A DNA stretch of 64,000 bases from Nitrosopumilaceae archaeon (GCA_965207375.1 OZ242274.1:544001-608000); one strand, 5' to 3'. Positions 1-64,000 are shown, counted from the first letter of the stretch. Numbers and translations: made by a program. The notes: generated by a model from the letters alone, not told the origin.

Positions 1-1
1 T

Positions 2-913
2 GCAAGATCAACAATTCCGATCTTATCAGATGATCAGCTGTATCAAAACCAAAGATTGGGAATCCAATTTTTGGCTCCTGCAGGATGGCAGATTCAGGAA
101 CCTGAAAAAACAGACGAGCTTGTACCAGATGTTGTGGCAGTCACCAGTGGAAGAACAATCATCAATCCATCAATATCAGTAACCATATCTTATGCAAATG
201 ATATGACACTGGAGCAGCGTGCAGACGACCGAAAGGATCTGATCCAGCCCGCAGTTGATGCAGGACAATTAGAAATTATTGGTGAAGAATTTGGCCAATT
301 ATTTGACAGAGATACGTATACCATTAGAGCCATTGGCGTTTTCCAATCTGCCAATTTTTCAGAACAGGTACAATTCACTGAAATTACATTTTTAGAAAAT
401 AAAAAATTCTATGCACTAACCTATACGACAGCAATTGCAGAACATGATAACTATCTTGGCCAGCTCCAAAATGCCCTAGAAAGTTTCACAGTTATTGATT
501 CTGAATCTGTGCCAAAGCCCCCCTCTGAGATGACTGATACAGAAGATAACGGGTGTCTTATTGCAACTGCTGCATACGGCTCTGAAATGTCCCCACAGGT
601 TCAATTTTTAAGAGAAATTCGTGATGATACAGTACTTCAAACCGAATCCGGTTCTGCATTCATGGACTCGTTTAATCAGTTTTATTATTCATTTTCTCCC
701 ATAATTGCCGACTGGCAAAGGCAAAACCCCATGTTTAACGAGGCAGTAAGGCTTGCAATAACGCCGTTGATTAGCTCACTGGCAATCTTAAATCACGTTG
801 AGATTAATTCAGAGTCTGCAATGATACAGTATGGAGTTGGAATTATAATGCTAAATATAGGAATGTATTTTGCAGGACCTGCAATAGTTGTGTACAGAAT
901 ATTTAGAAAATAA
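2..913 (+). CDS. CFI-box-CTERM domain surface protein with PsbP-like domain (5' partial)
   Basis: Frame is open from position 2. C-terminal GCLIATAAYGSEMSPQVQFLREIRD motif plus a TM segment is typical of thaumarchaeal CFI-box-CTERM proteins. Confidence 0.85.
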   Translation, partial: ARSTIPILSDDQLYQNQRLGIQFLAPAGWQIQEPEKTDELVPDVVAVTSGRTIINPSISVTISYANDMTLEQRADDRKDLIQPAVDAGQLEIIGEEFGQLFDRDTYTIRAIGVFQSANFSEQVQFTEITFLENKKFYALTYTTAIAEHDNYLGQLQNALESFTVIDSESVPKPPSEMTDTEDNGCLIATAAYGSEMSPQVQFLREIRDDTVLQTESGSAFMDSFNQFYYSFSPIIADWQRQNPMFNEAVRLAITPLISSLAILNHVEINSESAMIQYGVGIIMLNIGMYFAGPAIVVYRIFRK

Positions 914-2257
914 TCACCATACGTCGTCTACCTCATCTAGAACTTTGTATTCTTTTTCAGGTTCACGTCTCATAAATTTTAATCTGGAAATATCCCTGTC
1001 AAAGAATCCATCAACCACCCAATCTAGCAACACTCTGAACCGTTTGTTCCATGTCGGAATCTTAGACAGATACACATTTCTCCAGAGAATCCAGGCAAGC
1101 AGACCATGTACATTGATGCCTAAAAACAGTGCAATTCCTGTCCTTTTTCCAATTATGGCCATTTGACCCTTTGATCTGTATTCGAATTTTATTTTTTCCT
1201 CATTTTTTATCATTGCTTTTAGATTATACGCTGCAACCTTTGCCTGGGCTTCTGCCACCTGTGCTGTTGGCGGCAAAGGCCTTTTTGTTTTGGGATCTAA
1301 AAAGAGCGCACAATCACCAATGGCAAAAACACCCGGAAAATCCTGTACCTCCAAATTCTCATCAACAATTATTTTTCCTTTCTCTGTTTTGAATAATGAA
1401 CGCCTGATAGTATTGACAGGTGTTACCCCTGCAGTCCATATTACCGTACGAGTCTGTATTGAGGTCATTTGCGAATCCACATCTAATTTAGGATCCAGTT
1501 TTTTAACCGTCACCTCAACACCATTAAAGCTTGTCACTGCCGTTTGCAGCATGATCTTTATTCCCCGCTCAATTAGTTTCTTTTGTGCAAATACGGTCAG
1601 GTCTTTGGCAAACCCAGGCAAGATTCCAGAAAGGGCCTCTAAAATTGTCACCTCAATATCATCTACAGAAATATTTTTGTAATATTTTGTAACATCAAGC
1701 AACAAATCCAAAATCTCCCCTGCAGTCTCAACGCCTGCAAATCCGCCGCCCACTACAACAAAGGTGAGCAAGCTTTTCTTCAAAATCGGATCAGTTTCAT
1801 TTTCTGCCTGCTCTAACATGTCAATCATCCGGTTTCTTACTAGAACTGCATCATTGAGGGTCTTCATCTGGTATGCATTTTTCTCAAGATCGTTCATACC
1901 AAAAAAATTGGTTTTACTTCCTAATCCAACAATTAGATAATCATAGTGCAAAGAAATCCCACGTTTGTCACCGCTTCCCCAAAGATTTACAATCTTCCCA
2001 TATGGATCTATGTTTTTTACCCGTCCTTCATAAAAGAGCGCCTTTTTGATAATTGTTCGAAGTGGCATGACAATATGTCTAGTCTCAATCATGCCTGATG
2101 CCACCTGCGGCAACATTGGAGTAAACAACAGGAAATTATCCTCGCTTACAAGCACAATCTCAACATCTGCATAATTTTTGAAATATCTTTCTAATTTTCT
2201 AATGCATTCGACGCCTGCAAACCCGCCGCCCACTACAACAATACGTTTCTTTTTCAT
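914..2257 (-). CDS. Type II NADH dehydrogenase-like FAD-dependent oxidoreductase
   Basis: Two GxGxxG motifs (VVVGGGFAG x2), AIGD and PTAQVA motifs of the NDH-2 family. Confidence 0.88.
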   Translation of the reverse strand: MKKKRIVVVGGGFAGVECIRKLERYFKNYADVEIVLVSEDNFLLFTPMLPQVASGMIETRHIVMPLRTIIKKALFYEGRVKNIDPYGKIVNLWGSGDKRGISLHYDYLIVGLGSKTNFFGMNDLEKNAYQMKTLNDAVLVRNRMIDMLEQAENETDPILKKSLLTFVVVGGGFAGVETAGEILDLLLDVTKYYKNISVDDIEVTILEALSGILPGFAKDLTVFAQKKLIERGIKIMLQTAVTSFNGVEVTVKKLDPKLDVDSQMTSIQTRTVIWTAGVTPVNTIRRSLFKTEKGKIIVDENLEVQDFPGVFAIGDCALFLDPKTKRPLPPTAQVAEAQAKVAAYNLKAMIKNEEKIKFEYRSKGQMAIIGKRTGIALFLGINVHGLLAWILWRNVYLSKIPTWNKRFRVLLDWVVDGFFDRDISRLKFMRREPEKEYKVLDEVDDVW

Positions 2258-2314
2258 CTAATATCAGATTCAAGTTTATAGTACAAAATATGTTTATTCA
2301 AGCAATTGTAGGAT

Positions 2315-2995
2315 TTACCTTCTAGTTATTTCACTTCGTAAGATTTCGTATGCTCTAGACGCATCCTTTTCATTTAATATTATAACAATGCTCTCTTGAC
2401 TGAAATACGCATTTACAAGCTCAATTCCATTACCGTGCAGCACCTCTGCAACATAAGAGACCACATCTGAATGATTCTCATGCAAAGGGATCAATATCTT
2501 GATTTTGGCCAATCCTGTACTGAATCTATCTCCTCTTTTGGGAAATGAATCAAAAAGCCGCCTTACTGAATCCATATCTTCTGTCAAAACCCTAAATGTG
2601 TCAGCTAGTCTAAAAAACTCGTAATCTGATGTTATCTCTGAAAACTTGTCTAATAATGCATGAGTTTCTGCGGCATTCATATCATTTGAAGAAAATCGTA
2701 TATCCATGATTCCGTCCGTCAATGACAGCCTGGCATTTTTAAGAACAGATTCTTCTCCAATATCCTCTTTTTTATCAAAGGAATCTGCGTATCGCTTTAT
2801 TGCAACAACTATTGTATTGAGATTTACCGCGTTTCCAATCTGTCGCTCAACCTCTGACTGCAGTTTTACAGCCAATGCGGTATAGTTTATCACATCCATC
2901 TTCATACAGTCGTAAATTGAACGGTTTCGTGTGATTAGATCCCTTACTATCTCTGGCACAGATACGCCTACGGTTCTCATAGGCATTATAAGCAT
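2315..2995 (-). CDS. ACT-domain-containing protein (conserved archaeal)
   Basis: N-terminal INYTALA helix motif and C-terminal ACT-like region. Confidence 0.7.
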   Translation of the reverse strand: MLIMPMRTVGVSVPEIVRDLITRNRSIYDCMKMDVINYTALAVKLQSEVERQIGNAVNLNTIVVAIKRYADSFDKKEDIGEESVLKNARLSLTDGIMDIRFSSNDMNAAETHALLDKFSEITSDYEFFRLADTFRVLTEDMDSVRRLFDSFPKRGDRFSTGLAKIKILIPLHENHSDVVSYVAEVLHGNGIELVNAYFSQESIVIILNEKDASRAYEILRSEITRR

Positions 2996-3050
2996 GTCAG
3001 TTATAATAGCCTTATGTAATTTATTTATCTAATTATCCATAATACTTATA

Positions 3051-3072
3051 TTATGTCATGTATATTACATAA
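3051..3072. promoter_or_regulatory. Imperfect palindrome, candidate operator of hsp20-cdc48
   Basis: TTATGTCAT-GTAT-ATTACATAA lies between a TATA-like CTTATATT and the hsp20 start. An extra half-site TTATGTAAT is at 3012. Confidence 0.4.
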
Positions 3073-3077
3073 CTTAG

Positions 3078-3575
3078 GTGAATGTGACAATGTTCTTCGA
3101 CGATGAATTCGACAATCTCTTTGCAAAAATGTCAAGATCAGTTAATCTTGAAAATGTCCTGCAAGAGTTTGAAGGTGCAGGAACCTGTGGGCCATTTTAT
3201 TATGGTTGTACAATGACTGTTGGCCCAGACGGAAAACCTGTCGTACAAGAATATGGAAATCTCAAATCAGAGACTGTTCCATCTTCTAAGGGACGTGAGC
3301 CTCTAGTTGACACAATTGTCAATGAAAAAGACAATGCAATAAAACTAGTAGCTGAAATGCCTGGTGTTGAAAAAAACGACATCAAAGTTGTACTAGAAAA
3401 ACAATCTGTTGATATTTCAGCACAACGCGGCGAAAAAAAATACAATGTCAGGGTTCCTATTCACTGTAACGTGAATAAAGATTCTGCAAAGGCCTCTTAC
3501 AAAAACGGAGTTTTGGAGGTCTCCTTTAAAAGAATTAAGGCAAAACCTACTGGCAAGATACTGGAGGTAAACTAA
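3078..3575 (+). CDS. hsp20: Small heat shock protein Hsp20
   Basis: GPDGKPVVQEYGN, AEMPGVEK and ASYKNGVLEV motifs of archaeal Hsp20. Confidence 0.92.
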   Translation: MNVTMFFDDEFDNLFAKMSRSVNLENVLQEFEGAGTCGPFYYGCTMTVGPDGKPVVQEYGNLKSETVPSSKGREPLVDTIVNEKDNAIKLVAEMPGVEKNDIKVVLEKQSVDISAQRGEKKYNVRVPIHCNVNKDSAKASYKNGVLEVSFKRIKAKPTGKILEVN

Positions 3576-3602
3576 TCCTCCCATTTTTTTGGTGATGATA
3601 AC

Positions 3603-5744
3603 ATGAATCAAATAGTATTAAAAATCGCAGAAATTTCACAACGACACGTTGGCAAGGGACTAGCCATAGTTGATCCTAAGATTATACGTGACAATAATTG
3701 GTCTAGCGGTCAAATCATAGAATTGACCCATAATAAAAAATCCCATGTCAAACTATGGCCGGGTCCAGACTCTGAGTATGGAAGCAATCTAGTCAAAATT
3801 GACGGTATCACCAGACAAAACATTGGTGCAGGTATAGGCGACAAGGTTTCAATTAAACCAATTGAGGCTGCCGCCGCTCAACAAATTACGCTCTCTCCAA
3901 TAGAAAAAATTCATGCTCAAGGATTGCAACAATACATGATCCAAAACTATCTTAATCATGTATTTACTATAGGAGATACGATTTTACTCAATACCCAAAT
4001 GGGAGGAAAAACACAGTTTGTTATTACAAGTACAGATCCTGCAAAACCCGTCATTGTAACTGAAAATACCAACTTTAAGCTAGGCTCTCTAACAAAAGCA
4101 GTGGATGCATCCATTCCTAGAGTGACTTATGATGATCTTGGTGGATTGAAAAGCGAGGTGCAAAAAATCCGTGAAATGATAGAGCTGCCAATGCGTCATC
4201 CCGAAATATTTGAAAAAATAGGTGTGGATGCACCAAAGGGAGTTTTGCTGTATGGTCCACCTGGTACCGGCAAGACGCTTCTTGCAAAGGCAGTAGCAGG
4301 AGAAACAAATGCAAATTTTACCTCACTAAGCGGTCCTGAAATAATGGGAAAATATTATGGGGAAAGCGAAGAACGCATCAGGGACATTTTCAAACAGGCA
4401 GAGCAAAATGCTCCTAGCATAATTTTCATTGATGAGATAGATTCCATTGCCCCAAAACGCGATGAGGTTACAGGCGATGTTGAAAAACGAATTGTTTCAC
4501 AACTGCTTACCCTTATGGATGGAATAAAAACACGTGGTAAGGTTGTAGTTATAGCTGCCACAAACAGACCAGACTCTATAGATCCTGCATTAAGGCGGCC
4601 AGGTAGATTTGATAGAGAGATTGAAATTGGAATTCCTGATCAACAGAGCCGACAAGACATTCTTGGCATACACACACGTGGCATGCCAATTGATGATACA
4701 GTAGATGTGAGTAAAATTGCAAAAATGACTCATGGTTTTGTAGGCGCTGATCTAGAGGTACTCTCAAAGGAGGCAGCCATGAGGTCTTTGAGACGCCTCT
4801 TGCCAGAAATTGATTTGGATCAGAATAAAATTCCTCCACAAATTCTGCAAAAAATCAAGATTTCAAGTAATGATTTTAACAATGCGCTAAGAGAGGTAAG
4901 ACCGTCTACATTACGAGAGGTACTTGTACAAACCCCAAATGTAACTTGGGATGACGTCGGCGGATTGGATTCACTAAAAGCAGAACTAAAAGAATCAATC
5001 GAGTGGCCACTCAAACATAAGGAGGCATTTGATTATGCAGGAGTTCGCACACCAAAAGGAATTCTATTGCACGGCCCGCCTGGAACCGGCAAAACTTTGA
5101 TAGCAAAGGCAGTAGCTAAAATGTCTGATTCAAATTTCATCAGTATAAAGGGTCCTGAATTGTTATCAAAATGGGTGGGAGAGTCTGAAAAGGGAGTCAG
5201 AGAGATATTCCGCAAAGCCAGGCAGGCAGCCCCATGTATAATATTTTTTGATGAAATCGACTCGCTTGTTCCCAAACGAGGTAGCAACGGTTCTGCCTCC
5301 GGTGTGACAGAGAATATGGTATCTCAAATTCTCACCGAAATTGACGGTCTAGAGGAACTGCAAGATGTTATGATTATTGGGGCTACAAACCGCCTTGACA
5401 TTTTAGATCCCGCACTGTTAAGACCAGGCAGATTTGATAGAATTATTGAGATTCCAAAACCTGACAAAGATGGCAGGTATCACATTTTCAAAATTCATAC
5501 AAAGACAAAACCGCTAGATGCAGACATTGATCTGTCCAAGTTAGCAGATGCCACTATAGGATTAAGTGGAGCCGAGATTGAGTCAGTTACAAACAGGGCA
5601 GCACTAACGGCTCTCAAACGACACATTAATGGAAAATCCCAAAATATCAGACAGATCAAAATCACACAGGATGATCTGTTACAATCCATCAAACAGGTGA
5701 CTCTCAAAGAAGAGCTTTTAACCCCTAACATAAAACAAAATTAG
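3603..5744 (+). CDS. cdc48: CDC48/VCP family AAA ATPase
   Basis: Two AAA modules (GPPGTGKT x2, [14 protein letters not shown]) and an N-domain. Confidence 0.96.
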
Positions 5745-5753
5745 GTAAACAAC

Positions 5754-5972
5754 TTGAAACTCTACATTGATTTTGAACCCTGCGATGAATGCAAAACCAT
5801 GATGCAGGAACTGAGCAGTCTAGAGATGGCCCTTGCCAATGAATCCCTAAGGGCAGATGAATCTGCAAAATTTCTGCGCCATTTGACATATAATCACACA
5901 GAGGTGGTTCGTGGAGTTATGAAGGATCTTCCTAAACAAAAACGCAGTCAAGAGTATGATTTTTTCAAATAA
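5754..5972 (+). CDS. Small hypothetical protein with CxxC
   Basis: Starts 9 bp after cdc48 on the same strand; CDEC motif. Confidence 0.65.
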   Translation: MKLYIDFEPCDECKTMMQELSSLEMALANESLRADESAKFLRHLTYNHTEVVRGVMKDLPKQKRSQEYDFFK

Positions 5973-6406
5973 TACAGAAAATTAAAAGACAAAACACATT
6001 CCTGTACATTGTACTTAAAATTTCTGGCAATCACAGTATCTATGTGGTAACATGTCCCCTCCCTCTTGGAATTTTCACTTGGTTAGGCATGAAAAATCAC
6101 ATGAACAAACCTTATGACTCTACAAGATGTAGGTTGTCAAGGTGGGCATATACGGCAATGCCATGAGTTAGTCAAACAATTTATGTAAAATGAAGAATTT
6201 ACACAAACTTTATGCTTAAAGGATGGTATTGTGCACTTCTCATGATAATCACAAAATGAGAAGACAACAACACCAACAAACCATTGCAAATAATCTATTT
6301 AATCATACTGATGCCGCATCTGACCAGTAGCATTCGTTGATATCAGGGCTGCTAGACAAAATAGCACAACTTGAGGCAGACCAAAAGCACCAATCCATAA
6401 TGCGTA

Positions 6407-7950
6407 GTGATTTTAAAAAAGAATGGAACCCAAATTCCTGAAAAAGAGCCTGTCCCCCTATCTTGGACCAAATTTGAGCACAATGTGCCTGTTTAGTTGC
6501 ATTTTGGTCATATTTGGTAACGTATGGGATCAAAGAAATTAGAACTTGCGATACAAAAGATTGACGTGCCTAGAAGCAATTATGACAAAGCAACTAAAGG
6601 CACATCAAGATACACTTGATAATGCCATATTTAACTGCCCATGTTGGGAGGCCGATATTTTATGAAGCCATCCTCAGGGGTAAAGAGAGGAATAGAGTTT
6701 CTCAAAGACACAACTACATCTGAGATGGAACATCGTCTAAAGGCAGAGCACTCTGGCAAGTCACGTGAGCGACTACAGGCAGCACTGCTGCGTAGACAGG
6801 GCCAAGACCTAGAATCTATACGTAAAATCCTAGGACGAGGTAAGGGCAGCATCTCAAGATGGCTCAACAGGATGCAAAAAGAAGGACCCGATGCGATACT
6901 TGACGGTAAGAGTACAGGAAGACCCTGCAAGCTCTCAAAGGTGCAGCAGGAGGCAGTCAAGATATCTCTTGCCCAGGATCCAATGTGCAGCGGTTTTGAG
7001 CGCTCAAACTGGACTGCCAGACTGCTTGGAGTACACATTGAGAACAATTATGGTACACAATACAGTGCATCAGGAGCTCTTGCACTTGCGTATGGCATGG
7101 GCTATTCCATCCGGGTGCCTAGATCTGTACCATACAATACACCTGACAAGGAGACAATTGACAAATATGTAAAAAACACCATACAAGCAATTACGTCACA
7201 TGCATCTGCAGATTATGCCATATATTGTTTGGATGCTGCAGGATTTGCAGACTCGCCGTTTTCTGCTCGCGGGATTCGTCCCATAGGTGGACATGAAACT
7301 GTAAAGTCTAACTTTAAGACTGCTACCACAAAGGCAATAGGCGCACTCGGTCAAGACGGACTAGTCTTGGATTTTTATGACGACGTTGGATCTGATAGTG
7401 TCATAGATTTACTTGAACAGATACGTAAAAAACACGGCAGAGTCTTTGTAATATGTGATAATGCAAGTGGCCACAAATCCAAAAAGATCAAAGAGTATTT
7501 GGAAAAGGCATGCGGTGATGTTGTCCTGTGGTATCTTCCCCCGTACACTCCACAGCACAATCCAATAGAGATGATGTGGCGCGAGATCAAGCGGGCCATT
7601 GCAGGAAGATACTTTGGCAGCTTTGAAAAGATGCATGATACCATAAAGCAGCTAGTACAAAGCGGTGAGGTGGCAACTGTAAAGCTGTTCAAATACATGC
7701 TTGATGCAATAAATCAGGCCAAAAACGTCCTTCAGACATCTGTAATCTGAAAAACATATCAGGATTTCAAGGGTATTGTCTTTTCAGGGCAACCTAAGCT
7801 CAAAACTGTACCAATATGCCAAAACATGCCACAACATGTTTGATTTTATGGATTTGTCGTATATTCTGTCATGATTTTGTATTTTACTGTGACTGAAATC
7901 CAATAGCACAGGCCACAGTCAGAAAGCGTTCCATTCTTTTTTGCGATTAC
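6407..7950 (+). mobile_element. IS630-family insertion sequence
   Basis: Imperfect TIRs GTGATTTTAAAAAAGAATGGAAC and GTTCCATTCTTTTTTGCGATTAC, flanked by TA at 6405-6406 and 7951-7952. Confidence 0.85.
6662..7750 (+). CDS. IS630-family transposase (intact frame)
   Basis: HTH, WTARLL, then YCLD / CDNASGH / LPPYTPQHNPIE DDE motifs. Alternative start at 6641. Confidence 0.92.
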   Translation: MKPSSGVKRGIEFLKDTTTSEMEHRLKAEHSGKSRERLQAALLRRQGQDLESIRKILGRGKGSISRWLNRMQKEGPDAILDGKSTGRPCKLSKVQQEAVKISLAQDPMCSGFERSNWTARLLGVHIENNYGTQYSASGALALAYGMGYSIRVPRSVPYNTPDKETIDKYVKNTIQAITSHASADYAIYCLDAAGFADSPFSARGIRPIGGHETVKSNFKTATTKAIGALGQDGLVLDFYDDVGSDSVIDLLEQIRKKHGRVFVICDNASGHKSKKIKEYLEKACGDVVLWYLPPYTPQHNPIEMMWREIKRAIAGRYFGSFEKMHDTIKQLVQSGEVATVKLFKYMLDAINQAKNVLQTSVI

Positions 7951-8129
7951 TATGCGTGATGATATAGACGCACTATACAAGAGAATTGATGCTAAAATTC
8001 AGACAGTATGGGAATGCTGCAATATGTTGCTTACAAAGAACATGTACACAACAGAGACATGATTCGTAATTAGATCTGGGCACGGATTTTTGCTCCTGTT
8101 AGGTGTGGTTTTCTAATTACGAATCACCT

Positions 8130-8745
8130 CTATGGTGCACAAAATGGTGTTCCAGGTATGTCGATTCCTTCCTGCAACAAGATTCCGTGTATCATGTTCT
8201 TAAAGCGAGTAGATTCTTGGACCATCTTGTGTCTGTATCTGACAAGCTGTTGCTTTTTTACAGTGTTTTCATCTGGTACATGGCATGCTGCAACATAATC
8301 TCCACGCAGGAGGTCTGCAAGTATTTGCGCATCTACCTTATCTGTCTTCTTTTTAGACTCTGCAATGAGCCTTGTTTTGTATGGGTTGGATAATGTTACG
8401 TCTAGTTTCAGCTTATCTGTGAGCATACGGTATATGCCGTACCATACAGATGATGATTCTAGTACGTATTTTGCATTCTTTGGCATTTTGGAAAACGCCT
8501 TTTTGATTGCAACCGGATTGCACTCTATCCTGCGGTTCTCATGCACCTTGCCGTCTTTATCCATTACTGCGACCTGCATGAATTTTTTGTGTAGATCTAT
8601 TCCGACAAAGTATTTGGGTTTGGTTTTGGGGGTGTTGTTTTGGCCTGTCTTAGATGTCTTTACCTTTGAATTTGTTTTTTTTGACAGACCTCACACTTTT
8701 TGGATTTTTTTTGCATAATCTGTTTGTTTGCTTTTTGGTAGCATT
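8130..8745 (-). pseudogene. IS110-family transposase, N-terminal fragment
   Basis: YFVGIDLHKKFMQVAV, VLESS and KKTDKVDA DEDD-domain motifs. In-frame TGA near the 5' end; C-terminal domain missing. Confidence 0.85.
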
Positions 8746-8817
8746 ACCGGTACCATCTAAACCAGAGTTTTTTCGGGGCACATATGGTTAGTTCCGATTG
8801 TACTCCAAAATCCCATA

Positions 8818-10058
8818 TTATCCAGGATCGGGAGGCGCCTACACTGCTACACTTACGGCATAATTTATCATGCATGTAACTAGTACCACCAACTTTACAA
8901 CCTGAGGATTTTATGCCCTAGCATACATCTATATGTTTGAGACTACAAGTGACGTATCTGTTAACGTTGTTTTGAATTTATAATAATTTTAGGCACGAAA
9001 TTACTTTGCTGTCAAAAGGTAGAATAAAAATTCAAGTGTGACATTAACACTTACCAAGTGACAAAAAGAACAAGGCAAGTCTTATTGCATCATTGCGACT
9101 CGTTGTATGCGGCATTATTCTTTTGGCATCTCTGTATCCTGTTTCAATTCCCCACCTAGCCCTATATTCTTCTGGTAACTTTAGAATGTCTTGTACAGTG
9201 CAATCCCTCATATTGGTCACAAACCCGATATACGGATCATCATCTGTTGCATTCTTTTTGGGAACAATTATCAGATTGCACCTAAACGTATTGCCATCTT
9301 GTGAACTCAACACATACTCACCGATTCTCTTGTGCCGTCTGTAAATTCCTGTATTGCCTTTTTGATTCCAGTAGTGGATACAGCAGGCATTAGAAATTTG
9401 TGACATGCACCTGAGATGACACTCATTACATCTACTGCGTAAAACTCACGGTCCATCAATAGCAATCTTGGTTTTATCTTCAAAATACGCATCTCATCTA
9501 GTGTTTTACGCACAAAATACGGGTTAAATTCAGCTCTAGTTACAGGAATACACGCAAGATGAAACTGCATCTCCTGTCCTACGGTTCTTGCAGTCATGTA
9601 TGCCTCTGCAGTGTTTGTGTTTTCCCCCCCTTGTGTTTTATCAGATATTTCATGCATGGGTTTTTGTCGTATCTATCTATCTTGGTCTTGTCTATTGCAA
9701 CAAGAGTATTTTGCAAATCAATTCCTGCATTTGAAGCATGTCTGATGGTTTTACGCAATGCGTTTTTTACATTGGAATACATATCGTCATATTCTTTATC
9801 TCCAAGTTTGCCAAGCAGCCAATCAGAACCAGGTGCTTTGATGCCTGATGCATTTAATATTTCAGAGGCCTGTTCTGCGCACAAACCGTCTCTACACATG
9901 TTTGCAAGCAGTATAGTTGCAGAAGATGCGTCGTAGCTAGAGTTTGGTTTGTCAGAAAAGCGCATCTTTAGTGCCAAAATCACATTATGGAACAAGTTAA
10001 ATTCCTCACGTCCTAAATCACCTCGGGTCTTCTTGTTGCTGTTTATCATAGGATACAA
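8818..10058 (-). pseudogene. Frameshifted ISH3-like transposase interrupted by a MITE
   Basis: Pieces VAIDKT, LLMDREFY and RWGIETGY lie in separate frames. The C-terminus ...APPDPG* continues beyond the MITE. Paralogous to 10173-11309. Confidence 0.85.
8954..9054. mobile_element. 101-bp MITE (copy 1), IS66-type ends
   Basis: Ends GTATCTGTTAA and TTAACACTTAC; 8-bp TSD CAAGTGAC. Near-identical inverted copy at 19748-19848. Confidence 0.92.
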
Positions 10059-10146
10059 CAGGAAGCCCCATTTATGGATCTAAATGATCATCAAAATTGT
10101 GCTAATCGGTACGCTTTTTTAAAGTACAATCGGAACTATTGTTAAT

Positions 10147-11395
10147 CAGCTAAGCGAAATGTAGCCCAAATCCTACCCTGGCGGCGGCTTGAACTGACGC
10201 ATCAACTCAAAATCCATTTGTACTTTGAAAACTAGCATGGTCATAATACTCTGACTTGCTGTATCGTCACAAAGAATAGCCCTGATAATTATCCACTCAT
10301 TGTACAGTATCAGTGAATAATAAAAACACAGCATTCTTGATACATTATCCTTGATTCGTGTCTTGGCCCTGCATTCCTCTATCTTGCCGTATCCTGATTC
10401 TATCCCCCACCTACTTGCATATTCTGTAACGTCTACAGTATTACAGTTAGTTGCAAAGCCAATGTATTTTTCCTCGGCAACATCAGTATCCTTTGACCCT
10501 TTTCTTCTTTCTATTATCATTGTATACGGTACAGAATGACAGTCGTTTTGTAGGGTGCACTCTGATGTTACATCACGTTTTTTACGACTATACTCGTCTA
10601 GTGCAGATTTTACATTTGGTGTATTTCTGCAAGGTATCAAAAAGGATACGTCGTTTTGAATCAGCATTTGCATTGTATCCACTGAGAAAAACTCACGATC
10701 ACATAATGCCAGACGAACTTTTACCCCCAAATCCGACAGTGTTTTGAGCAGAAAATTCACCGATTTAGGCACGGAATCAAGCATTTTGAGATGTATTGCA
10801 GCTAGAACGACTCTCATTGTATCATCCACACAGTGAACCGTCATGTAACGCTCAAAGTATGTCGTGCCGTTTTTGTATTTGGAACGGGTCAACTCCTCCC
10901 CATGTGTCCTGTCATAACGGCATATGAGGTGTAGGTCCATTGCAACTGTAAGCCCCTTCTTTGGAATCTTTCCCATTTTTTTGAGAATTTTAACCTGTCT
11001 TGCTATCTGTAATTGGAAAACGTCCTGTACTGTTTCCTCTGATATCCCCTTGATTGCAGATGCATACCATCTGTCTGATGGTGTATTGCTGTTTTTTTGT
11101 TTTACCGCATTTGCACATCCTCCTACAGAGGAATCCATAATGGTAGCCCTCAACATTCCGGTACTGAGATCATCAACTCCATATATCGTATTGCCCTTGA
11201 CTGACAAAGTAGTACATGCAAGCATGTTTTTGGCACCAGATGCGGCATCTTGATATAATCGTGGATTGTTTAATAGTTCACGGCTCTGTTTGGTTTTTTG
11301 TTTGGACACTGAAAATCATCTGGAGCCGCCTCTATTGATCTGTTTGCATTTTTGGGGTAGATTTTGGCCTATTTTGCCCACATTTCGCTTAGCTG
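10147..11395 (-). mobile_element. ISH3-family insertion sequence, apparently complete
   Basis: TIR CAGCTAAGCGAAATGT at both ends; 5-bp TSD TTAAT (10142-10146 and 11396-11400). Confidence 0.92.
10173..11309 (-). CDS. ISH3-family DDE transposase
   Basis: VAMDLH, LCDREFF and YASRWGIESGY motifs; uninterrupted 378 aa. Confidence 0.9.
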   Translation of the reverse strand: MSKQKTKQSRELLNNPRLYQDAASGAKNMLACTTLSVKGNTIYGVDDLSTGMLRATIMDSSVGGCANAVKQKNSNTPSDRWYASAIKGISEETVQDVFQLQIARQVKILKKMGKIPKKGLTVAMDLHLICRYDRTHGEELTRSKYKNGTTYFERYMTVHCVDDTMRVVLAAIHLKMLDSVPKSVNFLLKTLSDLGVKVRLALCDREFFSVDTMQMLIQNDVSFLIPCRNTPNVKSALDEYSRKKRDVTSECTLQNDCHSVPYTMIIERRKGSKDTDVAEEKYIGFATNCNTVDVTEYASRWGIESGYGKIEECRAKTRIKDNVSRMLCFYYSLILYNEWIIIRAILCDDTASQSIMTMLVFKVQMDFELMRQFKPPPG

Positions 11396-11398
11396 TTA

Positions 11399-11689
11399 AT
11401 GCAGAAAAGAATTTTAGCAGGTGTTTTGATGAGTGTGGGAATAACGATATCTGTCTTGATATTTCCTTTTATATTCAACGGGGGCGGCAGCTGGAGTGGA
11501 CCGTCCGATGGATACGTACGACCTCCTTCTGATCTTCCGGCGTTGTTTCCAAGTCAGCATGACATTGACACAGTAGTTTGGGAGGCAGGAGTCTCAAACA
11601 CTACTGCGATTCTTGCACTAATTGAATCAGGATACAATGTAGAAGAGGCAGTCAGTCATTTACGCTATTGTACAGAAGTAGGGTTGTAA
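11399..11689 (+). CDS. Small N-terminally membrane-anchored hypothetical protein
   Basis: MQKR followed by a hydrophobic helix. Its ATG overlaps the ISH3 TSD. Confidence 0.55.
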   Translation: MQKRILAGVLMSVGITISVLIFPFIFNGGGSWSGPSDGYVRPPSDLPALFPSQHDIDTVVWEAGVSNTTAILALIESGYNVEEAVSHLRYCTEVGL

Positions 11690-11846
11690 CATATCCATTT
11701 TGGTAATCATATGTGAACACATGATAACCACCCCGGTGCAGTGCTAGTGGTGGATCGACCCCTGATTAGGTGTGGGCTATGCGCCCTGATAGATGTGTGC
11801 AGCTTCCGATCCGTCAACAAATCCGCAAGGAGGTGAAAGAAAAAGG

Positions 11847-12340
11847 ATGAAAACATACATTGGAATAGACATTGGAAAGAAAAAGTGTGACGTATGCGTC
11901 ATAAACGGTACAGGACGAGTACTTGAGACCTGTCAGTATATGAACACGGTAGCAGATGCTAAAAAGTTTGCAGGAACCATGGCACGAAAATACACGGGAA
12001 ATAAAAAAACATGCAGTGCTGCATGTGAAACTACAGGCAACATGTGGAATGTCACCTATACTAAATTTGAGGCAGCAGGCATACCAATCAAGCTTGCCAA
12101 TACGTACAAGATGGCTATAATTGCCAAGACTGGTAAAAAGACAGACAAGGTGGATGCACAAAAGATAGCACAGGTATTACGAATGGATATGATTCCAGAG
12201 TGTCCTGCAACCAGAATCCGAGCCAATTATGCTACCTACACCAAAATCGATACCTGATCTATTTCCCAAAGAATCAGATGCACAAAATTAACCGCCTGAC
12301 TGAGGAAATTGGAACGTCTTGATAATGAAATTGAGCATAT
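11847..12340 (+). pseudogene. IS110-family transposase fragment
   Basis: SD AGGAGGTGA, then MKTYIGIDIGK, ACETTG and KKTDKVDA. Frame degenerates after ~12200; coiled-coil remnant to ~12340. Confidence 0.85.
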
Positions 12341-12483
12341 CAACTGACAAAAGCAGCAATTGAAACTACAAACAGTAAAGCTGAAAAGAGAAAATCGAGG
12401 ATCTGCAAATAATCTCAACGGAGCAAATCCAGATAATTATACAGTTGAAAAAATCAAGCAGACAATTTTTGTCACCTGATGCT

Positions 12484-12681
12484 CTAGTTCTTTCTAATTG
12501 ATTCTAAAGAATGGCCTTTGTTAGTAACCATCTGAATTACTGCATCAGTTGGGTAATCAATACCATGCTCGTCTTCAAAATGATTTCTTAGCTCCTCAAT
12601 AAGAGAAATACTTGTTTCTCCATCTAGTTTAAAATTGCATTCAAAACCATAATCTTGACATTGCAGTACGATGCTCATCAA
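12484..12681 (-). CDS. DUF1059-like small metal-binding protein
   Basis: CQDYGFECNF...H...HG pattern. Confidence 0.75.
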   Translation of the reverse strand: MMSIVLQCQDYGFECNFKLDGETSISLIEELRNHFEDEHGIDYPTDAVIQMVTNKGHSLESIRKN

Positions 12682-12930
12682 TCCACGTTTTTAAAATAAC
12701 CTATAAAAACCATATTCATCTTTTTTATCAAAAACCATCTGAGTTTATTGCATTTTTATTCACATCTAATTTGTCTATAGTTGTAAGGGTATCAAACTTG
12801 CAGTATCTGCATGCACAATATTGGGGGTGTAATTTCTCAGTTTACCAAAAACTCCCACTATATCATCATGCCAATATTCTTACAATCTTTCTTGTAGAAA
12901 TTAATTGCAGGCTAGTGCCAACTGTCTCCA

Positions 12931-13224
12931 TCAAACCAATCTTTCTTGTATGGCCTCAACATAACGTGAATTGTATTTTGTAAAAAGTCTGATTTTATTT
13001 TGAGGCAACGCCATTGCTCCTGGCCTAGAATTGATCTCTTTTTCTAACTGCATCTGTCTTAAATTCTGCGTTTTTAATTCCTCTTTTGTTAAATTATCTA
13101 GATTTTTTAGCAACAGTGTCATCTCCTGCTCTAGTGCAACTCTGGTATCTTCTACATCGGGTTTGGCACCTAGAATTTCTTTGGCCTTGATTTTGCCAAA
13201 TACTAATTCATCTAGTTCTATCAT
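12931..13224 (-). CDS. Hypothetical protein
   Basis: 97-aa ORF with normal composition, divergent from the J-domain gene. Confidence 0.65.
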   Translation of the reverse strand: MIELDELVFGKIKAKEILGAKPDVEDTRVALEQEMTLLLKNLDNLTKEELKTQNLRQMQLEKEINSRPGAMALPQNKIRLFTKYNSRYVEAIQERLV

Positions 13225-13309
13225 GTAACCTCAAAATTTCTAGTTATTATAAAATCAATCCAGCCTGTCAACTATGATAAACTAAAAGTATGATGATTTT
13301 TGTAAAAAA

Positions 13310-14473
13310 ATGCAGGCAGATTCGATGGAAAGCAATTTTGACATCTTGGGGATTTCTGAAGGTTCATCATCTGGTGAGATCCGTGAGGCATTCAGAAAAT
13401 TGGCACTTACGCATCATTCGGATCGAGGTGGCCAAGATGAGCAATTCAAAAAAATCAAACAGGCATATGAGGATCTCAAGGAAGGCAAAAAATATCCAGA
13501 TACAGATGCTGAACTAAAAAGAAAATCACGTGTTTATTCAGACGACTCTGATGAGCAAATCAGACGCAAGAATGCGTTGCTTGCAAGAGAACTAGTCAAA
13601 GATATGAAAAATGCAGAGGAATGGATATCTGCGTTGAACCGTGCAGATACTGCTGCAACTAGGTTATTTGGTTCTAAAACTCTGGGTGAAATAGAGTTTG
13701 AAAGAAAGGCAACAGGAGCAGTTTTGATAAAGGGCAACTTTATGGCAGGAAAATTAACATATGACGGACCTATTTTTGTACAGGGCAACATTACAAGTCC
13801 TTCATGGAGTCCGGATGACTCTACGATAATACGTCTAACAAAAGGCGACTTTAAAATGATAAATCCGTTAGAAAACAAATACAAAATTGAAAACGGCGCA
13901 AAAATTATTGTTGACAGCGGAGATATTGTAGTTGGAAACGTATTTGGCAAAAAGGACAAAATTCAGGATCCCGACGGCAGAGTAGGAATCTACAACATTC
14001 GGGAACATAGAACCGAATTAAATGCACCATGCGGTAAAATTATTGTAGAAAACTCTGTCAATACTGTATATCTTAACGGCGATACCATTATTGCCCTTAA
14101 TCTAGAAGATGATGTAAAAATCAGGGGCCGCCAAATTCTAATCTACGGCAGCAAGATCACATACGATGTAGAGATTGAACTGCTCAAAGACGGCACAGTA
14201 AGATTCTTTGAGAACTTTTCAATCCAGGGCCTAAGCGATGATTCCACTATAAAATTGGAAAACGGAAAATCAATAAAGCTGCGCGATGTAAAAGTAAAAA
14301 AGATACGTGACCTGCCCAAAGAACTAGTGATTGATGCCAAATCATACGGCAAAGATGATACCATGGTGGGCCGGGGCTTTACAATTACTTATGCCATGCT
14401 TGATAATTTGGATAAAAAACCCGTAAAACGCCAGGGTAGATGGGCATCCAAATTTGGCTTTGGAAGAAATTGA
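13310..14473 (+). CDS. DnaJ/J-domain protein with large C-terminal beta-rich region
   Basis: FDILG...IREAFRKLALTHHSDRGG...FKKIKQAYE. Confidence 0.82.
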   Translation: MQADSMESNFDILGISEGSSSGEIREAFRKLALTHHSDRGGQDEQFKKIKQAYEDLKEGKKYPDTDAELKRKSRVYSDDSDEQIRRKNALLARELVKDMKNAEEWISALNRADTAATRLFGSKTLGEIEFERKATGAVLIKGNFMAGKLTYDGPIFVQGNITSPSWSPDDSTIIRLTKGDFKMINPLENKYKIENGAKIIVDSGDIVVGNVFGKKDKIQDPDGRVGIYNIREHRTELNAPCGKIIVENSVNTVYLNGDTIIALNLEDDVKIRGRQILIYGSKITYDVEIELLKDGTVRFFENFSIQGLSDDSTIKLENGKSIKLRDVKVKKIRDLPKELVIDAKSYGKDDTMVGRGFTITYAMLDNLDKKPVKRQGRWASKFGFGRN

Positions 14474-14734
14474 TGCAGGCCTAGTAAGGTTCATGCACGG
14501 ACTGCCTGTCTTTTTGGATTACATCCTGTACGACAAGACAGCATTATAACACCGCTGGCAAATACAAAAGACGGTACAAGTGTGGTACCATGATAATACA
14601 ATAAACCCTGGCAACAGTGTCATTGACTTGAGACATATGCCAAAGTTGACGAGTCAACCATTTCTGTATCTTGACCCGTTACAGGCAATTAACACTAAAC
14701 CAAAATAAAAATAAATTAAAATGATTGAACGTTT

Positions 14735-15034
14735 CTAGTCGACTAGTTCAGTCCAACCTTTTACGAAGACTGAATTCTTGTAGAGTGGAACTGGTTGTCC
14801 AACGGTAAAGTCCATTGGTCTCATCCAGAATATTGCTTTTGTTGGGCAAACGCCAATGCATGCTCCATCGGAGATACATCTTTCTGGGTAAAAGACAAAT
14901 GCTTTACCTCTCTTCCAGCCTTCTACTGGTTTTACTCTAAGGACATCTGGGCCCAATGTTGTACAGATTTCTACACATAGTGCGCATCCGATACACATTT
15001 GTTCGCTGATGTCTGGAATAATTCCTACTGGCAT
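14735..15034 (-). CDS. 4Fe-4S dicluster ferredoxin
   Basis: CIGCALCVEIC and CISDGACIGVCP motifs. Confidence 0.92.
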   Translation of the reverse strand: MPVGIIPDISEQMCIGCALCVEICTTLGPDVLRVKPVEGWKRGKAFVFYPERCISDGACIGVCPTKAIFWMRPMDFTVGQPVPLYKNSVFVKGWTELVD

Positions 15035-15087
15035 AACGATATTATCTCATAGTCAGATCTTAATATAACTTGCCCAAAAATTACACA

Positions 15088-15122
15088 TTATAACGGCGTT
15101 TCCAAATTTTATAACAGCGTTT
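15088..15122. promoter_or_regulatory. Tandem direct repeat upstream of the ferredoxin promoter
   Basis: TTATAAC(G/A)GCGTTT twice with a 21-bp period, just upstream of the minus-strand TATA (~15060-15069). Confidence 0.4.
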
Positions 15123-15142
15123 GAAAATCTGATCGCATGTTC

Positions 15143-15712
15143 TCAAATTTTGATAATTTTCTCGACTTGATTCTCGGCAGATAGAATTTCAATTTGGTCG
15201 GTACTGACAAAAAATTTTGATATTGACCTGTTTTCCAAGACATGTCTTCCGGTAGGATAAAGTATCCAAGCATCTCCTCTTAATTTGGCAACACTACTTA
15301 GAAATATCTTTGATTTACGGTTCCTAGACATGCTTGCAAGCATCATCATACATGAATTACAGTATCTGCCAGAATTCTTGTCATCAAATAATGTAAAGAA
15401 TCCATTTAACGAGTCAACCATCAAAACATGCTCCTCACTTGAAATTCTCTCTATAATCTCTTTGAGAGTATCGTTCCAACTTTTCCTATCTGGAGTAAAC
15501 AAAAGCACGTCGGCTTGTTTTTTTATTATATCTGACTGAACATACCCAGAATATAATAAATCAAGATCAAGATAGATTGTGGGAATGTCATACTCTTTGA
15601 TTATTTTCGCAATTATTGCCTCTTTTGCAAATCCGTTATGACACAAAATTGAATTTATAGAATCTGCAAACACCTCTCTTAGTTTTATATTGTTAGGATT
15701 TTTATCCAACAC
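15143..15712 (-). CDS. Hypothetical protein, degenerate RecA/KaiC-like fold
   Basis: IYLDLD and LMVDSLNG beta-strand motifs without a Walker A. Confidence 0.55.
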   Translation of the reverse strand: MLDKNPNNIKLREVFADSINSILCHNGFAKEAIIAKIIKEYDIPTIYLDLDLLYSGYVQSDIIKKQADVLLFTPDRKSWNDTLKEIIERISSEEHVLMVDSLNGFFTLFDDKNSGRYCNSCMMMLASMSRNRKSKIFLSSVAKLRGDAWILYPTGRHVLENRSISKFFVSTDQIEILSAENQVEKIIKI

Positions 15713-15739
15713 TTTTTTTATTTTATTTGATGTATAATA

Positions 15740-16891
15740 ATGAAGTTAGACTCTGATGATATTATTTGTGATTTTGCCCATGACGGAAAAACATACCTAA
15801 ACAACGCCTCAGTCTCGCTAATGCCATTGCAAAGCATTGATGCAATGAGGGATTTTTTGATTCAATACAGTGCCATGGGTCCTGATTCGGCGGCCTCAGA
15901 ATCCTTTGTGACCCAAAAATTCAAAAATGTGCGCAAAACCATCTCCAAAATCATCAACTGTCAACCTGAAGAAATCATCATAACTCAAAGTGTTACTGAT
16001 GGAATCAATCTTGTATCCAACGGACTCTCCTTTGATGCAGATTCTGAAATTATTATCCGCGGTCTTTCTCATGAGCACCATGCCAATTATTATCCGTGGC
16101 TCAAACTCGGAGACCGATACAAGCTGCGGAATCTTTTGGTTACCAAAGACGGCCTTTTTGACATAGACTTGTTACAGCAAACTATCAACGAAAATACAAA
16201 ATTGCTATCCCTAAGTCACGGATTGTACAATACAGGTGCAATCCTGCCCGTTGATACAATCGGACAAATAGCTAGACAAAATAACATTGTGTATTTTGTA
16301 GATGCAGCTCAAACCGTAGGATGTACTGATCTTGTCAATGTTAAAACCATGCATTGTGATTTTATGTCATTTAACGGCTCCAAATGGCTTTGTGGTCCGA
16401 TGGGCACAGGCATCTTTTACTGTAACAAAAAATCAAGCCAGTTACTGACGCCACCTACAATAGGCGGCGAATCTGCAATGTTACATGAGGGCAGACTTGC
16501 ATACAAAGACATTCCAGACAAGTTTCAAACGGGATTTCGAAATTACGCTGGCCTAGTTGGCCTCGAAAGCTCTACAAGCTATCTAGCTGATTTGGGAATC
16601 CATAATATCCGCAAAAAAATAATCACACTTGCCAATATCCTGCGTGATGAGCTATCGCACATTTCAGGTGTTACACTGTATGGTCCACAAAACGAGAATC
16701 AGCGTACAAGTATAGTGTCATTTTGTATTGACGGCTTTGAACCAAAGTATGTTGTTGAAAAATTAGAAAAGCACGGCGTGGTTTTGGCAGTACGTGAAAT
16801 TGTACAAAAAAAGATTATACGCGCCTCGCCACATCTGTTTAATTCTGAAAAAGACATCATGTCGGTTATAGAATTGATAAAACAGCTATGA
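15740..16891 (+). CDS. Class V PLP aminotransferase / cysteine desulfurase-like protein
   Basis: YLNNAS, EHHAN, VDAAQ, NGSKWLCGP and IRASPH motifs. Confidence 0.88.
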   Translation: MKLDSDDIICDFAHDGKTYLNNASVSLMPLQSIDAMRDFLIQYSAMGPDSAASESFVTQKFKNVRKTISKIINCQPEEIIITQSVTDGINLVSNGLSFDADSEIIIRGLSHEHHANYYPWLKLGDRYKLRNLLVTKDGLFDIDLLQQTINENTKLLSLSHGLYNTGAILPVDTIGQIARQNNIVYFVDAAQTVGCTDLVNVKTMHCDFMSFNGSKWLCGPMGTGIFYCNKKSSQLLTPPTIGGESAMLHEGRLAYKDIPDKFQTGFRNYAGLVGLESSTSYLADLGIHNIRKKIITLANILRDELSHISGVTLYGPQNENQRTSIVSFCIDGFEPKYVVEKLEKHGVVLAVREIVQKKIIRASPHLFNSEKDIMSVIELIKQL

Positions 16892-17146
16892 TTTTTCCTG
16901 TTCCTCTATCACCATCATGGTCAGAGTAGATTGTACCTTTGCTATCTTTCTAATTTTATTGGTGATAACTGCGCGTAAAACCTCTGCACTTGCAGCAGAC
17001 ACCTTGATCACAATATCGTATACTCCATAAACTCCCCGTACCTCATATGTGATTTCATCCTGTGCATCTAAGATCTGCTTTACTTCCTTAATTATGGATT
17101 CGTCAGAACCCAGATCCGAATTAAGTAAAACGTATGAAGTAGGCAC
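16886..17146 (-). CDS. Stand-alone Lrp/AsnC ligand-binding (RAM) domain protein
   Basis: YVLLN...GVYGVYDIVIKV...STLT. Confidence 0.88.
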   Translation of the reverse strand: MPTSYVLLNSDLGSDESIIKEVKQILDAQDEITYEVRGVYGVYDIVIKVSAASAEVLRAVITNKIRKIAKVQSTLTMMVIEEQEKS

Positions 17147-17429
17147 ATTTGAGAATCCACAGGGACAATATTTAACCTTTCAAAAACACTTGCAAAAAAC
17201 AGGATCAAATGTACCGTTATTTCAAAGGCAGAGTTACAAAAATGTGGTATTTTGCTGTCTGCTTGCTGTAGGCTATTCTGTCTATCACTTTCATACGAGG
17301 TATTGTAGCGCCAGCCCTCAGATTCAACATAGACAGTACGTAGCCGTAGGAGAAAAATTCTTCATATAGCATCTATCTAACGAAAATTGAAAGTTTATAT
17401 CATAATAAAAGGCAGATTGTTGCAAGAAT

Positions 17430-19217
17430 TTGAATAAAATAAAATTAGCAATACCCATGTTTGCACTAATTCTCTTGGTGCCATCAGTAGTACTTGCACA
17501 ACAAACAAATGAATTAAACACAAAAGAAATAGATAATCCTCACATTTTATCACCTAGTGATGTTGTAGGTCCGGTAGGACGAGCTGATGACTTGAATGCC
17601 GCTCACAGTGAATTAACTAATATAATGCAACAACAGTCTTTTGGAAATTTTGATACACCTGATTATCCCTTCATCCTAACAGCAGTTGATGAGCAAAAAG
17701 GTGACCTTGTTGTAGTGATGCATGCAATGGCGGCTGTGGCTAACATCGAATACGAAGAAGAAGAGATTGCAATTGCACTGAACACAGATGTTCCTATTGA
17801 TATTCAGTATGGTGTCTTTGTCTTAGAAGTGTCTCAATCAAGAATTGAGAGCTGGAAGCAGTACTATAAGGATAATTGCATTCCAGTAAAAGCAGGTTAT
17901 CAGACAGTCTGTAAAATTTTTGGAGATAACCTAAGAAAGGAAGGAATTGATCCTGATTCTTTAGGTTCTACATCTCCTGTTACTCCAAAACCTACAAAGT
18001 CAACCTCTCCATGTGATGAGGACGAAGATTCACTGGCTTGTTATTATTACAAACGGTACCAGGACAAATGCATTCCAACTAAAACCACATCTAGATGTGA
18101 TACTTATGCAACCCAGATTAAAAATGCAGGATATGAAGTACCAACTACAAAGCCCGCAACTATAGTCAAAGTTACACCACCAAAAGTTACTGGCCTACAG
18201 GCTGCAATGTCTGGTGATGATATCAAGGTAACATGGAATACGCCGCAATATGCAGTTGACAAGTATAGAGTGAACATATATGAAGATAACATACGTGTTG
18301 ATAGAGAGTATGTATATACAAACTCTTACACATACGATGAGGTAAAAAAAGGCAAAGATTACAAGTTTAGAGTGTATGTCTACTATGAGAGTAATGCGAA
18401 ACTGACATCGACTTATGGCGGATCTGTTTGGTCTAATGTGGTAAGTGTACCTGCTGGTACAACTACGATAACACCAGAATCCAATCCAAATCCTACCACG
18501 GCAGTTGAGACAAACTCGACGGCAATATATGGTGGAAATCTATACAATTTAAAAGTACAAAACAATACGCATAATTCTAACAGACTATCAACGGTTACAA
18601 TAGGTGCAACAAACAGTACCGGCTCTACAGGTGTTGTAGTAAGTGGTCACGGTATCATCTTACCTACAGGTTTTACATTTGCAGGTCATGCATTTGGAGC
18701 TAACAGTACTCTATTCTCAAATAGCATGGTACTAGTCCATTATGGACCACAAATAGATGCCTCATTCATACCAATTACAGAGCCTAACATAGTAGCAGAA
18801 AACAAAGTTCAATCTTTAACTGGAGATATAATATCTGTGGTCAATGGAACTTTGAGCAGTGTGCCGCATCTTGAAACTTTGTCCATCTATGGAAGTCAAA
18901 CAAATGGTAATGGTACTTTACTATACAAAAATGCTACGTCATTTTCAAATGAGGACAACCAACTCTTAACCAATGCAGGAATAGCTTTGTATCCTAGCAC
19001 TAATGGTGATAGTGGGGCTCCAATAACATACAACAATAGTGGAACTATACACATAGTCGGTGTGCATCATGGTGGTGTGTGTATTTTTCAACCAGTATCT
19101 ACTCCGAACCACAAAATTGATGTGAGTAATTATCCAAATTACTGCACTCCAGGCGCTACTTATTACAAGTTATTTAGTGCATGGGAACATGTAAGGGAGA
19201 CACTTTCGCTACAATGA
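17430..19217 (+). CDS. Secreted multidomain trypsin-like (S1) serine protease with FN3 domain
   Basis: Signal peptide, two Cys-pair repeats, FN3 (IKVTWN..YRV..YKFRV), and triad VVSGHG / IDASF / GDSGAP. Confidence 0.75.
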   Translation: MNKIKLAIPMFALILLVPSVVLAQQTNELNTKEIDNPHILSPSDVVGPVGRADDLNAAHSELTNIMQQQSFGNFDTPDYPFILTAVDEQKGDLVVVMHAMAAVANIEYEEEEIAIALNTDVPIDIQYGVFVLEVSQSRIESWKQYYKDNCIPVKAGYQTVCKIFGDNLRKEGIDPDSLGSTSPVTPKPTKSTSPCDEDEDSLACYYYKRYQDKCIPTKTTSRCDTYATQIKNAGYEVPTTKPATIVKVTPPKVTGLQAAMSGDDIKVTWNTPQYAVDKYRVNIYEDNIRVDREYVYTNSYTYDEVKKGKDYKFRVYVYYESNAKLTSTYGGSVWSNVVSVPAGTTTITPESNPNPTTAVETNSTAIYGGNLYNLKVQNNTHNSNRLSTVTIGATNSTGSTGVVVSGHGIILPTGFTFAGHAFGANSTLFSNSMVLVHYGPQIDASFIPITEPNIVAENKVQSLTGDIISVVNGTLSSVPHLETLSIYGSQTNGNGTLLYKNATSFSNEDNQLLTNAGIALYPSTNGDSGAPITYNNSGTIHIVGVHHGGVCIFQPVSTPNHKIDVSNYPNYCTPGATYYKLFSAWEHVRETLSLQ

Positions 19218-19462
19218 ATCAACGACTTTTAAATCGCTCCATTTTTTTAATTTTTTTAATATTTTTAATTGTTTTAATATATTTTCTAGTTTTTTATGAA
19301 AATTGCGAGGCTAATGCACAATATCCAATCATAGGAATAGAACCAAACGAAGACAATCTCAAGCTAACGGAACCTCTGCCACTTCAATTTGAAAAAAAAC
19401 AACCCACTGATATAGCATCCCCTAAAGATAAGGTAACAGAATCCATTAATGTACCATGTTAA
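19214..19462 (+). CDS. Small membrane-anchored protein coupled to the protease gene
   Basis: ATGA overlap with the protease stop; N-terminal hydrophobic helix (FLIFLIFLIVLIYFLVF). Confidence 0.6.
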   Translation: MNQRLLNRSIFLIFLIFLIVLIYFLVFYENCEANAQYPIIGIEPNEDNLKLTEPLPLQFEKKQPTDIASPKDKVTESINVPC

Positions 19463-19499
19463 ACTAGACAGGACCTTTTTCAACCATATCAACAAAATA

Positions 19500-19643
19500 A
19501 ACACAAAATGCTTTTGGAGCACATCATACAGTGTACTAGAATGCAGACAAGATAGTGCTGTTTTTAGATGAAGCATACATCTTACGAGACACAAGAGTTT
19601 TTCAAGACACGATATATCGTATTGATGTGGTATCCTGTGGACA
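19500..19643 (+). pseudogene. Possible IS630-like transposase remnant
   Basis: Short ADKIVLFLDEAY segment resembling the IS630 second-Asp motif; heavily decayed. Confidence 0.25.
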
Positions 19644-19740
19644 GTAACACTTTGACTTTAAGTTGCGTGTATAAAAAATGCCAAACCTATGATTTTTACA
19701 TTTAATTCAGGCATGGCATTTCATAAAATCGATCAGTTAC
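19644..19740. mobile_element. IS66-derived MITE-like remnant
   Basis: Left end GTAACACTTTGACTTT and right end AAATCGATCAGTTAC match IS66-type ends at 32505/34153/35326/40935. No TSD. Confidence 0.6.
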
Positions 19741-19747
19741 AATAAAT

Positions 19748-19848
19748 GTAAGTGTTAATGTCACGCTTGAATTTTTATTCTATCTTTTGACAGCAAAGTA
19801 ATTTCGTGCCTAAAATTATTATAAATTCAAAACAACGTTAACAGATAC
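19748..19848. mobile_element. 101-bp MITE (copy 2, inverted)
   Basis: Reverse complement of 8954-9054 with 2 mismatches; 8-bp TSD CAATAAAT. Confidence 0.92.
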
Positions 19849-20026
19849 CAATAAATCGTGTATCAGATGCAGACATAAAGACATTTGACATCATAAGCTG
19901 CATTATAATTTGGGAGAAAGAGGACACAAGCATCTAGGAAAATATACTGAAACGATATCAGGAACCTGACATACTACAAAATGTCCCGTCAAAAGGGTAT
20001 TAAACCGATATCTAGTGAGTTATTTG

Positions 20027-20455
20027 ATGACTTACAGTTGCAGTTTTAGACAAGGAACTGTATCATCCAAAAAAAATGCGGTTTGGAGTGCATAAAGTAC
20101 TGCCCGGTAAACAAATCAGGCGCAAATTGACGAGGATATCTGCAATGGGTGTGGAATATGTGTAAAGGTATGTCCCTTTGATGCAGTAACAATCGTCAAT
20201 CTAGCATCAGAGCTTGCAACGGATAAGATTCACCAGTATGGAATTAATTCATTTAGACTTTACAGGTTGCCTACTCCAAAAAAGGGAGAGGTGATGAGAC
20301 TGCTTGGATTCATCAATGCAGTGAAAAGTACCATTGTAAACATCCTGTCAGGAAATCTAAAGCCAAATCAGGGAAACTATGAAAATCCACCAGAATGGGA
20401 TGAAATTTTAACACGATACAGTGGAACAGAGCTTAAATCACATTTTCAAAAACTG
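20027..20455 (+). pseudogene. Truncated, frameshifted ABCE1/RLI ribosome-recycling ATPase fragment
   Basis: KCGLECIKYCPVN, CNGCGICVKVCPFDA, HQYGINSFRLYRLPTP and KSTIVNILSGNLKPN are in broken frames; Walker A is damaged. Confidence 0.85.
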
Positions 20456-20483
20456 ATTTATTCAAATCATGTACAGTCATATC

Positions 20484-21134
20484 ATGATTGTAGATTTGAC
20501 ACTGACAATATCTCAAAAACTGCCAAGCTTTCCTGGCTCTCCTACACCTCAATTTCTCAGATGGGCAGATCTAAGATCGGATGGATATAATTTGGAATTA
20601 ATGTTTATGAGCTCACATTCTGGGACGCATATTGATGCACCCTTTCATTTTGCCGCAGGCGGCAAAACAGTTGAGCAAATTCCTCTAGGCAGGCTGGTAA
20701 GAGACGCAATTATCATCAAGATTCCCAAAAAGTCTGACTGTCTGATAACAAAAAACGACCTGATTTTATTTGAGAACAAAAACGGCACGATACCTGACTA
20801 TAGTACTGTAGTGTTTTATACAGGATGGCAAAAAAATATTCTAAAGAAAAACTATTTCACAAATAATCCCGGTTTGTCAAAAGAGGCAGCTCGGTACCTA
20901 GTTTCCAAACAAATCAATCTTGTAGGTATAGATTCGCCAAGCATCGATGTTGGAACAGATCAAAAGTTTTCGGTGCATCGTCTTTTGTCCAAAAACAACA
21001 TTTTGATTGTAGAAAATCTGGCAAATTTGCAAAAAATTACAAAATCAAAATTTTCATTAACTGTACTGCCTCTGAAATTAAAGAATGCATCAGGCTCACC
21101 GGTCAGGGCGGTAGGAATCTATTCAAGCACATGA
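20484..21134 (+). CDS. Cyclase family protein (kynurenine formamidase-like)
   Basis: HSGTHIDAPFH, GIDSPSID, ENLAN and SGSPVRA motifs. Confidence 0.9.
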   Translation: MIVDLTLTISQKLPSFPGSPTPQFLRWADLRSDGYNLELMFMSSHSGTHIDAPFHFAAGGKTVEQIPLGRLVRDAIIIKIPKKSDCLITKNDLILFENKNGTIPDYSTVVFYTGWQKNILKKNYFTNNPGLSKEAARYLVSKQINLVGIDSPSIDVGTDQKFSVHRLLSKNNILIVENLANLQKITKSKFSLTVLPLKLKNASGSPVRAVGIYSST

Positions 21135-22177
21135 AATTTTTTCCTCCTGTAATTTAGAGGTGGCCTGCCAGCAATTGGAATGTTATTTCCACAATATCTG
21201 CATCTGTTCTCTGAATCCAAATTCCATTGCTCAATGTCAAAACCATATCTTTTTACTGCGATTTTTTTACATGCAGAACAATACGTATGCTCCAAATGAT
21301 GACCAGGAACATTTCCGATATACGCATACTCTAGTCCCTCCTCTTTGGCGATGCAATAGTGTCGTTCCAATGTTTCAATCGGTGTACTACCAAACTCCAT
21401 CATTTTATAGTCTGGATGAAACCGCAAAAAATGAATTGGCATCTGCGGGCCGAATTGGTCATAAATGAACCTGCAAAGTTTTCTTGCATATTCCAGACTG
21501 TCTCCTACCTGCGGGACGATCAAGTCCGTAATCTCTATGTGAATATCGGTACTGTCTCTGATTCCAATTAACGAATCAAAGATCGGTTGGGGATCTGGCA
21601 CTCCGATATATTTTCTAGTAAATTCCGGCTCTGCACTGCCTTTAAAGTCTACAGTAATGCCATCTAGAAACTGGCCCATCATTTGTACCGTTTGCGGAGT
21701 GTCATAGCCATTTGATACAAATACATTGTATAATCCGTATTTTCGTGCCAAAATACCGCAATCACGCGCAAATTCAATAAAGATGGAGGGCTGATTGTAG
21801 GTATATGCAATTCCGTCTGCACCGTACCTGAGTGCCTCTTGTACTACTTGTATCGGCGTCATCTCTGCACCTTCCACCTTGCGCCGTTGACTGATATCGT
21901 GATTTTGACAATATTTGCACAGCCAGTTACAACCCGTAGTTGCAATAGAGTACACCCTTGAACCGGGCCTGTAATGTACCAGTGGCTTTTTTTCAATAGG
22001 ATCTACAGCTCCGGCAATAACTTTGCCGTAGACAAACAATTCTAATTTTCCTTTCACGTTTCCCCTGATCCCGCACAATCCCACCTGACTTTTGCCCATC
22101 TCACAATATCTGGCACAAGCCGTGCATCTGACCCTGTCATTTCCTAATTTTTTATATAGGACTGCCTCTTTTGTCAT
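21119..22177 (-). CDS. amrS: AmmeMemoRadiSam system radical SAM enzyme
   Basis: CTACARYC, DPIEKKPL, CNWLCKYCQNHDISQ and YIGNVPG motifs. Confidence 0.9.
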   Translation of the reverse strand: MTKEAVLYKKLGNDRVRCTACARYCEMGKSQVGLCGIRGNVKGKLELFVYGKVIAGAVDPIEKKPLVHYRPGSRVYSIATTGCNWLCKYCQNHDISQRRKVEGAEMTPIQVVQEALRYGADGIAYTYNQPSIFIEFARDCGILARKYGLYNVFVSNGYDTPQTVQMMGQFLDGITVDFKGSAEPEFTRKYIGVPDPQPIFDSLIGIRDSTDIHIEITDLIVPQVGDSLEYARKLCRFIYDQFGPQMPIHFLRFHPDYKMMEFGSTPIETLERHYCIAKEEGLEYAYIGNVPGHHLEHTYCSACKKIAVKRYGFDIEQWNLDSENRCRYCGNNIPIAGRPPLNYRRKKFHVLE

Positions 22178-22253
22178 CTTTTATGTTGACAAACATAAAA
22201 TTTAAGCAAATCTTATCGTAATCCTAAAACACAGGTTGTATTCTTTAGTTTAT

Positions 22254-22748
22254 GTGAGTGCACCAGGAAACATATGGCGAAAGGTTCATGGAATCGTGGC
22301 CAAAAAACCTACCAATTTTTCATGGCTTATTACAGGAAAACTTGCAGGCTCTGGAATGCCAACATCGTCTGCCGAATTTGATTGGATTTGCAAACAGGGT
22401 ATCTGCTCTATTGTTACCATGACTGAAAACGCGCTTTCTGATACGTGGACCCAAAAGATTGACTATTTGCACGTGCCAACTCCTGATCTTACAGCTCCTG
22501 ACATGGAAGAAATTGACTCTGCAGTTGACTTTATACAAAACCAAATAAAACAGAAAAAACCCGTTATGGTTCACTGTGCTGCCGGATTGGGTAGGGCAGG
22601 CACGATTCTTGCCTGTTATCACGTCAAATATCTCAAATACTCTAGTACCGATGCAATTGATAAGATCAGACAGGAGAGGCCTGGATCAATTCAGTCCAAG
22701 GTGCAGGAGATAGCAATTGCACTTTATGAAAAACATGTAAAAAATTAA
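22254..22748 (+). CDS. Dual-specificity protein phosphatase
   Basis: VHCAAGLGRAG active-site motif. Confidence 0.9.
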   Translation: MSAPGNIWRKVHGIVAKKPTNFSWLITGKLAGSGMPTSSAEFDWICKQGICSIVTMTENALSDTWTQKIDYLHVPTPDLTAPDMEEIDSAVDFIQNQIKQKKPVMVHCAAGLGRAGTILACYHVKYLKYSSTDAIDKIRQERPGSIQSKVQEIAIALYEKHVKN

Positions 22749-22891
22749 TTCTGAATTACCTCAGATACCAGCTTTCCATCAACTATTTTTATCTTGATTA
22801 ATTTGTTTTCTTGAAAAACCAAAGTAAGCTCTCCTTGGGTCTCCTCGACCTTTACAAGCTCGATCATTTTTATCGGTTCAAATTTTTCCAT
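22745..22891 (-). CDS. 48-aa hypothetical protein (not in ORF track)
   Basis: MEKFEPIKMIELVKVEETQGELTLVFQENKLIKIKIVDGKLVSEVIQN; paralog of the adjacent ORF. Confidence 0.7.
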   Translation of the reverse strand: MEKFEPIKMIELVKVEETQGELTLVFQENKLIKIKIVDGKLVSEVIQN

Positions 22892-22898
22892 AATATCA

Positions 22899-23051
22899 TC
22901 ACTCTGGTATTGAAACCGTCTCAATTTTTCCGTCTACTGCCTTTATGAACATGAATCTGTTATCCTTGAAGATTATTGTGATTCCTCCCTCCTTGTCTGG
23001 TTCTTCAACCTCTAAAACAGGCTGTCCTAAAAGTCCGTCATATTTTGCCAT
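22899..23051 (-). CDS. 50-aa hypothetical protein (not in ORF track)
   Basis: MAKYDGLLGQPVLEVEEPDKEGGITIIFKDNRFMFIKAVDGKIETVSIPE. Confidence 0.72.
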   Translation of the reverse strand: MAKYDGLLGQPVLEVEEPDKEGGITIIFKDNRFMFIKAVDGKIETVSIPE

Positions 23052-23080
23052 ATCGAGTCACCGTTTTAGTCATTTATATC

Positions 23081-23617
23081 CTAATTGATTACAATTTGAA
23101 TTTCTTTTGCTGAATTTTTGGCATTATCTGCATCAATGTAATCGTGCTTTTGCCAGGATGCAAATATCTCAGCACCGATCTTGTGGCTACCCCTTCCCAA
23201 TTCTGCGGCTTTGAATGTAAATGTCTCATCAAAATCAAATAGCTCCTGTCTTACCTCCTCCTCGGTCAATCTAATATAGGGAACAAAATTTTTTGCCACC
23301 TGTACCCATACTCTTTTTTCCTTCATAGGATTTACCAGTTTGGGATTGCGTGTCCAAAAAACCGATGCTTTTCTGTAACTGTCTATGGGTTTTCCGAGCT
23401 GTTTTTTCCTAAAGCCTCCTGCTGTTACCTTTATGCCGTATTTCATCTTGAATAAATTATCATTATTGTTGTATGCATCAGTCCAATTTTTCTCGTTAAA
23501 GGCATCTCTTATGTCTCCTTGTACTGCAAATTTTACGTTAATAGTTACTGTCTCATCCTCAGAGTATTGCTCCTTTGATCTGACCAGTTCTAGGTCTCCT
23601 ATACCATTTTGAGCCAT
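23081..23617 (-). CDS. Conserved hypothetical protein
   Basis: 178-aa ORF upstream of the two small paralogs. Confidence 0.7.
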   Translation of the reverse strand: MAQNGIGDLELVRSKEQYSEDETVTINVKFAVQGDIRDAFNEKNWTDAYNNNDNLFKMKYGIKVTAGGFRKKQLGKPIDSYRKASVFWTRNPKLVNPMKEKRVWVQVAKNFVPYIRLTEEEVRQELFDFDETFTFKAAELGRGSHKIGAEIFASWQKHDYIDADNAKNSAKEIQIVIN

Positions 23618-23847
23618 ATTGACTATATCATCATAGGCCTATAATATTTTATGCAGATCAGTCCAAACCTGAATTTGGAAATCAATTCAGGTACCCATGC
23701 GGTGAAAATATATCATAGATATGTTTGTAGGCGCTTCATCTGACTGATAAAATCTATCTTTACGCATAATATTTTACCATTTGGAAATATGAAAACGAGC
23801 AAATCGAGGCATGATTTATATCCATATAAGATGCTTTTTTCAAATAC

Positions 23848-24129
23848 TTGAACGCCAAAGTATTAAGTGCCTCTAAAAAGGAGGTTAATCTTTCAATCAC
23901 TCAAACAGACATAGGTACACTGTACATTGTTCAACATGAGTTACTTGGGGATTCTGGAACAGAATTTGCCGGAGTAATTGTAAAACACCCTCTAACCAAC
24001 GAGTGCTGGATGAAGGTAAATTCTACAAAAAATGCACCCGTACAAGAAATAACCAAAGCAGCAGACTCTGCAATCAAGCAAACAGAACAACTGAAAAAAT
24101 TATTTAATTCAAACATACAGGTAAGTTAA
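23848..24129 (+). CDS. rpoL: RNA polymerase subunit Rpo11/L
   Basis: Size, FAG..KHPL motif and position before TFS. Confidence 0.82.
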   Translation: MNAKVLSASKKEVNLSITQTDIGTLYIVQHELLGDSGTEFAGVIVKHPLTNECWMKVNSTKNAPVQEITKAADSAIKQTEQLKKLFNSNIQVS

Positions 24130-24444
24130 ATGAAATTCTGTCCTACATGTGAAGTCAGACTAAAAAAAGGTGATTCTGACCTAAACTGTCCCAAGTGCGG
24201 GTATGTCGAAGGCGGCCTAACACCTGCAAAAAAACCAGCCGAGCAGGACTCGGAGGTACCTGAAATTAATGTGCTTGATGAAAATGAAGGTACTGAAACA
24301 CTGCCAACCATAAAGATCCAGTGTGCAAAATGCGACAATGACGAAGCTGTATGGTGGATGTTACAAACCAGAAGTGCAGATGAGGCAACCACTCAATTCT
24401 ACAGATGCTCCAAATGTAGCCACACATGGCGCAACTACGATTGA
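24130..24444 (+). CDS. tfs: Transcription factor S
   Basis: Two Zn ribbons; QTRSADE motif. Confidence 0.93.
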   Translation: MKFCPTCEVRLKKGDSDLNCPKCGYVEGGLTPAKKPAEQDSEVPEINVLDENEGTETLPTIKIQCAKCDNDEAVWWMLQTRSADEATTQFYRCSKCSHTWRNYD

Positions 24445-24478
24445 CTTTTAATGTCCAATTAACAAGCACAAAACAACA

Positions 24479-25225
24479 ATGGTCTTTTCAGCAAAAACCA
24501 GCGGATCTGACGATCTCAAAGCCATAATATCTGCAATCTCCACTCTGGTTGAGGAGGCAACATTTGTTGCAACAGCCGAAGGGATAACATTTAGAGGAAT
24601 GGATCCGTCTCATGTTGCATTAATTGATATTTCATGGCCTAATTCGGCCTTTGAAAAGTACGAGTGCGACAGTGACATAAAATTCGGCGTAAGAATTGAC
24701 GAATTTTCAAAACTGATCAAAAGAGCTGCCAAATCAGACGCAATTGAAATTAGCATATCTGATGAAAACATGTTGCTTGTAACTATTGGAAAAAACAAGA
24801 AATACAAAATGCGTTTAATTGAAAGCTCAGCAACTGATACGCCATTGCCAAAGATACCTTATGATTCTAAAATCGTTCTTACATCCACACAATTTGACAA
24901 GATACTAGGAGATGTACAGGTGGTTTCTGACTATCTTACCATGTCTAGCGAAGACACAAAGGCTGAATTTTCTGGAAAGGGCGATTCGGGAGAGGTGGCA
25001 ATTGAACTAGATACATCCATGGATGAACTAGAGGAGCTATCATGCAAGCAAAAAAGCAGCGGCACATATAGTTTAGAATATCTTAATCCTGTAGTCAAGG
25101 CAGTTGGCAACACCGTAGGTTCCATAACCTGTGAATTCTCTAACTCAAAACCGTTACGAATAGAGTTCAAGGTTGCCAACGTAGGCAGAATTCATTTTTA
25201 TCTTGCTCCAAGAGTAGAAAGTTAA
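24479..25225 (+). CDS. pcn: PCNA sliding clamp
   Basis: MDPSHVALID and FYLAPR motifs. Confidence 0.96.
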   Translation: MVFSAKTSGSDDLKAIISAISTLVEEATFVATAEGITFRGMDPSHVALIDISWPNSAFEKYECDSDIKFGVRIDEFSKLIKRAAKSDAIEISISDENMLLVTIGKNKKYKMRLIESSATDTPLPKIPYDSKIVLTSTQFDKILGDVQVVSDYLTMSSEDTKAEFSGKGDSGEVAIELDTSMDELEELSCKQKSSGTYSLEYLNPVVKAVGNTVGSITCEFSNSKPLRIEFKVANVGRIHFYLAPRVES

Positions 25226-25258
25226 AGAATTTAAGTATACTAATTTCAGGTTATACTA

Positions 25259-26662
25259 TTGCGTATAGTAATAAAATTTGGTGGAACCTCAATTGATTCG
25301 GCAGTCAACATACGGGCAGCTGCAAAATTTCTTGCAAACACTGCCAAAAAAAATCTTGTAATTGTAGTGTGTTCTGCCATACACGGCACTACAGATTCTC
25401 TCATTGAAATTTCTGAACTTATACAAAAAGAAAAGACACACAATGTGCAAAAAATCCTCAGCAAGATAATAAACAGACACAAACAGGTAGCATCTGAATC
25501 TGTTAAAAAATCCAACACACGAAAAAAGCTGCTAGGCGCACTAGAGGCAGACTTTAAGGAATTAAAATCCCTAATTGATGGAATATCACTACTTGGGGAA
25601 ACAACGCCGCGCTCACTGGATTATCTGCTCTCATTTGGGGAGCGCATGTCAATCAAAATTGTTTCTGCTACCCTAAATGATCTAGACAAAAAATCAAATC
25701 CGTTCACAGGAAAACAAATCGGAATTGTTACTGATTCAAATTTTGGTGACGCCAAACCCTTAATGGATACTACGCGTCTTAGGGTGTCAAAAAACGTAGA
25801 GGAGATACTGCATAAAAAATCAATTCCCGTCATTGGAGGTTTTGCAGGAGCTGATCAACATGGCCATATTACAACCTTTGGACGAGGAGGGTCCGATTAT
25901 ACAGCTACTACAATTGGTTCCTGCATAAAAGCCGATGAGATCTGGCTAATGAGCGACGTTGACGGACTGATGTCTGCAGATCCTAAACTTGTAAAAAACG
26001 CCAAGGTTCTCAAACAGGTCTCCTATGTTGAGGCCATTGAAATGGCACTATTTGGTGCAAAACAAATTCATCCTAGAACCTTTGAACCGTTGTTGGCAAA
26101 AAAAATCCCAATGAAGATCAGAAACACCTTTGATACAAAACATGAGGGAACTCTGATTACTGCCTCACCTGACGCAACCATACAAAAAACCGTAAAATGT
26201 GTAAGTACAATTTCTCATAATGGTCTTATTGATGTGAGAGGCGGAAGCATGGTGGGTTCACCTGGTACTGCTGCAAAAATATTTGCCAAACTAGCAAAGG
26301 CAGGAATCAATGTAATGATGATATCTCAAAATCCGTCCGAATCTAGTATAACTATAGTTGTAAAAAAGACAGATCTAGACAGGGCCGTACACGCATTGGA
26401 AATGGAACTACTGGGAAAAATCATAAAAAGTCTGCAGGTTACATCTGATGTTGCAATTGTTGCCCTAATTGGCTCAGGAATGCGCGGTACTGTAGGTGTC
26501 GCCTCCAAGGTATTTGGAGCCACCGAGAAAAAGAAACTCAATGTTGTAATGATTACGCAGGGTTCTTCGGAACTTAATCTGGCCTTTGTTGTAAAAGACG
26601 CAGATGCAAAGACTGCGGTTCAGGCAATTCATGACGAGTTTAACCTTGCAGAAATTAACTAG
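25259..26662 (+). CDS. lysC: Aspartate kinase
   Basis: KFGGTS, GRGGSDYTA, DVDG..ADP and two ACT domains. Confidence 0.95.
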   Translation: MRIVIKFGGTSIDSAVNIRAAAKFLANTAKKNLVIVVCSAIHGTTDSLIEISELIQKEKTHNVQKILSKIINRHKQVASESVKKSNTRKKLLGALEADFKELKSLIDGISLLGETTPRSLDYLLSFGERMSIKIVSATLNDLDKKSNPFTGKQIGIVTDSNFGDAKPLMDTTRLRVSKNVEEILHKKSIPVIGGFAGADQHGHITTFGRGGSDYTATTIGSCIKADEIWLMSDVDGLMSADPKLVKNAKVLKQVSYVEAIEMALFGAKQIHPRTFEPLLAKKIPMKIRNTFDTKHEGTLITASPDATIQKTVKCVSTISHNGLIDVRGGSMVGSPGTAAKIFAKLAKAGINVMMISQNPSESSITIVVKKTDLDRAVHALEMELLGKIIKSLQVTSDVAIVALIGSGMRGTVGVASKVFGATEKKKLNVVMITQGSSELNLAFVVKDADAKTAVQAIHDEFNLAEIN

Positions 26663-26754
26663 CCTGCTGTTTCTGGAATTGTTTTAGTTTGGGGCACACA
26701 TGACTAAGGCAGTCGGCAGAACTTTTTAAAACACTGCACCTGCTTATTTCTGTA

Positions 26755-28221
26755 TTGAACAAACCACTGTTAATTTTTGTTATCTCTATAGCAATTGTAG
26801 CTGCTGCAATAATTCCAGCTTTGACTCAGGACCTTGCAGACGCAAAATCTACCAAAAAAATTCATTTCACTCAAACACTTACCTCATTTCAGGATCCTGG
26901 ACAGGGACATGAGAACCATCAGCTAGCACTAATTTTGTCTCCCGAAAAAGGCATAATTTATGACGGCTCTCTCACATATACCTCAGATATGCCAATACAA
27001 ATTGCCGTTTTGCATGAAATTACACCAGAACAATCACAAGGTCAGCCAATCTGGACGGTGGATGGAAACACCATATACGGACTTAGTTTGATAGATACTG
27101 GCAGCAAATCTGGATCCTTTGAATTTACGGGGGCAGCACTTGCACTACACAGTCCGACACCTGATACCTTTACTGCAACTGTAAGCGTAGACGGTTGGAT
27201 ACGCGGCGGCGCAATAGAGTTTGTCACACAGGATATTGCCGTACAGCAAGAACTACCTTCTGTTAACTTGTTTCAATCCAATGTTGCTGCAAAAATCCCA
27301 ATGCATACGGGATTATACAACGATACACAGGTACTGTACATAATTACTGATTCAAGTGATGAAAATCTTGCAGAACAAATTTCTGCCAAGCAAGAATGGA
27401 ATGTCGAGGTTGCATCTCCACTGTCTGCTGCACCTGAGGACATGATACAAACCATTTATTTTTTTACTAACGGCATAAATGGTAACGGCCTGTATGGATT
27501 TCAAGATGAGGTGTTCTCTGATACTCCAAGCCAATATGAACAATACAGTGCATTACGAGAGATAGTCAATGTGTCATGGAAACTTGGACAAAACCCCGAC
27601 ACGCTTGGCTCCGTAGATGACATCTTGCAGGCAGAAAAAAATGGGAGAATCATTCTGGATGAGACCGGAATCATACTTAACACACCGCAAATTGTCTGGC
27701 CTGATGGCCAAATGCAAATACGCGATGAAAATACCATAAATGATGATACGCCATATACAGGCGGACAAATAGCACAAATAGATACCGAGTCTAATACTGT
27801 GACATTTGTTGCACACAGAGGCTGGGGTCCTGACGGCAGAACCATATACTATATTGTAACTGATGCAACACCTACAGGCCCTGCAGATATAATGGGGGTA
27901 CCAGATGTTCCCTCATCTGCACAACTGATTTCAAGTTCTGCAGCAGTTGATTTGTATCAGTTCAAAAACGGACTAGTAGGCTCTGGTCCCTTGGGATTTC
28001 AGCCCGGAATTGCATCTGCAGGTACAGGCGATGAGACATACAGCCCCATGTGGAGAATATTTCTAGTCGAATGGAACAAAACTGACAACGTGAGACTGTT
28101 AGAAACAATTGATGATATTAACACGGCAAAATCTAACGGTTCAATTACAGTCAGTATTGCAAGACCAACCAACAGCGATCATATTGTTAACTGCCCATTC
28201 ATAGATCCATTCCAAAACTGA
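26755..28221 (+). CDS. Secreted protein with two internal repeats
   Basis: Signal peptide; duplicated YIxTD...FxNG..GxxGFQ...YSxxW/R domain. Confidence 0.75.
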   Translation: MNKPLLIFVISIAIVAAAIIPALTQDLADAKSTKKIHFTQTLTSFQDPGQGHENHQLALILSPEKGIIYDGSLTYTSDMPIQIAVLHEITPEQSQGQPIWTVDGNTIYGLSLIDTGSKSGSFEFTGAALALHSPTPDTFTATVSVDGWIRGGAIEFVTQDIAVQQELPSVNLFQSNVAAKIPMHTGLYNDTQVLYIITDSSDENLAEQISAKQEWNVEVASPLSAAPEDMIQTIYFFTNGINGNGLYGFQDEVFSDTPSQYEQYSALREIVNVSWKLGQNPDTLGSVDDILQAEKNGRIILDETGIILNTPQIVWPDGQMQIRDENTINDDTPYTGGQIAQIDTESNTVTFVAHRGWGPDGRTIYYIVTDATPTGPADIMGVPDVPSSAQLISSSAAVDLYQFKNGLVGSGPLGFQPGIASAGTGDETYSPMWRIFLVEWNKTDNVRLLETIDDINTAKSNGSITVSIARPTNSDHIVNCPFIDPFQN

Positions 28222-28248
28222 AAGGATAAATTATCATCATGAATTTAC

Positions 28249-29049
28249 TTGTACATGACAGGTAAACTCTACATAGTAGGTGTCGGACCCGGACACCATG
28301 ATCATATGACGTACAGGGCAAAACAGGCAATAGAGCAAAGTGATACCATAGTCGGATATGAAACATATGTTAATTTGGTTGCAGATCTAATTGACGGCAA
28401 GGAAGTTCATCGCTACGCCATGACACAAGAAGTTGAACGTGCACACCAATGCATCGATTTGGCAAAATCTGGAAGAACAGTATCCCTTGTCTCTAGCGGC
28501 GATCCTGGAATCTATGGAATGGCAGGCCTTATCTATGAAACTTTAGCAGCAACAAAGTGGGATCCAAAAAAGGGACTGCCCGTAGAAATCATTCCAGGAG
28601 TATCAGCACTTAATTCCTGCGCATCAATTATCGGCTCTCCACTAATGACTGATTTTGCAGTATTGAGTATGAGTGATCTTTTGGTCCCTTGGGAAATCAT
28701 TACCAAACGTGTGGAGGCTGCAGCACGCGGCGACTTTGTAATGGTAATCTACAATCCTTCAAGCAAAAAACGAATTCATCAATTACAAGACACAAGAAAG
28801 ATTATCCTCAAATACAGGGAACCTGCAACTCCGGTTGCAATTATCAAAGGTGCCTTTAGAGAATCTCAAAGCGTCATTCTAACTGATCTGGAAAACATGG
28901 AAGATTATGCAGACAAATTGGGAATGATTAGTACCGTAATTATTGGCAATTCCTCAACCTACACATACCAAGATTTGATGATTAATCCTAGAGGCTACAA
29001 GTCAAAATATAACCTAAAGGAGCAGACAAATCCCGATCTTAAAGTCTAG
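28249..29049 (+). CDS. cbiH: Precorrin-3B C17-methyltransferase
   Basis: VGVGPG, SSGDPGIYGMA, SDLLVPWE and NPRGY motifs. Confidence 0.93.
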   Translation: MYMTGKLYIVGVGPGHHDHMTYRAKQAIEQSDTIVGYETYVNLVADLIDGKEVHRYAMTQEVERAHQCIDLAKSGRTVSLVSSGDPGIYGMAGLIYETLAATKWDPKKGLPVEIIPGVSALNSCASIIGSPLMTDFAVLSMSDLLVPWEIITKRVEAAARGDFVMVIYNPSSKKRIHQLQDTRKIILKYREPATPVAIIKGAFRESQSVILTDLENMEDYADKLGMISTVIIGNSSTYTYQDLMINPRGYKSKYNLKEQTNPDLKV

Positions 29050-30089
29050 TGACTTTTCTTTATGGCATCGTGTAGTTCTTCGGACAGTTCCAACTTGTCT
29101 CTTATGGGAGAAATTATCTTTGTCAGGTATTTGCCAACGGTTTGCTTCAAATCTGCAGGATGCAGCTTTTTATTTACGAAACTAGACTCTAATTCCTCAT
29201 AACTGGTATAGCTTATGTTGCCGCCAAATTTTTCGGGTCGTTCCACATTGAATTCGCAATACTCGTGAAATATCACATGCTTTGAAATCTCTAGCAGAGG
29301 ATTGTTTTGTATAATTCCCTCCTCGCACCAGGATTTTGAGATCTTGCTTTTGATCTCATCATCTGTATTGTGAATGAATATGCCTGAATCCGGATCTGAC
29401 TTGCTCATCTTGCCCAACTGTTTGTCCTTTGGGTCTACCTGCTTGCTCAATGCAGGCAACAGTTTGTGATGTACTGCTATTGGCACCTTCCATCCTATTT
29501 TGGGAAAGACTTCTCTTGCAAGCATGTGGATTTTTCTCTGATCCATGCCTGCATGTGCAATGTCCACATCTAACGAGTGGATATCTACTGCCTGCATGGG
29601 CGGATACAACAATTTTGCAAGATCAATTTTTTCTTCATCTTGCCCCCTTCCCATAATTGTCAGTGTTCTCATTGTTCTTGCCAGAGACATGTGTTTTGCA
29701 AAGCCTACAACCTCTGACCAGTATTGCTTTTTTGAATCGTATAGTTCTGAACCTAGTTTGATATTTACGCCAGGACAAACCAGTTTGAAGGCGTCTGCAT
29801 AATACTTTGATACCTTCGATATTGTATCCCAATCTCCTCCCAATTTGTCATTAATTACTGTGTGCCAGTCTGCAAGAAATACCGTACAGTTTACTCCTGC
29901 CTTGATAAAGTCGTTAATTTTAAAACCCGTACTGATTAAACTGCCCAAATGCAAAAATCCAGAGATTTCCAGTCCGATGTAATGATTCGGACTCTGATTT
30001 GTTTCAAATAATTTTACCAACTCTTCTTGCTTTACAATCTCCTCAGTAGGCTGTCTTGCTACAAGTTCTACCTTTTCTATAACATCCAA
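29046..30089 (-). CDS. tyrS: Tyrosine--tRNA ligase
   Basis: HLGS, YPPMQAVD, GMDQRK, KMSKS and LHPADLK motifs. Confidence 0.95.
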   Translation of the reverse strand: MDVIEKVELVARQPTEEIVKQEELVKLFETNQSPNHYIGLEISGFLHLGSLISTGFKINDFIKAGVNCTVFLADWHTVINDKLGGDWDTISKVSKYYADAFKLVCPGVNIKLGSELYDSKKQYWSEVVGFAKHMSLARTMRTLTIMGRGQDEEKIDLAKLLYPPMQAVDIHSLDVDIAHAGMDQRKIHMLAREVFPKIGWKVPIAVHHKLLPALSKQVDPKDKQLGKMSKSDPDSGIFIHNTDDEIKSKISKSWCEEGIIQNNPLLEISKHVIFHEYCEFNVERPEKFGGNISYTSYEELESSFVNKKLHPADLKQTVGKYLTKIISPIRDKLELSEELHDAIKKSH

Positions 30090-30131
30090 ACCAATCAGAC
30101 TCGTACTGATAACACTATAAAGTTACGTCCA

Positions 30132-30710
30132 TTAATCTTGTATAGTTTTTCGCGGTTTTGTACTAAGATAAAACGCATGTCCGCTAATGATTGCACCCAT
30201 AAGAAATATTTTGGTGGCAAAAATCAGGTTCCAAGGTCTGTCTGGTTCCGGATATGCCACAGTTAATGTGTCAATATCTGGAACAATCCCATCTACTATA
30301 CCTGCCGTGATTTGTGCGCCAAGCACTGTAAAATTCCACACAACCTCGTAGGAGCAAATTATTGTAAATCCCAACAACATGAGTTGTAATAGTGCCATTT
30401 TAATTCCGCCTAATTGTTTTGAGGTGGTTCTTTTCCATCCTATTCTGCTACAGCAGTACCATCCTATAATGGAGGCAAAAAACAACCAAGTAACTAGTTT
30501 GGCAAACCCGTCAAATGGAACATGTGTAGTTACCAATACCTCACCCATTACATATGTACCATTTTGCTCCCACTCTAACATCATGGCGTATACTCCATAA
30601 GCAAGAATTGATACCATTATGAATCCGCTAAGATAGAAAATATACAGAAATACTTTGTATCCTCTATCTGTCTCTTGTAGATGTCTTTGTGCCATGACTG
30701 TTGTTTTCAT
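30132..30710 (-). CDS. Integral membrane protein
   Basis: About 4 hydrophobic helices; start trimmed to avoid overlap with the divergent gene. Confidence 0.7.
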   Translation of the reverse strand: MKTTVMAQRHLQETDRGYKVFLYIFYLSGFIMVSILAYGVYAMMLEWEQNGTYVMGEVLVTTHVPFDGFAKLVTWLFFASIIGWYCCSRIGWKRTTSKQLGGIKMALLQLMLLGFTIICSYEVVWNFTVLGAQITAGIVDGIVPDIDTLTVAYPEPDRPWNLIFATKIFLMGAIISGHAFYLSTKPRKTIQD

Positions 30711-30769
30711 TTTTTTAAATATAAAACTTGGTGTAACTTTTAACCTCCTAACTACAAGCAGAAAATGCT

Positions 30770-31852
30770 TTGGGTGTACCAATTAACATTCCTGCATTGA
30801 GCAAGGAGGAAATCCGCGAGGTTAATCTAGTTTTAAAAAATAATGTATTGACAAATGCAAGCAGGCAGGGAGGATTAAACGTTCAAGAATTTGAAAAATT
30901 ATCCAAGCGATATTTAAAATCAAAATATGCCATAGCTGTAAATTCTGGCACCGCAGCTATTCAGGCAGCACTATATGCGTTAGATATCGGGGTAGGTGAT
31001 GAAGTTTTGTTGCCGTCATTTACCTTTGTTGCCACTGCCAATGCCGTAGTATCTACAGGTGCAAAACCTGTGTTTGTCGATATTGGTGAAAACTATACAT
31101 TAGATACAGAGGATCTACAAAAGAAAATAACAAAACGCTCCAAGGCAATAATTCCGGTTCATTTGTATGGAAATATGGCAAGAATCCACGAAATCATGAC
31201 AATTGCAAGAAAACATAATCTGAAAATTGTAGAAGATGCAGCACAATCTATGGGTTCAACATACAGGCAGAAACAGTCAGGCACTTTTGGCAATCTTGGC
31301 TGTTTTAGTTTGTATCCTGCAAAGGTAATGACATCAGGTGAGGGTGGTTTGATTGTAACTGATAGCAAAAAACTTTATGAAAAATTAACAATGATAAGAA
31401 ATCATGGCATGGTTCATGGATATGATTCTAAAATATTTGGATTAAATCTAAGAATGTCTGAAATTCATGCAGCCATTGCCAAAATTCAGATCAAAAAACT
31501 GCCATTGTTCCTAAAAAAGAGAAAACAAAATGCAAAAACTCTCTCAGAAATTCTATCCGGACTAGATGTCAGCCTACCACAGGAACCAAAATATGAAAAA
31601 ATAAACTGGTATTTGTATACTATTTCTACGGCCAAACAAAACTTTTTGAAGAAAAAACTCAACATCAAAGGCTTTGGTGCAAATGTCTATTATCCTATAC
31701 CTGTACATAAAATTCCATTTTATGCCTCAAAAAAGAAATTACCTGTTACAGAATGGGCATCAAAACATGTTTTATCATTGCCAATACATCCTGGTGTCAC
31801 AGATGATAATCTACATGATATGGCAAAAATAATCAAGCACGAATTAAGATGA
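30770..31852 (+). CDS. DegT/DnrJ/EryC1/StrS sugar aminotransferase
   Basis: VNSGTAA, PVHLYG, EDAAQ and SLYPAKVMTSGEGG motifs. Confidence 0.93.
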   Translation: MGVPINIPALSKEEIREVNLVLKNNVLTNASRQGGLNVQEFEKLSKRYLKSKYAIAVNSGTAAIQAALYALDIGVGDEVLLPSFTFVATANAVVSTGAKPVFVDIGENYTLDTEDLQKKITKRSKAIIPVHLYGNMARIHEIMTIARKHNLKIVEDAAQSMGSTYRQKQSGTFGNLGCFSLYPAKVMTSGEGGLIVTDSKKLYEKLTMIRNHGMVHGYDSKIFGLNLRMSEIHAAIAKIQIKKLPLFLKKRKQNAKTLSEILSGLDVSLPQEPKYEKINWYLYTISTAKQNFLKKKLNIKGFGANVYYPIPVHKIPFYASKKKLPVTEWASKHVLSLPIHPGVTDDNLHDMAKIIKHELR

Positions 31853-32328
31853 ATTTTCTTGGAAATATGATAGGAAAAGCGTGTCAAGTTTTGTTGCCCA
31901 TACATGAGGAAATTTATCTGGGAAATCCAAATTCATCTGTTGCAATTTGTACATTATCTAGCATTTCTATGCTAAAAAAACTGTCAAATTCCAAAGTCAT
32001 GGAAAATGTTTTCCTTGCAGGCAGGCTCTTATCTGAAAACCAAGGCATTGATTCTCTAGTCCAAAGTGTAATACAAAATTCAAAAATTTCTACGGTTGTC
32101 ATTTGTGGCAAGGAGGTATGGGGCCACAAAGCAGGCCACGCATTACTTTCATTGTACAATAATGGAATTTCAACTGATGGAAGAATAATTGACTGTCACA
32201 GTCCTGATCCGACACTGACTGCAACTGTTCATGACATTGAACAGTTTCAAAAGCAAATTACAATAATTGATAAAATTGGACAAGATGATCCAAAAGAGAT
32301 CATACGTCTTGTACAAACACTGACATGA
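31849..32328 (+). CDS. MtrA-like corrinoid-binding protein (soluble)
   Basis: GNPNSSVAICTL, ENQGID and CGKEVWGHKAG match MtrA; no C-terminal TM anchor. Confidence 0.8.
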   Translation: MNFLGNMIGKACQVLLPIHEEIYLGNPNSSVAICTLSSISMLKKLSNSKVMENVFLAGRLLSENQGIDSLVQSVIQNSKISTVVICGKEVWGHKAGHALLSLYNNGISTDGRIIDCHSPDPTLTATVHDIEQFQKQITIIDKIGQDDPKEIIRLVQTLT

Positions 32329-32504
32329 AAATTAATTCGTAATTGGACAATTCTTGCAATTTTCATCTGATATGCTGTTCCACCAAATAGTGTGATCCGT
32401 GTTTAATGAAAATGCGTGGTGCGGACTGCAAAATTGAGACCACTCAAATGGAAACAAATTTCTGATAGGCGGTGTACTACAAGTCCCAAAAAAGAACTAG
32501 ATAT

Positions 32505-34153
32505 GTAACAGATCGACTTTCTGAAGTTGTCTAGAAAATCGATCTGACAGCAGAAATTATTACTGACATGTCAATATACTTGAGTATTGTACCCGTATCA
32601 AAACATCAGATGAAACAGTATCTTTTACTATAAGGAAATATCTAGGCAGCAGCTGCTAGTACCGGCAGTTGTGGTTTTACACACACGGGAAGACATGCCA
32701 CAGGCATTGGTATGTCAGTAACCTTGCCATCAAGAAAATCCTTAAAGAATCGATACGGATTGATTCTGCGTACATTGCAGGTGGCATAGATTGTGGCAAG
32801 CGTTTCTGTAGTTTCTAGGCCTCTCTTAGATCTATTTCCGTACAGTATTTTGCGCATCAGAGCCACACCTCGTAGCGCCCTCTCGCTGGTATTGTTGTGA
32901 TATTCAACATTAGGATGACGCAAGAATGTAAGTAGTTGATTTCTTTCTCTCTTGAGCCGCTTGGCATATCGCTTACAATCCTTGTCAGAATATTGCTGCT
33001 CTGCAAGCGTATCTATTCTGTTCTGTAACGAATCTATCAGCTCTGATGATATGTCCTTTTCATCCCATGCATCCTGTGCACTCTTGAATATGTTGTGCAA
33101 CTCTTCAAATAATTTCTTAAACTCGTCACTATCAGTGCAGTCTTTGGTGCGATACATGTCGCGATGATAATGTAACAGACATCTCTGCTGCTCTTTACCG
33201 AGATCGTTCCATCCCGGATAAGAATCTGAATTCGTAATTCCGTCAAATTCGCCCAGTATTGCCTCTGCTACCAGCTTGCTGCGGGTAGGTGCTATGTGGA
33301 ACAATCGAATGTATTGAGATGCAAATACCCACACCCAGAACCTTTTCTCGTCAAGGTGCCAACCCGTCTCGTCTCCGTATATCACGCCTGCCTTGATTAG
33401 ATCCTCAAGCAGAGAATCATACAATGGTCTGCACATATCCGATACCTTGTGACACATTTTGACTAGAGTTGAATCAGGTATGTGTTTTCCATACATCATA
33501 GATATGATGAGACGTATCTTTTCAAAGGATATTGACATGTTTCGTAACACTACGACCATGGCCATTATGTTATTGCCATAGTGCTCGTTTGAGAGTACCT
33601 CAGGCACGTGTGCAAATTGTTGAAATTTACAGTTTTTGCAGTAACGACGCATGATCGTCCATTGGGTACTGCACCATCTTCCGTCTACAACATCCTCAAT
33701 GGTTCTGGTGTACGAATTTGCAGATTCAGACAGTATATTGCCGCAGTTTGTACAGTGCAGCATGTCTGCTGTTTTCTTTCTTGTATCTGGACTGGTCTCA
33801 TATGTTTTCTTTCTCTCAGGTCTGGTTTCTGTATGCGGGTATTCCTTGAACTCTCTTTTGTTATAGCTACGTAATTTGCCTGATTTGTGCCGTTTGGTCT
33901 TTAGTTTTAAATTCTCTTCTTCTAGCTGTTTTATTTTGTCTTTTAGCTGTGTGTTTCTTTTATCTCCGTATTCTTCTTTTCTACAGCATCAAATCTTTTG
34001 TTGAAAAATTCTAATATTTTGATAACATCTGGGTTATTCCAATCAACATCGGTAATCTCAAATCCCGAAATCAACGATTTATGTTATGAATACGTGATCA
34101 ATATGTCTTGCTATTTTGCTTTATAAGAGAACTTCAGAAAGTCGAGGTGTTAC
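32505..34153 (-). mobile_element. IS66-family element (single-ORF type)
   Basis: TIRs GTAACAGATCGACTTTCTGAAGTT and AACTTCAGAAAGTCGAGGTGTTAC; 8-bp TSD CTAGATAT. Confidence 0.93.
32642..34073 (-). pseudogene. IS66 transposase; 373-aa core open, N-terminal coiled coil frameshifted
   Basis: CxxC..CxxC finger, GDETGW, SDSY and NNTSERALR. The upstream DWNNPDV/coiled-coil part lies in other frames. Confidence 0.85.
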
Positions 34154-34217
34154 CTAGATATCCATTGATGGGAAGATAACCCGTCTGGTTAAAGTTTAGT
34201 ACACCGCGTCCTGCATA

Positions 34218-34249
34218 GTAATCACAAAAAAGAATGAAACGTTTTCTGA
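34218..34249. repeat. Solo IS630 terminal repeat
   Basis: TA-GTAATCACAAAAAAGAATGAAACGTTTTCTGA matches the reverse complement of the IS630 right end (7919-7950). Confidence 0.75.
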
Positions 34250-34316
34250 TTCCATCTGCTCTCTTAGATTTTAACTATCTATAAATAATCTTGCTTTGGC
34301 AATTACCATAATAACT

Positions 34317-35096
34317 ATGAAAAATCTGCAATACACAATCCCGTTTTTGACACTGATTCTACTAGTTCCAGGAACTGCTTTTGGACAAAATGCTGACAAA
34401 TACTCGCTGGATGAAATTAACAGTGCATTTGAAAATACGGAAAACTATGTAACATATACAGATAAGAAAAATCAAATGAAAATCGATGTTGCATCAATGA
34501 AATCAGATGGAATTGATAAAAAAGATATTAAGATAATAAAACAATATGCCAAGGTACATAACAAGATCATGAAATCTTTTCTAAACCATGGTAACATGAC
34601 GGCTGTTGTAGATTATGCAAAAACCGGAAAGTTCAGTCAATTATTCACGCCAACTGAATTACCAATAACTGGACAGAGCCACCAGAATACTGACTATCTA
34701 AGCCTATATGCATGTGGCATTTGGGCGTGGCAATCTCACACCGAACCTCCCGTCCTTGTTGGAAAACAGGGTTATTCCTCACTTTCTGCTATTCAAAAGG
34801 CAATAGTAAGTGACGGTTATCATCAGGTACAGCAACCTTGGGCAGATAAACGTGATGTAGGTTATACATATGCAAAAATAAACCCTATAGGTATAGGAGG
34901 ATGTAATGGCGGCGAGTTTAGAGACGAAAATCATATTTATTCCCCAGATGCAATACACGAGGATGGTAAAGGCAATATCTTAACTGACTGGCATTCATTA
35001 ACCCAGTTTAACTAACCAAATCCTGAATTAGATGACTATGTTACACCTACGCTTTGGTGGGATGTATATGTTGCCCTGTGGCATTATTCTGGCTGA
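34317..35096 (+). pseudogene. Secreted pre-pro-protein with a premature TAA at 35013
   Basis: Signal peptide; the frame continues after the stop (QFN*PNPELDDYVTPTLWWDVYVALWHYSG*) to within 9 bp of the next gene. Confidence 0.7.
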
Positions 35097-35105
35097 CCTT
35101 GTATT

Positions 35106-35333
35106 ATGATCAAAAAATATATCATCATAGGTGCACTAATACTAACACTGTTGATTGTTCTACTTGTGGTAATTCCCACAGTATTTTACAAGACATGGGG
35201 CAATAATGAAATGGATTATTATGTACCCAATGACAATTTCATGGCAATATGTGACGAGGTGTTGTGGCAGCCTCCTACCAACTGCCAGACTTGGGTAAAG
35301 GTTGAATATGCAAAAGATAATTTTGGTAACTGA
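35106..35333 (+). CDS. Small membrane-anchored protein, probably 3'-truncated by an IS end
   Basis: MIKK plus a hydrophobic helix and two Cys. The stop codon lies inside GTAACTGATCG at 35326. Confidence 0.6.
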   Translation: MIKKYIIIGALILTLLIVLLVVIPTVFYKTWGNNEMDYYVPNDNFMAICDEVLWQPPTNCQTWVKVEYAKDNFGN

Positions 35334-35693
35334 TCGATTTGTAGAGTAATAATCTAGGCGTGCAAAAATCCTCATTGTTCAAAATATATGACATGATATT
35401 GCACATTCTGCATTATTTCATAGAATCATTGTAATACCCAAGGCTTGACTGTATCATGGCACCAGAAATCTCTTTTATGTCTAGTTGCTAGTTTGATACA
35501 ATGCTCCTTGATTGGCGGTGCCTCTGGTGATTTCGTTTAGCTGTTCGTTGTCACGTTCTACGCGTTCAAACCGTCCTATGACGTACTTCGTATAATTTCA
35601 CCACATCTGGGTTGTTCCAATCATAATACGGCACATGGATACTTGTTCACGTAATAGTTAATTTGTACCCAAATGGTTCTAATTGCAAATTAC
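35326..35693 (-). mobile_element. Internally deleted IS66-related remnant
   Basis: Left end GTAACTGATCGATTT, right end ...AAATTAC. Encodes YDWNNPDVVK, homologous to the IS66 N-terminus near 34040. Confidence 0.6.
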
Positions 35694-35702
35694 GCCCGTA
35701 GA

Positions 35703-37466
35703 TTATTCTCCATCATCTGCATCTCCACGCCTAAGATCTCCTATGCCATACTCTTCAATAATTGCATCTCTTTGCTCATCAAGAGAACTGATCTCTTCGG
35801 CCTCTCTCTTTTCATCGCCTTGGTATACCGTACGTATTGGCCACGGGATTCGAATGTCGTTCTTTTTGAATTCATCATAAATGTACATCAGCATGTCTGT
35901 TTTGATCTTGTACTGGGAACCATAGTCTCGAACATACACCCATAAGGTAAAATCCAAAGATGAATCATTGAATCTATTAAAACGAACCACAGGTTGACTA
36001 ATATCTGAGTGTATGTCTTTGTCGCATCCGCAACTTGGTTTGTTATTATCTAGATACGGACATCTGATCTGTCTTACAACGTGCCTGCCCTTGCCGTCAG
36101 TAACCTGTACCATGGCTTTTTTTCCAACCTTGACCAAAATAGCTGCCACCTGTCTTGGATTATTCAAATATGAAACTCCTACCTCTACAACGGCTGGCAC
36201 CATCTTGATCTCCTTTGAATAATTAATTATCTGCGCATTAACTAGCTGTCTTGTAGGAATTATGGCAAAAGATTCGTTTAATGCATCTCGAAGATATGTA
36301 ACCCTTGGCGTAATTTTGTGTACATAGCCGTTGTATCCTGTATCTAGCTTTATTCGATCGCCTTCGACAAATATTTTGTCCTTTCTAATTAATATATACG
36401 CAAAATAATTCTGCATAGTTTCTTGTAATGCAAAACCTATACCTATTGCCAATCCACCTGTAGCGGTTGCAAGAACAACAAGATCGACTCCCCACCAGCT
36501 GACTACTCCGATTAACACCCCAATGAAAATTCCCAACGGCAAAATCTGGGAAATCGATTTTGGCAAATCCTGGCGTTTTCTGTGCGCGTTTCCTGGAGGT
36601 CGTGCCCCTGCAAGAATGGCTTCAAAACCACCCATTCTTTTTTCTTCCCGCCAAATATCAATAGGATAGATCTCTTCGGGCTCCTGACCTGTTTTCAGTT
36701 TTTTTCCTGCCTGATTTTTACCTGAGACACAGCTTTGAAAATAATCTTCATACTTTTTTCTTTCATTTTTCTTCCAGTCTTCAAATGGATTCTTTATGAG
36801 TGCCTCGTAACTTCCGATGGGAATTCCTTTTGTGGTTCTATATCCTTCTAAATACATTCTGCCCTCCTCGGTTTTCCTCTTTTCCTCAAACTCCTCCTCG
36901 GACATATCTTCAGGTGCCTGCGTTGGCGCAACCCACTTGAAAAATTTATGAAATACATCTCCTACATCGTCATGAAATCCTCTTAATTCCTTCCATGCCT
37001 CAAAGTCTTCTTTTTCTAGTACCGCCTTTGCCCTTTTTGTCAGTATTATGGGAATCAAATGCGCAACAGCATATCCTACAACAAGAATATTTATGGTGTT
37101 TAGAATCTTTGCAAATGTTTCACCTGCCGTCATCTGTTCACTATACATTGCTGCAATCCGTTCTACTTCATCATCAAATAATTCAAAGGTTTGAATATAC
37201 GCATTAGTAGATGAAACCAACACTATGGCAAAGAACGGCAATATTGCAACCCTGACAAGCCTAGATAAGTGTGGCCTGTGATAATAGAATTTTTGCGTCT
37301 TGACCCAGTTAGAAAATTTGTAATAACCTAAAACGATACCTACTATTCCAATTACTAGTACTATAAATGCGATTTGTAGCGACGTTGATGAGGACAACAA
37401 TTGTGAAAGTGTATCAAACTGCCCAACCTGACTTGATACTGCATCTATAATCTCTTCTTCTGCCAT
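35703..37466 (-). CDS. MscS-family mechanosensitive channel with large insertion
   Basis: GIGFALQETMQNYFA, GDRI, IINYS, GVSY and IRIPWP motifs. Confidence 0.88.
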   Translation of the reverse strand: MAEEEIIDAVSSQVGQFDTLSQLLSSSTSLQIAFIVLVIGIVGIVLGYYKFSNWVKTQKFYYHRPHLSRLVRVAILPFFAIVLVSSTNAYIQTFELFDDEVERIAAMYSEQMTAGETFAKILNTINILVVGYAVAHLIPIILTKRAKAVLEKEDFEAWKELRGFHDDVGDVFHKFFKWVAPTQAPEDMSEEEFEEKRKTEEGRMYLEGYRTTKGIPIGSYEALIKNPFEDWKKNERKKYEDYFQSCVSGKNQAGKKLKTGQEPEEIYPIDIWREEKRMGGFEAILAGARPPGNAHRKRQDLPKSISQILPLGIFIGVLIGVVSWWGVDLVVLATATGGLAIGIGFALQETMQNYFAYILIRKDKIFVEGDRIKLDTGYNGYVHKITPRVTYLRDALNESFAIIPTRQLVNAQIINYSKEIKMVPAVVEVGVSYLNNPRQVAAILVKVGKKAMVQVTDGKGRHVVRQIRCPYLDNNKPSCGCDKDIHSDISQPVVRFNRFNDSSLDFTLWVYVRDYGSQYKIKTDMLMYIYDEFKKNDIRIPWPIRTVYQGDEKREAEEISSLDEQRDAIIEEYGIGDLRRGDADDGE

Positions 37467-37770
37467 GCCTACATCTTTGGCAAAAGTTAGGTATCTTGGT
37501 TAATAATTGTTGTATGATATCATATTTTTTATCAATTTTTGTAAAAAATTATCTTAAAAAACGGCTATTTGTACCCGGGTATCGGCACCTGTGGATTTGT
37601 TCCTTGTACTATTGCCTGATGCAGGCAGGATATGCACAAATATTGTTGATTGTTCAGGCACAAATTGTCATACCTGATATGCCAAATCAGGCACAAAATA
37701 CTGAGGCCATCTAGATGTGTATTGCCCACTGCTTGTAACATTTAACAAGGACTGTAGCTAAATCTATGAA

Positions 37771-39123
37771 TTGAGCTTGGAAACTGCATGGGATGATTCC
37801 CCGTCACTGAAATCATACACACTGAATAATTTCAGGTCCTTGCCCCAAATTCAAAATATTTCTGAGGACAAACAATTTGAAATGGAGGTTGTTGGAAACG
37901 TCTTGCCATTTAAAGCAAATAACTATGTAGTAGAACAGTTAATTGACTGGAATAACATACCAAACGACCCAATGTTTGTTCTGACATTTCCACAGCGAGG
38001 AATGTTAAAACCAAAACATTACCAACAAATGGAGGAAACTCTGAAAAAAGGCGCAGATAAATCTGAAATTGCCAAAGTAGCAAATGAAATCCGCCTGCAA
38101 TTAAATCCGCATCCCGCAGGACAAATGGAATTAAACGTTCCAGTCTTGTCTGATGGAACAAAACTATACGGAATGCAACACAAATACAAAGAAACCTGCC
38201 TTTTCTTTCCTAGTCAGAGTCAGACCTGCCATGCATATTGTAGTTTCTGTTTTAGATGGCCGCAGTTTGTGGGAATGGATGAAATGAAATTTGCAATGAA
38301 GGAAAGCGAATCCTTAATTCAATATGTAAGTGAACATCCTGAAATTACCGATATACTATTCACCGGAGGTGATCCGATGATCATGAAGGCAAAAATTTTC
38401 AAAACATATGTTGATTCGTTATTGTCTGCAGATTTGCCCAATCTGAAAACCATTAGAATTGGAACCAAATCTCTGGCCTATTGGCCCTACAAATTTTTGA
38501 CAGATGCCGATGCAAACGATATGCTAGAAACATTTGCAGATGTGACCGGCAAAGGACTTCATCTAGCGTTTATGGCCCACTTTAATCATATTGCAGAGCT
38601 GTCAACTGGCCCCGTAAAAGATGCAATAAGGCAGGTCAAAAAAACGGGCGCTGAAATCCGGACACAATCCCCGTTACTTGCACACATTAACGATGATGCA
38701 GACATGTGGGCACAAATGTGGAGAAAACAGGTTCAACTCGGCTGTATTCCATATTACATGTTTGTAGTACGGGATACGGGCGCACAACATTATTTTGGAG
38801 TTTCACTAACAAAGGCGTATGAGATTTTTAAAAGTGCATACATGCAAACAAGCGGCCTGTGCCGTACGGTAAGGGGTCCTAGCATGTCTGCTACCCCCGG
38901 CAAGGTGCTAGTTGACGGCATATCCACAATTAATAACAAAAAGGTAATCTCACTTCGATTTTTACAGGGAAGAAACCCACAATGGGTTCAAAAGCCGTTT
39001 TTTGCCCAATATGATGATACGGCAATATGGCTAGACGATCTAAGGCCTGCATTTGAAGATCGGTTCTTTTTTGAAGATGAATTACACCAAAAATACGGCC
39101 AGGCAAAAACTCTAGCAAAATAA
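37771..39123 (+). CDS. KamA-family (lysine 2,3-aminomutase-like) radical SAM protein
   Basis: HKYKET, CHAYCSFCFR, TGGDPM, HFNH, PYYMF and TPGK (PLP lysine). Confidence 0.88.
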   Translation: MSLETAWDDSPSLKSYTLNNFRSLPQIQNISEDKQFEMEVVGNVLPFKANNYVVEQLIDWNNIPNDPMFVLTFPQRGMLKPKHYQQMEETLKKGADKSEIAKVANEIRLQLNPHPAGQMELNVPVLSDGTKLYGMQHKYKETCLFFPSQSQTCHAYCSFCFRWPQFVGMDEMKFAMKESESLIQYVSEHPEITDILFTGGDPMIMKAKIFKTYVDSLLSADLPNLKTIRIGTKSLAYWPYKFLTDADANDMLETFADVTGKGLHLAFMAHFNHIAELSTGPVKDAIRQVKKTGAEIRTQSPLLAHINDDADMWAQMWRKQVQLGCIPYYMFVVRDTGAQHYFGVSLTKAYEIFKSAYMQTSGLCRTVRGPSMSATPGKVLVDGISTINNKKVISLRFLQGRNPQWVQKPFFAQYDDTAIWLDDLRPAFEDRFFFEDELHQKYGQAKTLAK

Positions 39124-39198
39124 TAATTTTTACTCTTAACCATCTAGCTAAAACAATCTCACTTATCATTATTTAGTAAATTAAAACCGATAAATAGC

Positions 39199-40644
39199 AT
39201 GGATGCAAGTACAGTCCTAAAAACCATTGAGGATAAAAATATAACATTTATAGATTTCTGGTTTGTCGATATTTTCGGCGAATTACACCGAATGGGCATG
39301 CCAAGCTATGCCATTGACGAATCTAGTTTTACAAACGGCCTTGAAAAACTAGATGGAAGCTCAATTGCTGGCTTTAAATCAATAAACCAATCAGACATGA
39401 TTTTAAAACCCGATCCATCATCATTTCGAATTTTACCTCCAGACTATGATAACGGTCACAGAATAAATGCAAGAATCATCTGTGATTTGTATGAGGGAAA
39501 TACAACAGAGGAATCCCGCTATAACAGGGACTCGAGAGGAATATCCTACAAGGCCGCATCCAAGCTAAATGATTTTGGCTTTACCCATACAAACTGGGGA
39601 CCCGAGGTTGAATTCTTTGTTTTTGATAATATCAACGTCTATCCCTCCCCCTATGCTGCAACACACTCTGGAGGCGGCTCTGGATATTCAATTGAATCCA
39701 AGGAATCTCCCTGGGCAAAAGGCAACATAAGCACAGCCATAGATTTCAAAGAGGGATATTATCCGTCACAACCAAAAGACACCCTTGAAACCTTTAGAAA
39801 GGACGTCTGTGACGATCTGTACAAATATTTTGGAATTAAAATTGAGGCAGAACATCACGAGGTAGCAACATCTGGACAATGTGAAATTAACCTTGTTTAT
39901 GACGACATGTTAAACATGGGTGATAATGTAATTACAGTAAAAAATGTTGTAAAGGTAAAGGCAAAACGGCAAAACAAGGTTGCCACCTTTATGCCAAAAC
40001 CAATATTTGGAGATAATGCATCTGCAATGCACACACATCAGAGCTTGTGGAACGACAATACAAACGCAATGTATGATCCTGATGATGATGTGGCACAACT
40101 AAGTCAGGTTGGAAGGTATTATGTGGGTGGATTACTTGATCATGCATCTGCGCTATGTGCAATATCTAATCCTACTACCAACTCTTACAAACGACTAGTT
40201 CCAGGATTTGAGGCTCCAGTTAACATGTGTTGGGGCATTGGAAACAGGTCTGCTGCAATTCGAGTTCCAATGTATTATCGTAATCAGGAAAAAAGCAAGC
40301 GAATTGAATATCGGGTTCCAGATCCGACTGCAAACATCTATTTGCTAGAGGCAGCACTGCTTTTAGCCGGATTGGATGGAATAAAGCAAAAACTTGATCC
40401 CGGTGATCCCGTAAAAGAAAATGTATACAAATTAACTAGTGAAAAGAAAAGAGAATACAGAATTGGCTCACTGCCTGTCTCGTTAAAGGGAGCACTAGAC
40501 GCCTTGAACAGTGATCAGGATTTCCTATCAGAGGTATTTACCGTTGATTTTCTAGATATCTACAAGGAATTAAAGCAAAAAGAATATGTCGCATTTGCAC
40601 AAACTCCCACCCCTTGGGAAGTTTCAATGTATACTGATTCTTAA
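39199..40644 (+). CDS. glnA: Glutamine synthetase type I
   Basis: DGSSI, GPEVEF, HHEVA, TFMPKP, NSYKRLVPG and RIEYRVPD motifs. Confidence 0.96.
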   Translation: MDASTVLKTIEDKNITFIDFWFVDIFGELHRMGMPSYAIDESSFTNGLEKLDGSSIAGFKSINQSDMILKPDPSSFRILPPDYDNGHRINARIICDLYEGNTTEESRYNRDSRGISYKAASKLNDFGFTHTNWGPEVEFFVFDNINVYPSPYAATHSGGGSGYSIESKESPWAKGNISTAIDFKEGYYPSQPKDTLETFRKDVCDDLYKYFGIKIEAEHHEVATSGQCEINLVYDDMLNMGDNVITVKNVVKVKAKRQNKVATFMPKPIFGDNASAMHTHQSLWNDNTNAMYDPDDDVAQLSQVGRYYVGGLLDHASALCAISNPTTNSYKRLVPGFEAPVNMCWGIGNRSAAIRVPMYYRNQEKSKRIEYRVPDPTANIYLLEAALLLAGLDGIKQKLDPGDPVKENVYKLTSEKKREYRIGSLPVSLKGALDALNSDQDFLSEVFTVDFLDIYKELKQKEYVAFAQTPTPWEVSMYTDS

Positions 40645-40686
40645 ACTGGTACAACTATCAATACGACCCAACATTGCACTGTTACT

Positions 40687-40776
40687 ATATCTGTTAATGT
40701 GGTTTTGAAATTATGTAGGTTTTAGGCACAAGTTTGCAATACCATAAAAAATACCAGGCAGAACGATAACAATTAC
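40687..40776. mobile_element. ~90-bp MITE related to the 101-bp MITE
   Basis: Starts ATATCTGTTAATGTGGTTTTGAA and ends ATAACAATTAC. Its 3' ~59 bp recur at 42426-42483. Confidence 0.65.
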
Positions 40777-40800
40777 CAAATTATAGATTTACAAAATCAA

Positions 40801-40935
40801 CAATAATTTCTGCTTTAGGTCGATTTTTTAGGCAACTTAAGAAAGTCGATCTGTTACGATTTATGTTATGATTACGTGATCAATATGTCTTGCTATTTTA
40901 CTTTATAAGAAAACTTCAGAAAGTCAAAGTGTTAC
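40801..40935. mobile_element. Two abutting IS66 ends
   Basis: 40801-40857 is the reverse complement of the 32505 end; 40858-40935 matches 34077-34153. Confidence 0.85.
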
Positions 40936-40945
40936 ATCGAATGAT

Positions 40946-41755
40946 TTATTCGGTGACTCTTATTGAAGCATACACCTTATTTCCAGAATCTGACTCTGTT
41001 GAAGTACATACAGTCCATGTGTTTTTTTTGTTGTTGTATCCAAAGTTCCACAAATTGTCATCATAGCAACTGTCAACCCAACTGTTCCCACTCTTTATTG
41101 AGACCCAGCTGTCTGTAGTCACTTCATTCACCGGAGGATGCCCACCCTTATACTGCGTACTTTGATAAGCCGAAAGCCATCCCGGATATGCATGTGATGG
41201 GAGAGTTACGGAAGGGAATGATTTTAGGTCGCCTGAGTTGCTGTTATAATTCATCCAACTGGACATGCACACCAACAGGCCATTCTGACACCAATATTTG
41301 TACTGCGCTCCTACCCTCCAATCATAAGATTGGTGTGAGACATTGGTTACTTTGTCATCTACCTCTTGCTGTCGAAAGCTCTCGAGAAGATTGTCCCACA
41401 TCTCAGGGTTTTCCTCATACAGGTGACGTGGGACTACGCCCGCCTTTAGCATCTCAGATATCATGCTGTTAAGTTTAGATTGCAGCTGCTCCTTTACGGA
41501 TGGATCGGTGGCATCTTCAATTTGCTTAAGAAGGTCGCCCGCCGTTCTGCTTACAGTTTCCTGGTTTGCAGGTAGTGGCATATCGATGGCATCGGTATTC
41601 AGGTTTGATTCTATCTGGCTCTTTATGTCTGCTGGCACATCGGTGTCAGGAAAGAGCTGATCATACAGGCTTTCGGTAGCAATTGCGGATGTAGGTATGA
41701 TGACAGCAACTACCAACAGCATAGAGACGTATAGAACTGTTGTAGTTTTAGTCAT
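40946..41755 (-). CDS. Secreted pre-pro-protein with Cys/Trp-rich C-terminal domain
   Basis: TTATATAA ~28 bp upstream of ATG 41755; signal peptide; acidic helical pro-region; four Cys in the C-domain. Confidence 0.72.
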   Translation of the reverse strand: MTKTTTVLYVSMLLVVAVIIPTSAIATESLYDQLFPDTDVPADIKSQIESNLNTDAIDMPLPANQETVSRTAGDLLKQIEDATDPSVKEQLQSKLNSMISEMLKAGVVPRHLYEENPEMWDNLLESFRQQEVDDKVTNVSHQSYDWRVGAQYKYWCQNGLLVCMSSWMNYNSNSGDLKSFPSVTLPSHAYPGWLSAYQSTQYKGGHPPVNEVTTDSWVSIKSGNSWVDSCYDDNLWNFGYNNKKNTWTVCTSTESDSGNKVYASIRVTE

Positions 41756-41874
41756 TACATACTCTCCCACTTGTGTTATATAAGCAGATATATCCAAATC
41801 TGGAGTGCCTTTTTGGTTGAGGATTATTAGATTCACGCCATGCGGGCCGTGTCTGCCCGTAATTCCAGATATAC

Positions 41875-42372
41875 TTGTACTCTGCAACGTTTTATGCCAA
41901 AACATATCCATCACGGCGTCCCCACCTCAAGGAATACGACATGCAGTACGGGAACCTCATGTCGTACAAGCACTACATGAGGCCCGAGGCATACAGGCTG
42001 TATGGCAGCTCCTCAAAGCATAAAACTAGGTACCAGAAGGGAATGCAAGAGATCCTGCGAGTCATGTTTGAGAACGGGCCGTGCACCACGTGGGCATCGC
42101 CAAGCCCAGACTCTGCACCAAGGACGTCTCGCCGATCAGGGCAAAGGAGAAGGAATACAGGCGGCATACTTGACCTAGGCCTGGTTGTCAGGGAGAATGC
42201 CGGGCAGTACAGCAAGTACCGACTCTCACTGCACGGCATACTGTACTGCATCTACGTGTTGAACCCCCTGATGTCAATTTTGACCATATGGCTAAAACAT
42301 ACGTCAGCGTGTTTCCTAGAGTGTTTGACAGGTGGGGAGGGGGTGATCAAATCGGTCACAGGTGTTATGTAA
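41875..42372 (+). pseudogene. Decayed winged-helix-like thaumarchaeal protein
   Basis: ILRVMFENGPCTTW..., LDLGLVVRE and YRLSLHGILYC, with scrambled segments between; visibly GC-richer. Confidence 0.5.
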
Positions 42373-42425
42373 CTAGGCTGAAGCTTCAAAAAGCAAAACA
42401 ATTACGATTATTTCTAATCATAGAT

Positions 42426-42483
42426 GGTTTTAGGCACAAGTTTGCAATGCCATAAAAAATCTAGGCAGGACGATAACAATTAC
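42426..42483. repeat. Partial copy of the 40687 MITE
   Basis: GGTTTTAGGCACAAGTTTGCAAT..CCATAAAAAAT..AGGCAG.ACGATAACAATTAC. Confidence 0.75.
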
Positions 42484-42518
42484 AATGTTTTTAATATACA
42501 TTCTCTAAAATCATACCT

Positions 42519-43127
42519 ATGAAATTAACTGCAATCTGTATATTGTTTCTAATAACGCTTGTACCTCTAGTCTCTGCGCACCAAATTGACTCTGTAGGTC
42601 AATATAGAATCCAAATAGGTTGGATGCAGGAACCTGCAGTTTCTGGAGAATCAAACGGAATAGAATTGTATGTTAGTCCATTAAATGCCAATCTAGCCCC
42701 TGAAGAGCAGCCATTTAAGGATGGAATATCCGGACTATACAAGGATCTTAAAATCCAGCTTATCCTAAGGGGAGAAACAATTACTTTACCACTAAGGGCA
42801 GATCATAATATACCTGGAAAATATTTTACTCTGGTTGAACCAACAGTTGCCGGATATTATCAGGTCAACATTTTGGGCAATATTGGAGACACAATAGTAA
42901 GCAAATCCCTTCATGCTCCAAAAGTAGAAAATAAAACGTACCTGCAATTTCCACAGCTTCCATCTGATGATATCATACAAGAACATGAGACCTTTAAAGA
43001 CAAAATAATCCAGATGGAAAATTCAATTCAGAAATTAGAATCAACCCAGGCCTATTCAAATGTGGGATATGTCGGAATTGCAGTAGGTATTGTAGCCATT
43101 GTAATTGCTTTGATCAGACGTAAATAA
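42519..43127 (+). CDS. Secreted, C-terminally anchored protein
   Basis: Signal peptide followed by His, IGWxxEP motif, and a C-terminal TM with RRK. Confidence 0.75.
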   Translation: MKLTAICILFLITLVPLVSAHQIDSVGQYRIQIGWMQEPAVSGESNGIELYVSPLNANLAPEEQPFKDGISGLYKDLKIQLILRGETITLPLRADHNIPGKYFTLVEPTVAGYYQVNILGNIGDTIVSKSLHAPKVENKTYLQFPQLPSDDIIQEHETFKDKIIQMENSIQKLESTQAYSNVGYVGIAVGIVAIVIALIRRK

Positions 43128-44657
43128 TTACACCACAATTATCCCATTAGATATCAAAAACTCTATACCGCCAACAAACTCCTCATCAGAGATCAGTCCC
43201 TCTGACCACCAGCCCGCATTGCTCCTAACCCAGTCCGGTATGGTACTGCTGCTGCCAGCCGCATCTACACTCGACACTATTATGATATTTTGTTTTATCA
43301 AAAACTCTATACCACCAACAAACTCCTCATCAGAGATCAGTCCCTCTGACCACCAGCCCGCATTGCTCCTAACCCAGTCCGGTATGTCAGTTTCAGCATG
43401 GTACTGTACCCTGTCTATCACAATTGGTAGCTTTGCTGCTGCCAAAGAATTTCCAGCCAAATTTTCAAAATGAACATAAATTATACCCGTTACGTCTTTT
43501 GGAATGTTAATTTTTACAGAATCCCATTTTCCAACTTTATCGTTGCTTACACCGTTGCCCCGGAAAAGCATTTTTTCATTTTGAACTACATACATATCAT
43601 AATCAATCCCTATTGGCATGTCTTTTAGGAATACGTCTACGAATTTGTATAAAATCTCTAGTTCCTGACCCGATTTACCCTCTATAGTTTTCATGATAAT
43701 CTTGAACTGTCCATTTTTTGTAACTATCGAGAGGGGCAAGTCCTTTGCAGACGGACCTATGACAAAATCAAGCTGAGACTGCGCAATCTTGTTTTGATTG
43801 TATATCTCTAGTATGTTCTTTTGTGTCATGGTCAAATGTATCGTACGAATATTCTCTGTAAAGTCATCTATCTGAATTACCTCTTCAGGCATCAGCATTC
43901 CGTTTACCGTTGCAGACATCTCAGAGGTCATCAAATCGCCAAAATCCTTTGAAATTATAATTTCCTCATGCACTATTGATGTCTGATTTATGGCATCAAT
44001 CGATGTATCAAATGGCATACTAAAGGAAATCTCTCTGGATTTCTGATCATATTGCAAATCCTTGATTATGTCATAATATGATATATGCCTGATCTCTTGC
44101 ATCCCAAAATTTGCATCATTTACTGCATATTCTGTGATATCTGCCAAAGAGATTCCGGCATTCCATGTTAACGGAGGGTTTAGCTTGTTTGAATAACTTT
44201 CTGCAGTAATGACACTGATTTGAAACTGGTATAATCCTCCGTAATCAAAATACGGACCTGACACCCTGACTGCGCCTTTGTCCCCAAAGATAAATCCAAA
44301 CACCTCTGATTCTTTTTCTACAACAATGTGGTCACCTGAATTTATCAAATCAATTCTCAGCGTTCCAGAATCACTCTCAAATGTTTCATCAAAAAGCAAC
44401 TGATTCTGTTTTGATGCCTTGATGTGCCAGGTCACATCCTTTATTGGCTCACCTGTTTTCATATTTGACATTTGAAAAGTAAATTGTTGATCAATGTCTG
44501 AATCTGCAACAGTTACTGCATTTATCTCAACTAATACCTGCTTGTCTCCTAAATTCTTGGCAGGCAGTGTTTCTGAGCCTATTCCGTGCCCATCTGCCTC
44601 GCAGGCAACACCCAACGATACTAGTACCAACAAAATCATTGAAACTTTTAAAATCAA
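43128..44657 (-). CDS. Thaumarchaeal surface protein with two IPxWVxxNAGWW domains
   Basis: Signal peptide; tandem C-terminal IPDWVRSNAGWWSEGLISDEEFVGGIEFLI. Confidence 0.82.
   Translation of the reverse strand: MILKVSMILLVLVSLGVACEADGHGIGSETLPAKNLGDKQVLVEINAVTVADSDIDQQFTFQMSNMKTGEPIKDVTWHIKASKQNQLLFDETFESDSGTLRIDLINSGDHIVVEKESEVFGFIFGDKGAVRVSGPYFDYGGLYQFQISVITAESYSNKLNPPLTWNAGISLADITEYAVNDANFGMQEIRHISYYDIIKDLQYDQKSREISFSMPFDTSIDAINQTSIVHEEIIISKDFGDLMTSEMSATVNGMLMPEEVIQIDDFTENIRTIHLTMTQKNILEIYNQNKIAQSQLDFVIGPSAKDLPLSIVTKNGQFKIIMKTIEGKSGQELEILYKFVDVFLKDMPIGIDYDMYVVQNEKMLFRGNGVSNDKVGKWDSVKINIPKDVTGIIYVHFENLAGNSLAAAKLPIVIDRVQYHAETDIPDWVRSNAGWWSEGLISDEEFVGGIEFLIKQNIIIVSSVDAAGSSSTIPDWVRSNAGWWSEGLISDEEFVGGIEFLISNGIIVV
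43152..43386. repeat. 91-bp intragenic direct repeat (1 mismatch)
   Basis: 43152-43242 versus 43296-43386. Confidence 0.9.
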
Positions 44658-44659
44658 TA

Positions 44660-45607
44660 TTATTTGGCATCCGGCCTTCTCTTTTTAGAGTTTTGTGCCC
44701 TCCTAATCAACAGAGACAGCGTTGCACCTGCAGGAATTCCAATTATTGTTCCAAGACTTACATACGGTGCTATGAAGAAATTACCAATCCAAAGCCCGCC
44801 ATCTGTAGTTATCTCCATAAATGTTCGTGGACGTAATACTAGATGTACAGTTTTAGATTCTGTCTTTTCCTCATCTAGATGATCCTTGTATGTTATGATC
44901 ACCTCAAATGGCAGATTATATTGAGAATTAATTTCCTCTGTTGGAGTAATTATTTCAGATCTAAGCTTTACTGTAGTTGCTTTTTCTATGCTAGAAAACG
45001 TGTGTAGCGTCTGGCCCCTGAACTCAATATCTCTTGGCGGTATAATTTTCACATTTACGTCATATAGATCAATGTCTTGTGATGATATTTCCAGCTCAAA
45101 GGGAAATTCTGCATTGGTAAAAATTGATCCAGGCGTAATGGTGTGAATCTGTATTGTGGGTTGATTCTTGATAATTATTGGTATTGCTATATTAGTTTGA
45201 AATGGTTCTAATGGCCTCTGGTTGTCTTGCACTAAAACCTGCGAATAAGCTATGTTTAGAAAATGCGTACTCTTATTTTCTGCTGATGCATCAAAATCAA
45301 TTGTAGCTCCATAGGAACCCCCTTCTGCTATCCTTTCAATTGTGAGGTCGTTTTGTGATGGAACCAATGACGAAACCAAATCAAATTCAAATCGTATATC
45401 CTGTTTGTCCTCCCATCCCTTATTTTCTACAAGTATTGAAATTGAAAATTTCTGCTCAGATACCACCGATTCAGGATATATTATTGAAACATCTACTCCT
45501 CCATCCATTGTTTGCCTAAATGTTTCGGCGTAAATACCGTGTATCGCACCTGCCATGAAAATGGCCAGCATTAAAAGGTACAAAGGAATCACATCAATAA
45601 TTCTCAT
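44660..45607 (-). CDS. Secreted/membrane-anchored Ig-like (S-layer-domain-like) protein
   Basis: Signal peptide, two beta-rich repeats, C-terminal TM with basic tail. Confidence 0.7.
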   Translation of the reverse strand: MRIIDVIPLYLLMLAIFMAGAIHGIYAETFRQTMDGGVDVSIIYPESVVSEQKFSISILVENKGWEDKQDIRFEFDLVSSLVPSQNDLTIERIAEGGSYGATIDFDASAENKSTHFLNIAYSQVLVQDNQRPLEPFQTNIAIPIIIKNQPTIQIHTITPGSIFTNAEFPFELEISSQDIDLYDVNVKIIPPRDIEFRGQTLHTFSSIEKATTVKLRSEIITPTEEINSQYNLPFEVIITYKDHLDEEKTESKTVHLVLRPRTFMEITTDGGLWIGNFFIAPYVSLGTIIGIPAGATLSLLIRRAQNSKKRRPDAK

Positions 45608-45735
45608 TTATCGCTAAAGAAGTCTTTGATGCCTTTTTTTGGCAAAAATGGTATAAAAACGGCAGATGTGCCTAAAAATCATATTAAAAAAGTTATTGAT
45701 TAATAAATAGTAGGGTTCACTTTATAAAATCGACA

Positions 45736-46650
45736 ATGGTAACAAAAACATCTAATCCAAAAGAATTGTGCCCTCGCTGTGCAAAAGGCAAGCTCGTTAC
45801 TGACAACGAATCTGGTGAAATGTTTTGCTCTAAATGTGGATTTGTTCTATCTGAAAAAATCCAAGAATCTGGTCCAGAATGGAGATCATTTACACAAGAT
45901 GAGCACGGTGACAGAGCAAGAGCAGGTGCTCCTACATCGCTTACAATGCACGATATGGGACTTGCAACAATTATCAATCCTGTAAACAAGGACGCATCAG
46001 GAAGACCATTGACTGCTTCAATGAAAAGTACTATTGAGCGTCTGAGAACATGGGACAGCAGGAGTCAAGTTCATGAACCAGTTGACAGAAACTTTAGACA
46101 AGCATTTAGCGAATTGAATAGACTAAAAGACAAACTAGCTATTTCTGATGCTGTAATTGAAAAGGCAGCCTACATATATCGAAAGGCGCTTGACAAGGGC
46201 CTTGTTAGAGGAAGATCAATATCTGCCCTGATGGCATCTGCCTTGTATGCTGCATGTAGAGATACGGCAACACCAAGAAATCTAAAAGACGTAGAACAAG
46301 CTGCCAACATCAAAAGAAAAGATATTGCAAGGTGTTACAGACTTTTAGTAAAAGAACTAGATCTGAAAATGCCAGTCACTGATTCAATTCAATGTGTAGC
46401 CAGAATTGCAAGCAGAATCGGAATTGCTGAAAAAACAAAAAGATACGCAATCAAGGTTCTAAAGTCTGCACAAGAAAACGAGGTATCTGCAGGCAAAGAT
46501 CCAATGGGTCTAGCAGCTGCGGCACTGTATTTGTCCTGTGTAAAAAACGGAGAGGACAAGACTCAGCGTGACATTGCAGAAGCTGCCAATGTAACTGAGG
46601 TCACAATCAGAAACCGATACAAGGGATTAAAAGACTCTCTAAACATCTAA
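45736..46650 (+). CDS. tfb: Transcription initiation factor IIB
   Basis: Zn ribbon CPRC..CSKC, GPEWRSF and cyclin repeats ending TEVTIRNRY. Confidence 0.96.
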   Translation: MVTKTSNPKELCPRCAKGKLVTDNESGEMFCSKCGFVLSEKIQESGPEWRSFTQDEHGDRARAGAPTSLTMHDMGLATIINPVNKDASGRPLTASMKSTIERLRTWDSRSQVHEPVDRNFRQAFSELNRLKDKLAISDAVIEKAAYIYRKALDKGLVRGRSISALMASALYAACRDTATPRNLKDVEQAANIKRKDIARCYRLLVKELDLKMPVTDSIQCVARIASRIGIAEKTKRYAIKVLKSAQENEVSAGKDPMGLAAAALYLSCVKNGEDKTQRDIAEAANVTEVTIRNRYKGLKDSLNI

Positions 46651-46686
46651 ACACCCTTTTTTTGTTCACAGTATCTTGTACCAAAA

Positions 46687-48087
46687 TCATTGCGAATCTT
46701 TAGGTTTTTGCACAAATCCGCCCTCCTGACTTTCAGGTGCAGAAATCTTCTTTGCCCTGCCAAGACCTATTGTAGTCATTATTACAGATGACAAAATTAT
46801 AAAGAAAATAATCTCTGGATAGGCCTGAGCGTTTGGCAATCCATAAGTGATGGGCAGCGTAGCTAAGACTGCAGCTGCCAATCCTCGTGGAATCATTGTT
46901 CCTGTAACACTTTTGTCCAATTTTGAAAATCTCTTTGTTAGTGTGGTTTTTACTACCGTGACTCTTCCTATGTAAATTGCTATGGTGGCTAGTATGCCAA
47001 ATACAATGTATTCTATTTGGCCAAAACTTGCCAACAATCCTACAAACACAAAGAAAAATGATCTTACTAGAAATGTTAGCTGACTGTGCATAGAATCATC
47101 ACCTTGAATTCTTGGCAGCTTGAACTTGAGATATCGTGAAAAATGTTGCTTGTTTCCCAACATTAATCCAAACACTAGGGCTGTTAGAGCACCTGATTCT
47201 CCCAGCGTGTTTGCTAAAAAGAACAGTACGAACAAAATTCCCAACGTTAACATGTATGCATGCTGTGCATTTCCCAGCTTTGTTGTGACATACATCCACG
47301 GTATTCCAACACCAAATCCTAGAATCAATCCTACTATTACAGCGCGGCCTATGGTCTCTCCTAGTAAATTGATATCAAACTGATTTGTTAAAATTGCCTC
47401 AAATAAAATAAATGCAATAATTGTTGCTAAAATATCTGTCACGGCTGATTCAAAGCTCAGCATCGATTTTGTTTCTTCAGAAATTCTAAGATTTCTAACA
47501 AGACCAAACACGATTACTGAGCTGCTTCCTCCGACAATTACTGACAATAAAATACTGTCTAGCCACTGCCATCCCAACCCATAATGGGCAAACAGCGTCA
47601 CTATAGTTACAGATACTGCAAATCCTACAAATGCCAAAATAGATGCAAAATGCACCGTTTTTGCAATATGTTTGAAATCTAGATTCAATCCCCCATCGAA
47701 CATAATTATAATTAGTGCTATTGCTGCAAAAAATGGAACAATTTGAATTACAACTTCGGCCTGAATTATTCCTAAAAGCGGACCTATGATCACTCCAAGA
47801 ATCATTAAAAATGCAATATCTGGAATACCGGTTTTCTTAAAAAACGCCTCACCTGCAACCCCCAAGAAAATTACCACACCTGCTGCCAGCAACACCACAT
47901 GCGCATCTGCAATCGGGGCAGTCTCTGATGATAATCCCACAATTGCATTTTGTAAATCACCAAATCCGCTAAACAAGGAATTAGATTCTAATCCCTTGAT
48001 GTCTAGTGGCAGCTCATTTTGTTCAAAGTATGCCCTGATAACATCAAGCAGGCTATATAGCACCGGTATCATTGATTCAATTTTCAT
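46687..48087 (-). CDS. CPA1/NhaP-type cation:proton antiporter
   Basis: Many TM helices; FDGG, FESAVTD and PRGLAAAVLA motifs. Confidence 0.9.
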   Translation of the reverse strand: MKIESMIPVLYSLLDVIRAYFEQNELPLDIKGLESNSLFSGFGDLQNAIVGLSSETAPIADAHVVLLAAGVVIFLGVAGEAFFKKTGIPDIAFLMILGVIIGPLLGIIQAEVVIQIVPFFAAIALIIIMFDGGLNLDFKHIAKTVHFASILAFVGFAVSVTIVTLFAHYGLGWQWLDSILLSVIVGGSSSVIVFGLVRNLRISEETKSMLSFESAVTDILATIIAFILFEAILTNQFDINLLGETIGRAVIVGLILGFGVGIPWMYVTTKLGNAQHAYMLTLGILFVLFFLANTLGESGALTALVFGLMLGNKQHFSRYLKFKLPRIQGDDSMHSQLTFLVRSFFFVFVGLLASFGQIEYIVFGILATIAIYIGRVTVVKTTLTKRFSKLDKSVTGTMIPRGLAAAVLATLPITYGLPNAQAYPEIIFFIILSSVIMTTIGLGRAKKISAPESQEGGFVQKPKDSQ

Positions 48088-48318
48088 TACTATGGATAAA
48101 AGGCAATGCTGTCAAGTCCTATTCACCAAATTACACAGTAAATAGCAGCAGATTACTCAAAATATCTATACCTAGATTGATGTCCTGCTTGCTCCCTGTA
48201 TATCCTTACTCCAAAACGTGCGTCTTGATTACAGGTACAGATCTTTTTATTTTTGTAGAAAAGACACTCTGGTATGTTGCAGTGAATAGTAATTAACGCC
48301 TAAAACACTATACATTTC

Positions 48319-48867
48319 ATGAGTGGTACAGAAACACTTCGAAATGATCACAGGCAAATTAGAAGACTGCAAAAAGTCATTTTCCGATGTTACACATACC
48401 TGCATGGAGGTAGAAACATTCCCTTTTCTGATATGGATAAAATTACTCTGATAATATCTGAATTCTTAGATTCTATTCACTATGAACGTGAGGAAAACTC
48501 GTATTTTGCATGTGTTGCAGGTTACGACAGTCTAAATGAGGAAATTAGAAGGTTCATGATTGAACATGAGTTTGGTAGGCGAGTTGCAAGTAAAATTGCC
48601 AAACACCTCCAAGAGTGGAAATCAGGTAAAGATGCAAGAGAACCTGTGGCCAGATTCATGAAGACATATCATGTTTATCTCGAGGACCATCTTGGAAAAG
48701 AGGACAAATTTTTTGACGAGGCACAAAATAATGTGTTATCCTCTGAAGAGGAGACTGAACTATATCAACAATTCCGTTCCGTAATGACTGAAACTAGAAC
48801 AATACAACAAATGATACAAGAGATTGAATTTTTAGAAGATCAACCTTGGTACAAAGATAAATTATGA
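48319..48867 (+). CDS. Hemerythrin-like domain protein
   Basis: H...HYEREE...EH...HLGKED pattern. Confidence 0.85.
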   Translation: MSGTETLRNDHRQIRRLQKVIFRCYTYLHGGRNIPFSDMDKITLIISEFLDSIHYEREENSYFACVAGYDSLNEEIRRFMIEHEFGRRVASKIAKHLQEWKSGKDAREPVARFMKTYHVYLEDHLGKEDKFFDEAQNNVLSSEEETELYQQFRSVMTETRTIQQMIQEIEFLEDQPWYKDKL

Positions 48868-48909
48868 TCGCAAGCTCTTTTAAGCGGTTTTATTTCATCA
48901 TGAATTGAA

Positions 48910-49422
48910 ATGAGCTTTGTACTCTGGATGACGGGCCTGCCATGTTCTGGAAAAACAACAATTTTGAGAAAATTACAACAAAAAATTCCCAATTTGGCAA
49001 TGTTAGACGGAGATGAATTAAGAGAGTGGCTGTCTCCAAAGGATTTTTCCAAGGAAGGCAGGGATGAGCACAACAACAAAGTTGCACATCTTGCAAAGCT
49101 GCTTCTCAAACACAAGGTTCCCGTAGGCGTCTCACTTGTCAGTCCATATGTTGAAAATCGTACTAATGCACGAAAGGTAATTGATGCAGGACAACAATTT
49201 TCAGAAATTTACGTAAAATGTTCCCTAGATCAATGTGAATCACGTGATGTTAAAGGAATGTACAAAAAGGCAAGGGCAGGACAAATCAAGAACTTTACCG
49301 GATTAGATGATCCTTACGAAGCTCCTCAAAACCCCGACTTTGTAGTTGACACTGAAAAAGAATCACTTGATGAAAGTGTGGATAAAATCCTAGATTATCT
49401 CAAATCCCAGAATCTACTTTAA
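48910..49422 (+). CDS. cysC: Adenylyl-sulfate kinase
   Basis: TGLPCSGKTT, LDGD, RDVKGMY and FTGLDDPYE motifs. Confidence 0.95.
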   Translation: MSFVLWMTGLPCSGKTTILRKLQQKIPNLAMLDGDELREWLSPKDFSKEGRDEHNNKVAHLAKLLLKHKVPVGVSLVSPYVENRTNARKVIDAGQQFSEIYVKCSLDQCESRDVKGMYKKARAGQIKNFTGLDDPYEAPQNPDFVVDTEKESLDESVDKILDYLKSQNLL

Positions 49423-50232
49423 TTTTTTATATTTTTTTATGATGATATCGTGAATAACTCCGTTACTTGCTACAATGCCATTTTGATGGTTTACAATTTC
49501 GTTATTATACGTTAGATTGTTTCCCAAAGTATCCGTCATTTTGCCTCCTGCCTCTGTAATTATACAGTAGGATGCACAGGTATCCCATTCTTTTATCTTG
49601 TCTGTTGTTGTAATGTATATCTCTGCTGCGCCCTCGCTGATTTTTGCAACCTTTAGGGAACTTCCGACACTTGCAAATTCTTTAACCTTTAATTTTTCAA
49701 ACATTGCCTTTTCATGTTCCGATAAATGATTACGGCTACCAATTGCCCTGCAATTTTTCAAATTCTTTTCATTGGTTACATGAATCTGTGTCCATGTCTC
49801 ATTAGAATATCTAAATGCACCAGAATTTTTTTGTGCCATAAACAATGTATTTCCTACAGGCCAAAATATAACACCTAAAACGGGAACTGATCTTTTCACC
49901 AGTGCAATCATAATTGTAAATTCTCCAGTACGTTTTACAAAATCCGACGTTCCATCCAATGGATCAACAACCCATACATATTCTTGTTCCAATCTGCTTT
50001 TCTCGTCTTTGTCCTCTTCAGAAAGAATCCAATGATTGGATTTTTTCAATATTTCTTTGATTGTGTTGTTACTTTTGATATCTGCCTCTGTAATTGGCGA
50101 ATTATCTTTCTTTATTTGTGTGGAGAATTTACTTGAATACACATCCATCACATCTTTTCCGGCCTCCAATGCGGCTTTAATAGCATATTTTAATTCTGGT
50201 TTTGGATTGACAATTGGCAAAATATCAATCAT
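49414..50232 (-). CDS. cysQ: 3'(2'),5'-bisphosphate nucleotidase
   Basis: LSEE, DPLDGT, GSSLK and EWDTCA motifs. Confidence 0.92.
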   Translation of the reverse strand: MIDILPIVNPKPELKYAIKAALEAGKDVMDVYSSKFSTQIKKDNSPITEADIKSNNTIKEILKKSNHWILSEEDKDEKSRLEQEYVWVVDPLDGTSDFVKRTGEFTIMIALVKRSVPVLGVIFWPVGNTLFMAQKNSGAFRYSNETWTQIHVTNEKNLKNCRAIGSRNHLSEHEKAMFEKLKVKEFASVGSSLKVAKISEGAAEIYITTTDKIKEWDTCASYCIITEAGGKMTDTLGNNLTYNNEIVNHQNGIVASNGVIHDIIIKKYKKLK

Positions 50233-50458
50233 GACTCTCTCTAGTCAACTCCGGTTTGAGTGTCCATACTATACCTAACACTACAAATGGAATTGACATT
50301 ATCCCTATAATTCCTAAAATTGTGTAAAATTGTTTTTCTGGAACAGCTGGATTGTTAATTAAAACCGGCAGCGGCAGTGTGATTACAAACCAAATAATTG
50401 CTAGCAATATGAGCATCCTGGCTTTTTTCTTTTGCTCCGGTTTCATGATTTTTTCCAA
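50225..50458 (-). CDS. Small two-TM membrane protein
   Basis: Two hydrophobic helices; overlaps the cysQ start. Confidence 0.65.
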   Translation of the reverse strand: MEKIMKPEQKKKARMLILLAIIWFVITLPLPVLINNPAVPEKQFYTILGIIGIMSIPFVVLGIVWTLKPELTRESHD

Positions 50459-50620
50459 TTTTTAGACTATTAATTTGATGTGAATTATTTGGAACAGGAT
50501 TTTTCAGCCTACCGCATATGTAAAATTTGAATCGCATCAAGCCAAACCGTGCACATACGAGATTGGAATTGAATACCTAGTTCTGTTACAAATCGTGTTT
50601 ATACCATGTTATTTTGAGAG

Positions 50621-50650
50621 TACTTGTTCACGTAAGAACTAATTTGTACC
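50621..50650. repeat. Fragment of the IS66-related end seen at 35640
   Basis: TACTTGTTCACGTAA..AATTTGTACC is shared with 35640-35669. Confidence 0.5.
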
Positions 50651-50951
50651 TAGATGATGTAATGATTGAAAAATTAGACAAAGGTGAACAAGTACGATCA
50701 CCGATGAAATAACAAAGATGACACCGTACGAAAAGGTATCAGATACTCTATGACACACTCAATACCGAAAAAATCAATCTAGCGCATGATGAGAATTTAG
50801 ATAGCACTTTAGGATGCTAATTCTAAAATATCTTCAATCTGCGTATTTTTCATAAAATATGAATTTTAAACAAAATAATTCCAAAAAACCTAATATTTTA
50901 TTGTAAAATATCATGTTAAATGTTAAATAGCTAAATATTATATAAGAAATA

Positions 50952-51069
50952 ATGCCGAAGGATATAATTCCTATCGACTAAAATTGCGTGATCCCGCAGA
51001 ACAAATGAATGTAGACATTGTGTCTGAGGAGAGGAAATCTCTCAAGGTTCTGCAGAAAAGGGGTCACGC
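50952..51069 (+). ncRNA. Candidate structured small RNA
   Basis: GC-rich nested stems in an AT-rich intergenic region; TTAAATAG 29 nt upstream of 50952. Confidence 0.45.
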
Positions 51070-51073
51070 CTAA

Positions 51074-51508
51074 TTATTCTTTTAACAAACTAACTGATAC
51101 GGGCCCTAGCAAATTTCCATTCGGATTAATAATAATCTGTACCTTCTGTACTTTAGTATTGTATATGGTGTTTTGTCCCAAATACTCCCACGTGTAGTAT
51201 TGTGCAATTTCTGTAGTATGTGCCGTTCCTTTTAGCTCAAAGTCCTCCTCTAACAAAGCTGTTTCTCCCCTAACAGATATGGACAAAATTTTTGGACTGT
51301 CTCCATTAGGCGTGAATTTGAGCCTGTAATTTCCAGGTTCTAAAACAAACTCGTCAGAAAAAACCCCACCAATATACAGTTCTGGATCAGCCAAGGTCAC
51401 ATGAAATATCCTGTCATCTTGCTTCTGCTCGCCTGTATCTAGCATTGCTATAACTATGATGATACCGATAATAATTACTCCAATCATGCCTAGTTTACGT
51501 TTTGCCAC
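51074..51508 (-). CDS. Membrane-anchored hypothetical protein
   Basis: N-terminal TM helix followed by a beta-rich domain. Confidence 0.7.
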   Translation of the reverse strand: MAKRKLGMIGVIIIGIIIVIAMLDTGEQKQDDRIFHVTLADPELYIGGVFSDEFVLEPGNYRLKFTPNGDSPKILSISVRGETALLEEDFELKGTAHTTEIAQYYTWEYLGQNTIYNTKVQKVQIIINPNGNLLGPVSVSLLKE

Positions 51509-51631
51509 AACTCTATCTGCAAGTCAATTGATATTAAAATTTGGTCAAAATTTAGTTTGTTAGTGAAATTTTACGACTAGCTAAGCATCTTTGACACGCG
51601 ATATTAAGTATATAATTCTAAAGAATCATGC

Positions 51632-52270
51632 ATGAGTGGAATTCAAAATAAATGGTCCAAGACACCGTCACCGTCGATATCTGAAAAAATCAGCGACGTG
51701 ATAAAACCAAAAGGTGCTCTAAAACCACGAGTTTTGAATGCAGTACAGAAATTACAAAAACAAATTGCAAAACTTGATGCAATGCTAAACAAACTACAGG
51801 AACGAGACACAAAAATTTTTCAGCGCATTGTTGAGGCAACACAACAACACGATGCTCATACTAGCAAAGTTTTATCCAATGAGCTAGCCGAAGTACGAAA
51901 GGTAACTAAAATTTTAGGAAACGCAAGGATGGCACTAGAACAAATTGAATTGCGATTAACTACATACAATGATCTTGGCGATACTGTAACTACGATTATG
52001 CCTACAATCGGCTTGATGAAGAACATGAAATCTTCACTATCAAAATTCATGCCGGGAGCAGATCAGGAAATATCTAGTATGGCAGAAATGTTGGGCGGAT
52101 TTATGGTTGATACATTCTCTGGAGAAGCATCATTTGGTATAGATGCCCCAAGCAATGAAGAGACTGACAGAATTCTCCAAGAAGCATCAGCTGTTGCAGA
52201 AAATTCTGTCAACGACAAATTCCCAGACATGCCAACATCTACTGCCGCCACAGAAAGTAAATTCATCTAA
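51632..52270 (+). CDS. Snf7/ESCRT-III (CdvB-like) protein
   Basis: Helical hairpin, NELAEVRK..ALEQIELRL and ILQEASAVAE motifs. Confidence 0.9.
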   Translation: MSGIQNKWSKTPSPSISEKISDVIKPKGALKPRVLNAVQKLQKQIAKLDAMLNKLQERDTKIFQRIVEATQQHDAHTSKVLSNELAEVRKVTKILGNARMALEQIELRLTTYNDLGDTVTTIMPTIGLMKNMKSSLSKFMPGADQEISSMAEMLGGFMVDTFSGEASFGIDAPSNEETDRILQEASAVAENSVNDKFPDMPTSTAATESKFI

Positions 52271-52770
52271 ACATTTGATTCATAGCTTTCTCTTGCTTGC
52301 TTTATCTGCTTGATATTTTTTTCTTCGGCATCAATCACACCGTCAATTCCAGAAAGCTTGTCTCTTAATCCGTTTATCATATTTGCAACCTCGTCAGCTT
52401 CTTGCTCCACATTTGATCTTTTTCTGGTCAGTTCTGCTATACCTCTGTTTTCTTCTTCGATATAGTCATTTACTTTTTCTAATTTTTCCTTCAAATTCTT
52501 AATGTCTACAGACTCTTCTTCAATCTCCTTTTCTAGTCCGGTTCTTTTATCTTTGAGATTCTTTATCATTAATCCAACATAATCAATGGCCTCTTCCAGC
52601 TTTGTCCGCTTGTCAATGAGGCCACCTATTCCGATATCTGAATTTGTTTGTTGTTGATTTGGCATGTCTTCTGAACTAGTCTCTGATCTAACACCGGCTT
52701 CTGCAATATCTTCTCTTTCAGCTACCATTTCTGAGCCTTTCTCCTTGTCACGTTTGAACCTATTAAACAT
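52267..52770 (-). CDS. Coiled-coil hypothetical protein
   Basis: Long heptad pattern. Confidence 0.72.
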   Translation of the reverse strand: MFNRFKRDKEKGSEMVAEREDIAEAGVRSETSSEDMPNQQQTNSDIGIGGLIDKRTKLEEAIDYVGLMIKNLKDKRTGLEKEIEEESVDIKNLKEKLEKVNDYIEEENRGIAELTRKRSNVEQEADEVANMINGLRDKLSGIDGVIDAEEKNIKQIKQARESYESNV

Positions 52771-53232
52771 CTGACAATTATTAGTTGTTATTTGAATAAA
52801 AAGCTAGGCTAAAGATTAAATCTAACAATATGACATACTTTTTCACATTTTATTGACTAGAGTATGCAAAGTAGCCACGGGTACACTTGATTTTTAGAAT
52901 TTTTACCAATTCCTTTCAAATCTAGTCTGAATAGCCTTGGGCATATTCGTAGCTCCTTTATCAAAAGATAACTGCCTTTTTGTCAGGTGCAGTTTAATCT
53001 AGTGGCAATACAACAGGTTCCTATTTAGTGGCGTATTTATCAAATCCTAGATTCAATCAAAAATTCATTCCAAGCCAGAGCACACACAAATCATCAAACT
53101 ACCTGATCCACCTGATTTTCTAAAATTATTACGCAGCGACATTTTGAACACCTGATTAATTTGGGATAAAAACAAAGCATTCTAGTCTCAAACTAGCATA
53201 AACTTCATATATATTTTCCAAAGAAGTCGAGC

Positions 53233-53427
53233 ATGGTTTCCAAGGAGATTACGGTAGGTGTAGGAATACCAATGATTGTTGTTGGTGCTTTGATGGCAGT
53301 ACTATGGGCTCCAACAGAGCTCAGCATGGGTTCAACTGTGGAATTTGTTGGAAGTCTAATTGGAATACTAGGGGTTGCATTTTTTATTGCAGGTCTGTTC
53401 TATACCAAAGAACCCGTATTGCATTAG
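53233..53427 (+). CDS. Small two-TM membrane protein
   Basis: Two hydrophobic helices; directly upstream of queE. Confidence 0.65.
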   Translation: MVSKEITVGVGIPMIVVGALMAVLWAPTELSMGSTVEFVGSLIGILGVAFFIAGLFYTKEPVLH

Positions 53428-53469
53428 AAAAACCACTGAATAAATAATGAAACATTTCATCAAAATTAC

Positions 53470-54180
53470 TTGAAAGTTAGGATATTTGAAATATTTACAT
53501 CAATAGAGGGCGAGGGAATTTTTTACGGCACAAAAACACTTTTTGTCAGACTTGCAGGATGCCCCTTTACCTGTTTTTACTGTGACACTGTAGATGCATT
53601 GCCGCTAGATTCCGGAGATCAATACAGCATTGAATCTGCATGCAAACTAATTGATGATAATTTGCAAAACAACACGTTTAAGGTAAATTTTACCGGTGGA
53701 GATCCATTATTGCAACACAGACAAGTAGCCGAACTTGCAAAATACATCCAGTCAAAAAACATTCCTACATATCTTGAATCTTCCTGTTTTGACTCTACTA
53801 GATTTGATCACGTATTGCCTTTTATCGACTATATCAAAATTGAATTAAAAACCCGAGATTCTAACTTTGTAGACGAACAACACTATGATAATCTGATCTC
53901 AAATGCAGTACAGTGCCTTGCAAGTTCTGTCTCCTCTGGAAAGAAAACCTACATCAAAATTGTAACAAGTGCAAAAACTACCCTTGATGATTTTAAAGAT
54001 CTTACAAACAAAGTATTTGATACTGCTGTAAACGAATTATCCGGATTTATAATACAACCTACCTATGGGGTACAAGAGCCATCCTTGGAGCAACTGATGA
54101 GTTTCTATGATGTAGTGTATCCTGCCTACCCTGATGTTCGTATTGTTCCACAACTACACAAATTCATTGGTGCCCGTTAG
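53470..54180 (+). CDS. queE: 7-carboxy-7-deazaguanine synthase
   Basis: EIFTSIEGEG, FVRLAGCPFTCFYCDT and PQLHK motifs. Confidence 0.93.
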   Translation: MKVRIFEIFTSIEGEGIFYGTKTLFVRLAGCPFTCFYCDTVDALPLDSGDQYSIESACKLIDDNLQNNTFKVNFTGGDPLLQHRQVAELAKYIQSKNIPTYLESSCFDSTRFDHVLPFIDYIKIELKTRDSNFVDEQHYDNLISNAVQCLASSVSSGKKTYIKIVTSAKTTLDDFKDLTNKVFDTAVNELSGFIIQPTYGVQEPSLEQLMSFYDVVYPAYPDVRIVPQLHKFIGAR

Positions 54181-54239
54181 CACTTGATATAGCAGAGTCG
54201 GATTAACTTCAAATAATAGCAAAATTCTGAATAGATCAC

Positions 54240-54791
54240 ATGGACAATGAGAGGGTAGAAAAACTAGTTAGAGAATTAATTATCGAATTAGGGGAGGACC
54301 CGACAAGGGAGGGATTACGAGAAACTCCCAAGCGCATAGCCAATATGTATAAGGAAATCTTTGGAGGTTACGAATCTGACTCTGAATTATCTGTGCAATT
54401 TTCTGAAGATTCTGACGTTGTTGTGGCAAAAGACATCCAGTTTTATTCAATGTGTGAGCATCACATGCTTCCATTCTTTGGCAAAATCCATATTGCATAT
54501 TCTCCTAACGGCCGCGTTTTTGGAATATCAAAACTGATAAGATTGGTAGAAAAATATGCAAAGAGACTGCAAATTCAAGAACGATTGACCAAAAACATTG
54601 CAGACGAGCTTTATGCCCAGGGTGTTAAAGGCGTCATTGTGGTTGCAGATGCAGAACATCTATGCATGAAAATGAGAGGCGTTAGAAACGATGCCAAGAT
54701 GACATCCTCTGCATTTAGGGGCATTTATGAGAACAAAGAGGATAAAGAAAGCATCTTGGCAATGATTTGCAAGCCTGCAAGCCATCTTTGA
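54240..54791 (+). CDS. folE: GTP cyclohydrolase I
   Basis: REGLRETPKR, SMCEHHMLPF, RLQIQERLT and HLCMKMRG motifs. Confidence 0.96.
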   Translation: MDNERVEKLVRELIIELGEDPTREGLRETPKRIANMYKEIFGGYESDSELSVQFSEDSDVVVAKDIQFYSMCEHHMLPFFGKIHIAYSPNGRVFGISKLIRLVEKYAKRLQIQERLTKNIADELYAQGVKGVIVVADAEHLCMKMRGVRNDAKMTSSAFRGIYENKEDKESILAMICKPASHL

Positions 54792-54830
54792 TGGTTAAAA
54801 ATTAAATACCCTGTCCGGCGAGAAAATTTC

Positions 54831-55088
54831 ATGAGAGCTCACAACAATGTCCACATTCCTACCGAATCATGGCCACGCTGGACCTGGTTTGCAATTGAAT
54901 TTGGAATTGTACTTGCAGTATCTATGCTGGTCGGACGAGAACTTGTAAACCTCTTTCCTAATCTTACCGCAGAAATACAAAACTGGGTCTTTTATGGATT
55001 TGTAGCAGGAATTTTCATTGGATGGTATCTTGTTATTCGTGCACTGGTTTTTAAGCGTCCAATACTTGGCACCACGTACTCAAACTAG
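54831..55088 (+). CDS. Small membrane protein
   Basis: Two TM helices. Confidence 0.65.
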   Translation: MRAHNNVHIPTESWPRWTWFAIEFGIVLAVSMLVGRELVNLFPNLTAEIQNWVFYGFVAGIFIGWYLVIRALVFKRPILGTTYSN

Positions 55089-55762
55089 CTCAAATATTTT
55101 GTCTTGTCTATGATATTTGCCTTTTCAAAAGCAATTTTTCTATTGTTACATGATTCACATTGTCCACAATGTGCACTTTTGCCTGCATAACAACTCCATG
55201 TTTTAAAAATTTCATCCTGCAAATTTTTGTATCCTAACCTTATCAAATCACTTTTTGAATATCTGTCGATATATGGCGACTTTATGGTTATCGCACTTCT
55301 GATTTTCCTGTTTATTCCGTCAATTTCTCCCTGGTTTAGTGCATTTTGCATCTTTTTTGCAAACAACGGCCTACAATCTGGATAGTGCAAGTCCTGTGTA
55401 TGTGCCCCATATGCTACTACCGTTGCGTGTATTGTGTATGCCCATGCAGCAGCCATTGTAAGAAAAATGGCGTTTCTGATTGGCACCACAATAGAGTATT
55501 CAAATTTGTTTGGAATCTTCTTCTTAGAACTTGTCAGCACATTGGTGTCCCCATACAGTTCCTTCATAAAGGCAATGTCTACAATCTTGTGCTGTTGTAG
55601 TCTGACCTTTTTTGCAAACCGTTTTGCAGTTTTTATCTCCTGGTCTGCTTTTTGTCCATATGAAAATGTAATACCGTACAAATCATATTTTTTGCCAAGC
55701 TGTGTCGCATAACAAATAGAGTCTATCCCTCCACTGAAAACAATTACTGCCTTTTTAGACAA
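55085..55762 (-). CDS. queC: 7-cyano-7-deazaguanine synthase
   Basis: SGGIDS, YGQK, VPIRN, YPDCR and TWSCY..HCGQCESC motifs. Confidence 0.95.
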   Translation of the reverse strand: MSKKAVIVFSGGIDSICYATQLGKKYDLYGITFSYGQKADQEIKTAKRFAKKVRLQQHKIVDIAFMKELYGDTNVLTSSKKKIPNKFEYSIVVPIRNAIFLTMAAAWAYTIHATVVAYGAHTQDLHYPDCRPLFAKKMQNALNQGEIDGINRKIRSAITIKSPYIDRYSKSDLIRLGYKNLQDEIFKTWSCYAGKSAHCGQCESCNNRKIAFEKANIIDKTKYLS

Positions 55763-55772
55763 ATTTCCGAAC

Positions 55773-56699
55773 CTACCTTTGTCTTGTTATGACTGCTCCC
55801 TTACTTGGTCTGCAAATCACAACTTGGGATTCGGTTTTGGAGCCATCAAACCCTTTTTTCATTGCAAGTGCAATTTTTTTAGGATCAGCTCTTCCTGCAA
55901 ATGCAATAACTGATGGCCCAGCCCCGCTAATTGTCACCCCCAAGGCGCCCGCCTTTAGAGCATTATTCTTGACTGCATCGTATCCTGGAATCATGTGCTT
56001 TCGCGCAGGCTCTACAATTACATCAATAACTGACTCTCCAATTATGGTCAAATCCTTTTTCATAAACCCTACTACAATGGAGCTTGCATTAGACAAATTC
56101 AAAATACTGTCCTTTAATTCGACCTTTTTTGGAATTACGCCCCTTGAGACCATTGTCTTCTTTGGAGGCACATTTAACTTTGGAATTGCAACACACATTA
56201 TCAAATTGGCAGGTGGATCTATTCTGATTACTCTTAATGGCTCCACCCTTATAATTACAAATCCCCCTAGAACCGATGCTGCCACGTTATCATAATGAAC
56301 CAAACCTGCAGCAGCCTTTTCCCCGACTCCTGCAAATTCGACTAGCTGATTCTCTGAAAGCCTTAGACTAAACAGTTTGTTGATCGCAATTGCCGCAGCT
56401 GCTGCAGATGCTGCACTACTGCCCATTCCAAAACCTGCAGGTACTCCTTTTTTGATATTAATCTCCAAACCTGTTTTAATTTTGAATCTTTTTACCATCT
56501 TTTGCACCACTAGACCCGCCGTATTTTTTCCAAGCTCAGTTGGAATGCTGTCAGAAGATTTTATTGTAATTTCACCTTGTTTTTTCTTTGTTATCGTAAC
56601 TGTGTCATAAAATGCATCTACTGCCAAACCAAACACATCAAATCCCGGACCCAAGTTTGCAGTAGAGCAAGGTGCCTTTACAGTAACACTGTTTACCAT
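55773..56699 (-). CDS. thrB: Homoserine kinase
   Basis: TANLGPGFD, PAGFGMGSSAA, HYDNVA and SGAGPS motifs. Confidence 0.95.
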   Translation of the reverse strand: MVNSVTVKAPCSTANLGPGFDVFGLAVDAFYDTVTITKKKQGEITIKSSDSIPTELGKNTAGLVVQKMVKRFKIKTGLEINIKKGVPAGFGMGSSAASAAAAAIAINKLFSLRLSENQLVEFAGVGEKAAAGLVHYDNVAASVLGGFVIIRVEPLRVIRIDPPANLIMCVAIPKLNVPPKKTMVSRGVIPKKVELKDSILNLSNASSIVVGFMKKDLTIIGESVIDVIVEPARKHMIPGYDAVKNNALKAGALGVTISGAGPSVIAFAGRADPKKIALAMKKGFDGSKTESQVVICRPSKGAVITRQR

Positions 56700-57457
56700 T
56701 AATCCTCTACCTCCTCTCCAAGATTTATTGTCCTGCTCAATGCGCCTTCTAGATTTATCATTCCATCCCCTGTCACATTGGATACAGGAAAAAGTCCCTG
56801 TGCAAATCCCCCCAAGTTCATTCCACGTAAGATATTTGCAGTTAATGTATAAGTTTCGCCATCTGATGATGCAGAAATTGCATCCTCCAAAGTCCTAAGA
56901 TTGGTAGACCATCTCAAAATCTGGGCCATTTTATCTGCAATTAAATCAGATTTTGTAATCACGTTAATGGCAGGCAATTTCAATCGTAATTTAATTGAGG
57001 TTGCAAGTAGTGCTATTGATACAAAATTTACTGGCGTGGTAATTAATGCCCCATCAAAAAGAAAAATACCTGCCTTTTGCTCAGAATCAATGCTGTTGAT
57101 CATAAATGGACCACTTGATCTATATGCAAATAATTCTATCTGTCCTGGGGTATCTACAATTAGATAGTCTGGATTTACATTTTTTATCTGTCCGTCGATC
57201 TCATCAAATTTTGATGCAATAAGATCATTTGCCATTACGAGTGCACCGTTTGGTCCTAGATCGTACTGTTTCATAATTGATACAAGATCAATACTGTCTC
57301 TTACGTCAATATCTGGAGTATACGGCAGACTTTCAACACCTGGATCCAGATTTAAAACAGAGGCAAAAGCACCATTTTTTGTATAATATTCGTAAAGCTT
57401 TGAAGTTAGGAGTGACTTTCCAGAGCCTGCTGTACCGGTAACAAAAATTGACTTCAA
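56699..57457 (-). CDS. GPN-loop GTPase
   Basis: GTAGSGKS, NLDPG, LGPNG and DTPGQIE motifs. Confidence 0.93.
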   Translation of the reverse strand: MKSIFVTGTAGSGKSLLTSKLYEYYTKNGAFASVLNLDPGVESLPYTPDIDVRDSIDLVSIMKQYDLGPNGALVMANDLIASKFDEIDGQIKNVNPDYLIVDTPGQIELFAYRSSGPFMINSIDSEQKAGIFLFDGALITTPVNFVSIALLATSIKLRLKLPAINVITKSDLIADKMAQILRWSTNLRTLEDAISASSDGETYTLTANILRGMNLGGFAQGLFPVSNVTGDGMINLEGALSRTINLGEEVED

Positions 57458-57506
57458 TCTTTCGCGATATTGTTCATTATTGGCTTATATTTGAATCCAT
57501 AAAAAA

Positions 57507-58529
57507 GTGGTAATGAACTGGAGATTAGCGGCAATCCCTGTAAGCATGATACCCATTATTATCATTGCAATTCAGTTTGATATCCGAGCCGAGGACGTTT
57601 TTGCCATAGGTGTCATACCTTTTGTAGCCGCCGTCTTTTCGATGATGATGAAATTGGCAATTCAAGGATTCAAGTTTAGCTATATTGCCCGGCATTATCT
57701 TGGAAACATAGATTCTATATGGAGAATGGCAGGAGTTAGAGTCGGAAGTGAATTTATTAAATTTACAACGCCCATGTTTGTAGGGGCAGAATTTGTTGTA
57801 ATATATTGGATGCACAAAAAAGGCGTAAAGCCATCAAAGGCGATGTGGGTTGCCATCTTAGACATTGTGACTGAAGTCTTGGCAGGTGGAATACTGTCCA
57901 TCATTGCAGGAATAATTGCAATGATTTATGGCGCATATGTTGTAGGCATTGTAATTTTGACAACTAGTATCTTTGTAACATCTTTGTGGATGGTGTTGTT
58001 TTTCCTATCTTCAAAAAGAACGTTTACAGTGCCGAAAATTCTTGCATTGCTTGTAGAAAAAATTGGCAAGGCCAAGGGGAAAAAATACATTGAACAATCC
58101 AACATGTGGATGGAGGAGGTATGTACCATGAGCAGGCAAAACCTTCACACATCAGAATCAAAACAGGTTTTTACAAAAAGTTTCATTCTATCTCTTATCT
58201 CTTGGCTGTTTTACGGAATCTCGTTTATGATAATTGTGATCGGAATCGGTTATCATATAGGGGCCTTTGATTCCATAATGGCAGTCATGGGTGCAAATGC
58301 AATTGGAAATCTACCAATTACCATAGGAGGCTCTGGTCTTGCCGAATTTGGCATTGTTGCATATTTGAACAATTTAAACCCATTTGATATTGCAGCCGTT
58401 GAAAAAACAAGCGAATGGAATGCTGTAATTGCATGGAGAATCGCCACATACTATGTTCCTATAGCCGTAACTTGGTTCCTTTTGATGAAGTTGGCACTAA
58501 CCAAATATGACAAAAAACAAATCACATAG
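57507..58529 (+). CDS. Lysylphosphatidylglycerol synthase TM / flippase-like protein
   Basis: Multi-TM; TTP..GAE, PITIGGSGLAE and WRIATYY motifs. Confidence 0.82.
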   Translation: MVMNWRLAAIPVSMIPIIIIAIQFDIRAEDVFAIGVIPFVAAVFSMMMKLAIQGFKFSYIARHYLGNIDSIWRMAGVRVGSEFIKFTTPMFVGAEFVVIYWMHKKGVKPSKAMWVAILDIVTEVLAGGILSIIAGIIAMIYGAYVVGIVILTTSIFVTSLWMVLFFLSSKRTFTVPKILALLVEKIGKAKGKKYIEQSNMWMEEVCTMSRQNLHTSESKQVFTKSFILSLISWLFYGISFMIIVIGIGYHIGAFDSIMAVMGANAIGNLPITIGGSGLAEFGIVAYLNNLNPFDIAAVEKTSEWNAVIAWRIATYYVPIAVTWFLLMKLALTKYDKKQIT

Positions 58530-58540
58530 GGGACTAGATA

Positions 58541-59335
58541 TTGAATTTTAAAAACAAAGTGGTTGTAATTACCGGTGCATCAAGCGGAATTGGCAAAGCA
58601 ACTGCAATCGAGTTTGCAAAAAAAGGCGCACAACTAGTCTTAGTTGCACGAGGAAAGGACAGACTACACCAGACATCTAAAGAACTAGAAAAATTCAAGG
58701 CCAACACGCTTGTAATTGCATGCGATGTTTCTGACAAAGATCAGGTCAAATCCATGAGTGCTACCGTCATTGATAAATTTGCCAAAATTGACATTCTAGT
58801 AAACAATGCCGGATTTGCCATATATGGAAGCGTTCTAGACTCATCCATACAGGATATTGAATCACAAATGCAAACAAATTACCTAGGCATGGTATACTGT
58901 ACAAAAAACCTCCTTCCAGTTCTTTTAAAACAAAAATCAGGACATATTGTCAATGTGGCATCAGTGGCTGCAAGTTTTGGCCTGCCAGGTATCGCCCCAT
59001 ACTGCGCATCAAAATTTGCCATGTTGGGATTTTCAGAGGGATTGCAACACGAGTTACACGGCACCGGCGTAAGAGTTACAGTTGTTAGTCCGATAATGGT
59101 TAGAACCAAATTTTTTGACGGTCCCTCATTTGAGAAATTTCCAAAATATTCTCCTGTATCTCTTGGCGCAAAAACTGTGGCAAAGGCAGTTCTTCGTGCA
59201 GCAAATTCTCCAAGATTGGAAATTATAGTTCCTTCTGTGGCCAGAGGCGCAGTATGGCTAAAACATACTGTACCATACGCCATCAATCCGATTTTGGGAA
59301 AATCATTTAGAGATCAATTGGACAGATCCCAATAA
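58541..59335 (+). CDS. Short-chain dehydrogenase/reductase
   Basis: TGASSGIG, NNAG and YCASK motifs. Confidence 0.93.
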   Translation: MNFKNKVVVITGASSGIGKATAIEFAKKGAQLVLVARGKDRLHQTSKELEKFKANTLVIACDVSDKDQVKSMSATVIDKFAKIDILVNNAGFAIYGSVLDSSIQDIESQMQTNYLGMVYCTKNLLPVLLKQKSGHIVNVASVAASFGLPGIAPYCASKFAMLGFSEGLQHELHGTGVRVTVVSPIMVRTKFFDGPSFEKFPKYSPVSLGAKTVAKAVLRAANSPRLEIIVPSVARGAVWLKHTVPYAINPILGKSFRDQLDRSQ

Positions 59336-59725
59336 TTATTCTGCATCTGCCACAGATTCTGCTGCACTCTCGTCTATTATTTCAAGACCTTTGAGCTCAA
59401 ATTGATAGATGGCATCCATGTCTATCTCTTTTTCTGTATGCAAATACTCTACGACCTCTTTGCTAAGTGAGGCCTTTAGTTGATCGAATTTGAAAGAGTA
59501 AACTACGTCTCTTTGCAATTCTGATATTTTGATATTTTTTGCAAAGTCCATCGTCACAATATGTCTTCCATCATCTGTAGGTTCATACAGCTGGACATCC
59601 ATCTTATTATCTGATTCAAAAATCTCTAAAATATATCCGGTTCTAGTCTCCTCACTTGGCTTGCCAAACTTTGCATTTCGTATCTCGTCTGTTACCCATT
59701 GTGGAATATCATCTTTTTTTGCCAT
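59336..59725 (-). CDS. Conserved hypothetical protein
   Basis: 129-aa acidic ORF in a minus-strand run. Confidence 0.7.
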   Translation of the reverse strand: MAKKDDIPQWVTDEIRNAKFGKPSEETRTGYILEIFESDNKMDVQLYEPTDDGRHIVTMDFAKNIKISELQRDVVYSFKFDQLKASLSKEVVEYLHTEKEIDMDAIYQFELKGLEIIDESAAESVADAE

Positions 59726-59737
59726 AAAAATTCACAA

Positions 59738-60046
59738 CTAATTTTCTAATTTATTTTTTTTACTTTTTTGCCACCAATCAAGATAATCATCATGTTTGTC
59801 CTCCCTTGTTTTGTCTCTTCTGTTGAGTCTTTCCCTGATGTCTCCTACCTGTTCTCTTGTTGCATACAATCCGCATTTCTTACAGATAAAGTGCTTTGTT
59901 CTAGAATCCATTTTCATCGGATATTCTATCTCATCAAACAACTTGAGAAGCTCGTCTCTATTTCTTGATTCTATCTCTGTTTCGGTCTCATATTTTGCCT
60001 GAACCTTCTTTCGCTCACGTGCTGTACATTCTGGACAATTAGGCAA
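59738..60046 (-). CDS. Hypothetical zinc-binding protein
   Basis: CPEC...CKKC. The TTG start at 60046 fits a TATA-like TTTTATGG upstream. Confidence 0.7.
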   Translation of the reverse strand: MPNCPECTARERKKVQAKYETETEIESRNRDELLKLFDEIEYPMKMDSRTKHFICKKCGLYATREQVGDIRERLNRRDKTREDKHDDYLDWWQKSKKNKLEN

Positions 60047-60098
60047 TAGTTGTGATGCAAGATTTTTTCCATAAAAGCGTTCCCACACTCATTTTTGA

Positions 60099-60163
60099 TC
60101 TGGTACGTGGATTATATCGTCATCCCTTTCGGTCAGTTCGCCCATCGAACACCACGTACCAGA
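60099..60163 (-). ncRNA. Candidate K-loop (H/ACA-like) small RNA
   Basis: Perfect 12-bp stem; apical CUGA-CCGAAAG-GGAUGA; 3' AGA. Confidence 0.5.
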
Positions 60164-60189
60164 CACATGTAAAATCTGTTTGAAATCTA

Positions 60190-61413
60190 TTATGTTTTCT
60201 CTAAAAGCTCGGCTGCAATCTTGGCAGCATTTTTTGCCCCATCTCCTACAAAATTCCTCGAAAACTCCCTCAAAGAGTCTTCGAATGTGCCGTAATCATT
60301 TTTTATCGCAGAAATGGCCCCTATTACCTCCTTGGAATTTCTTGCAAGCACGCCTAGATTCCTTTCTTGTGCCCATCTGATCTGATTTGTATGTTCATCG
60401 TATACCGGCATTCCTATAATTGGACGCATCCTGTCTAGTATCTCTCCCATTACAGTATGTGATCCGTTTACTACTGCATAGCGGCATTTTTCCAACACTG
60501 CCATCTTTTCATCATCGCTTAAAAATCCAATATCTATCTGAACCCAGTCGACCTTTCTGTCTAGTGCCTCCTCTACAGAGTATGTCTTTCCGTCCCTGTC
60601 CCTTACGGCATTTATTGCTGGATCATTTCTTGCATGTGACACAATTCGCTTTTCGTCCTTCATTTCCTCACAAAGAAATACCTCGTTGTATCTTTTTCCG
60701 GTAGCATCGTTTGTTGACTTGTTGCCTGTCCTCATCCAGTATCCAAATTCATTATTCTCTACGAGTTTTTCCAGCTTGGTTTTCTTGCTTTTTTCTTTTT
60801 TCTTTGCCGTAAAGTGTCCTACATACTCTACCTTTTCTTTGACGCCTTTTGTAAAATTCAGATTATATTCACACATCGTATATGGCGGCGGCGAATCTGC
60901 CACTATTATCCTAGTTGCACGTGCAATCTGTTTTGCAATAAAAACCAGCGACGGATAAAAATACATTCTTGATTTGTACAGTTTGGGTTTGAACTGATTT
61001 GTTATAAACATGCTAGGAATATTTCTCCTATCGGCCAAAATATTTGCACCCATATCTCCGTCATTTATTGCTAGATCAAATTTTTCCCTGTTAAACAATT
61101 TTCCCTCCTTTTTCAAATAACTTGCAATCTGTTTCACTAACGGAGGTTGGTTTGACACAGACACTAGCAAATTTATCATAGATAACGTGATGCTTGGACC
61201 AAAGTCTCCATCTATTGGGGTAGGCATCAAAATCTCGTGGATTTTATCCTTTTGGGAGGGAAACCTGTCTAATAGCTTTTGATACACATGACCCTTGCTT
61301 GAATAATGTACCTCAAAATCTTGCACAAATTCTGGTAATTCGTCATTTAGGCGCATCATTCTAGTATAGTGCCCTCCACCCCACGGATAGATGAATTCGC
61401 CTATTTTTAACAC
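60190..61413 (-). CDS. Glycosyltransferase (GT28/MurG-like, GT-B fold)
   Basis: GGGHYTR, INDGD, YVGHF and NGSHT..E..PV..EH..Q motifs. Confidence 0.8.
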   Translation of the reverse strand: MLKIGEFIYPWGGGHYTRMMRLNDELPEFVQDFEVHYSSKGHVYQKLLDRFPSQKDKIHEILMPTPIDGDFGPSITLSMINLLVSVSNQPPLVKQIASYLKKEGKLFNREKFDLAINDGDMGANILADRRNIPSMFITNQFKPKLYKSRMYFYPSLVFIAKQIARATRIIVADSPPPYTMCEYNLNFTKGVKEKVEYVGHFTAKKKEKSKKTKLEKLVENNEFGYWMRTGNKSTNDATGKRYNEVFLCEEMKDEKRIVSHARNDPAINAVRDRDGKTYSVEEALDRKVDWVQIDIGFLSDDEKMAVLEKCRYAVVNGSHTVMGEILDRMRPIIGMPVYDEHTNQIRWAQERNLGVLARNSKEVIGAISAIKNDYGTFEDSLREFSRNFVGDGAKNAAKIAAELLEKT

Positions 61414-61444
61414 AAACTCAAAGCATACAAGCCGGTTTAAATTT

Positions 61445-62548
61445 TCAATGATCTTTTATCGCATCTAAAATATCATGCGTGAGATTTGGCCCGATTTTAA
61501 TGACTATATGCCTGTCTTTGGTTTTAGGGGCCTTGTATTGTGTTAAAGAGTCAGAAAAATTCCCATAGATGTGAATCCTTTGCAGGTATTTTTCTAAAAC
61601 ATACTCTCTTGCCATCTCTCTTATTTTATCCTCTAATCCATGTATTGGAAAATACGGAATCAGCTCTGATTTAGTTACGAATCTAGATATATTTTCTGTA
61701 AACTCTAATGGAAAAATCTGATTTGATATAGGAATAGCTATTCTGTTAATATTTGAGCTCTTTGATAACTTTATGCATAACTGTATTGTTGCATTTACAA
61801 AATCATATTGATTTGCCACTTTTTGCTTTGAATCAAATTTGTAAAATTCCAAATGTACTATTTCTTGTAATGTGTAAATGACAACTTTGGATAATATTTT
61901 TGCAATTTTATTCAACTCGGATCTTTTCCTGTACGGGACGATAATTTTAACTTCAAATCCCTGTCTTATTGCTTCAATACACGATATTGCCGATACTGTG
62001 TCATAAACCGGACAAATTATCGTTTGATTTTGTGAAAAGTTGGGCACCCCTTTGTGTCCCTGATCTATGAAAATACACACATATGCAAATTTTTTGGTAA
62101 TGTATGTATACAACAATTTGTCATGTTTGTTTTCTGAACCAGGTGTGGCCTGAAGATGGGATTTTTTTTCAATTATTGCAGAAGTTGCTGCCATCTCTGC
62201 ATCTTTGGGAACAAATCCCATTGCATCTCCCTCAATTTTAACAAGAAATTTTTCACCCCTTAACAGTAAATTTCCACCCAAATCTGTAATTTCTGCCAAT
62301 ATTGACTTTAGGTCGTTTTGAATCTGTTTTGCAATTGCAATTTTTTTTATTCCAAATAGCTGATTTATGGAAGATGAGGCAAACACGGGATCGTTTGCAT
62401 GGACTATAATTACATCGCCGTCCCTTTTTACAGATTGAAATTTGTGTTCTTTGAATCTTAGATTTTTTTTAATATTTTTGACTAGTTGATTCATTTTCGG
62501 CCTTGCAAATTCAGAAGGAAATACCACAACAAAGGCATCATCTTGCAT
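61445..62548 (-). CDS. THUMP-domain ThiI-like protein (degenerate PP-loop)
   Basis: N-terminal SE..K, FGI and THUMP-like region; no SGGxDS. Confidence 0.7.
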   Translation of the reverse strand: MQDDAFVVVFPSEFARPKMNQLVKNIKKNLRFKEHKFQSVKRDGDVIIVHANDPVFASSSINQLFGIKKIAIAKQIQNDLKSILAEITDLGGNLLLRGEKFLVKIEGDAMGFVPKDAEMAATSAIIEKKSHLQATPGSENKHDKLLYTYITKKFAYVCIFIDQGHKGVPNFSQNQTIICPVYDTVSAISCIEAIRQGFEVKIIVPYRKRSELNKIAKILSKVVIYTLQEIVHLEFYKFDSKQKVANQYDFVNATIQLCIKLSKSSNINRIAIPISNQIFPLEFTENISRFVTKSELIPYFPIHGLEDKIREMAREYVLEKYLQRIHIYGNFSDSLTQYKAPKTKDRHIVIKIGPNLTHDILDAIKDH

Positions 62549-62598
62549 GGTTTCATTATATGATGCTTGTTTATAATTCAGAATGTAAAGTCTTTACA

Positions 62599-62698
62599 GG
62601 AGTGATACATCCTTGAATCTGTCATTTTTCGACAGGCAAATCGACCCACCGTTTTAGTGGACTATCTGGATCTTGTGTACGATTTGCTTATTGCCTCC
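62599..62698 (+). ncRNA. Candidate structured RNA between thiI-like gene and cysH
   Basis: Terminal stem plus two internal helices; strand uncertain. Confidence 0.35.
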
Positions 62699-62737
62699 CC
62701 GGGCAATCATTATAAAACAATTCTAATTAACCATAAC

Positions 62738-63457
62738 GTGAGTAAATTCTCCCAATCCGAACTAGACAAAATAAACAAATCAATTCATTCTGCAGACGAT
62801 GCTTTAAGATGGGCCTTTGAGAATCTGCATCCTAAACTTGCCAAGGCGTCTAGCTTTGGAGCAGAAGACTCTGTTCTTATTGATATTATGACCAAGATTA
62901 ATCCAGAGGCCCGATTTTTCACTTTAGATACGGGCAGACTAAATCCTGAAACCTACGATACAATGACTGTCTTGGAAAAAAAATACAACATTAGGTTTGA
63001 AGTTCAATTTCCAGATGCCGACGAAGTCTGTCAAATGGTAAAACAAAAGGGAATCAATCTATTTTATGACAGTGTAGAGAATAGACAACTATGCTGTGGC
63101 ATACGTAAAGTAAAACCGCTTCAAAAAATATTGTCCACCCTAGATGGCTGGATTACAGGAATCCGACGAGATCAGACGTCGATTCGAAAGGATGCCTCAT
63201 ATTTGGAAATCGATCATAAATACGGTGACATCATCAAGGTCAATCCGCTGTTGGATTGGACATGGGATGACGTCCAAAACTATATCAAAAAACACAGCAT
63301 TCCGTATCATCCGCTGCTAGACAGAGGATTTCCAAGCATTGGTTGTGCACCATGTACTAGGGCTATAGGAGACGGTGAGGATTTGAGAGCCGGACGCTGG
63401 TGGTGGGAATCAAACGAACATAAAGAGTGCGGGTTGCACGTGTACAACGGCGAATAA
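62738..63457 (+). CDS. cysH: (Phospho)adenylyl-sulfate reductase, Fe-S type
   Basis: SSFG, LDTG, CCGIRK, GCAPCT and ECGLH motifs; TTATAAAA ~28 nt before GTG 62738. Confidence 0.93.
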
Positions 63458-63458
63458 A

Positions 63459-64000
63459 ATGACAGGAATCACACCCCATGGGGGCAAACTAATCAATAGA
63501 ATTACAGACAAGGATCCGACCGGCCTTGTACCAATTACAATATCAAATGATCTTGCAAACGACGTTGAAAATATTGCAGACGGCATATTTAGTCCATTAG
63601 AAGGATTTCTAAATCAGTCTGATTTTGAAGCTGTAATTAATACGGGCAGATTGGCAGATGAGACTGCATGGACTATTCCTATAGTGCTTGATGTCGATGA
63701 GGCCACATCTAAGAAAATCAAAGACGCGGGAGATGTTTTGCTACAAAATGCAGATGGCACAGGTGTGGCAATATTGCATGCACAGGATGTATTTTCCTAT
63801 GATAAATCAAAGGTAGCTCTTAGAGTCTATGGAACCGTCGATGATGGACATCCCGGGGTTGCAAAAACTATGTCCATGAATGATTTTTTAGTGGGTGGAA
63901 AAATTGATTTTATCAAAAGGCCGCAACAAACCGAGATTAGAAAAAACCGAATGACGCCGACTCAAACAAGGGAGGCATTTGCAAATGCGGGATGGAAAAC
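63459..64000 (+). CDS. sat: Sulfate adenylyltransferase (3' partial)
   Basis: [26 protein letters not shown] and HPGV; starts 1 bp after the cysH stop. Confidence 0.93.

Follow-up and report, generated by a model that had tools for sequence, protein, structure and literature searches.

The window, a 64,000-nucleotide stretch of DNA from an ammonia-oxidising archaeon of the Nitrosopumilaceae (genome G000, 38% GC), contains several units in which the gene for a large exported protein is followed by a small gene for a partner anchored in the membrane by its N-terminus (Table 1). Since the two genes of a unit overlap or nearly touch, they are expected to be co-transcribed and are probably translationally coupled. 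An earlier sequence-only reading had described the units as a recurrent cassette. The units are real, but the coordinates and the intergenic gap of P0003 and the distance of an IS66 end from P0005 had to be corrected.

Table 1. Genes and mobile elements of the paired-gene units in the window.
Feature	Position	Strand	Description
DDE transposase gene	10173..11309	-	90 bp upstream of P0006; Pfam DDE_Tnp_1
P0006	11399..11689	+	Orphan partner, 96 aa
P0001	17430..19217	+	Exported pre-pro protein, 595 aa; TTG start
P0002	19214..19462	+	82 aa; overlaps the P0001 stop by ATGA
IS66-family element	32505..34158	-	160 bp upstream of P0003; ends defined by repeats
IS66 transposase gene	32642..33763		Pfam DDE_Tnp_IS66, E 1e-37
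P0003	34317..35015	+	Exported protein of an uncharacterised family, shortened by a nonsense codon
Former P0003 C-terminus	35016..35096	+	26 codons, PNPELDDYVTPTLWWDVYVALWHYSG, downstream of the premature stop
P0004	35106..35333	+	Partner of P0003, 75 aa; N-terminal membrane anchor
IS66-derived miniature remnant	40817..40940		124 bp with both IS ends; repeats D2 and I2 versus the IS66 copy at 32505-34158
P0005	40946..41755	-	Exported protein, 269 aa; gene intact, no partner after it

The putative protease P0001, its partner and the serpins of its relatives

P0001 comprises, in this order, a signal peptide (IPMFALILLVP...VLA/QQ), a conserved pro-region, a Cys-rich linker, an FN3 domain and a C-terminal domain that is putatively a serine protease of the S1 type (chymotrypsin fold). 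The only Pfam family exceeding its cutoff was fn3 (E 1.3e-6). The sequence-only reading had named the C-terminal domain an S1 protease. In support of this assignment, the triad H407/D443/S528 occurs in His-Asp-Ser order with GDSGAP around the serine, and the triad and the GDSGxP motif are kept in seven of eight aligned relatives; all eight have the His and the Asp, and the Ser, present in the other seven aligned sequences, is replaced by Asn in the truncated copy L008. A significant match to Pfam Trypsin was not obtained (none for P0001 at E ≤ 0.1), and the relatives of P0001 scored 15.8-17.6 bits against Trypsin and Trypsin_2, under the cutoffs of 20.6 and 27.6. A profile search of the PDB returned weak matches, to S1 proteases only (best E 0.024-0.035), and the AlphaFold2 model computed from the 8-row alignment did not confirm the fold, its mean pLDDT being 28. 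Pre-pro S1 proteases of the alpha-lytic/streptogrisin type are secreted and have a large N-terminal pro-region. P0001 resembles them in its large pro-region, more conserved than the catalytic domain, in its H-D-S triad and in its GDSGxP motif, but has an additional Cys-rich linker and FN3 domain and matches this type only weakly in the PDB (2pfe; E 0.028).

Two paralogues of P0001 (86-89% identity) were detected, the unit being present three times in the genome, and the duplication takes in about 70 bp ahead of the large gene and at least 125 bp after the small one. The coordinates of P0002 and its ATGA overlap with P0001 were confirmed as first reported. The N-terminus of P0002 is basic, about 18 residues form a hydrophobic stretch, and the protein carries a conserved FLVFYENCEANAQYP motif, a variable tail rich in Pro, Glu and Lys, disordered in appearance, and a terminal Cys. 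The small gene and its overlap are kept behind all three paralogous large genes. Among 5.8 billion clustered proteins, P0002 was found in G000 only; it belongs to no Pfam, NCBIfam or PADLOC family and resembles no inhibitor family. In keeping with the rapid turnover proposed earlier, the protease domain (ω of 0.63-0.96) and P0002 (0.7-1.2) evolve fast, and the pro-region is strongly constrained (0.05-0.07). The ω value near 1 of P0002 is also compatible with weak constraint.

In other genera, the protease gene is followed by an overlapping gene for a membrane-anchored serpin at five loci in three genomes (three loci in G022 and the loci of G011 and G306), each serpin carrying an N-terminal hydrophobic anchor. 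Their identity was established with Pfam PF00079 (E 5e-89 and 2e-110) and with our own HMM (E ≤ 1.5e-73 at the five loci). No serpin was found in G000 by tblastn (best E 0.25); P0002 has no serpin domain, and the slot is occupied in this genome by proteins of 64-82 aa unrelated to serpin. Counting a downstream partner when its start lay between -60 and +150 nt from the protease stop, we found a gene for an N-terminally hydrophobic protein at 16 of 26 evaluable loci of the protease family, in 8 of 12 other genomes; such a partner was absent at 9 of the 26. The 16 hydrophobic partners at these non-G000 loci consist of five serpins and 11 proteins without a Pfam family. Since the sole partner with a known function, in the relatives, is a serpin, these loci are better read as an enzyme with its inhibitor than as classical polymorphic toxin or bacteriocin loci.

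The same slot bears on the possibility that the partner is a membrane tether or maturation helper, which would retain, fold or activate the large exported protein on the cell surface rather than neutralise it. P0001, P0003 and P0005 are not themselves membrane-anchored, the close overlap of the genes suggests that the two proteins are made in matching quantities, and P0002, P0004, P0006 and other partners have, as judged from sequence, basic N-termini and an N-in/C-out layout. Conserved Cys residues in most partner ectodomains could form disulfides, but they are mostly paired, which suggests internal disulfides. Proteins of the P0001 family, moreover, come with a large conserved pro-region, and in alpha-lytic-type proteases it is usually this region that assists folding. 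In three genomes the slot is filled by a serpin, which is an inhibitor and not a tether. We therefore regard a tether or helper as a rather improbable role for the partner.

Truncated and orphaned units

P0003 contains a helical N-domain and a Cys/Trp-rich alpha/beta domain. The sequence-only reading had paired a gene at 34317-35096 with P0004 across a 9-bp gap. An in-frame TAA at 35013-35015 interrupts this ORF, replacing Glu in the conserved motif EPNPE; when the stop was read through as X, the protein aligned past it to three relatives, X233 corresponding to the Glu of EPNPE. Since the 26 post-stop codons still encode the C-terminus conserved in the P0003 family, the pair first described is that of the ancestral gene, now broken: the ancestral stop (35094-35096) lies 9 bp before P0004, whereas the present open frame leaves a gap of 90 bp. 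The sequence of P0003 was identical in contigs of two runs.

The outer part of P0004 contains two Cys (CDEVLWQPPTNCQ), and P0004 has a short motif in common with the partner of the closest relative of P0003, in G005, the match being weak (E 7e-4, 13 residues). A small hydrophobic ORF lies downstream at 15 of 16 loci of the P0003 family, and one partner type, G.C[VI]WP[ST]D...CYL, occurs in three genomes (E 6e-15 between the two compared). A fold search with the P0003 family gave no match over Z 5.4, and the domains of P0003 and P0005 had no match in Pfam, NCBIfam or PADLOC.

Translation of the minus strand bore out the layout first read for P0005, namely a signal peptide, a pro-region (LYDQLFPD...) and a C-domain of about 135 aa, rich in Trp and with four Cys. 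It has 23 relatives among 1.84 billion representatives, and W226, C230 and C250 are invariant in the family alignment (A5). The IS66-derived remnant occupies the expected partner position. It was correctly noticed in the sequence-only reading as an IS66 end beside the P0005 stop, but lies 5 bp past this codon, not 10. The partner of P0005 has been lost to this remnant.

P0006 is anchored in the membrane by its N-terminus, carries a GGGSWSG motif and has a helical end that resembles UBA (E 0.009, below the Pfam cutoff). Its identification as an orphan partner was upheld by homology to a small gene downstream of a P0005-type fragment at C1:1806046 (BLASTP E 2e-8, 27% identity, 90 aa); by eye, a similar small ORF follows a P0005-type C-domain in G070. 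As previously proposed for its upstream DNA, a DDE transposase gene stands in place of the missing large gene, which was lost to this insertion. Another orphan-like partner is located at C1:1805712, behind a truncated payload. Mobile elements thus break up these units, and the system is decaying in this window, where P0003 has a nonsense codon, P0005 is partnerless and P0006 is without its large gene.

Leaders and conservation of the pairing

The leaders of P0001 and P0003 are IPMFALILLVP and IPFLTLILLVP, as initially read. Of the 15,079 ORFs of at least 50 aa in the whole assembly, 5 contain the strict motif IP....ILLVP. The full motif is therefore not general to secreted proteins, but its second half (LLVP, a small residue, A or G, and Q) is a frequent signal-peptide ending among the secreted proteins of G000. 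The part common to P0001 and P0003 amounts to only about 11 residues within an ordinary Sec-type signal peptide, and the pro-regions are unrelated. A second stereotyped leader exists with other payloads, and either leader is found on related payloads. Since the leader types alternate in this way across genomes, the leader is not a constant delivery domain.

In G000, a small hydrophobic ORF lies downstream of 7 of 13 leader-bearing genes versus 59 of 1,204 long ORFs overall (4.9%); none follows the leader genes C1:108971, 888011 and 1671288, where visible IS damage is absent. An incidental pairing, with the small ORFs arising by chance as hydrophobic frames where the DNA is AT-rich or encoding unrelated small membrane proteins, could draw on the occurrence of such ORFs, by chance or otherwise, at this background frequency in a genome of 38% GC, on the ω of P0002 and on the lack of similarity of P0004 to the 128-aa partner of P0008 upon comparison. 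It is nonetheless highly improbable in view of the enrichment behind leader-bearing genes, the retained start/stop overlap, the conservation of one partner family between genera (the E 6e-15 match above), the P0006 homologue and the P0002 copies (n = 3), which differ by substitutions and in-frame indels only, with conserved termini. The two-gene arrangement, which the sequence-only reading had expected in other genomes, is conserved there in both the P0003 and the protease families. The pairing is maintained between genera although partner sequences change.

Comparison with known systems and proposed role of the partner

The sequence-only reading had likened the units to bacteriocin/halocin and polymorphic toxin loci. 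Secreted antagonistic effectors of such a kind, directed against competing microbes or a host, with the partner as an immunity protein for the producer and its kin, would account for the immunity-like gene directly downstream, for the replacement of partner types between close payloads (P0008 and P0011 are 63% identical, yet their partners are unrelated) and for the orphan partners P0006 and C1:1805712. Also consistent with this explanation are a low-depth contig (run X5) in which the leader and P0004 are present and about 720 bases of the P0003 body are missing, the patchy distribution of P0001 (homologues in 13 of 301 genomes of the family and in none of four of the same genus), the association of the loci with IS elements and the fast-evolving payload C-domain. 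Several observations make it unlikely. No known toxin domain or defence family was detected in P0001, P0003 or P0005 with Pfam, NCBIfam and PADLOC. Bacteriocin and halocin precursors are small peptides with a double-glycine or twin-arginine leader; the payloads are of 232-595 aa, and the leaders of P0001, P0003 and P0005 have Lys-rich n-regions and contain neither an RR pair nor a GG cleavage motif. The recognisable partner is a protease inhibitor, which would be just as fitting for a cell that shields itself from a digestive or matrix-degrading enzyme.

According to PMC8416519, polymorphic toxin systems have in common with these units an exported protein whose C-terminal part varies, a dedicated small gene next to it, orphan partners, locus turnover and association with mobile elements. 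Two of their defining features are missing here: a long constant N-terminal region for delivery is lacking (P0001 and P0003 share the signal-peptide residues only, and Sec-type leaders swap on related payloads), and no arrays of spare C-terminal cassettes lie beside any locus read, the isolated payload fragments at these loci being IS-truncated copies. The small gene right after the payload agrees by position only (7 of 13 in G000; 15 of 16 in the P0003 family). Conserved pairing, leader specificity, the orphan partner and fast evolution thus stand from the sequence-only interpretation, but the toxin or bacteriocin layout does not. The VARTIG modules of Thermococcales (PMC8416519) similarly associate a large secreted archaeal protein with small predicted membrane proteins, given membrane-protein clusters accompanying given large-protein subfamilies; they carry hypervariable Ig domains in multi-gene arrays, whereas the units described here consist simply of two genes and have protease or Cys/Trp-rich payloads.

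In ammonia oxidisers associated with sponges, serpin genes are reported to adjoin those of secreted S08A proteases (Moeller et al., 2019, PMC6790972). In this report and in Haber et al. (2021, PMC7848895), the serpin is read as control of the archaeon's own proteases or as defence against host proteases. The lineage is the same, and in other genera an extracellular protease likewise stands beside a serpin gene. The differences are that the protease there is of the S08A subtilisin type and the present family of the S1 type, that the serpin of P0001-family relatives overlaps the protease stop and is membrane-anchored, and that G000, without a serpin, has the unrelated small protein in the slot.

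Of the systems known to work, the KLIKK-peptidase/potempin system of the bacterium Tannerella forsythia comes closest; it provides experimental proof that the logic of a secreted enzyme with an anchored inhibitor exists (PMC9890683). In both cases, several secreted proteins of unrelated types (enzymes of unrelated catalytic types in T. forsythia) are each accompanied by a small membrane-anchored protein (about 100-150 aa there), the pair is co-transcribed with stop and start codons overlapping or nearly touching, the partners are almost unrelated to each other in sequence, signal peptides are strikingly similar and mature parts unrelated, and 'orphan' small ORFs occur. The potempin guards the producer's own surface, the role we infer here. 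Unlike that system (PMC9890683), the present one belongs to an archaeon with one membrane, the partner is encoded downstream rather than upstream and anchored by an N-terminal helix rather than a lipid, the large proteins and not the small ones carry the stereotyped signal peptides, only one payload family is a recognisable protease, and inhibition is putative.

Our best reading, held tentatively, is that each unit encodes an exported hydrolase or effector and a cognate inhibitor tethered at the cell surface. The product of the first gene would leave the cell by the Sec route. That of the second, a small protein with its N-terminus in the membrane and the remainder outside the cell, would bind and neutralise its cognate protein at the producer's own surface. 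P0002 would be a non-serpin substitute for the serpin, and the P0003/P0004 and P0005/P0006 families may work likewise, an inhibitor role for the partners of P0003 and P0005 being suggested purely by analogy. Restraint of the exported protein by its small partner would protect the cell envelope or hold the enzyme latent until its release.

Two-gene units in the source genome and its relatives

Each unit consists of a gene for an exported protein followed by a gene for a small membrane-anchored partner, and the units are real, conserved and coupled. The sequence-only reading had claimed that such pairs recur as a candidate polymorphic effector/immunity system. The coordinates that it gave for P0001, P0002, P0004, P0005 and P0006, including the overlap of the first two, were confirmed. 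In the source assembly (G000, main contig C1), 7 of the 13 leader-bearing genes were followed by a hydrophobic ORF of 40 to 140 aa, the three P0001 paralogues being non-independent in these counts. As background, such an ORF followed 59 of the 1,204 long ORFs as a whole and 17 of the 210 whose N-terminus is hydrophobic, 7 of these 17 being themselves leader-type genes.

Coordinates of the studied proteins in the window
Protein	Position	Strand	Description
P0001	17430-19217	+	exported pre-pro FN3/S1-type protease, 595 aa, TTG start
P0002	19214-19462	+	partner of P0001, ATGA overlap with P0001
P0003	34317-35096	+	exported helical and Cys/Trp-rich protein, ancestral frame
P0004	35106-35333	+	partner of P0003
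P0005	40946-41755	-	exported protein with Cys/Trp-rich C-domain
P0006	11399-11689	+	small anchored protein

The arrangement was also conserved in relatives. A strongly hydrophobic ORF of 45 to 130 aa, starting about -40 to +90 nt from the stop codon, was present at 15 of the 16 loci of the P0003 family (the exception being L029 in genome G004), as judged by reading translated junctions by eye and not by the numerical criterion of the background. These loci comprised three from G000, three from G004, two from genome G005 and eight from MAG records, several being from the same isolate. The protease-domain profile matched 13 of the 301 genomes of the archaeal family and none of the four genomes of the same genus. 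Among 26 evaluable protease loci (27 were read outside G000), 16, distributed in 8 of 12 genomes, had a gene that starts at -60 to +150 nt of the protease stop and encodes a protein with a hydrophobic N-terminus, with an overlap in at least 12 of the 16; 9 loci had no such partner and one was borderline. Pairing by coincidence was judged very improbable.

The genes of the window (G000:C1:544001-608000) are those of an ammonia-oxidising thaumarchaeon, including PCNA, TFIIB, Cdc48, an MtrA-like protein and glutamine synthetase, with IS630, IS110, IS4-type and IS66 transposase genes scattered among them. Close relatives of one of the studied proteins were a hypothetical protein of Cenarchaeum symbiosum and proteins from several 'Nitrosopumilus sp.' MAGs. 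The span of the finding also contains a 170-aa dual-specificity phosphatase (22236-22748; best Pfam match PF22784, E 5e-24), which adjoins no cassette and additionally matches PF22785, 'polymorphic toxin system DSP-PTPase' (E 4.6e-20). Two copies of a 91-nt direct repeat (99% identical; 43152-43242 and 43296-43386, 144 nt apart) lie within a 509-aa ORF devoid of a Pfam family (43128-44657, minus strand). Odd ORFs lie outside the window on contigs C2, C3 and C4 of the assembly (0.43-0.93 Mb; GC 0.367-0.369), which may be foreign to the archaeon; examples are a frame of 1,036 aa whose YADD-type motif is reverse-transcriptase-like (C3:411114-414224) and long repeats of VPLVLMV (C3:535379-536452).

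The protease pair and the slot behind the protease

The sole Pfam match above cutoff in P0001 was fn3. The C-terminal 215 residues contain H407, D443 and S528, the latter in GDSGAP; in eight aligned sequences, the His and Asp were invariant and the Ser was present in seven. Profile search of the PDB returned matches that were all S1 enzymes, at weak E values (0.024-0.035). Modeling of full-length P0001 by AlphaFold2 from an eight-row alignment gave a pLDDT of 28, too low for use, and the predicted complex between the protease domain (380-595) and the P0002 ectodomain (27-82) scored 0.01 against a mark of 0.32, a result that speaks neither for nor against binding.

The P0001/P0002 unit is present in three copies in G000, in which the large protein is 86-89% identical and the small one 56-60%; the repeated DNA begins about 70 bp ahead of the start and continues for 125 bp or more past the small gene. 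Pairwise dN/dS between the P0001 copies was 0.05-0.07 for the pro-region and Cys-rich linker, about 0.3 for the FN3 domain and 0.63-0.96 for the protease domain; the value for the P0002 copies was 0.7-1.2. Indels among the latter were exclusively in frame, and the three copies share the N-terminus, the motif FLVFYENCEANAQYP and a terminal PC; P0002 may be cleaved after ANA|Q and so released. A word-based search of limited sensitivity found no P0002 elsewhere among 5.8 billion clustered proteins, and a metagenome scan for the protease domain gave 182 pattern matches, none of which was confirmed. The conserved 3' flank of one paralogue is interrupted by a tandem 12-nt repeat, GGTGGCCAAGAT (C1:1309489-1309700, locus L011). 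A 101-nt inverted repeat (98% complementary; 8954-9054 and 19748-19848) encloses a 10.7-kb segment carrying P0006 and the P0001/P0002 pair, and could drive inversion of this segment.

Five of the 16 partners found behind the protease in relatives, from three genomes, were serpins following a hydrophobic anchor (Pfam E 5e-89 and 2e-110; own HMM). The remaining 11 had no Pfam family, and no serpin was found in G000. The reading of the slot behind the protease as a putative inhibitor slot thus rests mainly on the fact that the one partner of known function is a serine-protease inhibitor. A tether or maturation role of the small partner appeared quite unlikely to us beside the serpins.

The P0003 and P0005 families and their leaders

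The frame noted by the sequence-only reading for P0003 is that of the ancestral gene, but an in-frame TAA codon (35013-35015) interrupts it; the 9-bp gap to P0004 is likewise correct for the ancestral state, the open frame now ending earlier, at the TAA. With X at the stop, P0003 aligned without a break to three relatives, X233 falling on the Glu of EPNPE, a motif invariant in the nine-row alignment A4, and the family's conserved W/H-rich end is encoded in the 26 codons past the stop. P0003 is therefore a nonsense-truncated copy. The stretch containing the premature stop was identical in contigs of two runs of one study, whose two samples provided all contigs spanning position 35013 and one of which may be the source of the assembly itself, so that the stop is no assembly slip. 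In run X5, from another study, a low-depth contig (4.7x; window 34361-35082) runs from the P0003 leader straight into the final bases of the ancestral ORF, skipping about 720 bases of the P0003 body and keeping P0004; a second X5 contig carries the 5' part of P0003 (34295-34715).

The P0003 family, for which 24 relatives were found, combines a helical N-domain with an alpha/beta C-domain in which two Cys are invariant; conserved His and Glu positions of the family include H152, E154, E232 and H255. For the family member P0008, whose intact pair lies at C1:2153677-2154928, the AlphaFold2 model (14 rows, pLDDT 74) had a confidently helical N-domain and an alpha/beta C-domain. It gave no Foldseek match in the PDB at E<=0.001, and a best Z of 5.4, within noise, in a VIA-align search of 48,161 chains; PDB profile searches with the P0003 and P0005 families returned nothing below E 0.2. 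A protein Atlas lead for P0008 as a CAP/cysteine-rich secretory protein (0.88; 114-130 shared features) was below the trust level and was not supported, Pfam CAP being detected in none of 14 members at E<=5 and CAP chains being absent from the 50 entries listed by the P0008 fold search.

The P0003-family partners belong to several unrelated types. One of these, G.C[VI]WP[ST]D...CYL, was found in G004 and G005 (E 6e-15 between the two) and, matched by eye, behind a broken copy in G000. P0004 shared a short motif with the partner of the closest relative of P0003 (weak, E 7e-4 over 13 residues) and had no similarity to P0008's partner of 128 aa. The partners also differ between P0008 and relatives that are 63% identical to it. 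A further intact pair of the family lies in L023 of G005.

The P0005 family (23 relatives among 1.84 billion representatives) has a pro-region followed by a four-Cys domain of about 135 aa; protein Atlas returned nothing for P0005 (best 0.85). Positions 40817-40940, which reach to within 5 bp of the P0005 stop, carry a 124-bp element that unites the two ends of the IS66 copy at 32505-34158 and looks like a miniature non-autonomous IS66 derivative. Upstream from P0006, a DDE transposase gene lies at 90 bp and no P0005-like remnant was found. At C1:1806046, a 53-codon C-terminal fragment of a second P0005-type copy, severed by an IS, is followed by a 102-aa anchored protein (C1:1805712) homologous to P0006 (E 2e-8), and in genome G070 a P0005-type C-domain precedes a small ORF with, by eye, a similar GGW.G motif after a hydrophobic start. 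The best reading of P0006 is thus that it represents the type of partner that goes with the P0005 family, in keeping with its proposed orphan status. Mobile elements have split all three P0005/P0006-type copies in G000.

The leader motif, which had been seen as shared by the large proteins, was partly specific. The strict pattern IP....ILLVP occurred in 5 of the 15,079 ORFs of at least 50 aa in the G000 assembly, namely the three P0001 paralogues, P0003 and an IS-truncated protease with a proprotein-convertase P-domain, and a looser pattern added a full-length P-domain plus S1 protease at C1:873845. By eye in printed sequences, P0003 and the P-domain protease are also closely alike in the DNA across the leader. 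LLVP or LLIP followed by a few residues, a small residue and Q, which is the second half of the motif, is general, since it also closes the hydrophobic region in other secreted proteins that begin differently. A second stereotyped leader, MKNITNKTKTILFASLIAAMILPFS, starts seven G000 ORFs; its payloads in other data sets include S1 proteases, a reprolysin-like metalloprotease, the P0003-family domain and other Cys/Trp-rich domains.

Related payloads carried different leaders in different genomes. Among P0003-family proteins, the first type was seen in the window and in G005, and P0008 and proteins closely related to it begin with the second; in the P0005 family, P0033 and P0034 have the LLVP type and P0005 itself a second-type variant. 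By eye, a 242-aa protein encoded at C1:1393653 resembles one in G005 (L027), their leaders being of the first and the second type, respectively. Thus, the sequences indicate that the leaders behave as alternating stereotyped Sec signal peptides rather than as a constant delivery domain, and they may reflect no more than shared ancestry. A decayed locus (L016, C1:862754-863557) contains a 151-aa N-terminal piece resembling a protease pro-region (…NPYLPN…), then short ORFs, one with the leader-like IPSFIFLILIP. At C1:1672814-1675525, three clustered paralogous membrane-anchored proteins of 119-126 aa (…CDVTKEHAKLIAE…) adjoin a 451-aa gene headed by the second leader type, and also a piece of that leader; a DsbA-like oxidoreductase gene lies directly downstream from the 451-aa gene.

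Candidate functions of the units

The reading that we tentatively favor, at slightly less than an even chance, is that each unit encodes an exported hydrolase or effector and a cognate neutraliser tethered on the surface of the producer itself. The closest working analogue appears to be the KLIKK-peptidase/potempin system, in which small membrane-anchored proteins of mutually unrelated sequences are co-transcribed with peptidases of different classes, inhibit them and protect the cell surface; stop and start codons overlap, the signal peptides of unrelated proteins are curiously alike, and some of the small ORFs are orphans (PMC9890683). Serpins beside secreted proteases are also noted in sponge-associated ammonia oxidisers (PMC6790972, PMC7848895). 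The antagonism proposed by the sequence-only reading would likewise involve an effector and its immunity partner; two features that define polymorphic toxin systems (PMC8416519) were looked for and were not found in these units, and we consider this reading unlikely. PADLOC and NCBIfam searches gave no meaningful matches. In a keyword search of the open-access literature, which is no proof of their being unpublished, the leader classes and small partner families were undescribed.

More speculatively, and with a low probability in our estimation, the units could be previously unrecognised two-gene 'exported effector plus membrane-tethered immunity' modules that are widespread in thaumarchaea of this lineage. 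The IPxFxLILLVP and MKNITNKTKTILFASLIAAMILPFS leaders would then tag their cargo for a dedicated route of export or processing. The fast-changing payloads, which would comprise S1 proteases, metalloproteases and two or more new Cys/Trp-rich folds, would target competing microbes or the animal host, and every partner would be a new fold for specific inhibition or immunity.

How animal-associated ammonia-oxidising archaea handle their own secreted hydrolases and interact with hosts or neighbors is little known. The loci capture ongoing IS-driven erosion of such systems, and the short pairs lend themselves easily to expression and inhibition assays. If the partners are cognate surface-tethered inhibitors, they would make up four or more new families of inhibitors or immunity proteins (the P0002, P0004, G.CVWP(S/T)D...CYL and P0006 types, the last combining a membrane anchor with a UBA-like end), two new secreted domains would also be defined, and the units would provide an archaeal counterpart of the bacterial peptidase/potempin arrangement.
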